Source: an uncultured Gammaproteobacteria bacterium | GTDB lineage: Bacteria > Patescibacteriota > Patescibacteriia > VMEV01 > CAYQCH01 | Assembly (NCBI GenBank): GCA_964415935.1 | Contig: CAYQCH010000003.1 | Span: 1-48,332 of the forward strand | Reading direction: 5' to 3' | Length of the DNA: 48,332 bases | Shown: positions 1-48,332 of the stretch, in pieces | How the letters are laid out: the number at the start of each line of letters is the position of its first letter | Numbering within the stretch: the stretch's first letter is position 1 | The notes under the pieces: generated by a model | The model's input: only the letters and a program-made list of their open reading frames with translations | The model's database searches: none | Told to the model about the DNA's origin: nothing | Made by a program: the position numbers and the translations under genes

Positions 1-1202
1 ATGTCTTTTTTGGCATACGCTTCCAGCAAGGCGCGGTCGATAAGCGAATCGTCGCCGTGCGTCAGGCGGTCTTGCGGGTTGTTGGGGTCCTGCAGCATCA
101 GGCGCACCAGGCCTTTCATGGCAATGACGGCCGAACGCAGGATGTCGCCGGCGGCGATTTGCGTGCCCACGGCGCGCGGCAGGTCAAACGGGTTAATCTT
201 GCTTTCCGAGGACAGCGAGACGTTGATGAACGTGCCGCCCACGGCATCGGAAAGATGCTTGTATTCCATTTCCGGGTCGATGACGATGACATCCGCGCCC
301 ATCATAAGGCTGCGCAAAATCTCCAGCTTGATGGCATAGCTTTTGCCCGCGCCGGACGTGGCAAAAACCGTATAATTGGCATTCTGCAACGAAAAACGGT
401 CGTAAATGATCAAGCTGTTGTTGTGGCGGTTGATGCCGTAGAGCACGCCCGTGTCGGACGTCAGGTCGGACGACATGAACGGAAAGCTGGAAGCCGCCGG
501 CGACGAATTCATGTTAAAACCGATCATGATTTCGTCATTTCCCAACGGCAGCGTAGAGTTAAATCCCTGTTCCGTCTGAAAAAAAGACCGGCGCGACGTT
601 ACCAGCTGGCCTCCCAGCATGAGTTCCACGCGCTCCGTCAGCTTGTCCAGCGCTTCCACGTTCTTTTCGTATAGCGTTACGTACAACCCGAATTGGAAAA
701 AACGCTCTGAGCCTTGCGTCAGCTGATCGCGCAAGCCTTCAATGTCGCGCAAAGCGGTTTCGTCTTCCGGATTGCGCGGTTTTCCGCTTTCCGCGTCGCC
801 GGAAATTTGCGCCTGCAAGATACCCACTTTTTTCTTCAGCTGTTTAAGGATGATGGCCGAATCAATGGGATAAAAGAACATGCCCACGTCCAGCGTCTGG
901 CTTAGGTTGAGAATGGGGGCGAACCAGCCCACGCCAATCACGCGCGGATAATCCACCACAAACAGCGTGCGCACGAACCATTCGCCCAGGCGCAAATATT
1001 GCGGCGTAACCTCCATGGACGACGGCGCGATGATGTCGCGGACAGTTACGACGCCGCGCCGGTAGACGCGTTCCTCTTCCAGCAACTGGCGCTCCACCTG
1101 CGTCTTGGCCTTTTGCGCCTCTTTGGCGGCCCGGCCTTTCAATTTCACTTCCGGTTCCTCTGTGGGAAGCCGCGAAGCCTGTAAATTCGTTCCGTTGGCC
1201 AT
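1..1202 (-). CDS. virB4: VirB4/TrbE-like type IV secretion ATPase, N-terminal ~400 aa (C-terminus lies beyond the left window edge)
   Basis: Absent from the ORF track because it runs off the edge. My minus-strand translation from ATG 1202..1200 gives MANGTNLQAS...FVVDYPRVIGVGWFAPIL...NYTVFATSGAGKSYAIKLEIL...ADVIVIDPEMEY. It has a Walker A (GAGKS) and a hydrophobic-D-PE Walker B-like motif typical of VirB4-class ATPases. Confidence 0.8.
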   Translation of the reverse strand, partial: MANGTNLQASRLPTEEPEVKLKGRAAKEAQKAKTQVERQLLEEERVYRRGVVTVRDIIAPSSMEVTPQYLRLGEWFVRTLFVVDYPRVIGVGWFAPILNLSQTLDVGMFFYPIDSAIILKQLKKKVGILQAQISGDAESGKPRNPEDETALRDIEGLRDQLTQGSERFFQFGLYVTLYEKNVEALDKLTERVELMLGGQLVTSRRSFFQTEQGFNSTLPLGNDEIMIGFNMNSSPAASSFPFMSSDLTSDTGVLYGINRHNNSLIIYDRFSLQNANYTVFATSGAGKSYAIKLEILRSLMMGADVIVIDPEMEYKHLSDAVGGTFINVSLSSESKINPFDLPRAVGTQIAAGDILRSAVIAMKGLVRLMLQDPNNPQDRLTHGDDSLIDRALLEAYAKKD

Positions 1203-1206
1203 ATGG

Positions 1207-1902
1207 TTAAATCATGCCGGTTACCTGTTCAACATCAAGCTTGTTTACGTCCTTAATGCGCTGCTGTTCGGAAATATCCGGATTATACGACTCGTAGTAC
1301 AGTTCAATCAGGTTTTGCGTGTTCAACACCACGCTGTTCAGCCCCATACCCTGCAGGCCCGACAGCACCAGGTCGACGCGCTGCATGAGCACCTTGCGGC
1401 GCTCCAGGAATTTTTTTCGCTGCAACGTAACGCGCGTGGCGGGAATAAACAGGCTCTGGAAGCGGTCCATGAATCCGCGTTGCGTATCTTGTCCCGGCGC
1501 GTACGGGACGACGACGTAAAACCGCTTGCTCATGATTTCGCCCAGTTCCACGAGTTCGGCCACAAAGTTGCGGTAATCCGCGATCTGCAATTTCAGCAAA
1601 TCATTGGTTTGCTCGCGGTACTTCTGGTCCAATGAGGCGATGTAATTGTCGATGTTCAGCTTGCGCGACTGGATGACAATCTGAATGGGAAACTTCAATG
1701 AATTGAGAAATTGCGTGTACGACGAAACGGTGGCGTTCTGCTCCTGCTCGGACTTCAGAGAAAAATTCAACGACGACGTCAAGATCACGGCGCGCAATGT
1801 GCCGTCTTTCATGACCACCACGTCATCTTGAATCTGCGCGATGTCGATATATCGCTGGGTGGAGGCTGCCGGTTTGTTTCCTGCAAGTTTTTTGGAACGC
1901 AT
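1207..1902 (-). CDS. T4SS-associated protein resembling the extreme N-terminal module of Gram-positive/CPR VirB4 proteins
   Basis: 231-aa ORF. Its stop (TAA 1209..1207) is 4 nt from the virB4 ATG, in a different frame. The motif IDIAQIQDDVVVMKDGTLRAVILTSSLNFSLKSEQEQ...FLNSLKFPIQIVIQSRKL is recalled from VirB4-family N-termini. The family call is from memory only. Confidence 0.5.
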   Translation of the reverse strand: MRSKKLAGNKPAASTQRYIDIAQIQDDVVVMKDGTLRAVILTSSLNFSLKSEQEQNATVSSYTQFLNSLKFPIQIVIQSRKLNIDNYIASLDQKYREQTNDLLKLQIADYRNFVAELVELGEIMSKRFYVVVPYAPGQDTQRGFMDRFQSLFIPATRVTLQRKKFLERRKVLMQRVDLVLSGLQGMGLNSVVLNTQNLIELYYESYNPDISEQQRIKDVNKLDVEQVTGMI

Positions 1903-1905
1903 ACG

Positions 1906-2382
1906 TTATGGCTGAGCCTTCTTTGTTTCAGGCGTCTGGGGCAGCCGGATTTCAAGGACATCTTCCCCCTGGTAACTGCCGCCCGTGTCCACGACCAGGG
2001 CCAGCTGCGACAACTGGGATGAACTAAACCGACGGCGCGGCGCCGGAGGCGCGACTTCTTCCTCCTTCTTTACCTTGATGTAATGGCGCAGTTCAGCATC
2101 GCTTAACTCCTTGTTCCAGACGCGAATGGAAGGTTTTTTTGTCCGTTCAATAAAGTTGATCAGGAAAAAATGGAAAGGCCGGCCGTTAATTTTGAGGAAT
2201 GCCAGCACGCCGGCAGCCAGGGCAATAAGGACGGTGGCTCCAATGAAGTAAGCAAACCGCAACACGGCATAAGAAATGGCTACGAATATGCCGGCTACAA
2301 TCATGATCAAAAATTGCCGCACCGTGATGGGGCCGATGATCTTGTCTTCCGCATCGATGAATTTTGGTACGGTAAATTGCAT
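1906..2382 (-). CDS. PrgI/VirB3-like small membrane protein
   Basis: 158-aa ORF. MQFTVPKFIDAEDKIIGPITVRQF is followed by two long hydrophobic helices, the PrgI-family pattern. It lies 3 nt upstream of the next ORF, directly before the VirB4 module. Confidence 0.6.
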   Translation of the reverse strand: MQFTVPKFIDAEDKIIGPITVRQFLIMIVAGIFVAISYAVLRFAYFIGATVLIALAAGVLAFLKINGRPFHFFLINFIERTKKPSIRVWNKELSDAELRHYIKVKKEEEVAPPAPRRRFSSSQLSQLALVVDTGGSYQGEDVLEIRLPQTPETKKAQP

Positions 2383-2383
2383 G

Positions 2384-3535
2384 TTAGGCGGTTATGCGCT
2401 CGTTAAGCTCGGCCACGGCCTGCCATTCATCCCAGGACAGTTGCGACGCGCCGCCGCCACCCAGCATCTCTTGCATGGGCTTGCTGTCTTCCAGGCTTTG
2501 CTTGGCAGCCAGCAAATAGGCCTTCATGACATCGGAACTGCGCCAGGCCTGAATGCCTCGCAGGCGCTGGGCATAGCCATCCTGTTCCAATAAATCCAGG
2601 TTCGCTTCGATTTTCTTCACGCGATCCGCCGGATTGGGCGCCAACCTGCGCCAGGTGGCCAGGTCATAGGCCAGCTCATCGACCGGACCGCCAATCGGAC
2701 GGCTCGGCTTTTGGATGTCGGACAGCATGGGACGCGGCGCGGCCGCTGACGGAAGGGAGAATGCCTGTTTGGAAGCCTGCGGGCTGATGGGAAAATACGG
2801 CACATCTGCGGCAGCGGCTTTGTCGAGCGCGACTTTGGCCGGCATGCCGATCTCTTTGCCTACTGGCGCCATGGTGGACGTCATGGGCTTGGAGATGGGA
2901 TTTTCCGGTTTCGTAACAGGCCTGACGCCGTTAGACGGCTGCTCCGGCGCGGTGCCGGCGGCTTGCATGATACCCGCAACGTCCTGTTCGCTCAGGCCGG
3001 CGCCGCCGTCGCGAATATCCTTCATGAGGTTTTGTCGCGTCTCAAACGGCTTGCGCACCTGCTTAAGATGCGCCACCAGAGCCTTGGCCACGCGGCCGCG
3101 CACTTCCCCGCTGGCGAAGGTTATGCCGCTTTTGTTGATGATGACATCAGCTTTGGCCAGCAATTCCTGGTCAGCCATGCCGCGGACAGGCGGAGTGGAA
3201 GGCTGAGGCGCCGGTTGTGGCGGCTGCGGACGGCTTATTACCGGCTGAGCGGATTGTGCGGCGGGTTTCGCAGGGACAGCCGGCGTCGAAGGCATAGATG
3301 GCGCAGCAGGACGCCCGGGAGCCGCAGGCGCGCTCGCCATGGCGCGAGGTTGCATCGGCTGCGAGGCTGGCTTGGCATCCGGAGCGCGCTTTGGACCGAC
3401 ATCGCCAGCGGACGGTGCGTCTTTAACCTCATCCAGCGGCACAAACTTCCCTTCTCTCAAAATCTTATAGGTACCATCCTGGTCGCGGATGATGATGTCG
3501 TTATCCTGATGCTTATGTTTGTTTTCGTCTGCCAT
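2384..3535 (-). CDS. hypothetical protein with a long Pro/Ala-rich low-complexity centre, in the T4SS-like operon
   Basis: 383-aa ORF. Its stop is 1 nt from the PrgI-like start. It has structured N- and C-terminal regions and no recognisable catalytic motif. Confidence 0.55.
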   Translation of the reverse strand: MADENKHKHQDNDIIIRDQDGTYKILREGKFVPLDEVKDAPSAGDVGPKRAPDAKPASQPMQPRAMASAPAAPGRPAAPSMPSTPAVPAKPAAQSAQPVISRPQPPQPAPQPSTPPVRGMADQELLAKADVIINKSGITFASGEVRGRVAKALVAHLKQVRKPFETRQNLMKDIRDGGAGLSEQDVAGIMQAAGTAPEQPSNGVRPVTKPENPISKPMTSTMAPVGKEIGMPAKVALDKAAAADVPYFPISPQASKQAFSLPSAAAPRPMLSDIQKPSRPIGGPVDELAYDLATWRRLAPNPADRVKKIEANLDLLEQDGYAQRLRGIQAWRSSDVMKAYLLAAKQSLEDSKPMQEMLGGGGASQLSWDEWQAVAELNERITA

Positions 3536-3555
3536 ATGAATCTATTTTACCAAAG

Positions 3556-4884
3556 CTAGTACCTCCACACGAGTTTATTCTGGGCCGGATCGTATGTGAC
3601 TACCGTTTTCAGCTCTTTTAGCGAGAGCGGCAGGCGTTGCACCACCTCAAAACTTTGCCAGGCGGCTTCTTCGGGAGAAAGCTTAAAGCGCTGGCTAAAG
3701 ACAATCTGCAGCAATGCCTGCAGAGCCATGGGGCTGGTGGGCGACTGGCGCACGACGTCTTTATTTTTCTCCCCAATGGCCGGCGGCAGCTCCGTTTGCA
3801 GCAACGTGAGGATGCTGGAATGGCGCATGAAGTTGATGAAGCGTTCCTGGTCAGATAGCACGAATTGCAAAATTTCCTTGGCCAGCACCATGTCAGCTTC
3901 CTGGCCGCGAGACATGGCCTTATGCAGCATGGCTACCAATGCGGCGGTACGGTTGGGCAACGGCACGCCTGATGCCGCCACGCGATGCGCGAAACGGGAC
4001 TTCTGGTCACCGACAAATTGCGCAAAATTCTGCTGGAACTGTTCAGGATTCAATGTCGCGACCGGAACGGCTGGCGTGGAGGATAAATTTGGCCTGAACT
4101 CGCCAAATTCTTCTGGATACCCAGTGATGAGATCGGCCAAAAGATCCAACGGGAGTTTGTTTTCACGCGCAAGAGCCTTGTACTGCTTGCGCGTGTCTGG
4201 ATCATACAACTCGCGCACGGCGCCATCACCAACCAACAAGATCCGATCATTTTCATCACGGAAAATTGTTACTTCCTCATATGCTTCCAGATCATCGGAT
4301 CGCAACCGCAAAAATTCATATATGGATATCAACTGCTTCAGTTTCGCCTGTTCTGGTCTGGGGAGAGACTGCACGTCCTTGTTTTGTGATAAAAAGCGTG
4401 CCGTCTGTACATTCGTAACACGGCCTTCATTGATGGAAGAAATGTAGAGCTTTAACCAGTTCGAGACCGTGGGAGAAACCTGCTCAGAACCAAGCTGAAT
4501 TTTGTTTTTGCCAAACGGCTGATTACAGCGTTCCATGGCCGCGCGCCATTTGTCACGCCATTCATTCCTCTCTTCAACATAAAACGACTGGACCAAAGCC
4601 GCCTTCAATACTTCAATGATGTTAATAGTGGGCGGCAAATCGATAATGTCAACGGTATTGGACTCAAACAACTGTTCAATCGTGTTTTCAGACAAAAATC
4701 GCAGCGCCACAAAAGCCATTTTCGCCCTGTTGGAATCCAACAATCGCAAGGTCTGCTCGTCTTTTGGCTTACGATCAGACAACAAAAACTCCAATTCCTT
4801 CATGGCGTCAAATGCCAGAGATCCGTCTGACGTATACAAGGCTTCGGAAATGCGCTCAGAGAGCGGTGTCGTATTATCTGCCAT
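3556..4884 (-). CDS. hypothetical soluble protein in the T4SS-like operon
   Basis: 442-aa ORF with backbone-like codon usage. It starts 9 nt after the VirB6-like stop and ends 20 nt before the next start. No family recognised. Confidence 0.6.
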   Translation of the reverse strand: MADNTTPLSERISEALYTSDGSLAFDAMKELEFLLSDRKPKDEQTLRLLDSNRAKMAFVALRFLSENTIEQLFESNTVDIIDLPPTINIIEVLKAALVQSFYVEERNEWRDKWRAAMERCNQPFGKNKIQLGSEQVSPTVSNWLKLYISSINEGRVTNVQTARFLSQNKDVQSLPRPEQAKLKQLISIYEFLRLRSDDLEAYEEVTIFRDENDRILLVGDGAVRELYDPDTRKQYKALARENKLPLDLLADLITGYPEEFGEFRPNLSSTPAVPVATLNPEQFQQNFAQFVGDQKSRFAHRVAASGVPLPNRTAALVAMLHKAMSRGQEADMVLAKEILQFVLSDQERFINFMRHSSILTLLQTELPPAIGEKNKDVVRQSPTSPMALQALLQIVFSQRFKLSPEEAAWQSFEVVQRLPLSLKELKTVVTYDPAQNKLVWRY

Positions 4885-4893
4885 ACACTAAGA

Positions 4894-7701
4894 CTACCCT
4901 TGCTTAAGGTTTTCGTTCAAAATATCCACATGCTCTTTCTTGATGCCGAACTTTTCAGCATTATCCACCAAAAACTGCTTGGTGTTACGTGGAATTCTTC
5001 CTAATGTCGTTTCATTGGTAATAATCGGCGCGAAGTCTTCCAACTTCAGACGCTCCGAGATGCCTTCGTCCGCAACATACTTGTTTGTGATTGGATCCTT
5101 ATATCCCAACCCATCGCGGCCAAACTTGCGCAGCATATCTTCCAAACTCTGGCCTTCTGTACGATTCTTGATAATTTGTTTCCGCTGCTCCTTCTTTACC
5201 AATTCGAAATCTTTTGTAAGACCATCCATTCTGACCCATCCAGTGTCCGCGAGCTTATTGGCTCCAGCATTTCGGCCCTGCATTTCGGAAATGATGTTTA
5301 ATGCATCCTGCCGTTCAAATCCAAGCTCCTGCTCCAGGTGATCTACCACCGCTGCGCGACCTTCAATCGTGGCCGTAAATTTTGGATTCAAGCGCAGCAG
5401 GACATCATCCGCATTCCCCTGCTTGGCGGCTTGCAGCAAATCACCGGCAAATTTTTCACGGTTGTCGCGGTTATCGTTTGAACGTAATTGCGAATACAAA
5501 TCTTCTAAGTCGTATTTAACATCCCGCTCAAAGTTTTGAGAAACATAGTCCTTGATTTTATCCATGATGTCGGCACGAGAAGCCGCGCGGGCGACCTGCA
5601 CGTCTTTCTGACGTCGCTTGAGCTCTTTAATGGACCGCTCGCCGCGACCTTCCCATGTCGCATCCTTTTGCGAAATGCTTCCCGCAATCGTATTGCCAAC
5701 ACCGATATCCCCCTTTGAGCTCTTCAGAGCCTCGCTCATGGCTTTCAACTTGTCTCCGTTTTGGTCAATCCCCTGCACCCGCGCAACATCGGCATATGCC
5801 GTTTCATCGTAGGCGTCACCGATTGCAGCCCTGGCTTCGTTTATTTGAGGGTTAAGCGCGTTGATCTGCGCATTGAGTTCCGCCGCGCGCACGGTGTCAC
5901 CACTTTCAAACGCATCGTCTCGCAACCGTTCAGTTTGCTTCAACTGATTCCTAAGGCCGGCCAGTTTTCCATATCGGTCAAAATTACCTGCGACTTCCAG
6001 CAATTTAGCGCGCGTCATGCCACCGTACACCCCCTGCTGCTCGGCAGAAAGGTTTTGATACACAAGTTTGGACTTGGAATCATCACGATATGCCTGACCT
6101 TGCGTCTTTAATTGATCCAAAGAACCCCGCTCCACGCGCCCAAACCCAAGCGTGGCGACAAGCCGAGATTTTAAATTGCCAAAGCTTTCACCTTTCACGA
6201 AACCCCGATTCCCTGATAAATAGCCATACGCTGCGGCCCCTAGCCCCCCGCGCTCGGAAAGCCATGCAAGCGTCGAAGCCTGCTTTCTTTCTGCATCAAT
6301 CGCAATACGCTCGCGCTTATCTTGCAAGCCACCCTTTACTCCCTCCCATGCCTGCCAGGGTTTTAAAAGACCAACAGGAATGCCCGTGCGTTTTGTAACC
6401 AGATCCGCGCCAAGGGAATACGTGCTTGCGGCGGCGCCCAGTAGCGACTTGGGAGTTTTTTTAAGCAAGCTTGCAAAGTTATCAATGCCGCTGACATCGC
6501 GGGCCAGACGCCCCCCGCGTACGCCCATCTGCTCGATGATTTCCAACGCAATAAACATCATGCCCAGCGAGATGAGATAGCCGACAAAAATTTGCGGGTC
6601 GGCGGCGACGGTTGATACCGACGGCGGCAAGGACTGGCTTGGACTGAATCCGTACGAACTTTGCAAATTGTTCACGTAAAAAAGCGCGATGATGTAGAGG
6701 AAAAACGCCCCCACCGGCCCGACAATCACATGTTTTATGAACTCTTCAAGCCATTGCCCCCAGTACGAAGCCGCGCGACCCGGGGCGCCCCATAAGAAAA
6801 ACGCGAGCGGAGACAAAATCATGAGAAACCACAGCACCAGGATGCGGAACACCAGAATGATGCAGAACATGACTAATCCGCCGAGGGCAAACACCATCAT
6901 GATAATGGCGATAATAATGGACACCAGGATAGTAACGATATCCAATGGTTCTTTTGTCAAATTTGCCGAATTAATGGATCCGAAGACGCCTCCGATACTC
7001 TCGGAACCAAGGGCGGTAATTGCCGGCAAACGCAACCCCAAAACGTATACCGGTAAAATTTCAATCAGCTGCGCGCCGAATGTGCGCATAACCGAGTCGG
7101 CAAAACTGATGGCGAGCAAACAAATGGTACGGCTCAGATTTACAAGCAGTGCGGCGACAATCAACCGAGGCAACGTCGAACGAAAATTATACGGCTGAAA
7201 CCGGATAATCGTGGAAATGGCAATGGCAATAAGAACAACAATGAAAAAGCTATTGATAATATCTCGTACAATACTCCATCCCACCCCCACCTCTGACTGC
7301 GTCGCATACCCCCTGTAACTCAGCGCCCATTTAAGAATCTCGATGGCAAGTGAGAATAAATAACCAATAAACGAGATAATCTGCAGTAAAATTCCCGCAA
7401 TTGATAACAGGAACAAGTTCACGATGGATTTTCCAGCAGTCTGCAGAGCTCCGATGGGATCCGAGAAAAAACTGGTGTTACTTTCGTTCTGCTCGATGTC
7501 TCCAACGCCTGTGGCGCCGCCCCCCGCTCCCGCGTCGCCGCCCGCCTCGTCACCTCCGCCGGCTGCCGGAGCATCTCCACCCGCCGGCGCGTCTTCCGCC
7601 GCAACGGGCACCGGCAGAACAGCAAAAAAGGCTGGTGTGAACACGAGCACCAGAGCAAAGAATATCGCGGCCATTTTTTGTTTGACGTTGACGGCCATCA
7701 C
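4894..7701 (-). CDS. VirB6/TrbL-like polytopic membrane protein with a long C-terminal coiled-coil/charged domain
   Basis: 935-aa ORF. It has an N-terminal signal/TM, a Gly/Ala/Asp-rich linker, many hydrophobic helices up to about residue 400, then a ~500-aa charged domain. It is the first gene of the operon that ends in VirB4. Confidence 0.55.
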   Translation of the reverse strand: MMAVNVKQKMAAIFFALVLVFTPAFFAVLPVPVAAEDAPAGGDAPAAGGGDEAGGDAGAGGGATGVGDIEQNESNTSFFSDPIGALQTAGKSIVNLFLLSIAGILLQIISFIGYLFSLAIEILKWALSYRGYATQSEVGVGWSIVRDIINSFFIVVLIAIAISTIIRFQPYNFRSTLPRLIVAALLVNLSRTICLLAISFADSVMRTFGAQLIEILPVYVLGLRLPAITALGSESIGGVFGSINSANLTKEPLDIVTILVSIIIAIIMMVFALGGLVMFCIILVFRILVLWFLMILSPLAFFLWGAPGRAASYWGQWLEEFIKHVIVGPVGAFFLYIIALFYVNNLQSSYGFSPSQSLPPSVSTVAADPQIFVGYLISLGMMFIALEIIEQMGVRGGRLARDVSGIDNFASLLKKTPKSLLGAAASTYSLGADLVTKRTGIPVGLLKPWQAWEGVKGGLQDKRERIAIDAERKQASTLAWLSERGGLGAAAYGYLSGNRGFVKGESFGNLKSRLVATLGFGRVERGSLDQLKTQGQAYRDDSKSKLVYQNLSAEQQGVYGGMTRAKLLEVAGNFDRYGKLAGLRNQLKQTERLRDDAFESGDTVRAAELNAQINALNPQINEARAAIGDAYDETAYADVARVQGIDQNGDKLKAMSEALKSSKGDIGVGNTIAGSISQKDATWEGRGERSIKELKRRQKDVQVARAASRADIMDKIKDYVSQNFERDVKYDLEDLYSQLRSNDNRDNREKFAGDLLQAAKQGNADDVLLRLNPKFTATIEGRAAVVDHLEQELGFERQDALNIISEMQGRNAGANKLADTGWVRMDGLTKDFELVKKEQRKQIIKNRTEGQSLEDMLRKFGRDGLGYKDPITNKYVADEGISERLKLEDFAPIITNETTLGRIPRNTKQFLVDNAEKFGIKKEHVDILNENLKQG

Positions 7702-7799
7702 AAGCGGAAACTGAAGTTGTTACGCCATAATTCTACCACATTCCACAAGCGGCACCAATCTTTACAGCCGCCTGCCGCTTTGCCACAATACCCATCACT

Positions 7800-8318
7800 A
7801 TGAATGACGAACATTTCATCGTTTTTGACACGGAAACAACGGGCCTTTATCCACATCTTGGCGATGCCATCATTGAAATTGCCGGGCTGCGCATTGATAA
7901 AGAAGGCAACGTGCTCGACGAGTTTCAAAAATTTATCAACAGCGGCATTCCATCGCATCCCGAAACCATCCGTATTCATGGCCTGACCGACCAGTTCATT
8001 GCCAAGCACGGTGTAGCGCCGCAGGAAGTGTTCCCCGCTTTCATGCACTTTGTGGGTTCATCCACGCTGGTAGGACACAACATCCGTGAATTTGATATGA
8101 AATTCCTTAACAGGCACCTGTTGCAGGTGGGCCTGGCTCCGGCGGAAAATCCGCTTATCGACACGCTGGATCTAGCCCGCGCAAAACTGCCGCAGCTGGG
8201 CAATCACAAGCTGGGCACGCTGGCCGGCAAATTCGGCATCGATTATACCAAAGCGCATCGCGCCATTGAGGACGTGAAAATCAACGCGGAAGTCTTTATC
8301 CGCCTTTTGATGCTTTAA
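7800..8318 (+). CDS. DnaQ-like DEDDh 3'-5' exonuclease (DNA polymerase III epsilon-type domain)
   Basis: 172 aa with all three Exo motifs: FDTETTGL (Exo I), GHNIREFDMKFL (Exo II) and HRAIEDV (Exo III). Confidence 0.85.
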   Translation: MNDEHFIVFDTETTGLYPHLGDAIIEIAGLRIDKEGNVLDEFQKFINSGIPSHPETIRIHGLTDQFIAKHGVAPQEVFPAFMHFVGSSTLVGHNIREFDMKFLNRHLLQVGLAPAENPLIDTLDLARAKLPQLGNHKLGTLAGKFGIDYTKAHRAIEDVKINAEVFIRLLML

Positions 8319-9033
8319 GCAAGGCGCCGACGGCCTTCCCTGCGCCCGCCGATGTTTTGGACCTGCTGGCCTGCCCAGCGCCTTCATATGACTTTTGCCG
8401 CTCATAGCGGCGGATGACCACGTACACGAGAATGGCCGTCGTCGTCCATTCCGGCAACACTTCCCCGACTACGGGAATAAGGCCGATACCCGCGGCCATA
8501 GCAGAACGCTCCAACATCGTCCTCTTCAGATGCTTGGGCGCGCGCCGGATGATGAGATAGATATAGGCTGACCAGGTGATGGGAAACAATACCCAGGCGA
8601 CAAGCCAGCCGATGCCGATAAGATCAAAAACCAAGGGCAGGCCGTCCTGAGCCAGGGCAAAAAACCCAAACGCAATGAATGTGCGAAGACCGATGGGATT
8701 GGGATAATTCGGGTCTTCGGGTTCTGACGTTTGGTTGCGGTTTTGCTGGCGGGATGAAGCAGCAAGCCTGCGTTGGGCCGCCCCGATGCCGCGGCCAGCC
8801 CCGGGGGTCGAACGCAAGGCGCGCGCACTCCCGGGCACCGTCAGGCCGTTTTGCGATGGCGGCGCGGAATCTCGCGCCCCGGAGGGCTGGGCTGCGCCCG
8901 GCTGCGGCACGTTCAGCGGCGGCTGCGAAACCTGCTGCTGCAAACGCGCGCGGTTTCGCGCCGCGTCCAATTGGGATGCGGTCTGCTGGGGGTCAAATCC
9001 CCCTGTTTTCATGGAAGCGGGCAAATCAGCCAT
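8296..9033 (-). CDS. hypothetical membrane protein (Gln/Pro/Ala-rich N-half, ~3 TM helices in the C-half)
   Basis: The ORF 8296..9237 was trimmed to the in-frame ATG at 9033 (MADLPASMK), because the upstream part overlaps the end of the M23 peptidase gene. Hydrophobic helices are present, e.g. FIAFGFFALAQDGLPLVFDLIGIGWLVAWVLFPI. Confidence 0.45.
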   Translation of the reverse strand: MADLPASMKTGGFDPQQTASQLDAARNRARLQQQVSQPPLNVPQPGAAQPSGARDSAPPSQNGLTVPGSARALRSTPGAGRGIGAAQRRLAASSRQQNRNQTSEPEDPNYPNPIGLRTFIAFGFFALAQDGLPLVFDLIGIGWLVAWVLFPITWSAYIYLIIRRAPKHLKRTMLERSAMAAGIGLIPVVGEVLPEWTTTAILVYVVIRRYERQKSYEGAGQASRSKTSAGAGKAVGALLKASKGG

Positions 9034-9125
9034 ATAGCGGCATTGTACCAATCCGGGAGTGGAAAAAGAAACGGCGCAGGTTGCGTGGGGGACACAACCT
9101 GCGCCGTTTTGGGAGGGCGCGGCGC

Positions 9126-11453
9126 CTAGTCGGGGGGGAGACGCCGCACCGGCACTAACGTGAGCGTAATCAGGAGGAAGAGGATGAGCCCGATACCCGC
9201 TGGCGGCGCATGAGCCGCAGCAGGAGCAAGCATGCATCCCCCGCCCCCGCCGCCTCCGCTGCTGGGCGAAGACGGTGATGGATTGTACCCGCCTGGCGGG
9301 TTTGGCGGCGCGGACGGAACCGAGCCGCCTGTGTTTCCGTTGCTGCTTGAACCTGATCCGCCGGACGAGCTGGGCGGCGTGTTGCCGCCGGAACCAGCCA
9401 CCGCTTCCAACGTCAGGACAAGCTCGTCGTAACTGATTTCCCGTCCTGACTCGCCAGTGGCGTTGTGCTGCTGGATCATGAGGCGGTCACCCGCCTGCAG
9501 GTCCATCTGGCACACTTCCACCAGACCACCCTTTACGCCTGCCGCCTGGCTGACGGTATGCGTCTCCAGGCCAAGCACGCGCGGCCGGCTGATATCAAAT
9601 ACGGCGGAGGCGGTTGTGTTATGCGACGTCACGCCGTTGTTGTCGTTGGTAACGCCGCTGGGATTGTGCATCCACAGCTTCCAGGTACCCGACGCCGGAA
9701 TGATGGCGTCATACGATGCGTACGACGTGGGTTGGCGGGCGGCGGTCGTGTAGTCCCAACGCTTGGCATGGCCATACCCGTTCGTGTCACTGTTGGGCGC
9801 AGTTACCACCAGCTCCGGCAAAATCAGCAACGACGAAGGGATCACGCGGTTGCCCGCCGTAACCGTCTCGCTGTAGCCAATCACCTGCCGGACCGTCTGG
9901 TCGTCAAGGAAGAACGGTTCCGGTACCACGGAGACCCAGGCGCCGTTGATCCACTCGCAGAATGTGTAGTGGAGGTGCGTGCCCTGCGACGAAGCGCCGG
10001 TGTTGCCGCACAACCCAATGGGCTGGCCGCGAACGACGCTCTGGCCGTCGCGCACAAGCACAGACGAGAGATGCAGGTATTGCGCACGGTACTTCCTGCC
10101 GCTGGTCTGGTCATCGTACTCGATGTCCACAAAACGGCCGCCGCCGGGAAAGACCCCCGTCCTGGCGATGCCGGCGATACTTGCGACCAGTTCCAGCCCA
10201 AAGTCATTGCTGCCTCCGGACGGATGGTTGAAGTCCTGTCCCCAGAGATGCAGCTGGCCAAGATGGTCGCCTTCGTTGTAGTTGTTGCCGCTCCTGATCC
10301 AGGTCCCATGCACGGGAAGGAACAGCTGCGGCCAGGGTGATACATCCAGCAAAAGGCTGGCATACGAGGACCAGTTGCCGTTGGCATCACGCACGCGATA
10401 ACGCAACTCTTGCTGTCCGACGTACAGATCATGCGGACCGGTCGTGATGCTGGCGGCCGCCCCGATGACCTTACTGATGCCGTTCTGGTGCAGGCTCCAT
10501 TCATGCTGGGTGGGCGTCCCGCCTTGCGCGCTGCCCTGCAGTCGCAAGACGTGATACCGCCGCAATGGAATGGCCCCGCGGGCAACCAGGTCATACTGTT
10601 CGACGTACGCTCCCAGCGTTGACGCCCGCAGCACTGACCGCTCCACCACTGCCGACTGGATACGGCCGGTCATGGTCGTCGGTCCCGGCGGGTTGGGCGG
10701 CGTGCCTGCCTGCACATTCAGCGTTGACGTGGCGGCCGGGCTCCAACCGAACTGGTTGCGGGCCAGAAAGCGGATGGCGTAGGTACCGGCGGCAAACGAC
10801 TGCTGCACCGTCGGCGCGGAACCAAACACCTGTCCATTGGCCTCCCACCGATACTCGATGGGGTTCTGCGTGGCCGTGCCGCTGAACTGCACCGTCGCGC
10901 CGGCCGCGGGATTGACCGGGCTGACCGACTGGATGGTTGCGGCAGGCACCTGACCTGGCGGAGGAGATGTTGCCGACGTGACCACCACCCGGATCCGGGT
11001 GGTGCCCCAGTCATAGATGTATCCGCCTTGCGCATGGTACGGACGGAAATAGCAGTCGTGCGTCCCAATACCAAGGGCGCGGCCGTCGACCTGCACCTTG
11101 AAGACAAAGCGGGCCACCTGCTGCGGCGCAACGCCTTGCTGCGCCTGCATGAAACTGCCGACGCGCTGGCGGTTAATCCAGCTGCTGTGATACAGCGGCC
11201 CGTCAATGGCGATGCCGCCGGTACCCACCGGCCGCAACTCGATGTACTGCAGGTTGCTGACGCCGCCGCTGTTCTGCCAGGTGGACGTCCCCGTGTTGGT
11301 GAAGTCGATTTCCACTTCCCGCTCGAAATTCTGCGCATCAGTCACCGCAATGGTGTCCGGATTCTGCGCAAAAAAACGGCAGGCATGTTGAGCGAAAGCC
11401 ATCTGTCCCTGCAGCAGCAGGAAACACACAGCCAGGTACATGGCTCGAAACAC
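9126..11453 (-). CDS. secreted multidomain M23 (LytM-type) metallopeptidase with Ig/PKD-like domains and a C-terminal anchor
   Basis: GTG start preceded by AGGAG at 6-nt spacing. Signal peptide MFRAMYLAVCFLLLQGQMAFA. M23 motifs LHLWGQDF and GNTGASSQGTHLHYTF. PKD-like repeats, a Ser/Gly/Pro linker and a terminal hydrophobic helix plus RR. Confidence 0.8.
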   Translation of the reverse strand: MFRAMYLAVCFLLLQGQMAFAQHACRFFAQNPDTIAVTDAQNFEREVEIDFTNTGTSTWQNSGGVSNLQYIELRPVGTGGIAIDGPLYHSSWINRQRVGSFMQAQQGVAPQQVARFVFKVQVDGRALGIGTHDCYFRPYHAQGGYIYDWGTTRIRVVVTSATSPPPGQVPAATIQSVSPVNPAAGATVQFSGTATQNPIEYRWEANGQVFGSAPTVQQSFAAGTYAIRFLARNQFGWSPAATSTLNVQAGTPPNPPGPTTMTGRIQSAVVERSVLRASTLGAYVEQYDLVARGAIPLRRYHVLRLQGSAQGGTPTQHEWSLHQNGISKVIGAAASITTGPHDLYVGQQELRYRVRDANGNWSSYASLLLDVSPWPQLFLPVHGTWIRSGNNYNEGDHLGQLHLWGQDFNHPSGGSNDFGLELVASIAGIARTGVFPGGGRFVDIEYDDQTSGRKYRAQYLHLSSVLVRDGQSVVRGQPIGLCGNTGASSQGTHLHYTFCEWINGAWVSVVPEPFFLDDQTVRQVIGYSETVTAGNRVIPSSLLILPELVVTAPNSDTNGYGHAKRWDYTTAARQPTSYASYDAIIPASGTWKLWMHNPSGVTNDNNGVTSHNTTASAVFDISRPRVLGLETHTVSQAAGVKGGLVEVCQMDLQAGDRLMIQQHNATGESGREISYDELVLTLEAVAGSGGNTPPSSSGGSGSSSNGNTGGSVPSAPPNPPGGYNPSPSSPSSGGGGGGGCMLAPAAAHAPPAGIGLILFLLITLTLVPVRRLPPD

Positions 11454-11547
11454 GCAATACTCCTGTCAAAGAACGGTTTCATCCGTATCGGATGAGAGTG
11501 CAGAGGCGCACTCTGGACTGGGCGGAGTTCAAGCCAGAGTCCGGGGG

Positions 11548-12147
11548 CTAATCATGCGTAAAGACCAGCCACTCTAAAAACAATTGCTCGTTGTAGCGAC
11601 CTTCGGGATCGGCAAGGGCGTCGGCCAGAAACCGCATGTACACATCATTGTTCCAGTCGTATCCGCCATGTGCGGCGGCTTCAAAATCCCAATACACCAC
11701 GGGTACTGCATAGTCAGGAATTCCTCCGGTTTTGATCATCAAACGATCAACAATAATGCTGTCAGGAAACGGTTCGCTTTTTTGCACATCGCTTGCATCC
11801 AGTACCACGAACTTTGGCGGTAAAAGGACAAACTGCACATGATACGGCATGGCCGCGGCAAACTCATTCCATGTGCGCTCCAGTTCCTTGAAGTCGCCTG
11901 TTCTCGAGGCCAAAACCGGCTGCACGCGAGCCTTGCCTTCCAGCAGGGTGTTGCGCAATTTCGCGTAATGATAAGGATTTTGGCAGGCAACGAGGGAGTC
12001 TTGCTCCGATACTTGCTTCGCCGGAACCTGCTGCTGAATCTCCATTGTTGTCTCACTCGCCGGATCCTGTGCCGGCTGAACAGGCGCGAAGGCGACACCA
12101 AACAAACTGAGAATAAAGGCAAGTATAGACATATTTAGGTATAACAA
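11548..12147 (-). CDS. hypothetical secreted protein
   Basis: 199-aa ORF with an N-terminal signal-like helix (MLYLNMSILAFILSLFGVAFA). No family recognised. Confidence 0.5.
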   Translation of the reverse strand: MLYLNMSILAFILSLFGVAFAPVQPAQDPASETTMEIQQQVPAKQVSEQDSLVACQNPYHYAKLRNTLLEGKARVQPVLASRTGDFKELERTWNEFAAAMPYHVQFVLLPPKFVVLDASDVQKSEPFPDSIIVDRLMIKTGGIPDYAVPVVYWDFEAAAHGGYDWNNDVYMRFLADALADPEGRYNEQLFLEWLVFTHD

Positions 12148-12387
12148 TTTTCTCGTGACAACGCGTCGGACACAGAGTCCTCTGCCCCCACCCCGTCATC
12201 CAACAATTAATGGCGTTCCCACGAGAAAGCTGGGGAGAAATGGCCAGACGAGAGATGGCGCGCGTCCGCTCGGACGATGATGCCCATCTTGCGGTGCGGT
12301 GCCAGGACACTTCCCCCTTTTTGACGCCCCTGCCATGAAACAGCGCTTACTTGTTTTCAAGCGGCAGGATGCATCGTCGCTCTCGAA

Positions 12388-12789
12388 CTATTCTTCCGGT
12401 TCGATGGCAGCCTCAGCCGCCACGTCATCGTTGTGGTCCGACGCCGCGCTTGCCAAAGCCTGTTGCTTATCTAGTAACAGCATGTTTGAAGCAATGATTT
12501 CGGTGCGCGAGTGCAAAACCTTCTTGTCGTCCTCCCAGCGGCTGGTTTTCAGGCGGCCTTGCACATAGACCAGGCGTCCTTTATGGATGTAATCGCGGCA
12601 AATCTCCGCCAGGCGGCCAAATGCCACGACAGGGTGGAATTCCGCGTTCGGCACGCCGTCTTTGGCAGCACGGCGGCCGTTAGTGGCCAGTGTAAACTTG
12701 GTTAAAGAACTCTTTTCGGACAGCTGTTTGGACACCGGCTCCTGCGTCACATGGCCGATGAGCGTAACAGAATTGAGATTCATAGGCAT
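12388..12789 (-). CDS. ssb: single-stranded DNA-binding protein
   Basis: OB-fold SSB pattern: VTLIGHVTQEP...FTLATN...FHPVVAFGRLAEICRDYIHKGRLVYVQGRLKTSRWED, plus an acidic C-terminal tail (AAIEPEE). The start was set at ATG 12789; the ORF track extends to a TTG at 12825. Confidence 0.85.
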   Translation of the reverse strand: MPMNLNSVTLIGHVTQEPVSKQLSEKSSLTKFTLATNGRRAAKDGVPNAEFHPVVAFGRLAEICRDYIHKGRLVYVQGRLKTSRWEDDKKVLHSRTEIIASNMLLLDKQQALASAASDHNDDVAAEAAIEPEE

Positions 12790-12861
12790 GTCAAACCTAT
12801 GCCCCCATGAAGGGGCATTGGACAAAATATAATGTTAGACGAGAACGAGTGAAAAAGCTTT

Positions 12862-12917
12862 TCCAACAAAAATAGCGCTGCAAAAACGGATGAACCGTTC
12901 TTAGATACAGCGCTATT
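12862..12917 (-). terminator. hairpin terminator after the serine protease gene
   Basis: Perfect 10-nt arms AATAGCGCTG (12871..12880) and CAGCGCTATT (12908..12917), with an inner AACGG/CCGTT stem. On the minus strand it is followed by TTTTGTTGG. Confidence 0.6.
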
Positions 12918-12963
12918 TCATGAATCTATTGTAGAGAATTTTTGTGTCCTGATCAAGACAAAA

Positions 12964-14082
12964 TTACAATCTTGTGCCGTCTGACATGTCAATTTTCGTT
13001 AACGGCACGCGCTTCTTGATGCGCACGCTCTGCGCAAATTTGCTCTTGGCCGCTCGCGCGTTTGCTGCTTGTTCTTCTCCGCCACAACGCGCCAGAATAC
13101 TGTCGGACCATTTCGACAAATCCCCCAATTCTTTACTGCGTCTGACCGCGCTTACCAGCCGCTTGGGCGAGATATCCACAGCGCAGAAGGCCTTATGCAT
13201 CAGCTTCACTTCATGCTCCATGGCCTCATCATAAGCTAACGTGCATTGGTTGTCGTAAAATCGTTGTGAAGACTGCACAAAATAGCCGGAATCGCCGTCG
13301 TAGACGCAGTCTAAAGGCACAAGCCCCTGCGCAAACAAATGCGCCTGCACGCGGCGCTCAAACTCCAGGTATACGTCTTCAGACAAGACAAACGTGAAGG
13401 CGCCGGCAATAATGCTGCCGGCAAACGGCACGCCCACCAGGCGGTACTCCTGGTCAATCATGACACCGCCGGATACGCCAGGGCCTGCCAGCGCGTCGGT
13501 CTTGTAGAGCTTGAGCTGCTCGGTGTCCAACCGGACGATGCCAAGCCACTGCGACACGTCGGGATTTTCAATAAAACCGACAATGTTGCCGGGCGAAACC
13601 GTAATGGTACCTTCGCCGGAGGCAGGATAGCCAAGCACCCAGACATCCTCGCCGAACGCGCGGCTGTCAAAATGCGGTTCGCTGAAGCGCTCAAAATACT
13701 CGGTGAAGACGCCGTTTGGTTCTTTCGGGCAGACGTAGGCCAGATCCAAAGACTGGTCAACGAACACCGCTTCGCCTTCAAACGCAAACTCGGGCGCGCG
13801 GCCGCGGTCGGTGGCAATGGCAATGCCGATATGCGGGTCTACCTCGCCTGTTTCCGCGTTAATAACTACGTGCGAATTGGTGTACAAGCATCCGCCATGG
13901 TCAATAAACACGCCCGACCCTTGCTTGATGCTGGTATTATCGTCAAACGGCTCCTGCGTGTACGTCGTTACTTCCGCGACGGCGCGGATAATAAAGTTGG
14001 GCGCCGTGGCCGCCTGCGCGACAGCTGACGGAAAAAACGCCAGCGACGCGACGGCTGCTGATATGACAAGCGTACGGTACAT
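12964..14082 (-). CDS. secreted trypsin-like (S1/S1C) serine protease
   Basis: Trimmed to ATG 14082 (MYRTLVISAAVASLAFFPSAVAQA signal), 10 nt after the pnp stop. Catalytic triad contexts: YTNSHVV (His), DLAYV (Asp) and GPGVSGG (Ser). Confidence 0.75.
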   Translation of the reverse strand: MYRTLVISAAVASLAFFPSAVAQAATAPNFIIRAVAEVTTYTQEPFDDNTSIKQGSGVFIDHGGCLYTNSHVVINAETGEVDPHIGIAIATDRGRAPEFAFEGEAVFVDQSLDLAYVCPKEPNGVFTEYFERFSEPHFDSRAFGEDVWVLGYPASGEGTITVSPGNIVGFIENPDVSQWLGIVRLDTEQLKLYKTDALAGPGVSGGVMIDQEYRLVGVPFAGSIIAGAFTFVLSEDVYLEFERRVQAHLFAQGLVPLDCVYDGDSGYFVQSSQRFYDNQCTLAYDEAMEHEVKLMHKAFCAVDISPKRLVSAVRRSKELGDLSKWSDSILARCGGEEQAANARAAKSKFAQSVRIKKRVPLTKIDMSDGTRL

Positions 14083-14092
14083 ACGTTTTACG

Positions 14093-16348
14093 TTAGAAGC
14101 GTTTTCCGCGCGGGCGTCCGCCGCCACCGCCGTTTCGCCCGCCTCGGCCTCCACCCGGACGGCGTTCGCGAGGCTCTTCCTGGTAGCCTTCCGGCGGCGT
14201 GGACAACGCCTTGATGGACAAATTGATACGCCCAAGTTCATCGATTTCCTTCACCTTCACCTTTACTTCATCGCCGACGTGTAATACATCGGACACCTTT
14301 CCAACTCGTTCATAGGAAATTTCGGATACATGCACGAGGCCTTCCTGGCCCGGCAATACCTCCACAAAGGCGCCGAAGTCCATCAAGCGGGTTACTTTGC
14401 CTTCGTACACCTCGCCCGCAGCGACTTCCTTGGTCAGGTCTTCAATCCATTTCTTGGCTTTGGCCATACCCTCAGCGGACACAGAAGAGATAAAGACACT
14501 GCCGTCCTGCTCGATGTCGATTTCCACGCCGCATTCGTCAATGATCTTGTTGATCATCTTGCCGCCGGGGCCAATGACGTCGCGGATCTTTTCGGGATTG
14601 ATGTGCAAGGTCTCCACTCGCGGCGCATACGGCGACAAATCGGCGCGAGGCGCGGCAATCGCCGAGCTCATGGCGTCCAGGATTTGCAAGCGTCCGTCGC
14701 GCGCCTGTGAAAGCGTCTGGTTGACCTGTTCCAGCGTCAACCCGGCCGACTTCGTATCCATCTGGATGGCGGTGATGCCGTTTTGCGTGCCGGCAATCTT
14801 AAAATCCATGCCGCCATTGCTGTCTTCCAGATCCTGCAAGTCCGTCAACACCTTCCAGTCGCCCTTGTTATTGGAAACAAGGCCCATGGCCACGCCGGCC
14901 ACGGCGCGCTTGATGGGAACGCCCGCATCCATGAGCGCCAGCGTGGAACCGCATGTGGACGCCATGGAGCTGGAACCGTTTGACCCAAGGACTTCGGATA
15001 CCAGTCGGATGGTGTACGGAAATTCATCCTTGCTCGGCAATACCGGCAAGAGGGCTTTTTCAGCCAGCATGCCGTGGCCGATATCACGGCGCGACGGCCC
15101 GCGCATGGGCTTGGTTTCACCAACCGAAAACGGCGGGAAGTTGTAATGATGCATGTAGCGCTTCTTGGCTTCGCCGTTGAGGTCTTCCATGATCTGTTCG
15201 GCTCCGGGGCCGGCCAGCGTCGCCACGGTCAATACCTGGGTCTCGCCGCGAGTGAAGAAACCCGTGCCATGCGTGCGCGGCAAGATGGAAACAGCCACGT
15301 CGAGCGGGCGGATTTCCGTAACGCTGCGCCCGTCAACGCGCTTGCCGGTGCGCAAAATCATTTCACCGACGTGCTCTTCAATGTATTCCTTCAGCGGCTT
15401 GAGCGCTTCCTTGCGCTTGTCTTTGCCGACCTGCTCCGCCTTCAGGGTCTCATCAATGCTTGCCTTGATTTCGCTGATGCTTTCCTTGCGCATCTGCTTG
15501 GTGTTCTTGTCTCCGCCCGCAAAATACTGGTCGACGGCGGCAATGGCCAACTCCTTCACGCGGGCGCGCAACGCGTCCATTTCTTTGGCAGCTTCCATTT
15601 CTTCCTCCGTCAGCACAGGCTTGATGACGCGCTTCTCTTTGCCGATTTCCTTAGCCATCTGGTTGATGAGCTGGATGGCAGGCTTCAGGTGTTTCAAACC
15701 GAACTGGATGCCTTCAAACACCGCCTCTTCAGTCACTTCCTGCGCGCCGGCCTCAAGCATGATGGTTTTTTCGCCATCGCCGGCCACGTACAAATCCATG
15801 TCGCTTTTGGCCAAAGCGGTCGTGGTCGGATTCAGCACCCACTCGCCGTTCACACGGCCGACGCGGCAGCCCGCAACGGGGCCAGCCCACGGAATGTCGG
15901 AAATCATGAGGGCGGCAGAAGCGCCAAGCATAGCGGCGACATCCGGATCATTTTCCCCGTCAACGCACAGCACGGTAACAATCATCTGGATGTCGATGCG
16001 CAGGCTGTCGTCAAACAACGGACGGATGGCGCGATCAACAAGACGGGCCGTCAAAACCGCCTCGTCGCTGGGACGCGTTTCGCGCTTGATAAACCGGCTG
16101 CCCTTGATGATGCCAGCCGCGTACAAACGCTCTTCGTAATCCACGGTCAACGGGAAGAAATCAAATTCGCCGCGCGCTTCCTTGGCCATGGTAGCCGTAA
16201 CCAAAACGACGGTGTCGCCGTAGCGGACCAGGGCGGAGCCGTTGGCCTGCTGGGCCACCACGCCGGTGGTGATGGTCAGGGGACGGCCACCCCATTCCAA
16301 TGTAAACTCACGTGGAGCCATCCACGCATTCTTCAAATCTTGAAACAT
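14093..16348 (-). CDS. pnp: polyribonucleotide nucleotidyltransferase (PNPase)
   Basis: Two RNase PH domains (FFTRGETQVL, HHYNFPPFSVGE), a KH domain and an S1 domain (GEVYEGKVTRLMDFGAFVE). The start is ambiguous: ATG 16348 was chosen, ATG 16321 (MAPREFTLEWGGRPL) is equally plausible, and the track starts at TTG 16417. Confidence 0.95.
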   Translation of the reverse strand: MFQDLKNAWMAPREFTLEWGGRPLTITTGVVAQQANGSALVRYGDTVVLVTATMAKEARGEFDFFPLTVDYEERLYAAGIIKGSRFIKRETRPSDEAVLTARLVDRAIRPLFDDSLRIDIQMIVTVLCVDGENDPDVAAMLGASAALMISDIPWAGPVAGCRVGRVNGEWVLNPTTTALAKSDMDLYVAGDGEKTIMLEAGAQEVTEEAVFEGIQFGLKHLKPAIQLINQMAKEIGKEKRVIKPVLTEEEMEAAKEMDALRARVKELAIAAVDQYFAGGDKNTKQMRKESISEIKASIDETLKAEQVGKDKRKEALKPLKEYIEEHVGEMILRTGKRVDGRSVTEIRPLDVAVSILPRTHGTGFFTRGETQVLTVATLAGPGAEQIMEDLNGEAKKRYMHHYNFPPFSVGETKPMRGPSRRDIGHGMLAEKALLPVLPSKDEFPYTIRLVSEVLGSNGSSSMASTCGSTLALMDAGVPIKRAVAGVAMGLVSNNKGDWKVLTDLQDLEDSNGGMDFKIAGTQNGITAIQMDTKSAGLTLEQVNQTLSQARDGRLQILDAMSSAIAAPRADLSPYAPRVETLHINPEKIRDVIGPGGKMINKIIDECGVEIDIEQDGSVFISSVSAEGMAKAKKWIEDLTKEVAAGEVYEGKVTRLMDFGAFVEVLPGQEGLVHVSEISYERVGKVSDVLHVGDEVKVKVKEIDELGRINLSIKALSTPPEGYQEEPRERRPGGGRGGRNGGGGGRPRGKRF

Positions 16349-16351
16349 AAG

Positions 16352-16431
16352 ACAAGGCGTACGGATGGCGCCTTGTGCACGTAGATATAATTCCCAATGC
16401 TGGACCAGCATGTGCAACGCTGGGAATTATA
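16352..16431 (-). promoter_or_regulatory. structured region immediately upstream of pnp (two hairpins)
   Basis: Hairpin ACAAGGCG (16352..16359) / CGCCTTGT (16369..16376). An 11-nt perfect inverted repeat TATAATTCCCA (16386..16396) / TGGGAATTATA (16421..16431) encloses an inner ATGCTGG-A-CCAGCAT hairpin. Confidence 0.4.
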
Positions 16432-16491
16432 TCTATTACGTCCAAGGAGGCCTTTCGCACGCGATAATTAAGGTTCTTGTTCGCTTCAACC

Positions 16492-16523
16492 ATAACAAAA
16501 ACCGGCCAAAATGGCTAGCCGGC
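16492..16523 (-). terminator. hairpin terminator overlapping the stop of the 274-aa gene
   Basis: On the minus strand, GCCGGC ... GCCGGU forms a 6-bp stem and is followed by UUUUUGUUAUG. The stop codon 16515..16517 lies in the loop. Confidence 0.45.
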
Positions 16524-17339
16524 TTCTGTTTCGCGCCCTGCCGTGTTTACGTCGGCCGGGCCGCGGTCATTGATCTGTTCTAATGTGTCGGGTGAACCCC
16601 AGCGAGGCTCATACCCGCTTACGGTTGGCCCGGACAGCGGCAGGTCCAACGGGTCGGCGCGCTGGACAATAAACCGCTCGTCAACATGATTGGCTTTCAG
16701 GCCCTGCTCGTCCATGACCCGCTGCCCTTCCGGCGTGACAATATACGTAATGCCGTTGGACTGCGCGCGGTACACGAACCCGCCGGGCAAAAGATCGATG
16801 CCGGACAGCATGATGCCTTCATCGTAGTTGACGAAAAAGTATTCCGGCACGTCCACGACGCGCTCCTGCCATCCCTCGCCCAACACGGCCAGCGCCTGCT
16901 GTTCGTTGGCCAGGCTGAACAATGTTTTTTGAAAACCGATCAGGTATACGAACGGCGCGCTCTGGATTTTGACCAGATACGTCCCGGGCCGAATGGTCGC
17001 ATTGCGGCCGGACAACGGAAACGACTCCAATACGTCCTGCGGAATAGTTTTGACAAGGCTAAAGTCGGGATACCAGCTGCGAAAGGTCTGCTCGTCGGGA
17101 AACACCACGCGTTTCCCATCGCCGTTGATGTAATAAATCGTTCCCAGGTTCGGCGCCGTGACCAGGTCGCCCGGCTGCGCCGTTTCATGCAAAATAACCG
17201 GCCCCTTGATGGTGTAAATCATGCGGGGCGGCGGCTGTGGCGCTTCGTACACTTTGTCGGCATACAGGCCGGCGGCGGCCAGCAGGGTCAGCACGCAGGC
17301 GCCGACAAGCCACATTTTGCGGGCTTGGTCTTGCTCCAT
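16515..17339 (-). CDS. hypothetical membrane-anchored protein
   Basis: 274-aa ORF with an N-terminal TM (MWLVGACVLTLLAAAGLYA) and backbone-like codon usage. No family recognised. Confidence 0.6.
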   Translation of the reverse strand: MEQDQARKMWLVGACVLTLLAAAGLYADKVYEAPQPPPRMIYTIKGPVILHETAQPGDLVTAPNLGTIYYINGDGKRVVFPDEQTFRSWYPDFSLVKTIPQDVLESFPLSGRNATIRPGTYLVKIQSAPFVYLIGFQKTLFSLANEQQALAVLGEGWQERVVDVPEYFFVNYDEGIMLSGIDLLPGGFVYRAQSNGITYIVTPEGQRVMDEQGLKANHVDERFIVQRADPLDLPLSGPTVSGYEPRWGSPDTLEQINDRGPADVNTAGRETEAG

Positions 17340-17345
17340 ACCTGC

Positions 17346-17969
17346 TTAGAAAATCACGCGGCGTTTGCGCTTGGCTGTGGAAGCCGCGGCGCCGTCTTCT
17401 TCGTCGCTTCCTCGCATGCGCGTGGAGGCGCGGGACAGCAGCCCGGACGCCGGCCGCGAACGGCGACGGCCGCCAATAAGGAACCGGTCCGGATCGGCGC
17501 TGATGTCAATGAAGTCGTCGGCAAGTTCGCGCAGTTTACTGGACGTGGTCTCACCAAAGGCCACCACCTCCACCAGACAGCCCCTGTTCTCCCTCAAGTA
17601 CTGCGCCAGGGGAATATAATCGCCGTCGCCGGACACGATGATGATGGCATCAAGGCGGTCGGCAAGCTTAATGGCGTCCACCGCCAGACCCACGTCCCAG
17701 TCGGCCTTCTTCATGCCGCTGGCAAACACCTGCAGGTCTTTTTGCTTTACCTCAAATCCTTGCTTGGAGAGGGCGTCAAAAAACGTATTTTCTTCCTCGT
17801 TGTCCGACTTGATGACATAAGCGATGGCGCGGACCAGCCGCCGCCCCGCCACCGCGGCTTTGAGAACTTCCCCAAAGTTGACGTTCGCTTTATACAAATT
17901 TTTGGCACTATGATACATGTTGGCCGTATCGACAAATACGCCCACGCGTTGCTCCGGATGTTTATACAT
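17346..17969 (-). CDS. NYN/LabA-like (PIN-related) domain protein with a basic C-terminal tail
   Basis: Trimmed to ATG 17969. Contains VGVFVDTANMY and IIIVSGDGDYIPLAQY, typical of NYN/LabA-like domains. Confidence 0.7.
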   Translation of the reverse strand: MYKHPEQRVGVFVDTANMYHSAKNLYKANVNFGEVLKAAVAGRRLVRAIAYVIKSDNEEENTFFDALSKQGFEVKQKDLQVFASGMKKADWDVGLAVDAIKLADRLDAIIIVSGDGDYIPLAQYLRENRGCLVEVVAFGETTSSKLRELADDFIDISADPDRFLIGGRRRSRPASGLLSRASTRMRGSDEEDGAAASTAKRKRRVIF

Positions 17970-18081
17970 ATGGTATGAAAAGGGCCGTAAAACCGTATCG
18001 GCCCAAAAAGTTTTAAAATGCGGCGGTGTTGGCCGCCCAGGTGAAAGACTACCGCAAAGCGGCGTTGTTATCAAAGCGTCT

Positions 18082-18127
18082 GAAAAAATCAAGGGGGCTG
18101 GCGCGCCGGAAATGGCGCGCCAGCCCC
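18082..18127 (-). terminator. strong intrinsic terminator ending the two-small-ORF cassette
   Basis: Perfect 14-bp GC-rich stem GGGGCTGGCGCGCC (18094..18107) / GGCGCGCCAGCCCC (18114..18127), loop GGAAAT. On the minus strand it is followed by CUUGAUUUUUUC. Confidence 0.75.
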
Positions 18128-18134
18128 GTACACA

Positions 18135-18329
18135 CTACGTCATGTCGGAGGAGTCCATGAACTGGGTCGCCCCCTCGCGACGTCCGTCGGAGCTGTCTTC
18201 GTCCGTCGGCATCTCGCGCCGGCCCGTCTTGGAGGCCAGATAGGCGCCCGACTGGTGCCTGTCCTTGCGCGCCTCCTGGCGGCGCTTGAGACGCTGCATG
18301 TCGTTACGAGCGCGCTGCGATCGGGACAT
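18135..18329 (-). CDS. small highly charged protein (64 aa), high-GC3 cassette
   Basis: The ATG is preceded by GGGGGG at about 5 nt. That SD overlaps the TAG stop of the upstream small ORF, suggesting translational coupling. Sequence MSRSQRARNDMQRLKRRQEARKDR...; no family recognised. Confidence 0.45.
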   Translation of the reverse strand: MSRSQRARNDMQRLKRRQEARKDRHQSGAYLASKTGRREMPTDEDSSDGRREGATQFMDSSDMT

Positions 18330-18338
18330 GTCGCCCCC

Positions 18339-18545
18339 CTAGCCCCTGGCCCGGCGGAGGTGCAGGTGGCGCTGCAGCGGCGCGCGCTGCGGCCGCCGGC
18401 CGATGATGATGCGGTCGGGCGGCATCACGGTGTCGCTCTCGTCGACGAGCGCGTCGATGGCCAGGTCCGTCTCGGCGGCCTTGTCGGCCATGGCCGCGAT
18501 CTTGCGGTTCCTGGTCCGGCCATCGCTCTTCTTGTTCTTCCCCAC
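18339..18545 (-). CDS. small charged protein (~68 aa from GTG 18545; an alternative ATG at 18491 gives ~50 aa)
   Basis: An in-frame GTG is preceded by GAAGGTG at 6-nt spacing. The track ORF extends to 18647, but that part coincides with the rpsO terminator hairpin. No family recognised. Confidence 0.35.
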   Translation of the reverse strand: MGKNKKSDGRTRNRKIAAMADKAAETDLAIDALVDESDTVMPPDRIIIGRRPQRAPLQRHLHLRRARG

Positions 18546-18598
18546 AGTGTTCACCTTCGGCGTAGAAACACGACCGTGCGAATCCGCTTTCTGTTTCC

Positions 18599-18661
18599 AA
18601 ACAGAAAGATTCGGATGCGCGTGCCTGGAGACGAAACCTCTCCACACATGCGCATCCGAAT
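18599..18661 (-). terminator. long hairpin plus U-rich tract 25 nt after rpsO (probable rpsO terminator / processing hairpin)
   Basis: Perfect 12-nt arms ATTCGGATGCGC (18609..18620) / GCGCATCCGAAT (18650..18661), with an inner GGAGA/TCTCC stem. The minus-strand RNA continues CUUUCUGUUU. A second hairpin (18579..18613) competes for the GATTCG segment. Confidence 0.5.
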
Positions 18662-18685
18662 CCCTTCCTATTGGATCTGCCCGGT

Positions 18686-19015
18686 TTAGGCGGCGGCCGC
18701 CTCTTCGGCTTCCTGCTGTTCGGCGGAGGCGTCCAGCACCTTTGGCGCCGTATACTTGAGTTTCAGCTTCTTGCTGAGGTCGACGTAGTTGTCGTATTCG
18801 GTCTGGCGCATGTAGTTCAGCAACTTGCGGCGCTCATTGACCTTTTTAATCAGACCGCGGCGGGAGGAAAAATCTTTCTTATGCTCCTTCAAATGCTCGG
18901 TGAGCAACTTGATTTCCTCGGTGAGGATGGCGATCTGGATCTGGGAAGAACCCGTATCCTTTTCATGGGTACGGAACTTCTTGATGATCTTTTGCTTCAG
19001 CTTCGGATCTAACAT
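18686..19015 (-). CDS. rpsO: 30S ribosomal protein S15
   Basis: GSSQIQIAILTEEIKLLTEHLKEHKKDFSSRRGLIKKVNERRKLLNYM matches the S15 signature. It has an extra acidic/Ala-rich C-terminal tail. Confidence 0.9.
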   Translation of the reverse strand: MLDPKLKQKIIKKFRTHEKDTGSSQIQIAILTEEIKLLTEHLKEHKKDFSSRRGLIKKVNERRKLLNYMRQTEYDNYVDLSKKLKLKYTAPKVLDASAEQQEAEEAAAA

Positions 19016-19109
19016 AGTCCATAAACCGCAGCGCGCGTCCGGTATTCTATGCGTTTGGCCCGACGCGAGCCGCAGAAGAGGTTAATTTATTAACGAACGG
19101 ATAATACCA

Positions 19110-20576
<1,467 letters not shown>

Positions 20577-20741
20577 ACTGGTACGAACAAAGACGCGCTG
20601 TAGCGCGTCTCGGTGTTAAAAGAGTATGCAACATTTTTTGATCGTCGTCAATGTGATTGGCCCACCATATGTCTTTGCTCATGAAAAAATGACAGCCATG
20701 TCAATGTGTCGTAAAATGTAAGGGTATCCAGACGAACCCCT

Positions 20742-21731
20742 ATGTCCCCTTCCGACAAAACACAAAACAAATCGGCTTCCGTCCTCGACCGCGCGGTCAC
20801 GGACTTTCTTGAATACCTGGAACTGGAAAAGCAGCGCAGTCCGCAGACCATCCAGAACTACGACTTTTACCTCCGGCGCTTCATCAATTTCGCGCAAGAA
20901 AACGGCAGCAAGCATCCCAAAGACATCAGCCAGGATCTGGTGCGCAAGTACCGACTGTGGCTGAACCGCCAGACCAATCGCCAGGGCGAGTCACTTAAAG
21001 CGAATACCACCAATTACCATCTTGTCGCGCTGCGCAGCTGGCTGAAGTATCTGGCCAAGCGCGACGTCCCCACCCTGGCTCCGGAAAAAATCGAGCTGGG
21101 CCGCGCGCCGCAGCGGCAGGTGGATTTTCTCGACGGACAAAACCTGGTGGAATTCCTGGACGCGCCGCTCAAATCCAAACAAGGAAAAATTTTACAAATC
21201 CGCGATAAGGCGCTGATAGAAACGCTGTTCAGCGCGGGGCTGCGCGTCTCCGAACTGGTCGGCCTGAAGCGCGACAACATCAATTTGAAAAAAGATGAAT
21301 TCACCGTGCGCGGCAAAGGACAAAAGCTGCGCGTCTGCTTCCTTTCCCATGCCGCCAAGCACTGGCTGGGCCTCTACTTTGGCATGCGCAAGGACACCAG
21401 CCCCTACTTGTTTGTACGCCACGATCGCGCCGCCAAGCGCAGCGCGGCCGAACCGCTCCCCCTCACGCCGCGCAGCGTGCAGCGCCTGGTGGAAAAGTAT
21501 GCGCGGCAGGCAGGCATCACCAAACGCATCACGCCGCATACCCTGCGCCACTCCTTTGCCACGGACTTGCTCATGAACGGCGCGGACTTGCGCTCAGTGC
21601 AAAGCATGCTCGGCCATTCCAGCATCACCACCACGCAGATTTACACGCACATCACCAACCAGCAGCTGCGCGACGTGCACAAGGCGTTTCACGACCGCAC
21701 CCGCAAAAAAAGCGCTAGGAGTTCAACTTAA
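20742..21731 (+). CDS. tyrosine site-specific recombinase (XerC/XerD family or integrase)
   Basis: SAM-like N-domain. C-terminal catalytic motifs GLRVSEL, HTLRHSFATDLL and LGHSSITTTQIYTHI. Confidence 0.85.
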   Translation: MSPSDKTQNKSASVLDRAVTDFLEYLELEKQRSPQTIQNYDFYLRRFINFAQENGSKHPKDISQDLVRKYRLWLNRQTNRQGESLKANTTNYHLVALRSWLKYLAKRDVPTLAPEKIELGRAPQRQVDFLDGQNLVEFLDAPLKSKQGKILQIRDKALIETLFSAGLRVSELVGLKRDNINLKKDEFTVRGKGQKLRVCFLSHAAKHWLGLYFGMRKDTSPYLFVRHDRAAKRSAAEPLPLTPRSVQRLVEKYARQAGITKRITPHTLRHSFATDLLMNGADLRSVQSMLGHSSITTTQIYTHITNQQLRDVHKAFHDRTRKKSARSST

Positions 21732-22260
21732 ACGAATCGACAACCGCCTCATGGTATTCCCACGGCTGGCCTGACGGCAGACTGAAAATGTATGTTCGCC
21801 CGCCCGCGGACAAAAAGTAATACGGCACTTCTTCGTTGCGCGACTCCAGCAATGCCGTCACTTTTGTACCGGAATACCCGCCGCGCGTAACAGGCTCGCG
21901 GCGCAACACCGTTACGCCGTCCACGGTGGCCAGCAAGTCAGCAGCCACGGCGACAGAATTTGCCGTCGACTCGATAAACAAGTATTTCACCTGCTCATTA
22001 CCTTCAACATTGATAACGGAAAAAAGCTTGGCGTCGCCCTCATCGAGATCTTTTGTCAGCGTCAGGCCGTCGGGCAAGCGCAAGGAAAAATCCGCCGTCG
22101 GCTCGGTCACATATCGGCTGTTTGATTCATCCAGGGATTTCTGCGCGACCTGTCCCGAAGAGTCGCTTGGCTTCACGTCAATATTGATATCTGATCGGCG
22201 GGAAATGCAGCCGGTCAATGTTACAGCAACAAAGAGGACGATGGTGATGAAACGGATCAT
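21715..22260 (-). CDS. hypothetical lipoprotein
   Basis: Trimmed to ATG 22260: MIRFITIVLFVAVTLTGC with a canonical lipobox (LTGC). It overlaps the recombinase 3' end convergently by 17 nt. Confidence 0.55.
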   Translation of the reverse strand: MIRFITIVLFVAVTLTGCISRRSDINIDVKPSDSSGQVAQKSLDESNSRYVTEPTADFSLRLPDGLTLTKDLDEGDAKLFSVINVEGNEQVKYLFIESTANSVAVAADLLATVDGVTVLRREPVTRGGYSGTKVTALLESRNEEVPYYFLSAGGRTYIFSLPSGQPWEYHEAVVDSFKLNS

Positions 22261-22446
22261 AGTGGTAGAACGTATATAAAGGTATTCGCAGTTTAAGGCA
22301 CCCGGCGCCAGGGAGCAAGAAGGCCGCAAAGCCTTTACGAAACCCCCATTTTATGTTATCATTCGCAAACTGTACGGGCCCGTAAGCAACGCTTGCGTGC
22401 CCGGCGTTCAGGCATCACGAAAGCAAGCTTTCGCAGTGCCTCACTT

Positions 22447-22523
22447 GGGCCCGTAGCTCATCTGGCTAGAGCGCCGCATTTGCACTGCGGAGGCAGCAGG
22501 TTCAAATCCTGTCGGGTCCACCA
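22447..22523 (+). tRNA. tRNA-Ala (anticodon UGC), CCA encoded
   Basis: Cloverleaf folded by hand. Anticodon stem CCGCA/TGCGG, loop TTTGCAC. The G3:U70 pair diagnostic of tRNA-Ala is present, and the T-loop is GGTTCAAATCC. Confidence 0.9.
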
Positions 22524-22529
22524 GATTTT

Positions 22530-23132
22530 ATGCCAAATCAGTTGAAAGTCATTGCCAGCATGATCATCATTGTTGCCGTTACCGCCGGTGTCAGTATTGG
22601 CATTGCCGCATTGCTTCCCGACACGCAAACATTGACGCCCGCCGAACAGGTGGAGGCGTTTACCGATCTGGCTTTTTCAGACACGACGGCATTTTCTTCC
22701 AAACCGTTCGCGCTGGAGGAAGGCTATACCATCCAGCTGGTGGATGGCTGGGAACTGGTCAGCCATACCCCCACCCGCCACGTTGATCGCTACCGCTTTG
22801 AGCGCACGGACAACCGCGAACACATTTTTACCATCAGCGTGTATAACCGCGAGCAGACCCCTCAATTCGCGGACTTAATTACCGCCCGCTACGGCGCGGC
22901 CTATTTGCGCGAACAGGCGGACGTCCAGGTTTCTGGCCTGGCCGCCAAACGCATTACCGCCGACTTTCTGGACATGGGTTCTACGGCAGACGTATTGGTT
23001 GAAGTTAACGACCAGACGTTTATTTCCCTGTACGGCGTGCGCCAGCCCTCCAGCGACAACACCCTGCGCGTGGCCAAGGAAATCAACTACATGCAGAAAT
23101 CCTTCCAGACCGGACAGACGGCTGCGCTCTAA
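22530..23132 (+). CDS. hypothetical membrane-anchored protein
   Basis: 200-aa ORF with an N-terminal TM (VIASMIIIVAVTAGVSIGIAALL). It is followed by a terminator. No family recognised. Confidence 0.55.
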   Translation: MPNQLKVIASMIIIVAVTAGVSIGIAALLPDTQTLTPAEQVEAFTDLAFSDTTAFSSKPFALEEGYTIQLVDGWELVSHTPTRHVDRYRFERTDNREHIFTISVYNREQTPQFADLITARYGAAYLREQADVQVSGLAAKRITADFLDMGSTADVLVEVNDQTFISLYGVRQPSSDNTLRVAKEINYMQKSFQTGQTAAL

Positions 23133-23151
23133 CTGCCCAAGTATGACAAAA

Positions 23152-23172
23152 CCTCCCACCGGGAGGTTTTTT
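23152..23172 (+). terminator. intrinsic terminator after 22530..23132
   Basis: CCTCCC-ACC-GGGAGG stem-loop followed by TTTTTT. Confidence 0.6.
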
Positions 23173-23190
23173 GATTGAAAAAAATCCGCC

Positions 23191-23240
23191 TAAAAAGTGA
23201 ACACCCCCGACAGAACCGTGAAAGTTCCGTCGGGGGTGTT
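23191..23240 (-). terminator. intrinsic terminator downstream of the 407-aa high-GC3 gene
   Basis: 12-nt perfect arms AACACCCCCGAC (23200..23211) / GTCGGGGGTGTT (23229..23240), extended by GAAC/GTTC. The minus strand continues CACUUUUUA. Confidence 0.65.
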
Positions 23241-23352
23241 GTGTGGAGCACCATGCCGGCAGCGTGGCCGCAGGCATGTTTACTGTTGGTCAGTCAGGCC
23301 ATACTCCATGGCCTGGCGGCTTGCCGTGTGGCGTTGCCGCGAGCGACGCGCG

Positions 23353-24576
23353 CTAGTGCGCGTTGTTGCCGCCCTCGAACGAGCTGGCCGGCGTGCCGAA
23401 GGCCGCGCCGTAGCTCGGGACGCCCGCGCCCACGAGCTGCTCGCTCTGGGGCGCGAACGGGGTCGAGCGGTTCGGCGTGGTGCTGAACGCGCGCTCGAAG
23501 CCCGAGGCCGCCGGCGCCGTCGAGTAGTCGCGGGCCAGGACCTCCTGCAGGTCCGAGGTCGCCGAGGCCAGGGCCGCGCGCTTGGTGCGCAGGTCCTTGA
23601 CCACGTTCTTGTGCCCGTTGGTGTGGGCCACCGCGATGCCGACCGTCGACATGAAGCCGGTCGGGTTGCGACGGCTCATGGCCAGCAGCTCCTCGGTGAA
23701 GGTGAAGCTGCCCGCGCCGTCCGGGTTCTGGAAGAGCTCGTCGGCCTTGCCCCAGCCCGTGCTGATCACGTCGATCAGCTTGCGGGTGGCGATGGCGCCC
23801 GCGTCGTGGCGGATGAACATCGGCGCCGCCGTCGACTGGTCGGAGACCATCGGGCGGGTGGGCATGGTGCCCACGTAGCGGACGTCGTACCCGCCCTGCG
23901 CGTTCGGGTAGAACCCGAGCACGCAGATCGAGGTGGGCGTGGCCATCGGGATGGCCGCCGAGGCGCGCTCCGTCTGGGCCAGCTGGGTCACGTCGTAGCC
24001 GTAGATGGCCACGGCGTACTTGGGCCTCTCGACCTGGGTCTTGGCGAACGCGCAGTTCGCCTTGACCCAGTCACCGCCGTAGATCCAGCCCAGCACCGCG
24101 GTGATGAACCGGGTGTTGGTGGTGCGGCCCTGGTCGTTCCAGGCGCCGTACTTGGTGAACGAGCGCCCGATCTTCACGTTGCGGATGTGCTGCTCGAGGG
24201 CCTTGAGCGTGATCACGCTCTTGCCCGCGAACAGCTCCTCGATCTTGTTCTGGAGCTGGGTCCGGACCTCGTTGATGTTGATCGGCAGGGTGATGCCGAT
24301 CGTGCTCAGGCCCTGGACCAGCATGCCGCTGATCAGGTTCAGCGCCTGCTCGGCGCTGAGGGTCTGGTCGAGGCCGCCCTCGATGCGGTTGAAGTCGACG
24401 ACGACGACGTTCACGTCCTTGCCCGTGTTGGTGGGCATGGGCGCGATGTCGTACTCGACGACGTCGTCGAGCTGGCGCTTGCTCACCGGCAGCATGACCA
24501 CGGTCATGTTGGGCGCGCCCAGCGACGCGGCGATGAGGCTGCGGATCGACGAACGACGGTTGCTCTGGAGACGCAT
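23353..24576 (-). CDS. orphan 407-aa protein with extreme GC3 codon usage; possible twin-arginine-like N-terminus
   Basis: Trimmed from ORF 23353..24882 to ATG 24576, preceded by GAAGGG at 6 nt. The G/C-ending codon bias begins exactly there. The N-terminus MRLQSNRRSSIRSLIAASLGAP resembles a Tat-type signal. No family recognised. Confidence 0.6.
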   Translation of the reverse strand: MRLQSNRRSSIRSLIAASLGAPNMTVVMLPVSKRQLDDVVEYDIAPMPTNTGKDVNVVVVDFNRIEGGLDQTLSAEQALNLISGMLVQGLSTIGITLPININEVRTQLQNKIEELFAGKSVITLKALEQHIRNVKIGRSFTKYGAWNDQGRTTNTRFITAVLGWIYGGDWVKANCAFAKTQVERPKYAVAIYGYDVTQLAQTERASAAIPMATPTSICVLGFYPNAQGGYDVRYVGTMPTRPMVSDQSTAAPMFIRHDAGAIATRKLIDVISTGWGKADELFQNPDGAGSFTFTEELLAMSRRNPTGFMSTVGIAVAHTNGHKNVVKDLRTKRAALASATSDLQEVLARDYSTAPAASGFERAFSTTPNRSTPFAPQSEQLVGAGVPSYGAAFGTPASSFEGGNNAH

Positions 24577-24777
24577 GCGAAACCCTTCTACCCAGGTTCT
24601 CTGTCCACCCCCGCCGAAATGACGGGGTATTGGAACAACCTGGATACTGGCCAGAGTCGGAGTCGAGTGAATGGCCACGATGCCATCCAATTCCCTACCC
24701 CTTCCCCAGTCAATCGACGAGTATAACTGACTGGGTAAGAGGTAGCTGTTTGTAAAGAACTGCCCCCGACTAGTTTC

Positions 24778-24798
24778 TGTCGTCATAATTTGACGACA
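24778..24798. promoter_or_regulatory. operator-like inverted repeat TGTCGTCA-N5-TGACGACA
   Basis: Perfect 8-nt arms with a 5-nt spacer, inside the ~600-nt non-coding region upstream of 23353..24576. It is related to the repeat at 24992..25010. Confidence 0.4.
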
Positions 24799-24970
24799 AT
24801 TTTTTCGAAAATGAAACGAAAAAAAAGAACCGCGAAATGCGATCCAGGAAAAACCATTCGGGACTGACAAGCGAAACCACAACCATTAAAGACAGTCGAC
24901 GTCCTTCAAGTGTTGCTGCTTCGCTTATCAGTACAAAATGGAAAGGGCTATCTGGTAACCGACAAAAGGC

Positions 24971-25010
24971 ATCCTACCAACGTCAAAAAAAGTTGTCAAT
25001 AACTGACAAC
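24971..25010 (-). promoter_or_regulatory. candidate sigma70-type promoter (TTGACA-17-TAGGAT) overlapped by inverted repeat GTTGTCA-N5-TGACAAC
   Basis: On the minus strand the -35 TTGACA is at 24999..24994 and the -10 TAGGAT at 24976..24971. The inverted repeat arms are at 24992..24998 and 25004..25010. Would imply a ~390-nt 5' leader. Confidence 0.35.
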
Positions 25011-25126
25011 AATATTTTCGTATCACTAAGGTTAGCCACATTTTTTGTCATGAAGAAAAAACACCCTGATTTATCAACAGTATCTGTGGATAAATTTTGA
25101 AATTTTTTCGATTATCGTTGTACTAG

Positions 25127-25155
25127 TTGATTATTCGCATGATGGTTGTTATAGT
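25127..25155 (+). promoter_or_regulatory. candidate promoter of tRNA-Cys (TTGATT-17-TATAGT)
   Basis: -35 at 25127..25132 and -10 at 25150..25155, about 40 nt upstream of the tRNA. Confidence 0.45.
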
Positions 25156-25193
25156 TTCTTTACAAAATGCCCTCTTTTGGGGCTATTTTTGAT

Positions 25194-25268
<75 letters not shown>

Positions 25269-25276
25269 TTTGCATA

Positions 25277-25305
25277 CAAAAAATCCCGCGCGAAGCGGGA
25301 TTTTT
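25277..25305. terminator. bidirectional terminator between tRNA-Cys and the 3D-domain gene
   Basis: AAAAAA-TCCCGC-GCGAA-GCGGGA-TTTTT: a symmetric A-run/T-run hairpin. Confidence 0.7.
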
Positions 25306-25316
25306 CGTTAGGGTGT

Positions 25317-25880
25317 TTATTCAACACCGCGGCCCTTGCCCCATTCAACGATTTCGATTTTGGCGTAGCGACGGCCGAATTTGACGGCTTCCTTATAGTC
25401 TTCCATCCAAATATCGATGTTGTTCTGGTAGCGGGTGTTCATGCGGTCTTCCACGCGGAACACCTTGGCGCCGAAATGGTCGGGAAAACGGACGCGGGTA
25501 CCGATAGGCAGGTTATTGGACGCGACCACGCCATCGCGGGTCAAGGAACCAATAGCCGTGGCATACGGTGAACCGTCAGTCTGGTTCTCCAAAGAGTTAT
25601 AGGCGGAAAGGGTCATGTAGCGGACAGCCACAGCTTCCTTGGGCGCATACAACTTGGCCTTCCAGTCCTCCTGGGCCTTGGCCAGGGATTCGCCGGTCAG
25701 CATGACCACCGAAGGGTCAGCCTGGCGAATGGACATCTGCGTGACGCCTACCCGAGCTGGCTTGGCATCAGAGGCGATAGCCGACGTCTGGGGGATCAGG
25801 ATGTTGGCGGCAAAAACCATGACCGCGACAGCCTGGCGCACCGGTGTGTTTTTGTTTTGCAAGGTGGTGTTGCTAGACAT
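25317..25880 (-). CDS. 3D-domain (MltA/RlpA-like double-psi beta-barrel) cell-wall protein
   Basis: Signal/TM, then YMTLSAYNSLENQTDGSPYATAIGSLTRDGVVASNNLPIGTRVRF...VEDRMNTRYQNNIDIWMED, typical of 3D-domain proteins. Confidence 0.75.
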   Translation of the reverse strand: MSSNTTLQNKNTPVRQAVAVMVFAANILIPQTSAIASDAKPARVGVTQMSIRQADPSVVMLTGESLAKAQEDWKAKLYAPKEAVAVRYMTLSAYNSLENQTDGSPYATAIGSLTRDGVVASNNLPIGTRVRFPDHFGAKVFRVEDRMNTRYQNNIDIWMEDYKEAVKFGRRYAKIEIVEWGKGRGVE

Positions 25881-25927
25881 AGTTTTTGCTTAAAAATGAA
25901 AAACCGTCATAACGACGGCGACCAAGT

Positions 25928-25956
25928 AATATATCACAAATATACTACTTTGTCAA
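25928..25956 (-). promoter_or_regulatory. near-consensus promoter of the 3D-domain gene (TTGACA-17-TATATT)
   Basis: On the minus strand the -35 is at 25956..25951 and the -10 at 25933..25928. Confidence 0.5.
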
Positions 25957-25990
25957 GAGTATCCGTGAAGATTGTGCTAATATTAGGTAA

Positions 25991-26018
25991 ATAAAAAGCA
26001 CCCCGTCAAGCGGGGTGC
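25991..26018 (-). terminator. intrinsic terminator after the 26035..26811 gene
   Basis: GCACCCCG (25998..26005) / CGGGGTGC (26011..26018). The minus strand continues UUUUUAUUU. Confidence 0.65.
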
Positions 26019-26034
26019 TTAGGTTAGCCTAAAT

Positions 26035-26811
26035 CTAGGCCTGGGACATCGGCTGCGGCGCAGCCATCTGCGAACCCTTCAAATTCTTGTAGAACAGGTA
26101 GACGAAAATGCTAGAAACCGGGCCAACAACAAAGGAAGCGACAATGTTGTAAATCACAGCCAGCGCATCCAGTTTTAAAGCGCCAAAAATGCCCTGAGGC
26201 AAAATCATGACCAGCCAAATGATGATGCCAAACAGGACAAAGCGGCCAAATACGGCCCACCAGCGGCCAGACACCAGAGACTTGCTTTCACGCAATGCGT
26301 CCATCCCCTTCTTGCCCTCCAGGATATACACCCAGGCGGCAAAGGCATAGCATATGGCCAGGTAGATGCCGGGTAAAATCAGGAGCACTGTTCCCGCCAG
26401 GACAATAAGACCTACGATCAGGCTGATAAAGAAGTAATCGAACGCTTTGGGCTTGGCAGCCATGACAGCGGCCTTGATGCTGTTCAGATTCTCATCCACA
26501 ACCGCCAGCATCAAACCGACGGCAAACAAAATCGACACGTAGATAGCCGCAAGAACCGCAACAGACAGCAGAACGATGGCCACGATTCCGGCGCCGCCCA
26601 ACGCCATCTCACCGCCAAAAAAGAGTCCGCCGGCGCCAAGCAAGGCGGCCAGCAGCCCTCCGACAAGAAACATTGCGCCAGGAACGAGCGTAGAAACCAG
26701 TACGTACAAAACAAAAAACTTCCAGCGTCTGGTGAAGCGGTTCCAGGATTCTTTCAGCAAGTCTATGGTCGAGCGGAGCGCGGGCATGGATGCGGGCATG
26801 TTGTTCATCAT
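26035..26811 (-). CDS. hypothetical multi-pass membrane protein
   Basis: Trimmed to ATG 26811 (MMNNMPASMP), 5 nt after the upstream stop. About 6 hydrophobic helices. No family assigned with confidence. Confidence 0.6.
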   Translation of the reverse strand: MMNNMPASMPALRSTIDLLKESWNRFTRRWKFFVLYVLVSTLVPGAMFLVGGLLAALLGAGGLFFGGEMALGGAGIVAIVLLSVAVLAAIYVSILFAVGLMLAVVDENLNSIKAAVMAAKPKAFDYFFISLIVGLIVLAGTVLLILPGIYLAICYAFAAWVYILEGKKGMDALRESKSLVSGRWWAVFGRFVLFGIIIWLVMILPQGIFGALKLDALAVIYNIVASFVVGPVSSIFVYLFYKNLKGSQMAAPQPMSQA

Positions 26812-26815
26812 ATGA

Positions 26816-27616
26816 TTAATTGTCTTTCCCCTGCTCCCAGAGCAAGGCAAAAGACTGTAAATAGGCTTCAGCAATAGTTTTGTTCCGGATCTGGATGATC
26901 ACCGGTTCCTGGCCGTACACCTCGATGGCAACCATTTCCTGCGTGATGCGCGTAAAGGTGGGATTGGAAAGTCCGACGGACAAGAATCGATATTCATTGC
27001 CCGGCTCGGAGGCAAAGTACTTTTTAAAATACTCATTGTTGTTGGTGGGCGCGATGAGGCGCTTAGTCACGCCATGCTGAATCTGTAGTGCGGTATACGT
27101 TTTATACCAGTCGCCCAGCAAGGAATAAAAAACTTTGTCGCTGGCGCCGCCGATGATGCGGATGATTTTGTCGGTGCGTCCTGCGGATTCGATCATGACT
27201 TTGAGGCTTTCGCGCAAACCCTGGCTGCCGGAGAGGATTTGGACATGCACGTCGTCCTGGGACTTCTGGCGCAAACGTTCCAGTTCCGCGATGGCCGTCT
27301 TGGCGATTTCTTCCTGCTGCTTGATCCGGTCCAAAATGACGGACGGGTTGGTGGCCAGCCAGTGCTGGCGGTTGTTCTTCATGATCATGCTGGCCATACT
27401 CATGTCCTTGAGTTTTTCCAGGGACTGGTAGACCAGCATGCGATGCAATTTTGTCTTGGTGACGATGGGGCCGACGCCGGTTAATCCGAGCTGTAAAAGC
27501 GCGATATACACTTGTGCTTCGCGTTCCGGAATGTTGAGCTGTTCCAGCAGTTTCTGCAGCGGCATAGGCGGGATGTCGTCAAAAATGGGCGACACTACTT
27601 TATACGACTTTATCAC
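26816..27616 (-). CDS. TrmB-family transcriptional regulator
   Basis: N-terminal winged-helix LEQLNIPEREAQVYIALLQLGLTGVGPIVTKTKLHRMLVYQSLEKL, characteristic of TrmB. The true start may be the internal ATG at 27565. Confidence 0.65.
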   Translation of the reverse strand: MIKSYKVVSPIFDDIPPMPLQKLLEQLNIPEREAQVYIALLQLGLTGVGPIVTKTKLHRMLVYQSLEKLKDMSMASMIMKNNRQHWLATNPSVILDRIKQQEEIAKTAIAELERLRQKSQDDVHVQILSGSQGLRESLKVMIESAGRTDKIIRIIGGASDKVFYSLLGDWYKTYTALQIQHGVTKRLIAPTNNNEYFKKYFASEPGNEYRFLSVGLSNPTFTRITQEMVAIEVYGQEPVIIQIRNKTIAEAYLQSFALLWEQGKDN

Positions 27617-27638
27617 GGCCTATATTGCCTGGCAAACG

Positions 27639-27666
27639 TGACAAGACGATGATTTTTTGCTATGGT
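27639..27666 (+). promoter_or_regulatory. candidate promoter (TGACAA-16-TATGGT) upstream of the orphaned tRNA-Gly 5' half
   Basis: -35 at 27639..27644 and -10 at 27661..27666, with the -10 ending 11 nt before the tRNA-like sequence starts. No comparable promoter precedes the intact tRNA copy. Confidence 0.4.
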
Positions 27667-27677
27667 GCGATGTGCTT

Positions 27678-27743
27678 GCGGGTGTCGTATAACGGCTATT
27701 ATGTCAGCCCTGCCTGCCGGCAGGCAGGCTTCCAAGCTGAAGA
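27678..27743 (+). pseudogene. orphaned 5' portion (nt 1-46) of tRNA-Gly(UCC), interrupted by a 20-nt palindrome in the anticodon loop
   Basis: 27678..27709 and 27730..27743 are identical to nt 1-32 and 33-46 of the tRNA at 27987..28061. It has no T-arm or 3' acceptor. Confidence 0.8.
27709..27728. repeat. perfect 20-nt palindrome CCTGCCTGCCGGCAGGCAGG (copy 1)
   Basis: Read directly from the sequence. The same core recurs at 29154..29175, and a degenerate copy lies at 41142..41163. Confidence 0.9.
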
Positions 27744-27744
27744 T

Positions 27745-28001
27745 ATGGTTCATGTGTACGTGCTACAAAGCAGAAAGATAAAACGCTATACACAGGCATT
27801 ACAAATGACCTCGATCGGCGGCTTCGAGAGCACGATCACAAATCCAACCGGAGCACGAAACACAAAGCCCCTTTCGCCTTGTTGTACGTCGAGACCCATC
27901 GTTCGCACACAGAAGCTCGGGAGCGTGAAAAGTATCTAAAATCAGGCATCGGCAGACAGCACCTTAAAAAGCTCCAGGAGAAATACGCGGGTGTCGTATA
28001 A
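27745..28001 (+). pseudogene. YhbQ/Slx1-type GIY-YIG nuclease ORF, frameshifted
   Basis: Frame 1 reads MVHVYVLQSRK from ATG 27745. A second frame reads KDKTLYTGITNDLDRRLREH...PFALLYVETHRSHTEAREREKYLKSGIGRQHLK, ending at TAA 27999..28001 inside the tRNA. The two parts need a 1-nt shift in AGAAAGATAAAA (27772..27783). Confidence 0.75.
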
Positions 28002-28061
28002 CGGCTATTATGTCAGCCTTCCAAGCTGAAGACGGGGGTTCGACTCCCCCTACCCGCTCCA
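27987..28061 (+). tRNA. tRNA-Gly (anticodon UCC), CCA encoded
   Basis: Acceptor GCGGGTG/TACCCGC, anticodon stem TCAGC/GCTGA, loop CTTCCAA, T-arm GGGGGTTCGACTCCCCC. Confidence 0.9.
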
Positions 28062-28102
28062 ATCTGATTGCAATTGCTTGGCAAGATCGAAAACTGAATT
28101 GT

Positions 28103-29068
28103 ATGGATAGCACCACACAATCTCTTATTCAAACTTTGATTAATCATCAGTCTAGATTTCAAAAAGCTCAAATAGATGTCTCGCGACATTTTTGCATTAA
28201 ACGTTTAGTAAATTTTCTAAAATCAAATCAACTTCTCTCAAGTATCATTGAGGAATTAAAAGCTAAGGTTGATAACGCTGTTGAAACAGAAAAAGCTGCA
28301 AAGATCTTAGTCTCTGGGCACCTTGGGGCAGATTTTGAAAATGAAAACAATTTTATCCTCCGGTCTTACTTTGTTTTGGAGGCATGCGCAAGCGGGGCAA
28401 GTAGTTCTGTGACCCATGCTGGCCAGGCAGTGAGCAAGGAACCAACTAGTGCAACAACGTGCCAAAGCGCCTTTTCAGACATGTATATAGAGCCGCTTGT
28501 AGCCTACCTCGTGAACGAGCTTCAAAATAATCGGACTGTATTGCTTGCATTAATTCAGTATAAGCAAAAGGTAGAGTGGTTCCGCCGAGAGGAGTTTCGC
28601 AAATCCATCAAAAATTGCAAAAATAAAAGAATTGAGGAGGAAGTATTAAATCCGGACGTTTACGAATTTCTTCATGATCGGGGTATAGAATTTTATATTG
28701 AGCCGTCATCAGAACAATCGAAAGGAAGGCCTGATCTCATTACCGCACAAGGCGACCATCCTAAGTTGATTCTTGATGGCAAATACTTGGACGATACAGA
28801 TACGGCAAAATCATATATTAAAAGTTCTTTTTCACAAGTGTACCAATACACTTATGATTTTAATCGCCCTTCGGGATATATTGTTTTTTTTAAAAACTTC
28901 AAAAGTGACTTAAAGTTTTCACTTCCGACCACAGAGCAGGGACTCCCCATCGTGACGCATAATGGAAAACACATTTATTTTGTTCTGATTGACATTACAG
29001 ATGTGAAATCCCCATCTAAACGCGGGAAAATAAAGGCTATAGATATATCAGAATCTGATTTGAGATAA
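28103..29068 (+). CDS. AT-rich orphan with a C-terminal PD-(D/E)xK nuclease-like motif
   Basis: The ORF was trimmed to ATG 28103, since the track start lies inside the tRNA. It has a helical N-domain, then IEFYIEPSSEQSKGRPDLITAQGDHPKLILDGKY (E...PD...DGK). Its composition is visibly much more AT-rich than the flanks. Confidence 0.55.
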   Translation: MDSTTQSLIQTLINHQSRFQKAQIDVSRHFCIKRLVNFLKSNQLLSSIIEELKAKVDNAVETEKAAKILVSGHLGADFENENNFILRSYFVLEACASGASSSVTHAGQAVSKEPTSATTCQSAFSDMYIEPLVAYLVNELQNNRTVLLALIQYKQKVEWFRREEFRKSIKNCKNKRIEEEVLNPDVYEFLHDRGIEFYIEPSSEQSKGRPDLITAQGDHPKLILDGKYLDDTDTAKSYIKSSFSQVYQYTYDFNRPSGYIVFFKNFKSDLKFSLPTTEQGLPIVTHNGKHIYFVLIDITDVKSPSKRGKIKAIDISESDLR

Positions 29069-29153
29069 GAAAAAACCCCCGCCAGTCAGAGTCAACGTCG
29101 GTAGACGTCTTCTCGTCGTGGCGAGGGTCGCTTGGCTCCCCCAAGCGCAGGTT

Positions 29154-29175
29154 GCCTGCCTGCCGGCAGGCAGGC
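29154..29175. repeat. 22-nt perfect palindrome GCCTGCCTGCCGGCAGGCAGGC (copy 2)
   Basis: Read directly from the sequence. It lies 4 nt downstream (minus-strand sense) of the stop of 29180..29998. A further hairpin CGCTTGG-CTCCC-CCAAGCG is at 29129..29147. Confidence 0.9.
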
Positions 29176-29179
29176 GGCT

Positions 29180-29998
29180 CTAGGCGCCGCCGAAGCCGTC
29201 CGGATCCACCTCGGTGGCGGATGGACGGCGCGGGCGCGCGGCCGGAGCCTCGGGCTCCTCGACCGGACGCGGAGCGCTGGCGGGCAGCGAGCGGTCCGGC
29301 ACGGAAGCCGTGGGCGTCTCCTCCACCGCGGGCGGCGGAGGCGTGGGGTCGGTGTTCATCCTGGTGTGGATGACCCCGTCCTCGCCGGGCGTGGCCACGG
29401 CGGGCTCGGTGGAGCGAGCGCGGCGCGGACGCGGCAGGGACTCCGGCTCCTCGGCGGGCATGGAAGCGCCGCCGCGGAACCAGGCCATGATCTGCCTGTT
29501 GTTGACCGGCACGAGCCTGCCGTTCTCGAACGTGAAGTGCGAGACCAGGTCCAGCTCGGTGTCGACCACCATGCCGGGCTTCTCGATCTGCATGAACAGC
29601 GAGTAGATCAAGCCGTCAGCCCGAGCGGGCCAGACGACGTCACCGGTGGCGCTGTTCACGTTCAGCATGAGCCCGTTCTCCGGGTTGCTGCACACCTGCA
29701 GGGCCTCGTCGACCGTCTTGGGCATGAACTCCAAGACCTTGTCGAATGGGATGATGCAGGCCGCCTGGATGCGCTGCCGCTCCATCGCGGCGAACGTCAC
29801 CAGGTTGCAGCTGCTATCGACCGAGGCGACCACGGTGTAGTCGACCTTGGCGTCGCCGCTGCTGAGCGAACCCCAGTCGTTGGAGATCTCGGTCAGCTCG
29901 GCGCTGTTGAAGTACTGGTTGGGCGACGAGCAGCCGCTGCTGACGAGCAGCAGCACGAACGCCAGGACGACGGCCATGGCCTCAATAAGCGTGTTCAA
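29180..29998 (-). CDS. exported/lipoprotein-like orphan with extreme GC3 and a Pro-rich C-terminal tail
   Basis: TTG start 29998, preceded by GGGGGA; an alternative ATG is at 29977. Hydrophobic leader AVVLAFVLLLVSSGC. Nearly all codons from 29977 onward end in G/C. No family recognised. Confidence 0.6.
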   Translation of the reverse strand: MNTLIEAMAVVLAFVLLLVSSGCSSPNQYFNSAELTEISNDWGSLSSGDAKVDYTVVASVDSSCNLVTFAAMERQRIQAACIIPFDKVLEFMPKTVDEALQVCSNPENGLMLNVNSATGDVVWPARADGLIYSLFMQIEKPGMVVDTELDLVSHFTFENGRLVPVNNRQIMAWFRGGASMPAEEPESLPRPRRARSTEPAVATPGEDGVIHTRMNTDPTPPPPAVEETPTASVPDRSLPASAPRPVEEPEAPAARPRRPSATEVDPDGFGGA

Positions 29999-30062
29999 AC
30001 AATTCCCCCGAATGCAAGATCAGCTCCTGCTTGCTGTTTACGGCTTATTCCGCAAACATTAG

Positions 30063-30091
30063 ACAGTACCACAAAATTACTATTTTGTCAA
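30063..30091 (-). promoter_or_regulatory. near-consensus promoter for 29180..29998 (TTGACA-17-TGgTACTGT)
   Basis: On the minus strand the -35 is at 30091..30086 and the extended -10 at 30071..30063, within AT-rich backbone-like DNA. Confidence 0.5.
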
Positions 30092-30179
30092 TAGTTTGCT
30101 AAGATAAGCATAAAATAAGGGTATTTACGATTTTAAGCAGAGCAGGCATCATAAATGCATAGCATTGACCCCCTTATAT

Positions 30180-30560
30180 ATGGCGGAAGAGAAAGACTGG
30201 AAAGACAAATTGACGCCTGAGCAGTACCACGTCTTGCGCGAAAAAGGCACGGAAGCCCCTTTCACGGGCCAATACTGGAACCATCACGAAAAGGGCATGT
30301 ACGCCTGCGCTGCCTGCGGCGCCGAGTTGTTTTCTTCCGATGCCAAGTTTGATTCCGGCACGGGCTGGCCCAGCTTTGACAAGCCAGAGAACACCAAAAA
30401 CATCGAACTGCGCGACGACACCAGCCACGGCATGGTGCGCACGGAAGTGATCTGCAAAAATTGCGGCGGACATCTGGGCCATGTCTTTACCGACGGCCCG
30501 ACAGAAACTGGCCAGCGGTACTGTATCAACTCTTGTTCCCTGGACTTCAAAAAGAAATAA
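30180..30560 (+). CDS. msrB: peptide-methionine (R)-S-oxide reductase
   Basis: [28 protein letters not shown] and RYCINS. ATG 30180 was chosen; the track starts at TTG 30165. Confidence 0.9.
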
Positions 30561-30561
30561 T

Positions 30562-31080
30562 ATGCGCCATGACATAGACACATCCAAAAGCCATCTTACC
30601 TGGCATGCCAGCAAGGTTACCGGAAAGCATCACGGCTCTGTGGCGCTCAAATCTGGCTTTGTCGAAATCGATACCATGGGACTGCTGACCGGCGGCGAGT
30701 TCGTCATCGACATGCCCACCATTACCGACGAAGACATCACCAATGCCAGGCTCAAAGAGACGCTGGAAAATCATTTGAAGTCAGCTGACTTTTTTGACGT
30801 TGAAACATATCCGGAAGCCAGGCTGGTCATTACCAACGTCAAAACGAGCGAGAACGAAACCACCATTCTCTGCGACCTGACCATCCGCGGCAAAACCAGC
30901 ACCGTCGAATTCCCCGCGCAGATCAAGCAGGTCGATTCGCGCTGGATGGCCGATGCCACGGTGGCGTTTGACCGCACGCGCTGGGACATAACTTTCCGTT
31001 CGGGCAAATTTTTCCAGAACCTCGGCGATATTCTCATCCATGATGAAATCAAGCTGGATGTCCATGTAGAAACGAAGTAG
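30562..31080 (+). CDS. YceI-like domain protein
   Basis: Trimmed to ATG 30562, 1 nt after the msrB stop. HLTWHASKVTGKHHGSVALKSGFVEID and the later beta-rich pattern are typical of YceI. Confidence 0.75.
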   Translation: MRHDIDTSKSHLTWHASKVTGKHHGSVALKSGFVEIDTMGLLTGGEFVIDMPTITDEDITNARLKETLENHLKSADFFDVETYPEARLVITNVKTSENETTILCDLTIRGKTSTVEFPAQIKQVDSRWMADATVAFDRTRWDITFRSGKFFQNLGDILIHDEIKLDVHVETK

Positions 31081-31081
31081 C

Positions 31082-31465
31082 ATGCTGCCTGTTTTATCCA
31101 ACGCTAACCGCGATGAGCTGCAGCGCATCGCGAAGATAAAGGGATATGGCTCGTACAAACGCCATATCTTTTTATGCACCGGCGCGGGCCCCTGCACGGA
31201 CGGGCGCAGTTCCGAACATCTGTGGGAATTCCTCAAACGGCGCATCGCGGAGCTGGAACCTGATCCCGCGCATCCCACGGTCGGGCGCAGCAAGTCGGAA
31301 TGTTTGCGTGTCTGCAAACAAGGCCCGACGGCGCTGGTGTATCCGGAAGGCACGCTCTACGCGCTGCTGGACGAAGCAAAACTGGAGCGTGTCATTAGGG
31401 AGCATCTGTTGGGCGGCAGGCCGGTGGAAGAATACGCCATCATGCACGCTCCCTTGCTCCCCTAG
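31082..31465 (+). CDS. thioredoxin-like [2Fe-2S] ferredoxin domain protein
   Basis: HIFLCTGAGPC and ECLRVCKQGP cysteine pairs, followed by VYPEGTLY, matching the thioredoxin-like 2Fe-2S ferredoxin pattern. Confidence 0.6.
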   Translation: MLPVLSNANRDELQRIAKIKGYGSYKRHIFLCTGAGPCTDGRSSEHLWEFLKRRIAELEPDPAHPTVGRSKSECLRVCKQGPTALVYPEGTLYALLDEAKLERVIREHLLGGRPVEEYAIMHAPLLP

Positions 31466-31505
31466 GAACGGTACGCTACCATGGGGAGCGCAAAACGCGC
31501 ACTGA

Positions 31506-31576
31506 GCGGGATTCGTATAGTGGCAGTACGTCAGCTTCCCAAGCTGAACGCGCCGGTTCGATTCCGGTATCCCGCT
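31506..31576 (+). tRNA. tRNA-Gly (anticodon CCC), CCA not encoded
   Basis: Acceptor GCGGGAT/ATCCCGC, anticodon stem TCAGC/GCTGA, loop TTCCCAA, T-arm GCCGGTTCGATTCCGGT. Confidence 0.85.
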
Positions 31577-31627
31577 CCGTGGGCGTTTTTTTATGTCCAA
31601 ATGTCGGCGGCGTTTGACAATCCACCG

Positions 31628-31657
31628 TTGACATTTTGGAAATTTTCTGCGTATAGT
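31628..31657 (+). promoter_or_regulatory. near-consensus promoter for 31703..32356 (TTGACA-18-TATAGT)
   Basis: -35 at 31628..31633 and -10 at 31652..31657. A GGAAAGGG SD-like sequence lies before ATG 31703. Confidence 0.5.
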
Positions 31658-31702
31658 TGTTGCCACAGCTCCTCCACCAACGAGATACGGAAAGGGCCTC
31701 CC

Positions 31703-32356
31703 ATGCGGCGAATCTACGCCTTGCTCCCCGCCGTGGCGCTGTGCCTCGGCTGCTCCGCCTACAGCAACTTCAACCAGCCGGGCATGTTCCCCGAGGATCC
31801 GGAGATCCTCATGGCCGACGACCTGCAGTGGTCGGCGGACGATCTGGCCGAGTTCGGCCTGGACCGCAACGCCGTGAAGGGCAAGCCCTTCCTGCCGCCG
31901 GTCGACAACCGCCGCGACATGCGGTACTCCTTCCTGCGCCACGTCATCTCCGGCACCCGTCCGGACGGGCTGCCCAACCTGGTCGCCCCCGACGGCTACA
32001 ACCTGATGGTCTGGAAGGAGCGGCCCAGCGACGAGTTGACCGGCTGGATGCAGGTCTTCGCCTACCCCGCCGACTGGCAGCAGCGCGCGCGGCGCGGCCT
32101 GCACAGCCGCGACATCGGCTGGGCCTTCATCCGCCGCACGCATGACCTGCGGGGCTGGGAGAACGTCTCGCACGACTACCCCACCCGAACCTGGCGCCAC
32201 CCCACTCCGGCCGAGGAAGAGGTGCGCGGCGGACAGCCGACGATCTGGCACAGCCCGCGCCCGGTGCTGTGGCAGACCACCCCGTCGCCAAGCGCGGCTC
32301 CGGCGGCGGTGGCCTCAAGCCGCGTGGCCTGCCACTGCGGCCAGGTCCACCACTAG
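31703..32356 (+). CDS. exported/lipoprotein-like orphan with extreme GC3
   Basis: Trimmed to ATG 31703, since the track ORF starts upstream of the tRNA and runs through it. Leader MRRIYALLPAVALCLGCS. Almost every codon ends in G/C. No family recognised. Confidence 0.6.
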   Translation: MRRIYALLPAVALCLGCSAYSNFNQPGMFPEDPEILMADDLQWSADDLAEFGLDRNAVKGKPFLPPVDNRRDMRYSFLRHVISGTRPDGLPNLVAPDGYNLMVWKERPSDELTGWMQVFAYPADWQQRARRGLHSRDIGWAFIRRTHDLRGWENVSHDYPTRTWRHPTPAEEEVRGGQPTIWHSPRPVLWQTTPSPSAAPAAVASSRVACHCGQVHH

Positions 32357-32380
32357 GCGCCGCCCGGGCGCCATCAAGAA

Positions 32381-32422
32381 AACCGGCCTTTGTCTGACGA
32401 CGAGGGCCGGTTCTTCTTTTTT
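32381..32422 (+). terminator. intrinsic terminator after 31703..32356
   Basis: AACCGGCC (32381..32388) / GGCCGGTT (32405..32412), followed by CTTCTTTTTT. Confidence 0.6.
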
Positions 32423-32431
32423 ATAACAAAT

Positions 32432-33592
32432 TTAATGGCTGTGGACATGGCCGCCGCCGGGCGCAGGCGGATGTGCTTCGCGGCCAAACACGCGCGCGGC
32501 GATGTAGGTGGTAATGGGAACAGCAAGGATGAGCGCGGCGCTGCCGGACAACGTGCGCACAATTTCTTCCACCAAAAACTCGCTGTTGAAAATGATCCAG
32601 AGCGGAAAGTCGGTCTTGGTGAAAATAAGCAGCACCGGCAGGCTGGCGCCTACATACGCCAAAGCCAGCGTGTTGACCAGCGAGGCGATGTGCTCGCGGC
32701 CCACGGACAATCCGCGGTTGTACAGCTCATGCACGGGCAGCGCCGGGTTAGCGCGATGGATTTCATCAACCGTGGCCGCCTGCGCCGTGGTGATGTCGTC
32801 CAGCACGCCCAATGAACCGATGATGATGCCGCCCAGGTACAGGCCGCGCAAATTGATGTTCTGCAGCGGGCCTTGCAGCAAGGAAATGGAATCTTCCGAG
32901 CCCATACCGAAAATTTTGACGAACGACACCATGAGAATGGACAAAGCCGCCGAAAGAAACAAAGTAATGGCCGTTCCGGCCAGGGCCACGGTCGTGCGCT
33001 TTTGAAACCCATGCGCCAGGTATAGGGAAATAACCAAAATCATGACGCCGGAAACGAGACTGACCCACACCGGATTGCTGCCCGCTTCAATGCGCGGGAT
33101 CATGAATTCCACGATGATAATGAGGCTGAATGCCAGGCCGATCACGGAGGAAAGGCCTTTCCAGCGCCCAAACGAAATGGCCAGCAGAAAAAACGCGGCA
33201 AACAGCCAGAGCACGGCAGGCAGTCGGTACTTTTCTGCCACATAAAACTCTTCCTCGCCGTTGCGCGTAACTTTTACCACGACAACGCGCTCCCCTTCTT
33301 TTAACTTCTCCCGCTGCTCGTGATTGACCGGCAGCTGGAAGTCATGGGTAAACACTTCACCGCGGTCAGGCCCCTCGCTGATTTCCACGCGCACGGTCTG
33401 GTACGGCTGGCGGAATCCCTCAATATCCAGTTCCGTGTCAGCAAGGATTTGCACGACTTTACCGCGGTAGTATTCGTTTTTGACTTCCAGCGGCGGCAAC
33501 GGCGCTTCCCCCTGGGCTCGGCCAGGAATGGGAATGCACAACGCCGCGATAAAAATGATCGTGGAAACGAGCCGCTTCATAAGCCGCTGCAC
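32432..33592 (-). CDS. YibE/F-like integral membrane protein
   Basis: 386 aa. N-terminal TM plus a soluble beta-rich domain, then about 6 TM helices. The architecture is recalled from the YibE/F family. It overlaps the upstream gene by 16 nt. Confidence 0.55.
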   Translation of the reverse strand: MQRLMKRLVSTIIFIAALCIPIPGRAQGEAPLPPLEVKNEYYRGKVVQILADTELDIEGFRQPYQTVRVEISEGPDRGEVFTHDFQLPVNHEQREKLKEGERVVVVKVTRNGEEEFYVAEKYRLPAVLWLFAAFFLLAISFGRWKGLSSVIGLAFSLIIIVEFMIPRIEAGSNPVWVSLVSGVMILVISLYLAHGFQKRTTVALAGTAITLFLSAALSILMVSFVKIFGMGSEDSISLLQGPLQNINLRGLYLGGIIIGSLGVLDDITTAQAATVDEIHRANPALPVHELYNRGLSVGREHIASLVNTLALAYVGASLPVLLIFTKTDFPLWIIFNSEFLVEEIVRTLSGSAALILAVPITTYIAARVFGREAHPPAPGGGHVHSH

Positions 33593-34560
33593 TGCATGGC
33601 CTTGCTTAAGGCCATCGCATTATCCACCATGATGGTCATATAATTTTTGCCGGCATGCGCGTCCTCGGCGCTGATGCCCTCAATGGGATCAAGAACAGCC
33701 GTGGTGGCGCCCACTTCCCGGGCAAGCGCATCGGACAATTTGGGACTGGTCAGCGTTTCAAAAAAGATCGTGGTGATTCCCTTTTGTTTGGCCAGCGTTG
33801 CGAGTTCGCCCAACCGCTTGGCAGACGGCTGCTCCTGCGGGGAAAAACCGGCAATGGGAATAATTTCAAACCCGTACCGTCGGCCGAGGTAGGAAAACGC
33901 ATCATGAGACACGATAATTTCATTCAGGCGGCAAGATGTCAGCGCGAGCTGAAACTGGCGATGCAAACCCTGCGCGTCTGAAACCCAGAGTTCCAGGTTG
34001 TCCTCAAACTGGGCCGCATCATCCGCGAATTTTTCGCTGAGCGTTTCCGCTACGATGCGCCCGATTTCTTCCATAGCCAGCGGGTCGAGCCAGACATGCG
34101 GATCTTCCGGGCCATGATCTTCCTCATCTTCATGCGCTTCCTCACCCTCTTCTGCAGCAAGGATGGCGTACTGCGATGTCTCCAAAGCTTCGACGATATT
34201 CACGGTTTGCACGCCCTTGTCGGCCAAAGCGGGCATGAGCCGGTCTACCCAGGAATCAAGTCCGGCGCCGTTATAAAACAGCACGTCCACGTCTTGCAGG
34301 CGGACAATGTCCTGCGGTGATGGTTCAAAGTCATGGGGCTCGACGCCGCCGGGCGTTACAGTGGTGATGTCATATCCTTCACCGGCGATATGCTGCAGCG
34401 CAAAGGCCAGCGGGTAAAAACTGGCGGCCAGGCGGGGCTTTTCTCCCCCGGCATCAGGTTGCGCGACATCCGGCTGCGGCGGCCGCACCAGGCTCCAAAC
34501 ATAGAACATTCCACCCACCGCAATACATAAGGCGCCAAAAATCATTTTCCAATGTTTCAT
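33577..34560 (-). CDS. ZnuA/TroA-type metal ABC transporter substrate-binding protein
   Basis: Signal/TM, an acidic His-rich loop EEGEEAHEDEEDHGPEDPHVWLDP, and conserved DPHVWLD and HDAFSY motifs. Confidence 0.8.
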   Translation of the reverse strand: MKHWKMIFGALCIAVGGMFYVWSLVRPPQPDVAQPDAGGEKPRLAASFYPLAFALQHIAGEGYDITTVTPGGVEPHDFEPSPQDIVRLQDVDVLFYNGAGLDSWVDRLMPALADKGVQTVNIVEALETSQYAILAAEEGEEAHEDEEDHGPEDPHVWLDPLAMEEIGRIVAETLSEKFADDAAQFEDNLELWVSDAQGLHRQFQLALTSCRLNEIIVSHDAFSYLGRRYGFEIIPIAGFSPQEQPSAKRLGELATLAKQKGITTIFFETLTSPKLSDALAREVGATTAVLDPIEGISAEDAHAGKNYMTIMVDNAMALSKAMQCSGL

Positions 34561-34651
34561 ATGCCTGTAGCGTAGGCAACGGATGCCTAAAAGTCAAAAG
34601 AAAAGAGAACGCCGCCGGAAGGGTTTTTCACCCCGCCGGCGGCGCTTGAAG

Positions 34652-37558
34652 TCAACGCGGTTGATGCGCGATGACTTGCTGGAGGAAGACGCGGTCTTCC
34701 TCGGTCAGAAGCTGCGGATTGTCTCTGACGGCTGGCTGGTTCAGGAGATCCTGCGCCAGCCTGCGCGCTTCCGAAAAGGCTTCGTTGGCGCGCGCGTCCC
34801 GCAGGCGGACAAAGGCCTTGTTGCGGACGATGTAGGCCTTGACCAGCAGCACCGAGCAGCGAACGGAAACGAACGCGCTGGTGCGCTCGTCATTGACGAT
34901 GCCGTTGTACAGCGGCACCGCCCCGTCCGTTACCCGCACCATCAGCTGCGGGTCCCAGATCTCCTGGTCGCGGTCGTCGCCGATCGCAAAGATCTGGGCC
35001 TGGAAGAGCTCGACCGTTTCATCCGGGAGGATGTCCCGGTCTGCCATGAGCTCTTCGATGAGACGCAAGACCCTTGTGCGGGACTCGCGCAGGGACGCCC
35101 ACTCCCTTCGCTGGCGGTACACGCCGCTCCGGTCGATTTCGGCCTTGAGCAGCGTCATCCGCGCAAAAAACGGCTGCCGCCCCCGCAGCTTGCCGCCAGC
35201 CAGCATCTCGCCGCAGACCCGGGTGGCTTCGTCCGCAAGCGTCAGCACGCGGTCGAAGTCCCGTTCCAGCGTGGCAAGTTCCAGCTGGCAGCTCAGCTTC
35301 TGATAGCGAGCCACCGGCCCCGGCATGAGGCATTCATACCGCAGGAAAGCCGCGGCAGCCCCACGCAAATCGCGCAAAGACAGCAACGTGTCGCCCAGCC
35401 ACTGATGCGTCATGGGGAAGTCGGGGTTTTGGGCCGCCGACCGCTCCAGATACGCATAGGCCTCGCGCAGCCTGGCCGTGCGCTCCGCGGGAGCCAGATC
35501 CGACGTATACCGCCAGATGAGGAACCCGCGCAAGGCGTCGGCCAGCCAGGCCAGCTCATGGCCTGACGGCAAAGACGGAATCTCGCCCTCCGCTTCCTTC
35601 AGCAGGTTGCGGCAGCGCTGCCAGTTGCCGCGGCGATCCGCCAGCTGGCCTTCAATCAGCTTGAGATACACCCTGCCGAGGGCAAGGTACTGCTCGTCGC
35701 TGATCAGGCCCAGCAGGCGCTCGTGCCGGCCCGGCTCGTCGCTGGGATCCAGCTGCTCGGCATGGAAGATGGCGTAGAAACAGTACTCGGGCCTGCGCTC
35801 GGCCGACCCGTGCTGCACCAGCCACTGCCACTGCTCGACGCAAGCGGGCTTCATGAGGTTGAACTGCACCTGGGCCAGGGCGTACCGCGCCGGCTCATAC
35901 GAACCGTCGCGTTCCACAATGGCTTGCAGGCGCTGCTCCGCCTCTTCCCACTTGCTGGCCTTCATCAGCGACTGGCAGACCAGGAACTGCGCCGAGGTTT
36001 CGTTACGCACCCTCTGCGCGGTTTCCGCCTGCCTGGCCGTTTCCGCGGCCTGAGCTTCCAGCTGCGCTCGGGCTTCGGCCTCGTCCGCCGCCTTTGCCTC
36101 GGCTTCGGCGCGAGCTTGCGCTTCGCGCCTGGCCTTGGCAAAGAAGATGGCCACCACGGCAAAGCCGATGGCGGCTGCGGCAAAGACAGCCAGCCCGCCC
36201 ATGAGCAGCTTGCGCTGCCGCTCGGCCGCGGCTTCGCGCATCCTGGCCTGCTCCTCTTCATGCGTGGACAGCCAGTGGCTGTACGATCGGAGTTCCTTGG
36301 CCAGCGCTGCCGCGTCAGGGTACCGGTCACCCGGCTCCTGGGCCATGCACTTCTTGATGATGGCCAGCAGGCGGTCCGGATCGTACTTGGCCCGGACCTT
36401 CTGGCGGAAAACCTTCTCCGCCTCGTCCGGGAACGGGTTGAGGAGCGCATCCATGAGGGCCGCGAACGAGGCCTTCACATGGACATGCGTGCCGGTCAGA
36501 ACCAGAAATAGGATCTTTCCCAGCGAATACACGTCCGAGGCCGTGCCGATCTTCTCCAGCTCGGCGAAGGCCTGCTCCGGCGGCATGAACATGGGCGTTC
36601 CGGCTACCGTCCCCGTCTGGGTCAGGCCGACGTCGGCCTGGTTGCCCGGCCTGGGAGAGGCGCCTTGCGGCTCCGGGTCATCCGCCTTGAGCGGCTTGAC
36701 CAGGCCCAGGTCGAGCACCACCGGCCGGCCGGTCTGGTCGACCATGATGTTGCCCGGCTTGAGGTCGCGATGGACGACTCCATGCTGGTGCATGACTGCC
36801 ACGCCGTCGCAGATCCTGGCCATGGTCTCGATGCGCCACAGCATATCGCCGGACGGCCGCTTCTTCCCCATGGCCCTGTCCAGAGGCTCGCCCTGAATGC
36901 ATTCCATGGCGATGTACGGCGGCTTGTACTTGAAGTCGGCCGTATAGATGCGCACCAGATGCGGCGATGCCAGCGCGGCGGTAACTTGCGCCTCGCGCTT
37001 GAATCGCTCCGCCTCTTCCGGGCTGACGAGTTCGGGCTTGATGATCTTGATGGCGACATCAATGCCCAGGTTGTCGTCGCGGCCGCGAAAGACGGCGCCC
37101 ATGCCGCCCTCGCCGATCTTGCCCACGATGCGGTACCGGTCGATCCTGTCGGCCGGCGCGCCGGTAGGCGCTGCAGGCTGGGCCTGCTTGCCCCGGCCGG
37201 GAAGAGCCTGCGTGGACTCGTAGCCGTCGTCGTCGACGGCGGGCCTGGGCGGAGCCGCGGGCGGCTGCGGTTGGACCGCGGACGGAACAGGCTGAGGCGC
37301 CTGCCGCCCGCTGGGACTGCGCGATGGAGCCTGCGCAGCCATCCAGGCATCGACCACCTTCTCCGGCATCGTGTTGGGAACGAGCCACAGATTGCAGAAC
37401 ATGATGTGCTGCACGAGGCTGATGGCAGCCTGCCGCGCCGGCTGCTCAGCCAGGCGCTGCAGGGCCGAATCGGACAGCAGCCCATGGATGGTTTCCGGCC
37501 GGACGGCCTTCTTCTGTACCAGGAACTGGCAGAACGAGAGGACCTCGTCTCGCGTCAT
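34652..37558 (-). CDS. Hanks-type Ser/Thr protein kinase with an N-terminal extension, one TM and a ~480-aa TPR-like C-terminal domain
   Basis: GEGGMGAVF, VAIK, HRDLKPGNIM and DLG motifs. TM LLMGGLAVFAAAAIGFAVVAIFFA. AGGAG SD 7 nt before the ATG. GC3 is clearly higher than in backbone genes. Confidence 0.85.
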   Translation of the reverse strand: MTRDEVLSFCQFLVQKKAVRPETIHGLLSDSALQRLAEQPARQAAISLVQHIMFCNLWLVPNTMPEKVVDAWMAAQAPSRSPSGRQAPQPVPSAVQPQPPAAPPRPAVDDDGYESTQALPGRGKQAQPAAPTGAPADRIDRYRIVGKIGEGGMGAVFRGRDDNLGIDVAIKIIKPELVSPEEAERFKREAQVTAALASPHLVRIYTADFKYKPPYIAMECIQGEPLDRAMGKKRPSGDMLWRIETMARICDGVAVMHQHGVVHRDLKPGNIMVDQTGRPVVLDLGLVKPLKADDPEPQGASPRPGNQADVGLTQTGTVAGTPMFMPPEQAFAELEKIGTASDVYSLGKILFLVLTGTHVHVKASFAALMDALLNPFPDEAEKVFRQKVRAKYDPDRLLAIIKKCMAQEPGDRYPDAAALAKELRSYSHWLSTHEEEQARMREAAAERQRKLLMGGLAVFAAAAIGFAVVAIFFAKARREAQARAEAEAKAADEAEARAQLEAQAAETARQAETAQRVRNETSAQFLVCQSLMKASKWEEAEQRLQAIVERDGSYEPARYALAQVQFNLMKPACVEQWQWLVQHGSAERRPEYCFYAIFHAEQLDPSDEPGRHERLLGLISDEQYLALGRVYLKLIEGQLADRRGNWQRCRNLLKEAEGEIPSLPSGHELAWLADALRGFLIWRYTSDLAPAERTARLREAYAYLERSAAQNPDFPMTHQWLGDTLLSLRDLRGAAAAFLRYECLMPGPVARYQKLSCQLELATLERDFDRVLTLADEATRVCGEMLAGGKLRGRQPFFARMTLLKAEIDRSGVYRQRREWASLRESRTRVLRLIEELMADRDILPDETVELFQAQIFAIGDDRDQEIWDPQLMVRVTDGAVPLYNGIVNDERTSAFVSVRCSVLLVKAYIVRNKAFVRLRDARANEAFSEARRLAQDLLNQPAVRDNPQLLTEEDRVFLQQVIAHQPR

Positions 37559-37570
37559 CGGTATACTCCT

Positions 37571-37652
37571 CCCCCGCGCGGGGGCATGAACGTCGTCATG
37601 ACACCCTCGCTTGGTTGAGGGATCCGGATACGCCCATCACCGCGCGGTGATG
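37571..37652. promoter_or_regulatory. two GC-rich perfect palindromes in the kinase/cca divergent region
   Basis: CCCCCGCGCGGGGG (37571..37584), abutting the kinase SD, and CATCACCGCGCGGTGATG (37635..37652). Both share a CCGCGCGG core. Confidence 0.4.
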
Positions 37653-37770
37653 AAGGCTTTGGTTTTCAAAGGACACCTTATATTTGCCCGCTTTTGACAA
37701 GCAAAACAAGGTTCCGCACACTATGTCATAAAATCGCTGAAAAATCAAGGGGGAAATCAATGGTACAATC

Positions 37771-39210
37771 ATGATATCTATGGAAACGTGGCCTTTCACA
37801 AAAACCATACAATCCGCCCATCCAGACGCGGAAATCTTTGTCGTGGGCGGGGCCGTGCGCGACTGGCTTTTAGGCAAGCCCGTCAAAGACTACGACCTGG
37901 TGGTGCGCGGCGTTCCGATTGATGATTTGATCGCGACGTTGCGAGAAGCCGGCGAAATCGATGTCGTGGGCAAGCGCTTTGGCGTGCTGAAGTTCCGCCC
38001 ATCCGACGACAGTCGTACGTTTGACATTGCGCTGCCCCGCAAAGAATACTCCTGGGCATTTAGCGGCGGGTATCGCGATTTTGACATCCAAAGCGACCAT
38101 GCGCTGCCCATAGACGTGGACTTGTCCCGCCGCGACTTCACGGTCAACGCCATGGCCTACAATGTCGTTACGCAAGAAATCATCGACCCGTTTTTCGGAC
38201 AAAAGGATTTGAAGGCAAAAATCATCCGCACGGTAGGTTCGGCGGCCACGCGTTTTCAGGAAGATTATTCGCGCATGCTGCGCGCCGTGCGTTTTGCCTG
38301 CCGCCTGGACTTCACCCTCAGCGAACAAACCGCCAAGGCGATCCGCGCGCTGGGCCATCACCTGAATGACCGCATGCATGACAACTGGGTTGTGGCGCGA
38401 GAGGTGTTAAGCCAGGAATTCCTCAAAGCCTTTGACGCCAATTCCGTGCGCTGCTTGTCGCTGCTGGATGAGCTTGGACTGCTTGACGTGATCCTGCCGG
38501 AGGTAAAGCTGCTGCAACAATGCCCGCAAACCCCGCCCTACCACACCGAAGGCAATGCCTATGACCACGTGGTGCTGGCGTTGCGCGCCACGGAGACGGA
38601 AGCGTTTCGCCAGCACTTCCCAGAACCGATTCCCCTGCTCAGCAAACTGGCCATTCTTTTCCACGATCTGGGCAAACCCGCCGCGGCGAAAAAAGACGGC
38701 GAGCGCATCCGTTTCATTGGCCATGAATCCATCGGAGCAAAGATCACGTCCGAGATTTGCAACCGTCTCAAGCTGGGCAGCACGCCGTTTTACCCCTTCC
38801 ATCATGACGACCTGGTCTGGCTGGTGCGCGAGCATTTATTCGCCATCAAGCGCAAAGGACAATCCATCAAGGCGACCGCCATTGAACAGGCATTTTTTTC
38901 GCCGCGGCGGCCAGGAAGGTCCTTGCTGCATTGCATGCTGGCCGACCAGCTGGCTTCCGTGCGCGCAACGCCGGCCGCCGAACCTGAGCCCATTGAAACG
39001 TTATTGGAACACATCCGCGCGCTGGCCCCGGACGGTACGCTGCCGCCGCCATTGATTTCCGGCCATGATGTGATAGAGTGGCTGGACATCAAAGAAGGCC
39101 CGCGCGTCGCGGAACTACGCGACGCCGTGCGCGAAGAACAGCTGCGTGGCCGCCTGAAGTCGAAAACCGACGCCAAGACATTCCTGGTATCGAAGTATGG
39201 AAAACGCTAA
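37771..39210 (+). CDS. cca: CCA-adding tRNA nucleotidyltransferase with HD domain
   Basis: FVVGGAVRDWLLGKPVKDYDLVV (polymerase head), RDFTVNAM, and the HD motif FHDLGKP. Confidence 0.85.
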   Translation: MISMETWPFTKTIQSAHPDAEIFVVGGAVRDWLLGKPVKDYDLVVRGVPIDDLIATLREAGEIDVVGKRFGVLKFRPSDDSRTFDIALPRKEYSWAFSGGYRDFDIQSDHALPIDVDLSRRDFTVNAMAYNVVTQEIIDPFFGQKDLKAKIIRTVGSAATRFQEDYSRMLRAVRFACRLDFTLSEQTAKAIRALGHHLNDRMHDNWVVAREVLSQEFLKAFDANSVRCLSLLDELGLLDVILPEVKLLQQCPQTPPYHTEGNAYDHVVLALRATETEAFRQHFPEPIPLLSKLAILFHDLGKPAAAKKDGERIRFIGHESIGAKITSEICNRLKLGSTPFYPFHHDDLVWLVREHLFAIKRKGQSIKATAIEQAFFSPRRPGRSLLHCMLADQLASVRATPAAEPEPIETLLEHIRALAPDGTLPPPLISGHDVIEWLDIKEGPRVAELRDAVREEQLRGRLKSKTDAKTFLVSKYGKR

Positions 39211-40114
39211 AACCATTGCCATTTTGCCGGACGAACAAGGTGAGCGCCTGGATAAGGTGCTGGCCAGGCGTTTGGCTCCCCTTACCCGCAGCCAGGTTAA
39301 AAAACTGATTGAAAGCGGCCGCGTCAGCCGCAACGGCAAACTTGCCGCCGTGCATACGTTTGTCTCCGAAGGCGACACCATCCACATTGTCTCCGACGAA
39401 GAAGTTGCGGCCGCGCTGCCGGAAATACCCGTGGTCGCGGAAACGGAAGATTACGTTCTCATAAACAAACCGGCCGGACTGCTGGTGCACCAGGCGTCCA
39501 AAACCAAGCAGGAACCGACGCTGGTGGACTGGCTGGTAAAGCGCTATCCCGACATCAAGAGCGTCGGCGTTTCCCTGCGCCCCGGGATCGTGCACCGGCT
39601 GGACCGCGACACCTCCGGCCTGATGGTTGTTGCCAAAACACCGACCATGTTCGAACACCTCAAGAAGCAATTCCAGGACCGGCTGGTCAAAAAAACCTAT
39701 GTGGCCCTGGTCCACGGCCGTCTGCGGCAGGATGAAGGTGAAATCAACCAGCCTATTGGCCGATCGCGCCAGAGCGGACGGATGGCTGTGCGCCCGCAAG
39801 ACACCTTTGAACAGGACCGCCCGGCCATTACGCGCTTTAACGTGGTAAAGCGTTTCCGCAAACCCTATACGCTGGTGCATGCCTACCCGCTTACCGGACG
39901 GACGCATCAAATTCGCGCGCACTTTATGGCCTTTGGCCACCCAGTCGTCGGCGACTTGCTGTACACCGTCAAAAAACAGCCGTCCAAGATCCATATGGGG
40001 CGGCATTTCCTCCATGCCGAGTCGCTGGAATTCACAGACTCGGCTGGCAACGCGGTGTCGCATACCGTTCCCCTGCCGCCGGAACTTCAAACCTTCCTGG
40101 ATGAACTGGTATAA
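39197..40114 (+). CDS. RluA-family 23S rRNA pseudouridine synthase (RluD-like, with S4 domain)
   Basis: N-terminal S4-like RLDKVLA...SRSQVKKLI and the catalytic motif VHRLDRDTSGLMVVAKT. It overlaps the cca end by 14 nt. Confidence 0.85.
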   Translation: MENAKTIAILPDEQGERLDKVLARRLAPLTRSQVKKLIESGRVSRNGKLAAVHTFVSEGDTIHIVSDEEVAAALPEIPVVAETEDYVLINKPAGLLVHQASKTKQEPTLVDWLVKRYPDIKSVGVSLRPGIVHRLDRDTSGLMVVAKTPTMFEHLKKQFQDRLVKKTYVALVHGRLRQDEGEINQPIGRSRQSGRMAVRPQDTFEQDRPAITRFNVVKRFRKPYTLVHAYPLTGRTHQIRAHFMAFGHPVVGDLLYTVKKQPSKIHMGRHFLHAESLEFTDSAGNAVSHTVPLPPELQTFLDELV

Positions 40115-40127
40115 TGACGGGCCTCAT

Positions 40128-40715
40128 ATGACGCAATCGCAGCCAGGGCAACTCTTCATCCTTACCGGGCCATCCGGAGTCGGAAAATCCACCATCGGCG
40201 CGCGCCTGCGCGAGCGCATCCCCGCCCTGGAGTCCATTGTCACTTACACCACGCGCGACCCGCGCCCGAATGAAAAAAACGGCGTGCATTACCACTTCAT
40301 CGATGCACAGACGTTCATGGCCATGGCGCATCACGGCGAATTTCTGGAATGGGCGCAAGTCTACAACCACTACTACGGCAACAGCCGCCAGTCCGTTCTG
40401 GATAAAACCAACGGCGGAAAATCCGTTTTACTGGTCATTGATGTGCAAGGCGCTTCCACCATCAAAAAGCAGCTTCCCGGCCAGGCCCATGTCATTTTCA
40501 TCCAGCCGGACAAGATGACAAACCTCAAGAAACACCTGCAGAACCGCAAGGCCGCCGATCCGAGAGACCTTTCCGTCCGGCTGAAAAAGGCCGAAGAGGA
40601 AATCAACCAGGCTCGCCAATTTGACTTCGTGGTGGTCAACCGCGAAGGCCATATTGACGAGACCGTGCAGGCCGTGGCAAAGATTATCCAGAACGTGCTT
40701 AAAGCCAAGGCTTGA
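40128..40715 (+). CDS. gmk: guanylate kinase
   Basis: Trimmed to ATG 40128. Contains GPSGVGKST and TTRDPRPNEKNGVHYHF. Confidence 0.9.
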   Translation: MTQSQPGQLFILTGPSGVGKSTIGARLRERIPALESIVTYTTRDPRPNEKNGVHYHFIDAQTFMAMAHHGEFLEWAQVYNHYYGNSRQSVLDKTNGGKSVLLVIDVQGASTIKKQLPGQAHVIFIQPDKMTNLKKHLQNRKAADPRDLSVRLKKAEEEINQARQFDFVVVNREGHIDETVQAVAKIIQNVLKAKA

Positions 40716-40757
40716 CATATTCAGGCGAACGGGTTACCCTAGGCATACGAATTTTAG

Positions 40758-40781
40758 AGAAGACCTCGCGTCTTCTTTTTA
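40758..40781 (+). terminator. hairpin plus T-run between gmk and rplS
   Basis: AGAAGAC-CTCGC-GTCTTCT followed by TTTTTATT. Confidence 0.5.
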
Positions 40782-40789
40782 TTGATTTT

Positions 40790-41140
40790 ATGGCTCGCAA
40801 AAAATCCGACAGCTACAAGGAAATCACCCTGGCGCAGGCCGAAGCCGGCATGGTCGTCCGCGTGCACCAGACCATTAAGGATGTCAACGCCAAGGGCGAA
40901 GAAAAGGAACGCGTCCAGGTGTACGAAGGCCTGGTCACCCGCCGCCGCGGCGGAAACCAGAACGGCGCCACGGTCACGGTCCGCAAAGTGGCTGAAGGCA
41001 TCGGCGTGGAAAAGATCTACCCGGTCAACGTGCCTTCCGTAAAAAAGGTGGAGCTGGTCAAGCAGTACAAGGTCCGCCGCGCCAACTTACAGCATGTGCG
41101 CACCTCCAACAAACGCATGAAGGAAATCAGCATCGCATAA
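40790..41140 (+). CDS. rplS: 50S ribosomal protein L19
   Basis: Trimmed to ATG 40790. GMVVRVHQTIKD...ERVQVYEGLVTRRRGG...TVRKVAEGIGVEKIYPVNVPSV...RRANLQHVR matches the L19 pattern. Confidence 0.9.
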   Translation: MARKKSDSYKEITLAQAEAGMVVRVHQTIKDVNAKGEEKERVQVYEGLVTRRRGGNQNGATVTVRKVAEGIGVEKIYPVNVPSVKKVELVKQYKVRRANLQHVRTSNKRMKEISIA

Positions 41141-41141
41141 G

Positions 41142-41163
41142 GCCTGCCTGTCGGCAGACAGGT
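41142..41163. repeat. degenerate copy of the GCCTGCCTGCCGGCAGGCAGGC palindrome
   Basis: GCCTGCCTGTCGGCAGACAGGT has 3 substitutions relative to the 29154 copy. It lies 1 nt after the rplS stop and 60 nt before tRNA-Leu. Confidence 0.6.
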
Positions 41164-41194
41164 TGAAATTTCCACGGTTTTACAGTACTATCGA

Positions 41195-41222
41195 AGGGGC
41201 GAATCATCGCCCCTTTTGTTTT
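41195..41222 (+). terminator. intrinsic terminator abutting tRNA-Leu
   Basis: AGGGGCG-AATCAT-CGCCCCT followed by TTTGTTTT. It ends at the first nt of the tRNA. Confidence 0.55.
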
Positions 41223-41307
41223 GCGGACGTGGCGGAATTGGTATACGCACATGCTTGAGGTGCATGCGCCGAAAGGCTTGGAGGTTCGAGTCCTCTCGTC
41301 CGCACCA
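41223..41307 (+). tRNA. tRNA-Leu (anticodon GAG), long variable arm, CCA encoded
   Basis: Acceptor GCGGACG/CGTCCGC, anticodon stem CATGC/GCATG, loop TTGAGGT, a class II variable arm, and T-arm GAGGTTCGAGTCCTC. Confidence 0.9.
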
Positions 41308-41313
41308 TGTTAT

Positions 41314-41961
41314 ATGGATCCCCTGGTCGAACGCGTAGCTTCATATGTGAAGCAAAAATTTGACGGCGAAGGGTCCGGCCATGACTGGTGGCATATCCAC
41401 CGTGTCTGGCAGATGGCAAAGCATATCGGCGCCAAAGAAGGCACGGACATGCGCATCGTGGAACTGGGCGCATTGTTGCATGACATCGCCGACTGGAAAT
41501 TCCACAACGGCGACGATATGGCCGGCAGCCGCGAAGCGCGCCGGCTGCTGACGGAGTTTGAAGCCGACGCTGACTGTATCGACCGCGTGTGTGGCATCGT
41601 GGAAGCCGTGAGCTATAAAGGCGCAGGCGTAACCACGGACATGGCCACGCTGGAAGGAAAAGTCGTGCAGGACGCCGACCGTCTCGATGCCATAGGTGCT
41701 ATCGGCATTGCCCGTGCATTTGCTTACGGCGGGCATACGGGCAGGCTGCTTTACGATCCAGCGGTTTCACCCGTGCTGCACCAGACCAAGGAGGCCTACT
41801 TCAACGGCAAAAGCACGACGCTCAACCATTTTTACGAAAAACTCCTGCTGCTGAAAGACCGTTTGCAAACGGATACCGGAAAACAGATCGCCGAAGATCG
41901 GCACCGTTTCATGGAGGAATATGTCAACCGGTTCCTGCAGGAATGGGACGGGCAAATCTAA
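41314..41961 (+). CDS. HD-domain phosphohydrolase
   Basis: Trimmed to ATG 41314, since the track ORF starts just upstream of the tRNA and runs through it. Contains HDWWHIHRV, LLHDIADWKF and QDADRLDAIGAIGIARAF. Confidence 0.8.
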   Translation: MDPLVERVASYVKQKFDGEGSGHDWWHIHRVWQMAKHIGAKEGTDMRIVELGALLHDIADWKFHNGDDMAGSREARRLLTEFEADADCIDRVCGIVEAVSYKGAGVTTDMATLEGKVVQDADRLDAIGAIGIARAFAYGGHTGRLLYDPAVSPVLHQTKEAYFNGKSTTLNHFYEKLLLLKDRLQTDTGKQIAEDRHRFMEEYVNRFLQEWDGQI

Positions 41962-41964
41962 CAT

Positions 41965-42041
41965 GGATGCTTAGCTCAGTTGGTTAGAGCGTCTCGTTTA
42001 CACCGAGAAGGTCACAGGTTCGAGTCCTGTAGCATCCACCA
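41965..42041 (+). tRNA. tRNA-Val (anticodon UAC), CCA encoded
   Basis: Acceptor GGATGCT/AGCATCC, anticodon stem TCTCG/CGAGA, loop TTTACAC, T-arm CAGGTTCGAGTCCTG. Confidence 0.9.
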
Positions 42042-42064
42042 TAGTTTTCAGTAGTGATGATTTT

Positions 42065-42553
42065 ATGAGCAAAATATCACACGATAGCGAGACACCAGCT
42101 CATGGCAAACAAGTAATTACTGCTTGTGCCTTGATACATAAAAACTTTGATGGGGTGATGAAAGTTTTTTTGCCAAAACGAGCTCAGACGAAAAAATTCC
42201 TACCTGGCGATTTTGAATTGCCTGGGGGGCACATTGACTGGGGAGAAGATATTGTTGAAGGATTGAAGAGAGAGGTTATGGAGGAATTCGGTATGCGCAT
42301 AAAAGTCGGTGACCCATTCGCCGCTTTTACATACTCGAACGAAGTAAAAGGATCCCATTCGGTAGAGGTTGTCTACTTTGCAACTTTTGACGATCCGATT
42401 GCAAACATCAAACTGCACCCAGAAGATCATTCTGAATTCAAGTGGATATCGCAGGACGAAATAGACAGCATCGGACAAATCAGCGATATAGAATTAAAAA
42501 ATGTCCGAAAGGGTCTTGCTATTTTAAACGGAGCAAAGTCGTCGCTTTCATAA
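42065..42553 (+). CDS. NUDIX hydrolase
   Basis: Nudix box GGHIDWGEDIVEGLKREVMEEFG. The gene is visibly AT-rich relative to its neighbours. Confidence 0.85.
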   Translation: MSKISHDSETPAHGKQVITACALIHKNFDGVMKVFLPKRAQTKKFLPGDFELPGGHIDWGEDIVEGLKREVMEEFGMRIKVGDPFAAFTYSNEVKGSHSVEVVYFATFDDPIANIKLHPEDHSEFKWISQDEIDSIGQISDIELKNVRKGLAILNGAKSSLS

Positions 42554-42579
42554 CGTACATGTGAAATCATTCAAACAAA

Positions 42580-42607
42580 AAGCCGGCTGCCAGACGGCTT
42601 TTTTTTA
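42580..42607 (+). terminator. intrinsic terminator after the NUDIX gene
   Basis: AAGCCG-GCTGCCAGA-CGGCTT followed by TTTTTTTT. Confidence 0.65.
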
Positions 42608-42644
42608 CTACGTATATATACAGACGCAAAAAAAAACGATGATT

Positions 42645-42695
42645 AAATCCGTATGGCCTCTAGCTGTTGCCAACTGTCAACCATACGGATTTTTT
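42645..42695. terminator. second, long-loop hairpin with flanking A- and T-runs
   Basis: 12-nt perfect arms AAATCCGTATGG (42645..42656) / CCATACGGATTT (42681..42692), then TTT. An A9 run lies upstream. It could serve the convergent gene 42712..43278. Confidence 0.4.
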
Positions 42696-42711
42696 GCGCT
42701 CCGGGAGCGAG

Positions 42712-43278
42712 TTAAGGCACTCGCCAGTTCCGACCATGTATGTCGGGGATGAGGATGCTACGCCACGGACCAAGGATGAAATTGAACTGGGTAAATGTTG
42801 TCGCACTCGCGATGTTCACGCGCGGGGCGTCTGGAATCTCCGCAAAGAGATCGATCCTGGCCGACGAATGCGGCTCGATGGCGCAGAAGCCGGGCGACGG
42901 GAACATCATGGTTGTTCCCTGGCCGCGCGGAATGCGAAAGAGCATGCGGTACATCGGCTCAGATGAGCCGTCGGTTGAACAGGACCCGTCAAACGAAGGC
43001 CAGGCCGTGATCGTACCCGAGACGCGGAACGTAACCGAAAACGACTCGATGATCAGCTGGTGGTCGCTGTCGTTCCGGACGTTGATCGTCATGAGCGGCT
43101 GAGAGCTATCGATGGGACCGACGCCCGGGGTCAAGTCGGCGGCAAAGTGAATCTGCCGCATGGCCGCGTACATCCCGCTGTTCGCGGCCGCGACTGAATC
43201 CTGAGCCCACACAACTGCGGTCTCACCCGACATCATGATCAGAAAAAAGGACGTGATCAGCAGAACAAGCGTGCGCAC
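42712..43278 (-). CDS. hypothetical secreted protein
   Basis: 188-aa ORF with signal MRTLVLLITSFFLIMMSGETAVVWA. It lies downstream of the cupredoxin gene on the same strand. No family recognised. Confidence 0.5.
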   Translation of the reverse strand: MRTLVLLITSFFLIMMSGETAVVWAQDSVAAANSGMYAAMRQIHFAADLTPGVGPIDSSQPLMTINVRNDSDHQLIIESFSVTFRVSGTITAWPSFDGSCSTDGSSEPMYRMLFRIPRGQGTTMMFPSPGFCAIEPHSSARIDLFAEIPDAPRVNIASATTFTQFNFILGPWRSILIPDIHGRNWRVP

Positions 43279-43356
43279 GAAACCTCCTCCAGACTTTTGC
43301 CGCCCTTTATGAGCGGCAATCCAACAAAGTACTGAAACAAAGAAAATCTGTCAACC

Positions 43357-43878
43357 TTACTCCACTACCAGCGTGCCTTTCATGCTGCCGTGGCCAGAGC
43401 CGCAAAAGACGTTGCATGAAAAGGTAAACGAACCCTTCTTGTCCGCGACAAACGTTACCGACTCGGTCGTATTCGGAGCTAACTTTACATTGACGCCAAA
43501 GGCGCTTAACGAAAACCCATGGTCAACATCCACGCTGGTGATGTTCAACACCACGGTATCGCCTTGATTAACAATAACGCGCGCGGGCTCAAACACCCAC
43601 TGTTTGGCGGTCATGTTGACCGTGCGGGTAACGGGCTTTGCCTCCGGCTCGGCCGTTGGCGCAGGGGCCGGAGTGGGGGTTACCACCGGCTGCGGTGCTT
43701 CCATGGCAGCCGGCTGATTCGCCGCCGGTTGTTCAATCTCCATCGCAGGCTGGCTTGCGGGCTCTTCCATAGCCGGCTGTTGCGGCTCAACGGGTTGTGG
43801 CGTGGCCTGCTGAGGCTGTGAACAACCAGCGCCCAATAAAGCCAAGGACAGAAAAACGGATGCGAGTGATGATTTCAT
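43357..43878 (-). CDS. CuA-type cupredoxin lipoprotein (cytochrome oxidase subunit II-like soluble domain)
   Basis: Signal with LLGAGC, a Pro/Gln/Ala/Glu-rich linker, DVDHGFSL (first His ligand), and FSCNVFCGSGHGSM, which matches the C-x3-C-x3-H-x2-M CuA ligand pattern. Confidence 0.75.
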   Translation of the reverse strand: MKSSLASVFLSLALLGAGCSQPQQATPQPVEPQQPAMEEPASQPAMEIEQPAANQPAAMEAPQPVVTPTPAPAPTAEPEAKPVTRTVNMTAKQWVFEPARVIVNQGDTVVLNITSVDVDHGFSLSAFGVNVKLAPNTTESVTFVADKKGSFTFSCNVFCGSGHGSMKGTLVVE

Positions 43879-43888
43879 AGGTGAATGG

Positions 43889-44143
43889 TTATTTCATAGC
43901 GCCCTCTGTTTTGAGCAGCAGGCGTTTTTTAGATATTCCGCGGTTATACCCGCCCAGCCTGCCGTCGGCGCGAATGACGCGATGGCATGGAATGGCCGGA
44001 TCATAGTTTGTCCGCAATACCGCCCCAACGGCACGTGCTGCTTTGGCATTTCCTGCCATACCGGCCACCTGGCCGTACGTCAGCGTCTGCCCTTCGGGGA
44101 TGCGGCTGACAATGTCCATGACTTTTTCTCGAAATGTTTTCAT
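43889..44143 (-). CDS. methylated-DNA-protein-cysteine methyltransferase (MGMT) DNA-binding/active-site domain protein
   Basis: Trimmed to ATG 44143, 1 nt after the tdk stop. YGQVAGMAGNAKAARAVG and the active-site PCHRVI are present. Confidence 0.8.
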   Translation of the reverse strand: MKTFREKVMDIVSRIPEGQTLTYGQVAGMAGNAKAARAVGAVLRTNYDPAIPCHRVIRADGRLGGYNRGISKKRLLLKTEGAMK

Positions 44144-44144
44144 A

Positions 44145-44690
44145 TCATGGTCTGGTAAAACATAAACGGCACATGGGCACGTAGCTGAAGCGCCCGTCGT
44201 CGGGTACGGAAGCGGGCATGCCGCCCAATAGCGGCTTTCCATCGTCAAAAATCTGCGTGTACACAGCATCAGGCTTTTTACAGGCTTCGCAGACGGCGCG
44301 GCGGAACTTTACTTCCCTGGGGCCAAGCGAAAACAAGTATGTCACGTTGGCGAACAAGTATCCTCGGTAATCGGTGTCGAGGCTGGAAATAACAACCGTT
44401 TTTCCCGCGCGCAACAACGTATCAACCACTTCCATGTTTTGCTCGCCGAACATGTGAAATTCATCAATGCCAATAACGTCCGCGTCATCCTGAAGAATCT
44501 CCGCCAGCCCGCTGATTTTTTTCCCGTCCATAAGCGACCCGTTGCGGGACTGGATGTGCTGGTCGCGCACGTTTTTTACGGGCTGGTACAACGCATGCGG
44601 GATATTGGTGTATTTCAAAGGAGCAAAATAGCTGATCAGTTCATACGATTTCCCACTCTTCATCGGTCCCAGAATCAATGTCAGTCCCAT
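44145..44690 (-). CDS. tdk: thymidine kinase
   Basis: GPMKSGKS P-loop, IGIDEFHMF, and C-terminal zinc-ribbon cysteines (CEACKKP ... PMCRLC). Confidence 0.9.
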   Translation of the reverse strand: MGLTLILGPMKSGKSYELISYFAPLKYTNIPHALYQPVKNVRDQHIQSRNGSLMDGKKISGLAEILQDDADVIGIDEFHMFGEQNMEVVDTLLRAGKTVVISSLDTDYRGYLFANVTYLFSLGPREVKFRRAVCEACKKPDAVYTQIFDDGKPLLGGMPASVPDDGRFSYVPMCRLCFTRP

Positions 44691-44800
44691 AATAAAAGAT
44701 AGCTACCCATGGATTATACGGCATGGCAGCGCCAGGCCCAAGATTGACAATCGGGGAAAAAATCGTTTTGCTTTAGGCAGTTCTTTCAACCGGAGGTTCC

Positions 44801-45436
44801 ATGCACCTGCCATATGTCGACTTTGTCGAGGGATGGCTGGGGCGGGAATTTCCGCTCCAGCTGATCCATTCTCATCGCAAGCTGTGCGGCATTTTCGGCG
44901 ACCTGGCCGACAATGCCTCCCTGCACCTGCAAAAACTGGCGGACGCATACCCGCGCGCCTTCCAGTTAAAGCCCGGACTGTTGAACATCGCTGAGATCCT
45001 GCAAGACGGTGGTACGCCGTTTTTGGTGCGCGGGCTGTCCGTCACCAAAGTGGTTACTCCCGATCAGGCCAACGACTGCCTGCCACGGCTCCGGCAGGCA
45101 CAGGCTTGCGACCTGTACCGGCTGACGCTGCGCGGCCACGCCATAGGCACGAATTCTTGCTTGCAGGCCGACTTCCTGGAACATGCCACCGAGCTGCCCC
45201 TGCACATGCTCGAACAAGCGCTCTGTCAGCGATACGCGACGGTCGCGCCAAAGAGTGTGGCAATTCTTGCCGCGAAAACCGTGCGGCAGATGCTCTTGTT
45301 TGAATGCTGGGACAAGATTTACGGCCTCAACCACCCGCTGGCGCTGGCCGCGCAAGATCTCAGGAATATCGGGGCGATTCCGCTTTGGATTGAATGCAGA
45401 GGCACGGCAACGGTCCTGGCCTCCAAGCCCGACTGA
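44801..45436 (+). CDS. hypothetical cytoplasmic protein
   Basis: 211-aa ORF. GGAGG lies 5 nt upstream of the ATG and a terminator follows. No family recognised. Confidence 0.55.
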   Translation: MHLPYVDFVEGWLGREFPLQLIHSHRKLCGIFGDLADNASLHLQKLADAYPRAFQLKPGLLNIAEILQDGGTPFLVRGLSVTKVVTPDQANDCLPRLRQAQACDLYRLTLRGHAIGTNSCLQADFLEHATELPLHMLEQALCQRYATVAPKSVAILAAKTVRQMLLFECWDKIYGLNHPLALAAQDLRNIGAIPLWIECRGTATVLASKPD

Positions 45437-45438
45437 AA

Positions 45439-45477
45439 ACCGCCGAAACCTGACAAGGTTCCGGCGGTCTTTCTTTT
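45439..45477. terminator. bidirectional hairpin terminator between convergent genes
   Basis: ACCGCCGAAACC (45439..45450) / GGTTCCGGCGGT (45457..45468), with one mismatch. The flanks are T-rich on both strands. Confidence 0.6.
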
Positions 45478-45491
45478 ACTGGTCACGCGGG

Positions 45492-47429
45492 CTACAGCCT
45501 TAAGCGAACTTCGCCGCGCAATGAAGGGACGGTCACGTTTGGGGTCGCGCCAGCCGGCACATACGGCGGCACGGCATCGACTTCCATGACCGGGCAGTCG
45601 GCGACTTTGCAATGGCCGCAGCCATTCGGCGCTGGGTCTTGCACAATAGTCCCGTCTGTTGCTCGGCCAGTCCCATGCCAATGGTTGGCATCGCAGGCGT
45701 CCGGCCCGGCCTGATGGACGCTGTCCGCGTAGATGTATTTTCCGTTTACATAAATAACCTTGATCTTGCACGTTGTCTTTCCGGGCTGGCCGGGTGTTCC
45801 AGGCGTCTGGCCATTGCCGCGGTTGCCGCCCGCACCGGCGGTGCAGCCGTCGCCTCCGTTTCCGCCGTTGCCACCCATATCAGCAAGCACAGCCCCGTCC
45901 GTTCCAGGGGTGTCGCCGCCCGTGCCGGCAGTTCCCGCTTTGCCCTGAGAATCACCGCCGTTGCCGCCTTTGCCGCCCGCTTTGTCGGGGCCGCAGCTTC
46001 CGCCTGCGCCGCCATGGCCGCCATTTGCGGTGGCGTCGCCGCCGTCGCCGCCTTCAGACACCGCAAAGGCCCAGCCGGAACCGCTCTTTACCGCTTTTCC
46101 GCCGTTCCCCGCCGTAGCCGTGGCCTTGCCGCCCGTGCCGCCTGCACAACCGCAGGCATTGCCTGCGCCGCCGGTGCCGGCATTGGCAATGGCGTCACCG
46201 CCGCGGCCAGCCTGCACGTCGCCGACGACGACGTTTGCCAAACCGCCGACTGATCCGGACGAAGAGATCACATTCAGGCTATCGCCGCCCTTTCCACCGC
46301 GCGCGTCAGCGTCGCCGCCCTTGGTTCCGGGACAGGCCGCTTCGCCGTTCTTGCCGGTGGCTTCAGCCAGACCGCCGTTGCCGCCGCGGCCGGGGGTAAC
46401 GTCAAACGTTCCAAGAATTTGGAATTTCCCCGTGGCAACCATTTTGAAGTTGCCAGGCTTGCCGCCGTCCCCGCCCGTGGCATAGGCGCGCTCGCAGTCC
46501 TTGCTTGTCCTGGCGATGCCGCCGTCTCCGCCGTTGCCGAGGGTCAAATTAAAATTGTTGATCGTCAGGTTCGCGGCCTGCACGTTCAAACGCATGGCAT
46601 CGCCGCCACGGCCCCCAAGCACCGTGCATTTGTCGTATGAATTCTCGCCATGGCTGCCGTGCGGCCCTTGCAGCGTAAAGTCCTGGACCGTAACATCTCC
46701 ATTGTCGCCAAAATCAAAATTCAACAGGATTTTTTTCACTTTAGGCGTAGCGCGTTGCACGTCCAATTCACCTGGCTGTTCCTCCCCTTCACCCACAACC
46801 TGCCAGTTGCCGCTGATCGTTACGCGGGGGCCGACTTGCGCGCCGGCGGATTCAACGCCCAGTAACGCATTTGCCAACGAATACAGTTCAGCAGAACCAA
46901 TGGCGACGCGGCGGCGAAGCGGTAAAGACGACTGCAAGCCGTTTCCCGGCACAACAGGACCGACGCGCAACCCCGTACCGGTCTCTTTCTCCACCTCGTC
47001 AAACGCGGCATCCAGCTGTTCGGCCACCAGGACTTTATCAGGCCTGTCTACGAGCTGGATGGAACCGGCTGAAACCACGGTGGCTGATTTATCAAACGTG
47101 AATGTTTTTGCCGAAATGGCGATGCCGGCGGTTTCAGCGGCCTCCGCACAGGACAATTTCCGGCTGACGCGCAATTCCCCGCCCACATCAGCGAGCAATC
47201 CGCCACCCTGGCAAGCCAGCTCCCCGTCCACAGAAAGATTGCCAGTCACGGTCAGCCTGGCGCCGTTTGCCAGCACCACGCGCTGCCCGGCATTCACGGC
47301 AAAATCGCCCTCCACCGTACGGTCGGCGTCAATGACAATCGTCTCGACCCTGTTCATGCTGTACCAAAAGAACGCGGCCGCGGCGGCCAACACAACGGCA
47401 GCGGCGGCGATGAGAACTTTGGGCTTCAT
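45492..47429 (-). CDS. membrane-anchored Gly-rich repeat protein (GGxGG-type) with a Cys/His-rich C-terminal module
   Basis: 645 aa. N-terminal TM, a beta-helix-like region, about 250 aa of GGDGG/GGNGG/GKGG-type repeats, then TTCKIKVIYVNGKYIY...CDANHWHGTG...CGHCKVADC. Confidence 0.7.
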   Translation of the reverse strand: MKPKVLIAAAAVVLAAAAAFFWYSMNRVETIVIDADRTVEGDFAVNAGQRVVLANGARLTVTGNLSVDGELACQGGGLLADVGGELRVSRKLSCAEAAETAGIAISAKTFTFDKSATVVSAGSIQLVDRPDKVLVAEQLDAAFDEVEKETGTGLRVGPVVPGNGLQSSLPLRRRVAIGSAELYSLANALLGVESAGAQVGPRVTISGNWQVVGEGEEQPGELDVQRATPKVKKILLNFDFGDNGDVTVQDFTLQGPHGSHGENSYDKCTVLGGRGGDAMRLNVQAANLTINNFNLTLGNGGDGGIARTSKDCERAYATGGDGGKPGNFKMVATGKFQILGTFDVTPGRGGNGGLAEATGKNGEAACPGTKGGDADARGGKGGDSLNVISSSGSVGGLANVVVGDVQAGRGGDAIANAGTGGAGNACGCAGGTGGKATATAGNGGKAVKSGSGWAFAVSEGGDGGDATANGGHGGAGGSCGPDKAGGKGGNGGDSQGKAGTAGTGGDTPGTDGAVLADMGGNGGNGGDGCTAGAGGNRGNGQTPGTPGQPGKTTCKIKVIYVNGKYIYADSVHQAGPDACDANHWHGTGRATDGTIVQDPAPNGCGHCKVADCPVMEVDAVPPYVPAGATPNVTVPSLRGEVRLRL

Positions 47430-47438
47430 ACAAACGCT

Positions 47439-48260
47439 TTATTGAGTAATAATGAGAGGTTTTGATGGATCGTACTCCCCAAGAGAAAAGCCGTACGTAT
47501 TGTTTCCGATGACCACATAAGAAGCGCTCACCGCCCGTTGCTCTGTACCCGCCATCTGGTACGCCAGCGGCTTTTGCAGGCCGTATGCGCCAAATGCCGT
47601 TTCCACGACAAGATCGCCGGTTGAACTGATAGACAATCCCTCTATGCCGTCCAAAAATACTTGTATGCTCGGCGCCGCATGCGGTTGAATGGTAAATTCA
47701 TAATTCAATGCGCCGTTTCTGCCTGTATACACCACGTCCACGCCATCGTACAGTCCAGTGAATGAAACCCCTTCATAGGTCGGGATTTCCGTGCGCCATT
47801 TTTCTGGATCATTTCCAATAAAATAGTTCACTTTCCCTTTCAGTTGACGCACGCCTTCCAATACTGGGTCGGCGTTCGCGCCCACAAACGACTGCTTCAC
47901 TGCCAGCGCGCGGCGGGGCTCCGGTTTTTCTTCCGTTATCGCTTCGCCCTCTGCTTGTCCTTCTATGTTTTCCACAAAGGCGTAGGCGATTTCCTGGGGA
48001 GTGAAAAAGATGCTCTGCGACCCGGCGCGCACGAAAAATTTAACCTGCTCGTCAACCTGGCCGTCATTGCGCTGGAATGCCAACGGCATGGAGGCAAATC
48101 GCTGCCGCGCTTCTTGTTCCGTGATGGTTTGAGATGACTTGGGCGTTTCAGGCTGGCGCCAAAAGAGGAATGCGGCGATGGCGACAATGATGACTGCCAA
48201 ACCGCCCTGTACCCCCTTGTTTGATGCGAATTTCTTTACATCCATATGTTTCCGCACCAT
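47439..48260 (-). CDS. hypothetical membrane-anchored protein, probably co-transcribed with the Gly-rich protein
   Basis: 273 aa with TM GGLAVIIVAIAAFLFW. The motif MPLAFQRNDGQVDEQVKFFVRAGSQSIFF is recalled from N-termini of large secreted beta-propeller/adhesin-like proteins. Its stop is 9 nt before the next start. Confidence 0.55.
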   Translation of the reverse strand: MVRKHMDVKKFASNKGVQGGLAVIIVAIAAFLFWRQPETPKSSQTITEQEARQRFASMPLAFQRNDGQVDEQVKFFVRAGSQSIFFTPQEIAYAFVENIEGQAEGEAITEEKPEPRRALAVKQSFVGANADPVLEGVRQLKGKVNYFIGNDPEKWRTEIPTYEGVSFTGLYDGVDVVYTGRNGALNYEFTIQPHAAPSIQVFLDGIEGLSISSTGDLVVETAFGAYGLQKPLAYQMAGTEQRAVSASYVVIGNNTYGFSLGEYDPSKPLIITQ

Positions 48261-48272
48261 TTTAGCAGAATT

Positions 48273-48332
48273 TTATGATGCCTGCCGCATGGCGATGTCG
48301 CCGGCAATGCGCTGGTCGGGCTTGTCGATGGT
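48273..48332 (-). CDS. 3' end (19 codons) of an unidentified gene entering from the right edge
   Basis: The minus strand reads ...TIDKPDQRIAGDIAMRQAS then TAA at 48275..48273. It is too short to identify. Confidence 0.3.
   Translation of the reverse strand, partial: TIDKPDQRIAGDIAMRQAS

Follow-up and report, generated by a model that had tools for sequence, protein, structure and literature searches.

The compositional mosaic of this chromosomal DNA from an uncultured, ultra-small Patescibacteria (CPR) bacterium (the window, 48,332 nucleotides) probably has at least three unrelated causes: a class of genes with extreme GC at third codon positions (GC3), AT-rich genes located at tRNA sites, and a kinase. 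Comparison with diverged relatives showed that two of the GC3-extreme genes, GC3x1 and GC3x3, have been inherited vertically and that their G/C third positions have been maintained. A recent GC-rich donor of the GC3-extreme genes is unlikely, and the selective agent behind their high GC3 would act on the transcript or on its translation. Synteny in relatives gave direct evidence here that genes of outlying composition can be long-standing residents.

GC averaged 0.566 and ranged from 0.38 to 0.71 in 500-nt windows, and the per-gene analysis gave a median GC3 of 0.692 (MAD 0.056) for the backbone genes; all whole-stretch statistics describe 48 kb of one genome. The mosaic is real and the coordinates given in the original prediction were accurate; per-gene GC3 agreed with a strand-agnostic GC frame plot made without gene calls. 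The latter recovered the same segments (18121-18600, 23281-24600, 29161-30000 and 31681-32400) and the kinase only in patches. Ordination of RSCU placed the AT-rich genes at one end of PC1 and GC3x1-3 at the opposite end. Three further high-GC patches (2384-3535, 8296-11453 and 45492-47429), absent from the original prediction, had normal GC3 and merely mirror Ala/Gly/Pro-rich protein composition.

Table 1 Features of the window, with strand and GC3.
Feature	Coordinates	Strand	GC3	Description
GC3xa/b	18135-18329 + 18339-18647	-	0.88 + 0.84	Two Arg-rich ORFs, 64 + 102 aa
Recombinase	20742-21731	+	0.75, as backbone	XerC/XerD-type tyrosine recombinase; Pfam Phage_integrase + SAM_1
GC3x1	23353-24576	-	0.99 over 408 codons (A3 0.00, T3 0.01)	Orphan protein gene, 407 aa; GC1 0.59, GC2 0.48
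RNA element	24819-25011	-		Conserved block upstream of GC3x1: structured RNA and promoter
RNA element, promoter	24999-24971	-		Predicted from scan
RNA element, long hairpin	~24941-24852	-
RNA element, terminator	24845-24827	-		Hairpin + U-tract, predicted from scan
tRNA-Gly(TCC)	27987-28061	+		attB of strain-variable element
ATrich1	28103-29068	+	0.35	Orphan ORF, 321 aa, GC 0.38; 42 nt past tRNA-Gly(TCC)
GC3x2	29180-29977 (originally 29180-29998)	-	0.93	Orphan, 265 aa; signal-peptide-like N-terminus up to Cys; Pro/Ala-rich tail
GC3x3	31703-32356	+	0.94	Orphan, 217 aa, lipoprotein-like
Kinase	34652-37558	-	0.84	Hanks-type Ser/Thr kinase; Pfam Pkinase E=2e-37; TM segment; TPR-like C-terminal region
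NUDIX gene	42065-42553	+	0.40	NUDIX hydrolase, GC 0.42; 24 nt past tRNA-Val(TAC)

Other features attributed to the mosaic fared less evenly. Five of the seven units had been placed within 0.7 kb of a tRNA gene; four were found there (hypergeometric P = 0.125 in the stretch), the nearest tRNA to the unit at 29180-29998 being 1119 nt away. The statement that no integrase was visible was partly right: the GC3-extreme sites carried neither integrase nor transposase, and the window encodes a tyrosine recombinase. The best NCBIfam matches of this protein were XerC and XerD, and its gene was conserved in place in two related contigs (L080 and L085); since it is of the XerC/XerD type, it is probably a housekeeping enzyme. 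Most GC3-extreme products had been described as apparently exported or surface-exposed, which is partly right. Two have signal-peptide-plus-Cys N-termini, neither of which matches the strict lipobox, and the kinase has one TM segment; no export signal was found in the products of GC3x1 or 18135-18647.

Abrupt changes of composition along a contig assembled from a metagenome classically warn that GC-rich and AT-rich pieces of other organisms may have been joined in silico during assembly or binning. Independent assemblies spanned most of the breakpoints. Logan contigs from SRR15237813 were 100% identical across 28033-32122, 32719-41304 and 41984-48307, and one of the Logan contigs spanned both kinase boundaries (L001). 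Contigs of another strain (ENA ERZ21828373 and Logan ERR6226080) were 99.6% identical across 18118-28061, and diverged relatives from other runs had the same composition junctions. A chimera is excluded for most breakpoints and is exceedingly improbable overall; the gaps in second-assembly coverage are at 18118-18135, at the junction of tRNA-Val with the NUDIX gene, and at 32122-32719, where GC3x3 has its 3' end. Clustered SNPs in the S15 and Xer genes showed that recombination occurs in this population.

GC3x1, whose start was refined by orthologue alignment, was the most extreme unit by GC3, and its only W-ending codons were four CGT and one GGT. Orthologues in L002 and L003 had 43-58% amino acid identity and a GC3 of 0.99, beside neighbours at 0.60-0.64, and adjoined the same ~200-aa gene and tRNA-Ala. 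A fourth lineage (L081-84) carried a syntenic orthologue, likewise with a GC3 of 0.99. The family had only 11 members among 1.84e9 representatives. No match was found in Pfam, PHROG, PADLOC or NCBIfam, and Foldseek returned none for the AF2 model (pLDDT 68). The RNA block upstream of GC3x1 was nearly invariant among the window, L002 and L003, with an MFE of -54 kcal/mol (z = -5.7). RNAalifold identified compensatory changes at three pairs, two of them in the long hairpin, and no Rfam family matched.

GC3x3 follows tRNA-Gly(CCC) at a distance of 125 nt and has a near-consensus predicted promoter at 31628-31657. Its orthologue in L078 (P0007, 55% identity) had a GC3 of 0.92 versus 0.56-0.69 in neighbours, and the gene order was that of the window: MsrB, YceI, hyp127, tRNA-Gly(CCC) and then the orthologue. 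At the position of GC3x2, L078 had a 32-codon fragment with a GC3 of 0.94. GC3x2, with its start at 29977 taken from the Logan gene call, matched no families, phages, plasmids or viral sequences. The two GC3xa/b ORFs share one reading frame, interrupted by a TAG with a G6 run after it, and are flanked by S15 and an NYN gene. They also occur in the sister strain L085, where an in-frame indel of 3 nt was seen.

The comparison of third positions in relatives covered two of the five GC3-high units, GC3x1 and GC3x3; for GC3x2 the 32-codon fragment is a hint. In the diverged relatives, both genes occupied matching syntenic positions, with a GC3 of 0.92-0.99 beside neighbours at 0.56-0.69. At four-fold sites of conserved residues, 26-42% of third bases differed, which is 51-77% of saturation and similar to the divergence of neighbouring genes (60-85%). 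These differences were almost exclusively exchanges between C and G. A or T was found at 3-4 of ~100 four-fold sites, versus ~15% expected under relaxation to the backbone (P = 2e-6 to 6e-4).

The codon pattern was confined to the coding regions. GC3-extreme genes reached a GC3 of 0.85 or more before codon 20 was passed, the upstream 300 nt were ordinary or AT-rich, and GC1 and GC2 were near backbone values. Codons for Phe, Tyr, Ile and Asn were C-ending 130 times and never U-ending. For Glu, GC3x1-3 used GAG over GAA 44:1, whereas S15 and L19, a ribosomal-protein comparison of only 223 codons, favoured GAA (15:6) and preferred C over G at four-fold sites (0.73). The four-fold C/(C+G) ratio was 0.57 in GC3x1-3 and 0.54 in the backbone. 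The GC3x1-3 pattern is not simply an amplified ribosomal-protein bias, and it resembles a G/C-versus-A/T force more than a matching of codons to tRNAs. Highly expressed genes usually evolve slowly; the GC3-extreme genes behaved oppositely, their proteins diverging faster than neighbours. The original prediction had named a property tied to expression level as the alternative to discrete inserts, and the results came near to it: the heterogeneity is a codon-level property of particular genes, although a simple tie to expression level was not shown.

A Shine-Dalgarno (SD)-like duplex energy of -4.5 kcal/mol or lower was predicted for five of six GC3-high genes and for 8 of 40 others (Fisher P = 0.005, MWU P = 0.0065). 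This scoring presumes the canonical anti-SD, which is absent in about half of Parcubacteria (PMC9297842); the 16S rRNA lies outside the window. A C-rich control motif was not enriched in the leaders (P = 0.85). The SD-like motif recurred in the relatives' orthologues and not in the neighbour genes of those relatives, and the genome was otherwise SD-poor.

Taken as a whole, these patterns suggest that GC3x1-3 make up a discrete class of orphans that evolve fast and are specific to the lineage, to which 18135-18647 possibly belongs as well; two of the products look like envelope lipoproteins. The genes would stay at fixed positions, with synonymous sites actively held at G or C, so that third positions turn over in relatives yet remain G/C; they carry SD-like leaders that most backbone genes do without. 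The most likely cause is long-term selection acting gene by gene on synonymous sites, favouring stable mRNAs or a translation that is high in output or specially regulated, so that the genes would be a class apart in their translation or mRNA.

The original prediction was that the GC3-extreme units are recent, repeated single-gene captures near tRNAs from a high-GC partner or its phages, by an unseen mechanism. Their composition is strikingly foreign-looking, the products are orphans and partly envelope proteins, leaders of the SD-like kind are common where GC-rich bacteria initiate with SD, a nearby tRNA site is a genuine hotspot, and CPR genomes with many islands have been reported (PMC12455944). 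However, both units that were compared were syntenic in diverged relatives and kept their extreme GC3 despite the four-fold divergence described above. No high-GC donor was visible: GC3x1-3 had no homologue outside their lineage in 185,579 reference genomes (GTDB representatives), JGI metagenomes or IMG/VR, nor among the records of phages and plasmids. No att repeats were present at the sites, the tRNA association was not significant, and the only element observed to integrate within the lineage is rich in AT, not in GC. GC at codon positions correlates with genomic GC, and the GC1 of GC3x1 is far under the value for a genome with a GC3 near 0.99. Recent capture is largely refuted for GC3x1 and GC3x3 and is very improbable for the class. 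An ancient transfer from a GC-rich, SD-using donor to the clade ancestor, ribosome-binding sites included, with the codon style kept by selection, is unlikely, though less so. The GC3x1 family occurs in a very narrow clade, the leaders and S-ending codons are donor-like traits, and the kinase resembles genes of GC-rich genomes in its codon positions and its AGG/CGG usage; against this, donor homologues were not detectable and the GC1 of GC3x1 is backbone-like. Such a transfer would add an event and leave the puzzle in place, because a force that maintains the codon style gene by gene would be required all the same.

Under GC-biased gene conversion (gBGC), the loci would be hotspots of recombination, such as genes for surface proteins under diversifying selection, and biased repair would bring all free sites to G/C. 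The force appears not to distinguish C from G, C-G swaps are frequent, the proteins evolve fast, and the S15 and Xer SNP clusters point to recombination in the population; gBGC is documented in bacteria (PMC4450053). Yet the enrichment sets in no more than 20 codons after the start codon, with AT-normal DNA upstream, GC1 and GC2 are barely shifted, no paralogous cassettes of the GC3-extreme genes were found, and the SD-like leaders are left without explanation. Across 23147-27289, which includes GC3x1, there were no SNPs between two strains, while neighbouring genes had SNP clusters. We therefore regard gBGC as improbable and prefer gene-specific selection on synonymous sites.

The AT-rich units had also been proposed to be inserts, and this was borne out at tRNA-Gly(TCC). 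In the sister strain L085 (99.63% identical), homology with the window stops at 28061, the exact 3' end of this tRNA, and a 6.2-kb low-GC element with a phage-type integrase lies where the window has ATrich1. A full tRNA-Gly copy is present at each end of the element, and the integrase adjoins the tRNA. The end of homology and the integrase island make tRNA-Gly(TCC) an active, strain-variable integration hotspot. ATrich1 is accessory DNA at this site and probably represents cargo of an integrative element or what remains of one. The window retains no att repeat there, and the relatives of ATrich1 (24-31%) lie on plasmids of Polaromonas, Streptomyces and Kitasatospora. The NUDIX gene would similarly be accessory DNA at tRNA-Val, and had only generic NUDIX relatives on plasmids (28-33%). 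The kinase is a separate, intermediate codon class. Its GC is raised at all three codon positions (GC1 0.70), AGG and CGG are in use, and its codon use differs from that of GC3x1-3 at Glu, His and Phe (P<1e-3); only kinase-domain matches (~35%) were found elsewhere.

ATrich1 and the NUDIX gene resemble tRNA-targeting integrative elements of the tyrosine-integrase type in their deviant composition and their distance of 42 and 24 nt from tRNA 3' ends, and the L085 element resembles them in its tRNA-adjacent integrase and full tRNA duplication. In contrast, the window sites have one gene each without integrase or att repeat, so ATrich1 and the NUDIX gene can at most be cargo or remnants; the GC3-extreme units fall wholly outside this type. 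These units share with major codon preference, the translational selection of highly expressed genes known from E. coli and Pseudomonas aeruginosa, an effect limited to synonymous sites of particular genes, evolutionary stability, residual T-ending codons (CGT, GGT), strong ribosome-binding motifs and, for GC3x1-3, the direction of two ribosomal-protein genes at NNY, Lys and Gln. They differ in strength (S of at least 5.4 versus 1.46 in ribosomal-protein genes here), in an opposite or unrelated direction at Glu, His and four-fold C versus G, and in encoding fast-evolving orphans rather than conserved housekeeping proteins. To our knowledge, strong growth-rate-linked codon selection is not expected in CPR bacteria. 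Borrelia vls, a GC-rich antigenic-variation locus, falls under the same comparison as bacterial gBGC (Lassalle et al. 2015, PMC4450053). Similar are the raised local GC3 of fast-evolving, partly surface-exposed genes and the indifference to C versus G. In contrast, the GC3-extreme genes have sharp start-codon boundaries, no donor cassettes, no elevated strain-level diversity, and a GC3 shift of +0.25-0.30, far above the gBGC effects reported in bacteria. Island calls in the same phylum used GC and codon deviation to infer HGT and flagged ribosomal proteins and EF-Tu as 'acquired' (PMC12455944), whereas here synteny in relatives reveals the composition outlier as an old resident.

Mean GC of the window was 0.566, with 500-nt windows spanning 0.38-0.71, and backbone genes, those of ordinary codon usage, had a median GC3 of 0.692 and a MAD of 0.056 (48 genes in the window, after correction of shadow ORFs and start codons). 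The outlier genes named in the original prediction were genuine, and their coordinates were essentially correct. They stood out in per-gene GC3, and an RSCU ordination placed the two AT-rich genes at one end of axis 1 and the three orphan genes GC3x1-3 at the other. A GC frame plot found the same deviant segments without gene calls. GC-rich patches at 2384-3535, 8296-11453 and 45492-47429 had normal GC3 and reflected amino acid composition only. Long ORFs running antisense to each GC3-extreme gene were rejected as genes; they are stop-free shadows that result from GC3 near 1. Such shadows would mislead longest-ORF gene callers.

Compositional outliers and associated features of the window
Feature	Position	Strand	GC3	Remarks
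GC3x1	23353-24576	-	0.99	orphan gene; 408 codons; A3 0.00, T3 0.01
GC3x2	29180-29998	-	0.93	orphan gene; start refined to 29977
GC3x3	31703-32356	+	0.94	orphan gene
GC3xa	18135-18329	-	0.88	small ORF
GC3xb	18339-18647	-	0.84	small ORF
Kinase	34652-37558	-	0.84
ATrich1	28103-29068	+	0.35	GC 0.38
NUDIX	42065-42553	+	0.40
Shadow ORF	23197-24726	+		GC1 0.91
Shadow ORF	29132-30094	+
Shadow ORF	31172-32251	-		shadow ORFs up to 509 aa, GC1 about 0.9
Type IV secretion-like cluster	1-7701			backbone composition
XerC/XerD-type recombinase	20742-21731
Conserved non-coding block	24819-25011	-		~190 nt, upstream of GC3x1
GIY-YIG nuclease	27625-27939	+		directly upstream of tRNA-Gly(TCC)

The gene content of the window points to a reduced Patescibacteria (CPR) genome. 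PrgI and VirB4/HerA-like type IV secretion genes are present, as are PNPase, S15, L19, SSB, CCA-adding enzyme, RluD, Gmk, thymidine kinase, MGMT, MsrB, YceI, ZnuA and YibE/F, and many small exported orphan proteins are encoded. The type IV secretion-like cluster combines the VirB4/HerA-like ATPase and PrgI with large orphan proteins of the membrane or surface, continues past the start of the window and is typical of CPR epibionts. By ABC-F, the closest reference genomes were CPR MAGs at only 62-67% identity (labelled Doudnabacteria, Parcubacteria and Moraniibacteriota). None of these ABC-F-anchored MAGs showed synteny with the window, and none carried genes as extreme as GC3x1-3, the maximum GC3 being about 0.8-0.88. 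Anchoring on the GC3x1 family or YibE/F recovered no related loci from GTDB representatives or JGI metagenomes, and the informative relatives were short Logan metagenome contigs only.

The GC3-extreme genes had been interpreted as captures from a high-GC partner or its phages. Four homologues of GC3x1 were found among 5.8e9 proteins, and an exhaustive profile search of 1.84e9 representatives gave a family of 11 proteins, none of which (0/11) carried a known domain. Orthologues in two diverged relatives, contigs L002 and L003, were 58% and 43% identical in amino acid sequence and adjoined the same ~200-aa gene (hyp200), tRNA-Ala(TGC) and ~204-aa gene. Both orthologues had a GC3 of 0.99, compared to 0.60-0.64 for their neighbors, and the orthologue of a fourth lineage (L081-84) also reached 0.99. 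GC3x3 had a single homologue (55% identity), on contig L078, where it follows MsrB (90%), YceI (77%), hyp127 (70%) and tRNA-Gly(CCC) and has a GC3 of 0.92 versus 0.56-0.69 for the neighboring genes. Neither gene was missing or differently placed in these relatives: GC3x1 is syntenic in L002 and L003, and GC3x3 in L078. Outside the lineage, no homologues were detected in 185,579 species representatives (GTDB), JGI metagenomes or IMG/VR, nor among 50,697 phage records or 72,556 plasmids, and the orphan units matched no Pfam, PHROG, PADLOC or NCBIfam family. AF2 models of GC3x1 had a pLDDT of 41 from a 5-sequence alignment and of 68 (moderately confident) from a 10-sequence alignment, and Foldseek searches of PDB and BFVD with the latter gave no match. 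The predicted fold thus offers no support for an origin from a capsid or another viral structural protein.

Synonymous sites in these genes have turned over extensively. At four-fold sites of conserved residues, 26-42% of third bases differed between orthologues of GC3x1 and GC3x3, which corresponds to 51-77% of saturation, compared to 60-85% in neighboring genes. The differences were almost all C<->G. A or T occupied 3-4 of about 100 sites, compared to the approximately 15% expected under relaxation to backbone composition (P=2e-6 to 6e-4). No amelioration toward the recipient composition was observed, GC3 having been kept at 0.92-0.99 in four lineages despite this 51-77% saturation. Because four-fold turnover stays C<->G with synteny kept, the G/C third positions are actively maintained in several lineages. 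For GC3x1 and GC3x3, which are syntenic in diverged relatives, unameliorated and without a donor homologue in the databases searched, this excludes recent capture from a high-GC donor as well as a donor composition that was passively retained. At the position of GC3x2, L078 carries the first 32 codons of a gene (2-97, - strand; GC3 0.94) that encodes an unrelated Lys-rich N-terminus without a signal peptide. From this fragment, extreme GC3 may be a feature of the locus rather than of the protein family. In the literature searched, no gene class of this kind was described for CPR.

Two general explanations for the force on synonymous sites were weighed against gene-specific selection. The GC3-extreme genes resemble products of GC-biased gene conversion (gBGC), which predicts GC enrichment into flanking non-coding DNA and locally elevated recombination; neither was found. 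GC3 was at least 0.85 already within the first 20 codons, the 300 nt upstream were ordinary or AT-rich, and GC1 and GC2 were near backbone values. No paralogous cassettes were found, and GC3x1 lacked SNPs between the window and L085, a 99.63%-identical sister strain, as did the whole of 23147-27289 (one strain pair, hence of low power), while S15 and Xer carried dense clusters. The codon preferences of GC3x1-3 were also compared with those of the ribosomal-protein genes S15 and L19 (only 223 codons): they ran in the same direction for Phe, Tyr, Ile, Asn, Lys, Gln and Arg and differed for Glu and His. Phe, Tyr, Ile and Asn codons in GC3x1-3 ended in C 130 times and in U 0 times, and Sharp-type S was at least 5.4, versus 1.46 in S15 and L19. 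Glu GAG:GAA counts were 44:1 in GC3x1-3, 6:15 in S15 and L19 (P=3e-9 for GC3x1-3 versus the ribosomal-protein genes) and 255:433 in the backbone, and four-fold C/(C+G) was 0.57, 0.73 and 0.54, respectively. Given the Glu usage and four-fold C/(C+G), the pattern does not look like a plain amplification of the ribosomal-protein bias. The slow protein evolution of translationally selected genes was likewise absent: the 58% and 43% identities of GC3x1 compare with 74% and 58% for its neighbor hyp200, and the 55% of GC3x3 with 70-90% for MsrB, YceI and hyp127. The leftover W-ending codons of GC3x1 were CGT and GGT in all lineages. CGT-only exceptions (P=2e-6) were considered as a clear signature of tRNA selection and down-weighted, as 3/5 lie in the Arg-rich first 8 codons, where low structure is favored. 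The CGT/GGT residue is only suggestive because several of these codons fall within the Arg-rich first ten.

The GC3-extreme class bears a second independent mark, a Shine-Dalgarno (SD)-like leader. SD-like motifs (AAGGG, AAAGGG, GGAGGAG) were present upstream of 5/6 GC3-high genes versus 8/40 others (Fisher P=0.005; MWU P=0.0065), and a C-rich control motif was not enriched at GC3-high genes (P=0.85). Within the backbone, SD strength and GC3 were not correlated (rho=-0.11). In the relatives, the motif is again found at GC3-extreme orthologues and is absent from those relatives' neighbor genes. Taken together, the codon, SD and SNP evidence therefore favors selection that is specific to these genes and acts, through their synonymous sites, on the transcript or on how it is translated. 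The target of this selection might be decoding speed, mRNA stability or regulated translation.

The genome appears to be largely SD-independent. In the upstream 22 nt of each gene, the motif was missing from most backbone genes, including S15, L19, ABC-F, SSB and PNPase; the minority that carry it include hyp188 (42712-43278), hyp211 (44801-45436), M23 (9126-11453) and hyp313. An anti-SD is lacking in about half of Parcubacteria (PMC9297842), and the SD-poor backbone is consistent with such a loss. A broader but rather unlikely reading is that a few lineage-specific envelope or orphan genes form a second translation regime, with approximately 100% G/C-ending codons and SD leaders long kept by selection in an otherwise SD-poor CPR bacterium. 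A regulon defined by codons and SD leaders would let the cell translate or stabilize these mRNAs apart from the rest of the genome. An extreme variant, in which the signals would be adapted to a host cell that is GC-rich and uses SD, with its ribosomes and tRNAs, is highly improbable.

Both GC3x3 and the leader of GC3x1 are preceded by a near-consensus promoter; with the SD-like leaders, these promoters are the only indirect signs that expression may be high. The second promoter belongs to the conserved non-coding block upstream of GC3x1 (about 188-392 in L002 and about 157-358 in L003), which hardly differs among three lineages in which the protein encoded downstream is only 43-58% identical. 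The block also contains an extended hairpin of ~90 nt and a terminator hairpin plus U-tract. Its MFE was -54 kcal/mol (z=-5.7), RNAalifold identified 3 pairs with compensatory changes, 2 of them in the long hairpin, and no Rfam family matched. The block is a candidate for a new sRNA or attenuator leader.

The kinase constitutes a codon class separate from GC3x1-3. It contains a Hanks-type Ser/Thr catalytic domain (PF00069, E=2.2e-37, residues 142-414); a PknB-type NCBIfam match fell below cutoff, and its relatives were only generic kinase-domain matches at about 35%. GC1 was raised (0.70), G-ending and AGG/CGG codons were used, and CAT/GAA usage was significantly unlike that of GC3x1-3. The small ORFs GC3xa and GC3xb share a reading frame and are split by a TAG directly before a G6 homopolymer (18329-18345); the arrangement may represent a pseudogene or a site of readthrough or phase variation. 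The ORF pair and GC3x1 are present in both the window strain and L085, where the pair differs by a 3-nt indel at 18146 that keeps the frame.

Most outliers had been placed next to tRNA genes and explained as insertions there. Six tRNA genes, all on the + strand, were identified; four of the seven units lie within 0.7 kb of one, rather than five, and the association was not significant in the window (P=0.125). ATrich1 begins 42 nt past tRNA-Gly(TCC) and NUDIX, which is similar in composition, 24 nt past tRNA-Val. Adjacency to a tRNA 3' end failed for GC3x1 (618 nt, divergent), GC3x2 (1119 nt), the small ORF pair (3.8 kb) and the kinase (3.1 kb). The insertion reading thus holds for ATrich1, which is also polymorphic between strains: L085 (ENA ERZ21828373:contig-100_1728) matches window 18118-28061 at 99.63%, the alignment stops exactly at the tRNA-Gly(TCC) 3' end, 28061, and no homology extends beyond. 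In L085, a 6.2-kb segment of GC 0.36-0.48 follows, bounded by two full tRNA-Gly(TCC) copies (481-555 and 6725-6799). This island (556-6724) encodes a 362-aa phage-type integrase (Phage_integrase) at 5562-6650, adjoining the tRNA, along with a 220-aa ORF, a DUF2326 protein (586 aa), an MC6-domain protein and small ORFs, a cargo that looks defense- or mobilome-related. A HIT-family (HIT/DcpS) gene beyond the second tRNA copy is absent from the window. The claim that no integrase was visible is weaker than stated, as a tyrosine recombinase is present in the window; this sole recombinase is of the XerC/XerD type and adjoins none of the units, and no integrase was found at the island edges in the window. 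No att repeats of at least 9 nt of either tRNA were found downstream of the AT-rich genes in the window. Relatives of ATrich1 were limited to plasmid-borne hypothetical proteins, 24-31% identical, of Polaromonas, Streptomyces and Kitasatospora. At tRNA-Gly(TCC), where the two strains differ, the AT-rich unit is genuine accessory DNA, and NUDIX at tRNA-Val is probably so too. Exact-protein look-ups with GC3x3, RluD and cupredoxin yielded no second strain covering the kinase or NUDIX regions. The small GIY-YIG nuclease gene is present in both strains, and its codon usage leans toward AT (PC1 -2.7, the third most AT-like gene).

An assembly chimera, raised earlier as an alternative source of the mosaic, is excluded for most breakpoints by independent contigs. 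Logan contigs from SRR15237813 were 100% identical to window 28033-32122, 32719-41304 and 41984-48307, the sister-strain contigs L080 and L085, from ENA ERZ21828373 and Logan ERR6226080, span 18118-28061, and the junctions around GC3x1 and GC3x3 were reproduced in relatives; 32122-32719, the tRNA-Val/NUDIX junction and 18092-18135 lie outside this coverage. Several Logan contig ends meet tRNA genes (28033 inside tRNA-Gly(TCC), 41304 at the end of tRNA-Leu, 41984 inside tRNA-Val), as would be expected if strains diverge at tRNA integration sites and the assembly graph branches there. Compared to the 99.6%-identical strain, the window has strongly clustered SNPs in S15 (7 at 18743-18944) and Xer (11 at 20858-21206); nearly all are synonymous, and they look like tracts of homologous recombination within the population.

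Selection on codon usage is thought to be weak in small-genome symbionts, and such strong maintenance of GC3 is unexpected there. For any bacterium, an effect this large and this sharp is unusual, with a GC3 of 0.99 beside 0.6-0.7 that has been kept while synonymous sites came close to saturation. In uncultured bacteria, horizontal transfer is inferred mainly by composition-based methods. Synteny shows here that the most alien-looking genes of a CPR genome can be old residents, while the real mobile DNA at a nearby tRNA site is AT-rich; this case illustrates the risk of the composition-based calls made in Patescibacteria (PMC12455944). If envelope proteins do have a separate translation or mRNA-stability regime, it would flag the genes most important to the epibiotic lifestyle and provide a testable example of codon-defined regulation.

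Among known systems, the AT-rich part of the mosaic is an ordinary case of a tRNA-site integrative island. The GC3-extreme genes are similar to those with translationally selected codon bias and to those shaped by gBGC, but they fail defining features of each, such as slow protein evolution for the former and flanking GC enrichment for the latter, and the effect is much stronger and sharper than is usual for either. For the host-tuned variant, the analogue would be T-DNA genes, which are tuned to the plant.

Follow-up and report, generated by a model that had tools for sequence, protein, structure and literature searches.

The window, as we call the whole 48,332-nucleotide stretch of DNA analyzed here, comes from a deep-branching lineage of Patescibacteria (CPR); its PNPase is at best 53-58% identical to those of Patescibacteria MAGs. 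On the minus strand it carries a 407-aa gene that is an old, vertically inherited single-gene transcription unit, with a promoter, a leader of about 390 nt and an intrinsic terminator (Table 1). The limits that the sequence-only reading had given for this gene are correct, since the N-termini of orthologues and their lengths (408-413 aa) back the start codon. Two upstream extensions, a 477-aa database gene call (P0001) and a 509-aa ORF beginning at TTG 24882, run too far into the leader and were rejected because the added triplets have a GC3 of only about 0.5 (calculated from 0.89 in the 509-codon ORF and 0.988 in the gene) and because orthologues begin at the ATG. An antisense ORF of 509 aa on the plus strand (23197..24726) is an automatic by-product of the missing wobble A.

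The signals around the gene are likewise conserved. Both the strong terminator and the sigma-70-type promoter proposed earlier were found; the -35 is invariant and the -10 region conserved across six loci, and homologous contig L004 stops exactly at the U-tract equivalent to that of the terminator. The upstream sequences of most orthologues contain a GAAGG-type motif at the place equivalent to the Shine-Dalgarno-like sequence. On four related contigs (L001, L002, L088 and L089) we found the same gene order, namely tRNA-Cys, leader, gene, a convergent gene of about 200 aa and tRNA-Ala, where tRNA-Cys is recorded in L001, L088 and L089 and tRNA-Ala in L001, L002 and L088. Five independent assemblies (L001, L002, L088, L089 and L093) have the same junction between leader and gene, which rules out a chimeric contig at the gene borders.

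Table 1. Features of the gene, its leader and the related regulatory sites (window coordinates)
Feature	Position	Strand	Basis or remark
Intrinsic terminator of the gene, 18-bp stem with 10 G-C pairs, then T-run	23191..23240 (stem 23200..23240)	minus	
Coding sequence, 407 aa, novel lineage-restricted protein family	23353..24576	minus	ATG 24576 to TAG 23353
Weakly structured first ~15 codons with a cluster of rare T-ending codons (CGT, GGT, CCT)	24531..24576	minus	A/T-ending codon positions in 10 family genes
Distal leader	24577..24760	minus	Alignments, RNAalifold
Hairpin B4	within 24577..24760	minus	Distal leader
Shine-Dalgarno-like GAAGGG, 6 nt 5' of ATG	24583..24588	minus	Sequence reading
Hairpin B3, ACUCUGSSCAGAG, nearly invariant	24646..24657	minus	Distal leader
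Hairpin B2	about 24669..24688	minus	Distal leader
Hairpin B1, covarying	24704..24735	minus	RNAalifold
Conserved GUUCUUUACA box	24751..24760	minus	Distal leader
Perfect palindrome TGTCGTCA-N5-TGACGACA	24778..24798	minus	About +165 to +185 of leader; candidate operator and/or RNA hairpin
T1, terminator-like hairpin and U8 directly after hairpin A	24819..24845	minus	Stem sequence varies, stem and U-run persist
Hairpin A, 88-nt long imperfect stem, nearly invariant apical UUGAAGGACGUCGACUGUCUU	24854..24941	minus	RNAalifold, covariance model R1
Sigma-70-type promoter TTGACA-17-TAGGAT with extended -10 TG	24971..24999	minus	Motif scan and six-locus alignment
Palindrome GTTGTCA-N5-TGACAAC over the -35	24992..25010	minus	Degenerate TGTCGTCA-N5-TGACGACA
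Inverted repeat TTATCCACAG-N3-CTGTTGATAA, DnaA-box-like	25071..25093		Between divergent promoters of tRNA-Cys and gene; conserved in most loci
Second palindrome copy TGTCGTCAAAAATGGGCGACA, 2 mismatches	27574..27594		Directly 5' of MPLQKLL start of TrmB-like gene (26816..27565)

Codon usage in the gene and its family

Nearly every codon of the gene ends in G or C. GC1, GC2 and GC3 are 0.59, 0.48 and 0.988 over 407 codons, and Lys, Glu, Phe, Ile and Asn are encoded exclusively by AAG, GAG, TTC, ATC and AAC, just as the sequence-only reading had described; the same exclusive use of C- or G-ending codons extends to Asp, His, Tyr, Gln and Cys. Five codons end in T (four CGT and one GGT), and none ends in A. 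The 36 backbone genes of the window have A at 14% and T at 19% of their third positions, prefer GAA, TTT and CAT, and reach a GC3 of 0.56-0.76 (rpsO 0.76, rplS 0.71, pnp 0.71). The bias is confined to the coding sequence, with its onset at the start codon. The GC content of the window is 0.50 at 24501..25000 and 0.44 at 25001..25500, and regions upstream of the gene on homologous contigs have values of 0.46-0.47.

The gene had been called an orphan, and its family is indeed tiny and lineage-restricted, but it is a real one with about nine relatives. Homologues make up four clusters among 5.8e9 proteins, and there are 11 matches among 1.84e9 representatives, nine of them convincing, at identities down to 20%. 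A second word-indexed search with the 11-sequence profile returned no further members, and the family was found neither in the representative genomes of 185,579 GTDB species nor in IMG/VR or JGI metagenome contigs. GC3 is 0.99 in L001-L007, L088, L089 and L093, 1.00 in L092 and 0.94 in L090/L091, compared with 0.47-0.68 in neighbor genes; GC1 (0.54-0.59) and GC2 (0.42-0.48) resemble those of the backbone. Exceptions to the G/C ending are almost always CGT or GGT, no A-ending codon occurs in well-delimited genes, and TTG is shunned despite its G ending.

At conserved residues, distant pairs use the same codon in a fraction of 0.43-0.76, with a random expectation per amino acid of 0.40-0.78. The feature conserved between distant members is the "G or C" ending; individual codons are not conserved. 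Because the choice between C and G is near random between these members and GC1 and GC2 are backbone-like, the G/C endings must be actively maintained. Between the window and the L001/L098 genome, the protein itself has kept 58% identity, with neighbor proteins at 70-92%.

A protein family without a recognizable fold

As claimed before, the protein cannot be assigned to any family. The target had no match in Pfam, PHROGs, NCBIfam or PADLOC, nor did a per-member Pfam scan of the family or a PDB sequence-profile search. A first AF2 run with five sequences was too poor to use (pLDDT 44.5), and Foldseek comparison of a better, still moderate model (pLDDT 66.6, pTM 0.53) with PDB and BFVD gave a best E of about 0.5 and a TM below 0.2. 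Capsid- or encapsulin-like folds, which had been suggested as candidates, thus find no structural match with this moderate model in PDB or BFVD and no PHROG match. The N-termini of the family are Arg-rich, with long basic extensions in P0007 (about 45 residues) and P0008 (nominally about 100, although the first ~45 annotated codons there are probably noncoding), and the disordered C-terminal tail carries a conserved ELVGAG...SF motif at its end.

The N-terminus had also been taken for a twin-arginine export signal, and the window protein does share with Tat signal peptides an RR followed by a mildly hydrophobic, Ser/Ala-rich stretch. Unlike Tat signals, however, the twin arginine is unconserved, being present only in the window protein, P0002 and P0010 and replaced by IRHGR, VRTG, TRG or SRV elsewhere; an Arg lies within the would-be h-region (SIRSLIAASLG), an AxA site is lacking, and the N-terminus is considerably extended in some members. 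The putative signal segment has a conserved sequence and is modeled as a helix and strand of the fold (pLDDT 73-87), and no Tat component turned up when the main ORFs of the 48-kb window were scanned with Pfam. The export signal is therefore unsupported. The target protein also has no SLH/CWB2-like Pfam or NCBIfam domain and no classical signal peptide. The gene probably encodes a structural or envelope-associated protein with a new fold, one that is abundant and evolves fast; an envelope location as such is unsupported because the protein has neither a signal peptide nor an anchor domain.

A conserved structured leader RNA

The leader is conserved more than the protein and is a multi-hairpin RNA with an intrinsic terminator inside. 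The whole 389-nt leader folds with an MFE of -164.7 kcal/mol (z = -9.65). Hairpin A scores 108-162 bits in six loci with its covariance model, has 95.9% of its cells paired and shows compensatory changes in 15 of 37 pairs, a level of covariation that was reached in none of 500 shuffles (slid controls gave at most 5). Its many G-U pairs indicate the sense strand. The sequence-only reading was right that the region upstream of the gene holds regulatory signals, but it overlooked this conserved structured RNA and its attenuator-like terminator. Likewise, the third GTCA/TGAC repeat that it listed at 24706..24734 is present and is in fact the covarying RNA hairpin B1.

In all six loci, a conserved structured domain and then an intrinsic terminator precede the ORF, as in terminator-based riboswitch or attenuator leaders, in which the structured domain is also promoter-proximal. 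Unlike those leaders, this one has no Rfam match and no identified antiterminator, its "aptamer" is a single long hairpin, and its terminator is followed by over 200 nt of additional conserved structure. Both the MFE and the centroid folds retain hairpin A and T1, with no alternative pairing evident on inspection. At the Rfam 15 gathering score, tRNAs alone match in the window; a permissive scan of 24500..25200 gave sub-threshold chance matches alone, and the invariant leader motif was absent from IMG/VR and had only four matches, all by chance, among JGI contigs. The conserved GTTCTTTACA box was ruled out as a promoter because no -10 is readable at the proper spacing in any locus.

T1 could serve as an attenuator or else mark where a leader sRNA ends. 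A number of public contigs, 1.35-1.5 kb long, span just the target gene and have recurrent ends; a full-text literature search with the SRA run numbers of these short contigs, for a possible RNA origin, found no paper. Transcript-like contigs start downstream of T1, about 155-162 nt before the ATG, and the ends of L003, L007 and L092 suggest a mature 5' end near 24695. These starts, together with the element's own consensus promoter, the invariant loop of its covarying hairpin and the conservation of its intrinsic terminator, would fit an independent small RNA gene made up of the first ~150 nt of the leader (hairpin A and T1), with the mRNA starting separately downstream. We consider such a gene unlikely, since no -35/-10 pair is readable between T1 and the ATG (by hand in six loci, and likewise in a scan of the window), the element is always linked to the target gene with no second copy in 91 kb of related sequence, and the downstream leader too is conserved and structured, as would be expected of one transcript.

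Palindromes and a TrmB-like regulator

Two related palindromes had been described upstream of the gene, and both are present. For the perfect one, no match is expected in 100 shuffles even at two mismatches; it is missing from L002, and where L089 and L090 break its symmetry, the sense strand can still form G-U pairs. The palindrome over the -35 deviates from it by three mismatches in the window and by two in L002 and L089. The copy in front of the regulator gene is also unexpected in shuffles (0 matches) and occupies the same position in L098, and the product of this gene contains a TrmB-type HTH domain. The palindrome therefore recurs at the target promoter and at the regulator's own gene, and the earlier pointer to the TrmB-like regulator gains support from this two-mismatch copy before its likely start, seen also in a related genome.

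The TGTCGTCA-N5-TGACGACA sites are probably operators of the TrmB-like repressor. The operator of TrmB and TrmBL1 in Thermococcales, the TGM, is TATCAC-N5-GTGATA. It is likewise an inverted repeat with a 5-nt spacer, and one site lies over the target promoter and another at the gene of the regulator, which has a TrmB-type HTH. The present system differs in its half-site, its CPR bacterial host and an internal site that may be an RNA hairpin, and binding by the regulator is putative here.

Base-pairing of the coding sequence

The coding sequence has an MFE of -0.52 kcal/nt, and 69% of its bases are paired in the fold, most commonly in the wobble-to-wobble register; such predictions disregard ribosomes, which unwind coding sequences in vivo. 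Synonymous permutation of codons gave z-scores of -3.2 to -6.0 in eight family members, and the same plain shuffles gave 0 to -2.4 in eight backbone control genes. Dicodon shuffles, which keep the protein, codon usage and dinucleotides and swap just 14-21% of the wobble bases, still cost 25-60 kcal/mol of folding energy, with z-scores of -3.3 to -7.1 in the family against +0.35 to -1.6 in control backbone genes. Along the wobble positions C and G show no clustering, which rules out C/G block clustering as the cause of the excess. The placement of C versus G is thus non-random in one respect, in that base-pairing is maximized. The sequence-only reading had recorded the codon bias correctly, but it had missed this role in RNA base-pairing.

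The fold is partly conserved between orthologues, as seen from consensus-fold z-scores of -4.4 for a pair, -4.1 for four non-redundant sequences and -2.8 for five including distant ones, compared with +0.5 to -1.3 for control genes. The antisense strand has a similar excess of structure, and a sense-versus-antisense folding test did not tell the two strands apart. The ribosome-binding site and the first ~10-15 codons are kept weakly structured, with a mean 40-nt MFE of -4.5 to -6.5 kcal/mol at 0..+30 versus -10 to -15 in the gene body.

Milder recoding in the same style is seen in two lipoprotein genes, a Ser/Thr kinase gene and two small ORFs of the window, so that within a "structured-mRNA" gene class of this lineage the target gene appears as the extreme case. 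In the lipoprotein and kinase genes, the consensus-fold test detected no positional conservation of structure. A Ser/Thr kinase would not be expected to be abundant, and its presence in the high-GC3 class is a counterpoint to reading that class as one of abundant proteins.

Discussion

We tentatively propose that the gene encodes a naturally "superfolded" and probably long-lived mRNA for an abundant, fast-evolving protein, its long life and abundance being our extrapolation. Wobble sites restricted to G and C would be the means to a tightly paired, GC-clamped mRNA body behind an open initiation site, the design that maximizes functional half-life and protein yield in engineered mRNAs. Transcription would begin at the near-consensus promoter, termination or read-through at T1 would set the expression level, probably together with the TrmB-like repressor, and the transcript would then probably be processed to a hairpin-capped 5' end some 160 nt before the AUG. 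Functional half-life rises when a coding sequence is structured but open at its 5' end (PMC6883848), and start codons universally tend to lie in less structured sequence (PMC2816680). In E. coli, however, more ORF-wide structure goes with lower translation efficiency (PMC5318159), and hyper-structure could therefore limit translation instead of boosting output.

The sequence-only reading had regarded the gene as recently acquired. A high-GC donor such as an actinobacterial host would account for a GC3 so far above that of the backbone, a composition atypical of the host genome, and the tRNA genes on either side, a XerC/D-like recombinase gene about 1.6 kb away and the scarcity of database homologues fit as well. 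The bias is nevertheless kept in orthologues down to 20-30% identity and the gene order on four related contigs, an outcome that the sequence-only reading itself had named as counting against it; synonymous sites are at or near saturation between members while GC3 stays at about 0.99, GC1 and GC2 carry no donor-like signature, the bias ends exactly at the borders of the coding sequence, and the representative GTDB genomes hold no homologue, leaving recent import with next to no probability. We conclude that the codon pattern is ancient and held by selection, without recent DNA import. Drives other than the mRNA, whether gene conversion with a GC bias at a hot spot of recombination or selection for structure of the DNA or of the antisense strand, are highly improbable too. 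Fast protein evolution, as in a recombining surface antigen, and the similar excess folding of the antisense strand are in their favor, but conversion tracts are blind to codon phase, and here GC1, GC2 and the adjoining leader (GC 0.46) are unaffected and the signal is present from codon 2. Hairpin A and variants of the palindrome use G-U pairs that exist on the sense strand only, and the open start-codon region is a signature of translation.

Ordinary translational selection, in which extreme expression favors the codons best read by G34 and C34 tRNAs and RNA structure is secondary, seems rather unlikely to us despite several points that it explains. C-ending codons are universally favored in two-fold Y-ending families, the tRNAs for CGC and GGC also read CGT and GGT, the only T-ending codons tolerated, rpsO has the same leaning in its Lys, Ile and Gln codons, and the near-consensus promoter, Shine-Dalgarno sequence, strong terminator and open start region all suit high expression. 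But two ribosomal protein genes have an ordinary GC3 (0.71-0.76), and rpsO still uses GAA, TTT, GAT and CAT; GCC/GCG, GTC/GTG and ACC/ACG are about equal and freely interchanged between orthologues; TCC, which rpsO favors, is avoided, as is TTG; and A-ending codons are missing even though U34 tRNAs (Ala-UGC, Gly-UCC and Val-UAC) are encoded next door. Nor does such selection explain z-scores of -3 to -7 in shuffles that preserve codon usage. The transcript could instead be a functional RNA, for example one packaged by a capsid-like or RNA-binding protein that it encodes, as in a domesticated virus-like particle. This would suit the Arg-rich N-termini and basic extensions, the disordered C-terminal arm with its conserved terminal motif, the contigs limited to the target gene, the conservation of structure between orthologues for the target gene only, and a pairing of 69% with z-scores that may be comparable to those of ssRNA-phage genomes. 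We hold it to be very unlikely, given that the moderate model (pLDDT 66.6) has no capsid or encapsulin similarity in PDB or BFVD, that there are no PHROG matches, no replicase or other viral genes nearby and no IMG/VR match, and that hyper-structure is common to other, unrelated genes of the genome. In its fullest form, which we regard as a long shot, the ~1.7-kb transcript would be a conserved, genome-like structured RNA bound or encapsidated by its own Arg-rich protein, a chromosomal VLP or RNP of an ultra-small epibiotic bacterium, in a lineage with a dedicated "structured-mRNA" expression class.

For the superfolded mRNA that we prefer, there are partial precedents. Katz and Burge reportedly described, in 2003, that bacterial coding regions are under selection to form local secondary structure in their RNA. 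The known natural effect of this kind is weak and genome-wide. The target gene shares with such selection and with engineered "superfolder" mRNAs (Mauger et al. 2019, PMC6883848) the use of synonymous sites to raise pairing of the coding sequence, an open start region (PMC2816680) and detection by dicodon shuffles. Unlike the weak genome-wide effect, the one seen here is gene-specific and extreme (z down to -7, MFE -0.52 kcal/nt), excludes A and T from wobble positions nearly totally in a genome that averages about 56% GC, is held down to about 20% protein identity and comes with a partly conserved fold.

Genes for S-layer proteins, major surface proteins and flagellin, such as slpA of Lactobacillus or Thermus and hag of Bacillus subtilis, are likewise monocistronic, with a strong promoter and terminator and a protein that evolves faster than its neighbors. 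They also have a long structured 5' UTR, which probably stabilizes the mRNA. The conserved GGA-containing loop and the Shine-Dalgarno sequence of the target leader resemble the CsrA-type sites of B. subtilis hag. For the very high abundance expected of an S-layer protein, the strong promoter and the short contigs with recurrent ends that span just the target gene are indirect hints. Unlike these genes, the target encodes a protein that lacks a signal peptide and any SLH/CWB or flagellin domain and resembles their products in neither sequence nor fold.

If our proposal is right, the gene would be a natural counterpart of therapeutic "superfolder" mRNA design, in which the wobble position has been reduced to a two-letter alphabet of C and G that is wired into helices, a state that selection has kept across very deep divergence in a genome whose composition is ordinary. 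The locus also adds a protein family without a recognizable fold, a conserved leader RNA and a candidate TrmB-type regulon in CPR, and it shows that extreme GC3 in a single gene is an unreliable sign of horizontal transfer. It would offer a clean system for learning how structure in a coding sequence sets mRNA lifetime and yield. Ultra-small CPR cells have been reported to contain very few ribosomes, and it is for such cells that this question would weigh most.

Codon bias and age of the target gene

The target gene has a GC content of 0.59, 0.48, and 0.988 at codon positions 1, 2, and 3, respectively; all two-fold amino acids are restricted to their C- or G-ending codon, no codon ends in A, and only five end in T (four CGT and one GGT). 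GC3 is 0.56 to 0.76 in 36 other genes of the window, which prefer GAA, TTT, and CAT, so the near-pure use of G/C-ending codons described in the sequence-only reading is borne out; the ribosomal-protein genes are unremarkable (rpsO, 0.76; rplS, 0.71). Since in-frame triplets 5' of the ATG have a GC3 of about 0.5 (derived from ORF versus gene values), the bias begins at the start codon. The gene limits, own terminator, promoter, and two palindromes of that reading are all present. A 509-codon antisense ORF (23197..24726, plus strand; GC1 0.91) overlaps the target gene codon for codon; it is not a gene, being an automatic consequence of the lack of TTA, CTA, and TCA codons in the target gene.

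The same reading had taken the gene to be an orphan and a recently acquired module. A search of 5.8 billion proteins recovered four homologue clusters at 43 to 58% identity, however, and profile-based searching of 1.84 billion representatives added six distant members at 20 to 31% identity, together with two weak matches that are probably spurious (P0013, the one inspected, is a repeat protein). All family members are carried on short metagenomic contigs. GC3 is 0.99 to 1.00 in every member but one, at 0.94, in which the first 45 annotated codons are probably non-coding; the genes adjoining family members have a GC3 of 0.47 to 0.68. The order tRNA-Cys, leader, target gene, convergent gene for a membrane-anchored protein of about 200 aa, and tRNA-Ala is common to four homologous contigs (L001, L002, L088, and L089), with tRNA-Cys on record in L001, L088, and L089 and tRNA-Ala in L001, L002, and L088. 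L089 also has a 3D-like gene upstream, and on the other side the synteny runs on in a 23-kb contig that comes from the L001 sample. Between distant members, identical codons are found at 43 to 76% of conserved residues; the per-amino-acid random expectation is 0.40 to 0.78. The choice between C and G is therefore nearly saturated, whereas "G or C" itself has been retained.

These observations exclude three other origins for the bias. Recent horizontal transfer is ruled out because the bias is kept in homologues down to 20% identity, the gene order is conserved, the C/G choice is near saturation, and GC1 and GC2 are like those of the backbone rather than those of a high-GC donor. Gene conversion also conflicts with the backbone-like GC1 and GC2, as well as with the GC of only 0.46 in the adjoining leader, and assembly chimerism is ruled out by the leader-to-gene junction shared among independent assemblies. 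By these sequence comparisons, the target gene is an ancient unit, specific to its lineage.

Folding of the coding sequence

When synonymous codons were exchanged between sites that share an amino acid, which keeps the protein and codon usage (plain shuffle), each of the eight family members examined lost predicted stability (z = -3.2 to -6.0); eight backbone genes gave z = 0 to -2.4. Under a stricter dicodon shuffle, which also keeps dinucleotides and here swaps just 14 to 21% of wobble bases, the target gene gave z = -7.1 (native -633 versus -573 ± 8.5 kcal/mol), four relatives -6.4, -5.8, -4.3, and -3.3, and four backbone controls +0.35 to -1.6. Clustering of C and G along the target gene was looked for and not found, so the folding excess comes from specific complementarity. 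In the MFE fold of the coding sequence, 69% of bases are paired, mostly locally (median span, 27 nt), and wobble-to-wobble is the commonest pairing register; wobble pairing is easiest where the wobble alphabet consists of two complementary letters.

The fold itself is partly conserved, as judged by the consensus-fold energy of codon alignments relative to codon-column shuffles. The z was -4.4 for the window and L001, -4.1 for four non-redundant orthologues, and -2.8 for five sequences including distant ones, with controls at -0.5 (neighbouring gene), -0.8 (YibE/F), +0.5 (lipoprotein gene), and -1.3 (kinase gene); another value, z = -10, is too strong because two of its sequences are 80% identical. 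The rare T-ending codons of family genes are concentrated in codons 2 to 15, and local folding energy per 40 nt is -4.5 to -6.5 kcal/mol around the AUG versus -10 to -15 within the body of the gene. An open start-codon region is a universal rule (PMC2816680), which the weakly folded start of the target gene fits, and designed mRNAs reach their longest functional half-life when the 5' end is open and the body tightly folded (PMC6883848). Folding alone does not separate the sense from the antisense strand of the coding sequence; translation signatures, together with G-U pairing in the leader, favour the mRNA as the selected strand.

High-GC3 structured genes appear to form a class in which the target gene is the extreme rather than a singleton. 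Both lipoprotein genes use G/C-ending codons nearly exclusively (GC3 about 0.93 to 0.95; lipoboxes VSSGC and LCLGC), and their orthologues in L098, a contig of the same related genome as L001, have a GC3 of 0.92 to 0.93 at 56 to 57% identity by global alignment (51% by BLASTP). Lipoprotein 1 and the two kinase gene halves fold better than their shuffles (z = -3.8 to -5.0 in this comparison, with lipoprotein 1 ranging from -3.8 to -6.5 overall), and the effect is smaller for the second lipoprotein gene (-2.7, plain shuffle; its orthologue -0.95, dicodon shuffle). Each half of the kinase gene gives a dicodon-shuffle z of about -5, with no positional conservation of structure between that gene and its L098 orthologue. 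Its PADLOC matches are to kinase models of the PD-T4-6 type and probably reflect generic kinase similarity. The two small ORFs share a frame, one stop codon apart, with a structured spacer before them and a strong terminator after. Folding excess is absent from genes with a GC3 of 0.68 to 0.78, and within the high-GC3 class only the target gene has a positionally conserved fold.

Features of the target locus and other high-GC3 genes of the window
Feature	Position	Strand	Description
Promoter	24999..24971	-	TTGACA-17-TAGGAT
Hairpin A	24941..24854	-	88 nt, nearly invariant apical sequence UUGAAGGACGUCGACUGUCUU
Terminator T1	24845..24819	-	Stem + U8; stem sequence variable, structure kept
Perfect palindrome	24798..24778	-	Downstream of T1; only exact TGTCGTCA-N5-TGACGACA match
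Conserved GUUCUUUACA box	After palindrome, reading downstream	-
Further leader hairpins	Downstream of GUUCUUUACA box	-	At least four
Target gene	24576..23353	-	ATG to TAG, 407 aa
Target gene terminator	23200..23240		18 bp
Two small G/C-wobble ORFs	18135..18555	-	Strongly charged products of about 71 and 64 aa; between rpsO and NYN-domain gene
Palindrome copy	27574..27594		Two mismatches
Lipoprotein 1 gene	29180..29998	-	GC3 0.93
Second lipoprotein gene	31703..32356	+
Ser/Thr kinase gene	34652..37558	-	968 aa, GC3 0.84, weak TPR-type repeat matches

Leader RNA and candidate regulation

The spacer of about 620 nt from the target gene to tRNA-Cys is conserved at the nucleotide level beyond the protein, even at a locus whose protein is 21% identical. 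A covariance-model alignment of hairpin A has 95.9% paired cells and compensatory changes in 15 of 37 pairs (six sequences; alignment fitted to the model), a level reached by none of 500 shuffles and at most 5 in slid controls. Three of the further hairpins vary in sequence among loci and keep their stem (formally counted for B1 only), and a fourth, B3, is nearly invariant. The fold of the whole 389-nt leader gives z = -9.65, and no Rfam family matches it. As an RNA, the leader is structured and conserved.

The leader palindrome has a two-mismatch copy immediately 5' of the point where the TrmB-like gene, a local regulator gene, starts (MPLQKLL); no matches are expected by chance, and L098 carries a copy at the same spot (12936..12956). 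The annotated starts of the regulator (GTG 27616; ATG in L098) probably overextend across this copy. The regulator is syntenic and 92% identical between the window and the related genome, and the site overlapping the -35 element of the target promoter is a degenerate form of the palindrome. The earlier suggestion to check the TrmB-like regulator on the palindromes gains support from these findings. The leader palindrome is, however, missing from L002, and its variants in loci L089 and L090 are kept paired by G-U pairs of the sense strand, so that it may act as RNA.

The divergent promoters of tRNA-Cys and the target gene flank an inverted repeat, TTATCCACAG-N3-CTGTTGATAA (25071..25093), which is kept in most related loci. 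It contains a perfect DnaA-box consensus; cumulative GC skew has no origin-like turn there.

Host lineage and window content

Alongside pnp, rpsO, rplS, and ssb, the window contains an ABC-F gene, a gene for a XerC/D-like recombinase, a PrgI-family gene, and six tRNA genes, at an average GC of roughly 56%. Its PNPase is at most 53 to 58% identical to any match among 185,579 species genomes, the best being MAGs of Patescibacteria/CPR (Magasanikbacteria, Buchananbacteria, Falkowbacteria, and MAGs with small genomes that bear the label "Gammaproteobacteria"), and the source belongs to a deep CPR lineage that is poorly sampled. A minus-strand run (1207..11453) encodes the PrgI-family protein (type IV secretion), one protein of 935 aa, an M23 peptidase/PKD protein of 775 aa, and several proteins of 300 to 450 aa without families; it may specify a surface apparatus resembling those for conjugation or competence, as is typical of CPR genomes.

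A NUDIX hydrolase gene directly after tRNA-Val (42065..42553, plus strand; GC3 0.41) also stands out in composition, its GC3 being unusually low where that of the target gene is high. At 27987..29068, a low-GC gene without a family (GC3 0.36) abuts or overlaps tRNA-Gly(UCC); L098 fills this slot with a different 476-aa gene (11040..12470; GC3 0.80). The slot is a variable insertion spot and the better candidate for recent acquisition within the window.

The protein, its transcripts, and implications

The target protein evolves faster than its neighbours, with 58% identity to the related genome versus 70 to 92%. Its earlier placement in no family stands, with no match in Pfam, PHROGs, NCBIfam, PADLOC, or PDB sequences. 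An AF2 model from 11 sequences is alpha/beta and moderate (pLDDT 66.6, pTM 0.53), with a tail disordered from residue ~353, and a Foldseek search of this moderate-quality model against PDB and BFVD gave no match. The family conserves an N-terminal segment, R-x-(F/L)-S-(I/M)-x-S-(L/I)-x-A, and a C-terminal ELVGAG...(S)F motif, and two members have Arg/Lys/Asn-rich N-terminal extensions. The proposed twin-arginine signal fails on both counts, as the RR is not conserved and the h-region has the wrong character. Our guess is an abundant structural or envelope-associated protein.

Six public contigs of 1.35 to 1.5 kb (L003, L004, L005, L006, L007, and L092) carry the target gene alone, with recurrent 5' ends at about -160 and -101 from the ATG. 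L003, L007, and L092, from different samples, start 155 to 162 nt 5' of the ATG, just before hairpin B2, and an Illumina adapter is fused at the L007 start; L004 ends in the terminator U-tract, the sole 3' end at the terminator among these contigs. This pattern suggests assembled, abundant transcripts with a processed 5' end; alternatively, the ends are assembly breaks at conserved/variable junctions.

The sequence-only reading was right in what it observed, but its interpretation largely gives way to another. Synonymous sites of the target gene are held at G or C, and we infer that this serves to build a hyper-structured mRNA downstream of the conserved structured leader. Selection on coding-sequence structure is an already known phenomenon, but its degree here is unprecedented, and the target protein family and its leader RNA are new besides.

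Follow-up and report, generated by a model that had tools for sequence, protein, structure and literature searches.

A GIY-YIG gene nested between two copies of a tRNA-Gly(UCC) gene is probably part of a small selfish cassette with a conserved palindrome

Free-standing GIY-YIG homing endonuclease genes are known from T4-like phages as the Seg genes, and SegB is located within the tRNA gene cluster of T4 (PMC2330249). The locus described here resembles them in placing an intron-less GIY-YIG nuclease gene amid tRNA genes, in being present in some relatives and absent from others, and in the way it would be expected to spread, by break repair with co-conversion of the flanks. Seg proteins, however, are ~200-250 aa long and carry a separate DNA-binding domain, whereas the open reading frame (ORF) here encodes a bare catalytic domain of ~80 aa from the Slx1/UPF0213 branch. 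Seg genes have no partial duplicate of the target gene at their flanks and no known conserved palindrome, and the hosts here are cellular genomes of many phyla. Two traits of homing genes, presence/absence polymorphism and the same tRNA target in unrelated hosts, are found here, and a third, the DNA-binding module, is missing. Another parallel is the Allomyces atp6 gene, in which Paquin, Laforest and Lang are said to have described in 1994 a mobile GIY-YIG ORF that brings a replacement gene piece and leaves the resident piece as a pseudogene. In both cases a nuclease ORF with a fresh segment would rebuild the gene and orphan a fragment, and both pieces can be of the donor type. The differences are that in Allomyces the 3' end of a protein gene is affected, in an organelle, by a large homing endonuclease gene with DNA-binding modules, whereas the cassette considered here targets bacterial tRNA genes, can orphan a 5' or a 3' part, would have its ORF expressed in the leader of the tRNA, and includes a palindrome, which we call PAL.

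REP/RAYT systems (REPtrons) share with this locus many dispersed short GC-rich palindromes together with one or a few small nuclease genes flanked by the palindrome. RAYT, however, is a Y1 (HUH) transposase (IS200-like) and the enzyme here is a GIY-YIG protein, REPs are confined to their species whereas PAL keeps one sequence across phyla, and REPtrons involve no tRNA duplication. Integrase islands and prophages likewise land in a tRNA gene, rebuild it with an element-borne piece, and leave a partial direct repeat. These elements depend on a tyrosine or serine recombinase, span kilobases, and bring along the tRNA's 3' part, unlike the unit here, which is 309 bp long, has no recombinase, and duplicates the 5' part. 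Finally, the UPF0213 proteins BH0048 (1zg2), EF2693 (1ywl), and E. coli YhbQ are minimal stand-alone GIY-YIG proteins of the same family (E 1e-14) and fold; they are regarded as housekeeping repair factors, and the searchable literature connects them with no tRNA nesting, palindrome, or mobility. A search of the same literature for an earlier description of such a mobile cassette led to phage Seg and fungal mitochondrial work only.

In this study, we analyzed a 48,332-nt stretch of DNA (the window) in which a truncated tRNA-Gly(UCC) copy interrupted by PAL, a GIY-YIG gene of ~80 codons, and an intact tRNA-Gly(UCC) gene follow one another (Table 1). We think that this locus is probably a small selfish tRNA-gene cassette. 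A repeat search found a 32-nt exact repeat (27678-27709 = 27987-28018) and a second block (27725-27743 versus 28014-28032) that is exact across tRNA nt 32/33-46. A first-pass annotation, made from the letters of the window, had stated that the first 46 nt of the tRNA occur verbatim upstream, and the two exact blocks (nt 1-32 at 27678-27709 and nt 33-46 at 27730-27743) bear this out; tRNA nt 32 of the truncated copy may equally be read as the palindrome's first C. That annotation had passed over the 20-nt gap between the matching blocks, which is a perfect, conserved palindrome and enters the truncated copy at the anticodon stem/loop junction. When both tRNA copies were scored, as it had proposed, the intact copy was recognized by ARAGORN and Rfam, and in the truncated upstream copy ARAGORN called no tRNA and Rfam gave no tRNA match; the upstream copy is non-functional as a tRNA. 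The occupied allele nonetheless retains a complete, unaltered tRNA gene: only the sequence 5' of tRNA nt 1 is changed, and it is the second copy that is broken by PAL. No Rfam intron match (group I intron or ribozyme core) was found in 27300-28400 at E values up to 10, and the downstream tRNA is uninterrupted. Rfam matched neither PAL nor the truncated tRNA fragment to a known RNA, and the leader RNA fold was not more stable than that of shuffled sequences (z = -1.24).

Table 1. Positions of the cassette components and of the stand-alone palindromes in the window
Feature	Position	Strand	Basis
tRNA-Gly(UCC), intact, encoded CCA	27987..28061	+	ARAGORN tRNA-Gly(tcc); Rfam tRNA 60.3 bits, E 2.5e-12
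Truncated tRNA-Gly(UCC) copy, part 1 (tRNA nt 1-31)	27678..27708	+	exact repeat
Truncated tRNA-Gly(UCC) copy, part 2 (tRNA nt 32-46)	27729..27743	+	exact match to 28018-28032
UPF0213/Slx1-like GIY-YIG ORF, 85 aa once repaired	27745..28001	+	PF01541
Promoter-like site GTGACA, 17 nt, TATGGT, TG before -10	27638..27666	+	consensus scan
PAL, CCTGCCTGCCGGCAGGCAGG, perfect 10+10 palindrome, 20 nt	27709..27728	.	inverted repeat, 100% complementary
Stand-alone exact PAL, intergenic	29155..29174	.	sequence match
Stand-alone degenerate PAL, CCTGCCTGTCGGCAGACAGG, 2 mismatches	41143..41162	.	sequence match

The ORF sits between the two copies, as the first-pass annotation had reported, with its ATG at 27745 and its TAA (27999-28001) at tRNA nt 13-15, so that its final 15 nt, stop codon included, are tRNA nt 1-15. 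Once repaired to 85 aa, its product matches the Pfam GIY-YIG family PF01541 (E 5.6e-17; score 62.3 bits, cut-off 22.6), and the catalytic residues Y5, Y16, R26, H30, and E62 are invariant across an alignment of 36 homologous sequences. The closest solved relatives by sequence are 1zg2 (1.1e-14) and 1ywl (1.8e-14), followed by SLX1. An AlphaFold model of the repaired protein (pLDDT 88.4) has a beta-beta-alpha-beta-alpha-alpha fold, a single GIY-YIG domain with no auxiliary or extra DNA-binding domain; Foldseek ranked 1zg2 first, then Slx1 (TM 0.62-0.67), with I-TevI below. Searches of NCBIfam, PADLOC, and PHROGs with the ORF returned no specific family. The 309-bp unit contains no recombinase and the GIY-YIG ORF is its sole gene, which agrees with the earlier remark that no integrase is present. 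In the window the reading frame is interrupted between Y5 and Y16. The 1-nt shift noticed at first pass is present in the sequence, but it is not a homopolymer slip in an A-rich run: relative to L001, a 99.6%-identical relative with the same layout and an intact ORF (P0001, 99% identical), the window lacks one G at 27771/27772 (AGC GAG AAA becomes AGC AGA AAG), and this G is the sole difference between the two across 27600-28061. Because the nuclease gene carries this 1-nt deletion, the window copy is either newly dead or mis-sequenced.

Comparison with relatives shows that the cassette is present or absent at one and the same site. The more distant relatives L117, L118, L119, and L120 retain TrmB, promoter, and tRNA-Gly(UCC) but have neither ORF nor fragment nor palindrome, and in them the tRNA occupies the exact place of the window's truncated fragment. 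These are empty tRNA-Gly(UCC) sites such as the first-pass annotation had suggested looking for, and duplication and ORF are missing together from all four. They support its proposal that a unit was inserted. The fixed insertion site that it gave, tRNA position 46/47, does not hold, as the fragment end differs by locus, from about nt 23 to nt 77. It had further held that the tRNA gene was rebuilt and that an old 5' half was orphaned. The age of the half is doubtful. Between the window's tRNA and that of L117, the closest empty-site relative, there are 11 differences, at nt 19-47. Ten of them (nt 19-44) fall inside the duplicated block of nt 1-46, and at all ten the fragment agrees with the window's intact tRNA; the eleventh, nt 47, lies just past the block. 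The "old" 5' half may therefore not be old at all, the polarity of the tRNA variant (type A imported or not) hanging on a single-protein similarity ranking of the relatives. Gene conversion, and not recent mobility, could also explain why fragment and tRNA match perfectly.

The tRNA-Gly(UCC) gene is also a hotspot for islands. L001 carries a 6.76-kb integrase island 3' of the tRNA, with a second tRNA-Gly copy right after it, and in the window the same place holds another insert, which is low in GC and 1 kb long. The locus could on this account be the scar of an integrase island, with the duplicated piece as an att remnant and the GIY-YIG gene as left-over cargo. We give this explanation very little credence. 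The cassette precedes the tRNA and the islands follow it; what is duplicated is the 5' part (tRNA nt 1-46, upstream) and not the 3' part; the window and L001 have an identical cassette next to different islands; and no integrase is found near more than 50 other cassettes.

The same layout recurs in other genomes. A genome scan yielded 578 relatives, and 80 loci were retrieved and examined. In 53 of the 80, a same-strand tRNA starts between 29 nt before and 42 nt after the ORF stop, and nearly all of these 53 have a partial copy of the adjoining tRNA 5' of the ORF (alignment scores of 12-51 versus a shuffled maximum of 9-13). The part of the fragment that precedes PAL is 98.5% identical to its own tRNA versus 73% to tRNAs with the same anticodon at other loci; the truncated copy always corresponds to the tRNA next to it. 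The first-pass annotation had allowed that the family might elsewhere show no tie to tRNA genes; with matching fragments in these genomes, the association is strong. Each of the three checks by which that annotation was prepared to see its idea fail has thus turned out in the idea's favor. About ten further genomes have the mirror layout, in which an intact tRNA is followed by the ORF and then by a 5'-truncated copy. The exact PAL is found in 37 of 81 loci, nearly always within the disrupted tRNA copy and 15-60 nt from the ATG, and 43 fragment gaps are exactly 20 nt long. The insertion points gather at cloverleaf stem/loop junctions (nt 7-9, 12-15, 20-23, 31/32, and 44-46). By these comparisons, no other part of the unit is as conserved as PAL, which is integral to the cassette.

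The recurrence of this layout bears on another explanation, in which an ordinary host gene for repair or defence was caught repeatedly between tRNA genes duplicated in tandem. It would owe its movement solely to general homologous recombination or to transformation and would not promote its own mobility, the broken copy being a decaying duplicate. Prokaryotic stand-alone Slx1-like proteins are indeed held to be vertically inherited repair factors (PMC1564403), many family members are single-copy (the one at L121, for example), and no transposase, integrase, or DNA-binding domain is recognizable in the cassette. Such a passive history would nevertheless have to account for one precise architecture, with its mirror image, at seven types of tRNA gene (Gly, Leu, Arg, Phe, Asn, Met, and Glu) in many phyla; for ORFs that group by tRNA type and not by host phylum (Bacteroidota, Patescibacteria, Nitrospirota, Planctomycetota, and others); for a site that is polymorphic among close relatives; for a 20-nt cis element that is invariant across phyla while the homologous ORFs are merely 45-60% identical; for tandem arrays of up to five ORF-pseudo-tRNA units; and for the frequent position of copies at contig ends, as is usual for repeats. 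We therefore consider it improbable. Recent multi-copy spread inside one genome was rejected when P0062 was found to be at one place in many assemblies, and L035 and L042 are parts of a larger duplicated segment and not independent insertions. L019 and L056, nominally from different phyla, are 97.6% identical, which probably reflects mis-binning of short contigs, and this pair was for that reason left out as evidence.

If the locus is a selfish cassette, as we favor, its expression would depend on the gene that it occupies. The consensus scan placed the sole promoter-like site of the unit 5' of the truncated fragment, where the first-pass annotation had also seen one; the motif reads GTGACA-17-TATGGT with a TG extension, and it is kept directly 5' of tRNA-Gly(UCC) in the empty-site relatives L117 and L118. 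No terminator was found between this site and the intact tRNA. The native tRNA promoter would thus now drive the fragment, the ORF, and the tRNA, and the cassette, apparently lacking a promoter of its own, would be transcribed as a long 5' leader of the tRNA. RNase P would then free the tRNA from the leader transcript, and, since the stop codon sits in the tRNA, this processing would also strip the stop from the ORF message.

The mechanism of movement that we propose is read from the architecture alone. The intact tRNA copy begins where the ORF ends or within its last part, and the cassette would move between cognate tRNA genes by recombination, with the conserved 5' and 3' sequences of the tRNA serving as homology arms. 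The route could be homing-like gap repair, or excision of a ~300-bp circle that is re-integrated in the Campbell manner. A single crossover on one or the other side of PAL would produce both of the observed layouts. The predicted nuclease may boost recombination by cleaving the target, or the PAL site, at some structure or sequence, and PAL would be either its putative cis site or a hairpin spread by the nuclease itself; in either role it would interrupt the homology between the two tRNA copies. Two considerations speak against this reading. A nuclease that recognized only the tRNA would be predicted to cut the occupied allele too, unlike a classical homing enzyme, and an 80-aa protein with no extra domain is poorly suited to recognizing a long target in a sequence-specific way.

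Together with its more than 60 analogues, this locus suggests that selfish cassettes in tRNA genes make up much of the UPF0213/YhbQ family. If this is true, the family gains a testable function, and many tRNA pseudo-fragments and assembly breaks beside tRNA genes in Bacteroidota and Patescibacteria are accounted for. A 20-bp palindrome conserved across phyla would in addition call for a protein partner, and at ~300 bp the unit could be a very small tRNA-guided insertion module. The arrangement would also illustrate that a gene which is essential and single-copy can host a parasitic element unharmed, since the element rebuilds the gene and uses its promoter.

PAL also exists apart from the cassette. 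The window holds three matches versus 0.02 expected, L001 has two, and the four empty-site loci have none. The copy at 29155 is shared with L001 and missing at the orthologous site of L117, relative to which it is a clean 20-nt insertion with no target duplication; the one at 41143 lies 2 nt past the rplS stop and 60 nt ahead of tRNA-Leu(GAG). As a dispersed repeat, PAL occurs in 35 viral and at least 120 metagenomic stretches. Mostly it stands apart from GIY-YIG genes (34 of the 35 viral-contig stretches, 81 of 85 metagenomic copies), and its link to the nuclease is therefore one-sided. The dispersed copies, the clean insertion at 29155, and the PAL-free empty-site loci fit a reading modeled on REP/RAYT, in which the palindrome is the primary mobile entity, the GIY-YIG protein is a structure-specific enzyme that inserts PAL at the stem/loop junctions of DNA hairpins, the gene adjoins tRNAs mainly to borrow a promoter, and the disrupted tRNA copy is the nearest tolerant, hairpin-rich target. 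The positions of PAL at cloverleaf junctions, the fragments with two PALs or with nested or expanded ones, and a fold nearest to that of the structure-specific nuclease Slx1 agree with it, as does a second ORF clade in which another inverted repeat, TCCCGTTAGAG...CTCTAACGGGA, conserved to the same degree, encloses the ORF. PAL alone, however, leaves unexplained the tRNA duplication and the ORF lineages that track tRNA type, and its identity across phyla differs from the species specificity of REPs. Its position is moreover heritable within ORF lineages (nt 14/15 in almost all Leu cassettes), which argues against repeated independent hits. We consider this reading possible but unlikely and continue to prefer the selfish tRNA-gene cassette.

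We can only tentatively suggest a wider view, that an Slx1-like GIY-YIG protein and CCTGCCTGCCGGCAGGCAGG form an unrecognized mobile system of many phyla, with no transposase, integrase, or DNA-binding domain. In such a system a 20-bp hairpin would be inserted or copied at stem/loop junctions, the nuclease would also propagate its own promoter-less, tRNA-nested cassette, and the sister clade would use its own inverted repeat in place of PAL; this would amount to transposition or homing driven by a nuclease. An origin of PAL as an adapter or assembly artefact was rejected in view of its presence in isolate genomes and in metagenome-assembled genomes from many studies, its lineage-specific positions, and its point-mutated, shortened, and expanded variants. 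We also considered whether half of PAL is encoded in the conserved GIGR(E/Q) motif of the ORF, which in the window reads GGCAGACAG; this likeness is coincidental, because the best half-PAL matches across 85 ORFs are at chance level. Target-site duplications or inverted repeats at the flanks of stand-alone PALs are in no more than weak excess, with direct repeats of at least 6 nt beside 3.8% of them versus 0.4% in controls.

The GIY-YIG open reading frame (ORF) of the window is nested between two direct copies of a tRNA-Gly(UCC) gene, of which the upstream one is truncated and split by a 20-nt palindrome, here called PAL; we refer to this arrangement as the cassette. Every element described in the first-pass annotation, namely the split 5' tRNA copy, the ORF between the copies, the promoter-like site and the ORF stop inside the tRNA (TAA at tRNA nt 13-15), is present. 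ARAGORN calls six tRNAs in the window, and beyond the intact gene Rfam gives zero tRNA-like matches in 27300-28400 with E values up to 10 allowed, so the upstream copy, read earlier as an orphaned 5' half, does not score as a tRNA. Between the promoter-like site and the tRNA, no terminator-like site has a convincing T-run.

Features of the cassette and PAL copies in the window (forward-strand coordinates)
Feature	Position	Description
Promoter-like site	27638-27666	GTGACA-17-TATGGT, upstream of the tRNA fragment
Truncated tRNA copy, first block	27678-27709	Exact match to tRNA nt 1-32 (repeat search)
PAL	27709-27728	Perfect 10+10 palindrome CCTGCCTGCC/GGCAGGCAGG between both tRNA blocks (repeat search)
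Truncated tRNA copy, second block	27729/30-27743	Exact match to tRNA nt 32/33-46 (repeat search)
GIY-YIG ORF	ATG 27745, TAA 27999-28001	Between the tRNA fragment and the intact tRNA
tRNA-Gly(UCC), intact	27987-28061	ARAGORN; Rfam 60.3 bits
Second PAL copy	29155	
Third PAL copy, degenerate	41143	2 nt past the rplS stop

The frame of the window ORF is disrupted near 27772, and with one base added back the 85-aa product matches Pfam GIY-YIG (5.6e-17). A near-identical occupied relative, L001, matches the window at 99.6% identity across 9.9 kb, and its protein, P0001, has an intact frame and is 99% identical to the repaired window protein. Because the only difference between the two within 27600-28061 is an extra G in L001 (AGC GAG AAA versus AGC AGA AAG in the window), the sequences point to a 1-nt deletion in the window ORF, real or artefactual. 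The frameshift noted at first pass therefore stands, as a G missing relative to L001, and its attribution to homopolymer slippage does not. In L001 (9536-9889) the gene caller predicts a 117-aa product by taking as start an ATG in the promoter-proximal leader, from which the frame runs on through the tRNA fragment and PAL; homologues have their start at the internal Met, at 27745 in the window. Database proteins of this family may often have an N-terminus spuriously lengthened in this way by tRNA-fragment sequence.

The cassette is an insertion polymorphism. Homologues of the adjacent TrmB-like gene place the organism in a Patescibacteria lineage and supply a graded series of relatives (TrmB identity to the window of 91% for L117, 84% for L118 and L119, and 72% for L120), in all four of which the TrmB gene and tRNA-Gly(UCC) lie side by side in divergent orientation, just as in the window. 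These four loci contain zero GIY-YIG matches, zero PAL and zero tRNA fragments; the promoter region of L117 aligns with that of the window, and its tRNA lies at the position of the window fragment. They are empty sites, and the 309-bp unit is therefore an insertion in the window/L001 lineage, as had been proposed. The window and L117 tRNAs differ at 11 positions, all within nt 19-47 and none in nt 1-18 or 48-76; ten of these fall inside the window fragment, which has the window-type base at 10/10. The L120 tRNA is also of the window type. On the assumption that the window and L117 descend from an ancestor with the L117/L118 variant, a polarity based on a single-gene similarity ranking of relatives, the nt 19-46 block would have come with the cassette, in both copies, and the homology arms would be tRNA nt 1-18 and 47-76.

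The three-part architecture is general. When a genome collection was scanned with aligned homologues, at least 578 relatives were found and 80 loci were returned, in 53 of which a same-strand tRNA (Gly-UCC, several Leu, several Arg, Phe, Asn or Met) starts -29 to +42 nt from the ORF stop. Almost all of these 53 carry a partial copy of that tRNA within 250 nt upstream of the ORF, with local alignment scores of 12-51 against a shuffled-sequence maximum of 9-13, which bears out the tRNA association suspected earlier. The part of the copy preceding PAL has a mean identity of 98.5% to its own tRNA and just 73% to same-anticodon tRNAs at other loci. About ten further loci (among them L030, L071, L007, L038, L054 and L057) have the mirror layout of intact tRNA, ORF and 5'-truncated copy, and the rule is that an intact and a disrupted copy of a tRNA gene, in direct orientation, flank the ORF. 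Since the disrupted copy ends at about nt 23-77 depending on the locus, the insertion at tRNA position 46/47 advanced in the first-pass annotation holds for the window lineage and not as a general rule. The ORFs form tRNA-type-specific lineages that cross phyla: 85 of them cluster by tRNA type (mean identity 0.61 within a type versus 0.51 between types), and one Leu cluster spans Bacteroidota, Patescibacteria, Nitrospirota, Planctomycetota, Ignavibacteria and one betaproteobacterium. Many cassette loci lie at contig ends, as would be expected of repeats.

Two variations on this layout were seen. A Lewinellaceae MAG (L004, 1540-4300) has five GIY-YIG ORFs alternating in tandem with tRNA-Glu pseudo-copies, whose anticodon loop after nt 30 holds 2-8 tandem copies of a 26-nt hairpin unit (CGTCTCCTTCGGAGCCGGGTAAACCA) different from PAL; an identical terminator hairpin closes each unit. 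A distinct clade of the same small proteins (L017, L026, L037, L039, L047, L050, L058, L059, L060, L064 and L070; ORF at about 3001-3260 in most), with hosts including Patescibacteria, Proteobacteria, Desulfobacterota, Planctomycetota and a Woesearchaeota MAG, has neither tRNA copy nor PAL. Its ORF is flanked by another conserved inverted repeat, (ATGAA)TCCCGTTAGAGA, about 10 nt, ATG...ORF...TCTAACGGG(ATGAA), whose right arm contains the stop codon; L059 also has a hairpin version without an ORF downstream.

PAL is a conserved cis feature of the cassettes. The disrupted tRNA copy has a gap of exactly 20 nt in 43 cases, and the inserted sequence, CCTGCCTGCCGGCAGGCAGG, is identical or nearly so for all tRNA types and phyla, while the ORFs share only about 45-60% identity. 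PAL is exact in 37 of 81 loci, and other loci have degenerate, shortened (12-16 nt), expanded (24-62 nt) or doubled versions. Its insertion point is lineage-specific, always near a cloverleaf stem/loop junction (nt 14/15 in most Leu cassettes, nt 21-23 in Arg-ACG, Arg-CCU and Arg-UCU, nt 32 in most Arg-UCG, and nt 31/32 in the window and L005), and PAL typically lies 15-25 nt upstream of the ATG. A passive host gene caught between tRNA duplicates would hardly account for this invariant palindrome and the cross-phylum regularity. Chance or artefact is excluded by the exact 32- and 15-nt repeats, the independent assemblies and the mutated PAL variants.

Away from cassettes, PAL is mostly a dispersed, stand-alone repeat. 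The window holds three matches versus 0.02 expected; GIY-YIG genes are absent nearby in 34 of 35 viral-contig stretches with PAL and for 81 of 85 metagenomic PALs, and PAL is depleted from long ORFs (33% versus 69% for random positions). The copy at 29155 is shared with L001 and missing at the orthologous site of L117, relative to which it is a clean 20-nt insertion with no target duplication. Two putative phage contigs from IMG/VR carry PAL within the variable loop of a tRNA-Met-like gene: in L106 (2239-2330) the remaining tRNA looks complete and ARAGORN calls a 92-nt tRNA, and L083 (8570-8650) has lost part of the T-arm. Much of the data also fits a PAL-centred, REPtron-like system, which does not exclude the nuclease cassette model. 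Many stand-alone PALs of the metagenomic (L122-L201) and viral (L082-L116) loci lie in AT-rich intergenic DNA, with no clear target consensus; many are flanked by imperfect copies of one 7-14-nt motif (L090, 14 nt exact; L084, L100, L148, L161, L167), and a few are centred in larger inverted repeats (L138, L102, L104).

The cassette is best read as a variant of the homing-type nuclease cassette. It appears to lie between the native tRNA promoter and the sole tRNA-Gly(UCC) gene of a small genome, so the tRNA would be made from a read-through transcript with the ORF as its leader and released by an RNase P cut at +1. As the stop codon lies inside the tRNA, this cleavage would also strip the message of its stop, which might hold nuclease levels down. 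The conserved tRNA sequence on both sides could act as homology arms that travel with the cassette: the products seen are exactly those expected if a broken, empty cognate tRNA gene were repaired from an occupied copy. Alternatively, recombination between both copies could excise a circle of about 300 bp, and Campbell-type re-integration would give the same products. A crossover left of PAL would yield the window layout and one to its right the mirror layout, and products with PAL in the only full-length tRNA copy would be removed by selection. PAL may be the binding or cleavage site of the nuclease or a hairpin spread by it, and either way would break up homology that could delete the cassette; if the nuclease disseminates the hairpin, their relation would resemble that of REP and RAYT. 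REP/RAYT pairs are already known, as is ORF-plus-gene-segment replacement in fungal mitochondria. Two points weaken a classical homing reading: the tRNA gene of the occupied allele stays uncut, and so small a protein is ill suited to recognising a long specific target. A structure-specific, Slx1-like action would fit better.

The family profile matches UPF0213 BH0048 (1zg2, 1e-14), EF2693 (1ywl) and then Slx1. The AlphaFold model (pLDDT 88.4) has the beta-beta-alpha-beta-alpha-alpha GIY-YIG fold, with 1zg2 and the Slx1 nuclease domain nearest (TM 0.62-0.67) and I-TevI behind. The homologues all share the catalytic Tyr, Tyr, Arg, His and Glu; the protein has no second domain, and no curated NCBIfam, PADLOC or specific PHROG entry covers it. 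A 2006 superfamily survey assigned prokaryotic stand-alone Slx1-like proteins a role in repair and vertical inheritance, and does not mention tRNA linkage (PMC1564403); in T4, homing-type GIY-YIG genes such as SegB lie near tRNA genes (PMC2330249). Searches for GIY-YIG, UPF0213 or COG2827 with tRNA genes, palindrome and Patescibacteria, of incomplete coverage, returned phage and mitochondrial work alone, and the PAL sequence was not found in the searchable literature. The GIY-YIG/PAL pair stands a substantial chance of being categorically new.

The neighbourhood of the cassette is itself variable. In the window, a low-GC insert (about 40%) of 1005 bp directly follows the tRNA CCA (28062-29066), and its one ORF, of 321 aa, has no Pfam or PADLOC match; at the same point L001 (9950-16708) has a 6.76-kb island with a tyrosine integrase, a DUF2326 protein and a second tRNA-Gly(UCC) copy, whose T-stem resembles a hybrid of two variants. 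These different inserts mark the tRNA 3' side as a separate island hotspot. An integrase scar as the origin of the cassette is excluded by position, polarity and the absence of integrases: the islands are downstream of the tRNA and unlike each other, whereas the cassette is identical. Long ORFs without a Pfam match (23197-24726, and 29180-29998 and 31172-32251 on the minus strand) occur in patches of 68-71% GC (23250-24500, 29000-30000 and 31750-32500), low-GC stretches (39-44%) lie at 24750-25250 and 28000-29000, and the rest of the window is at 50-55%.
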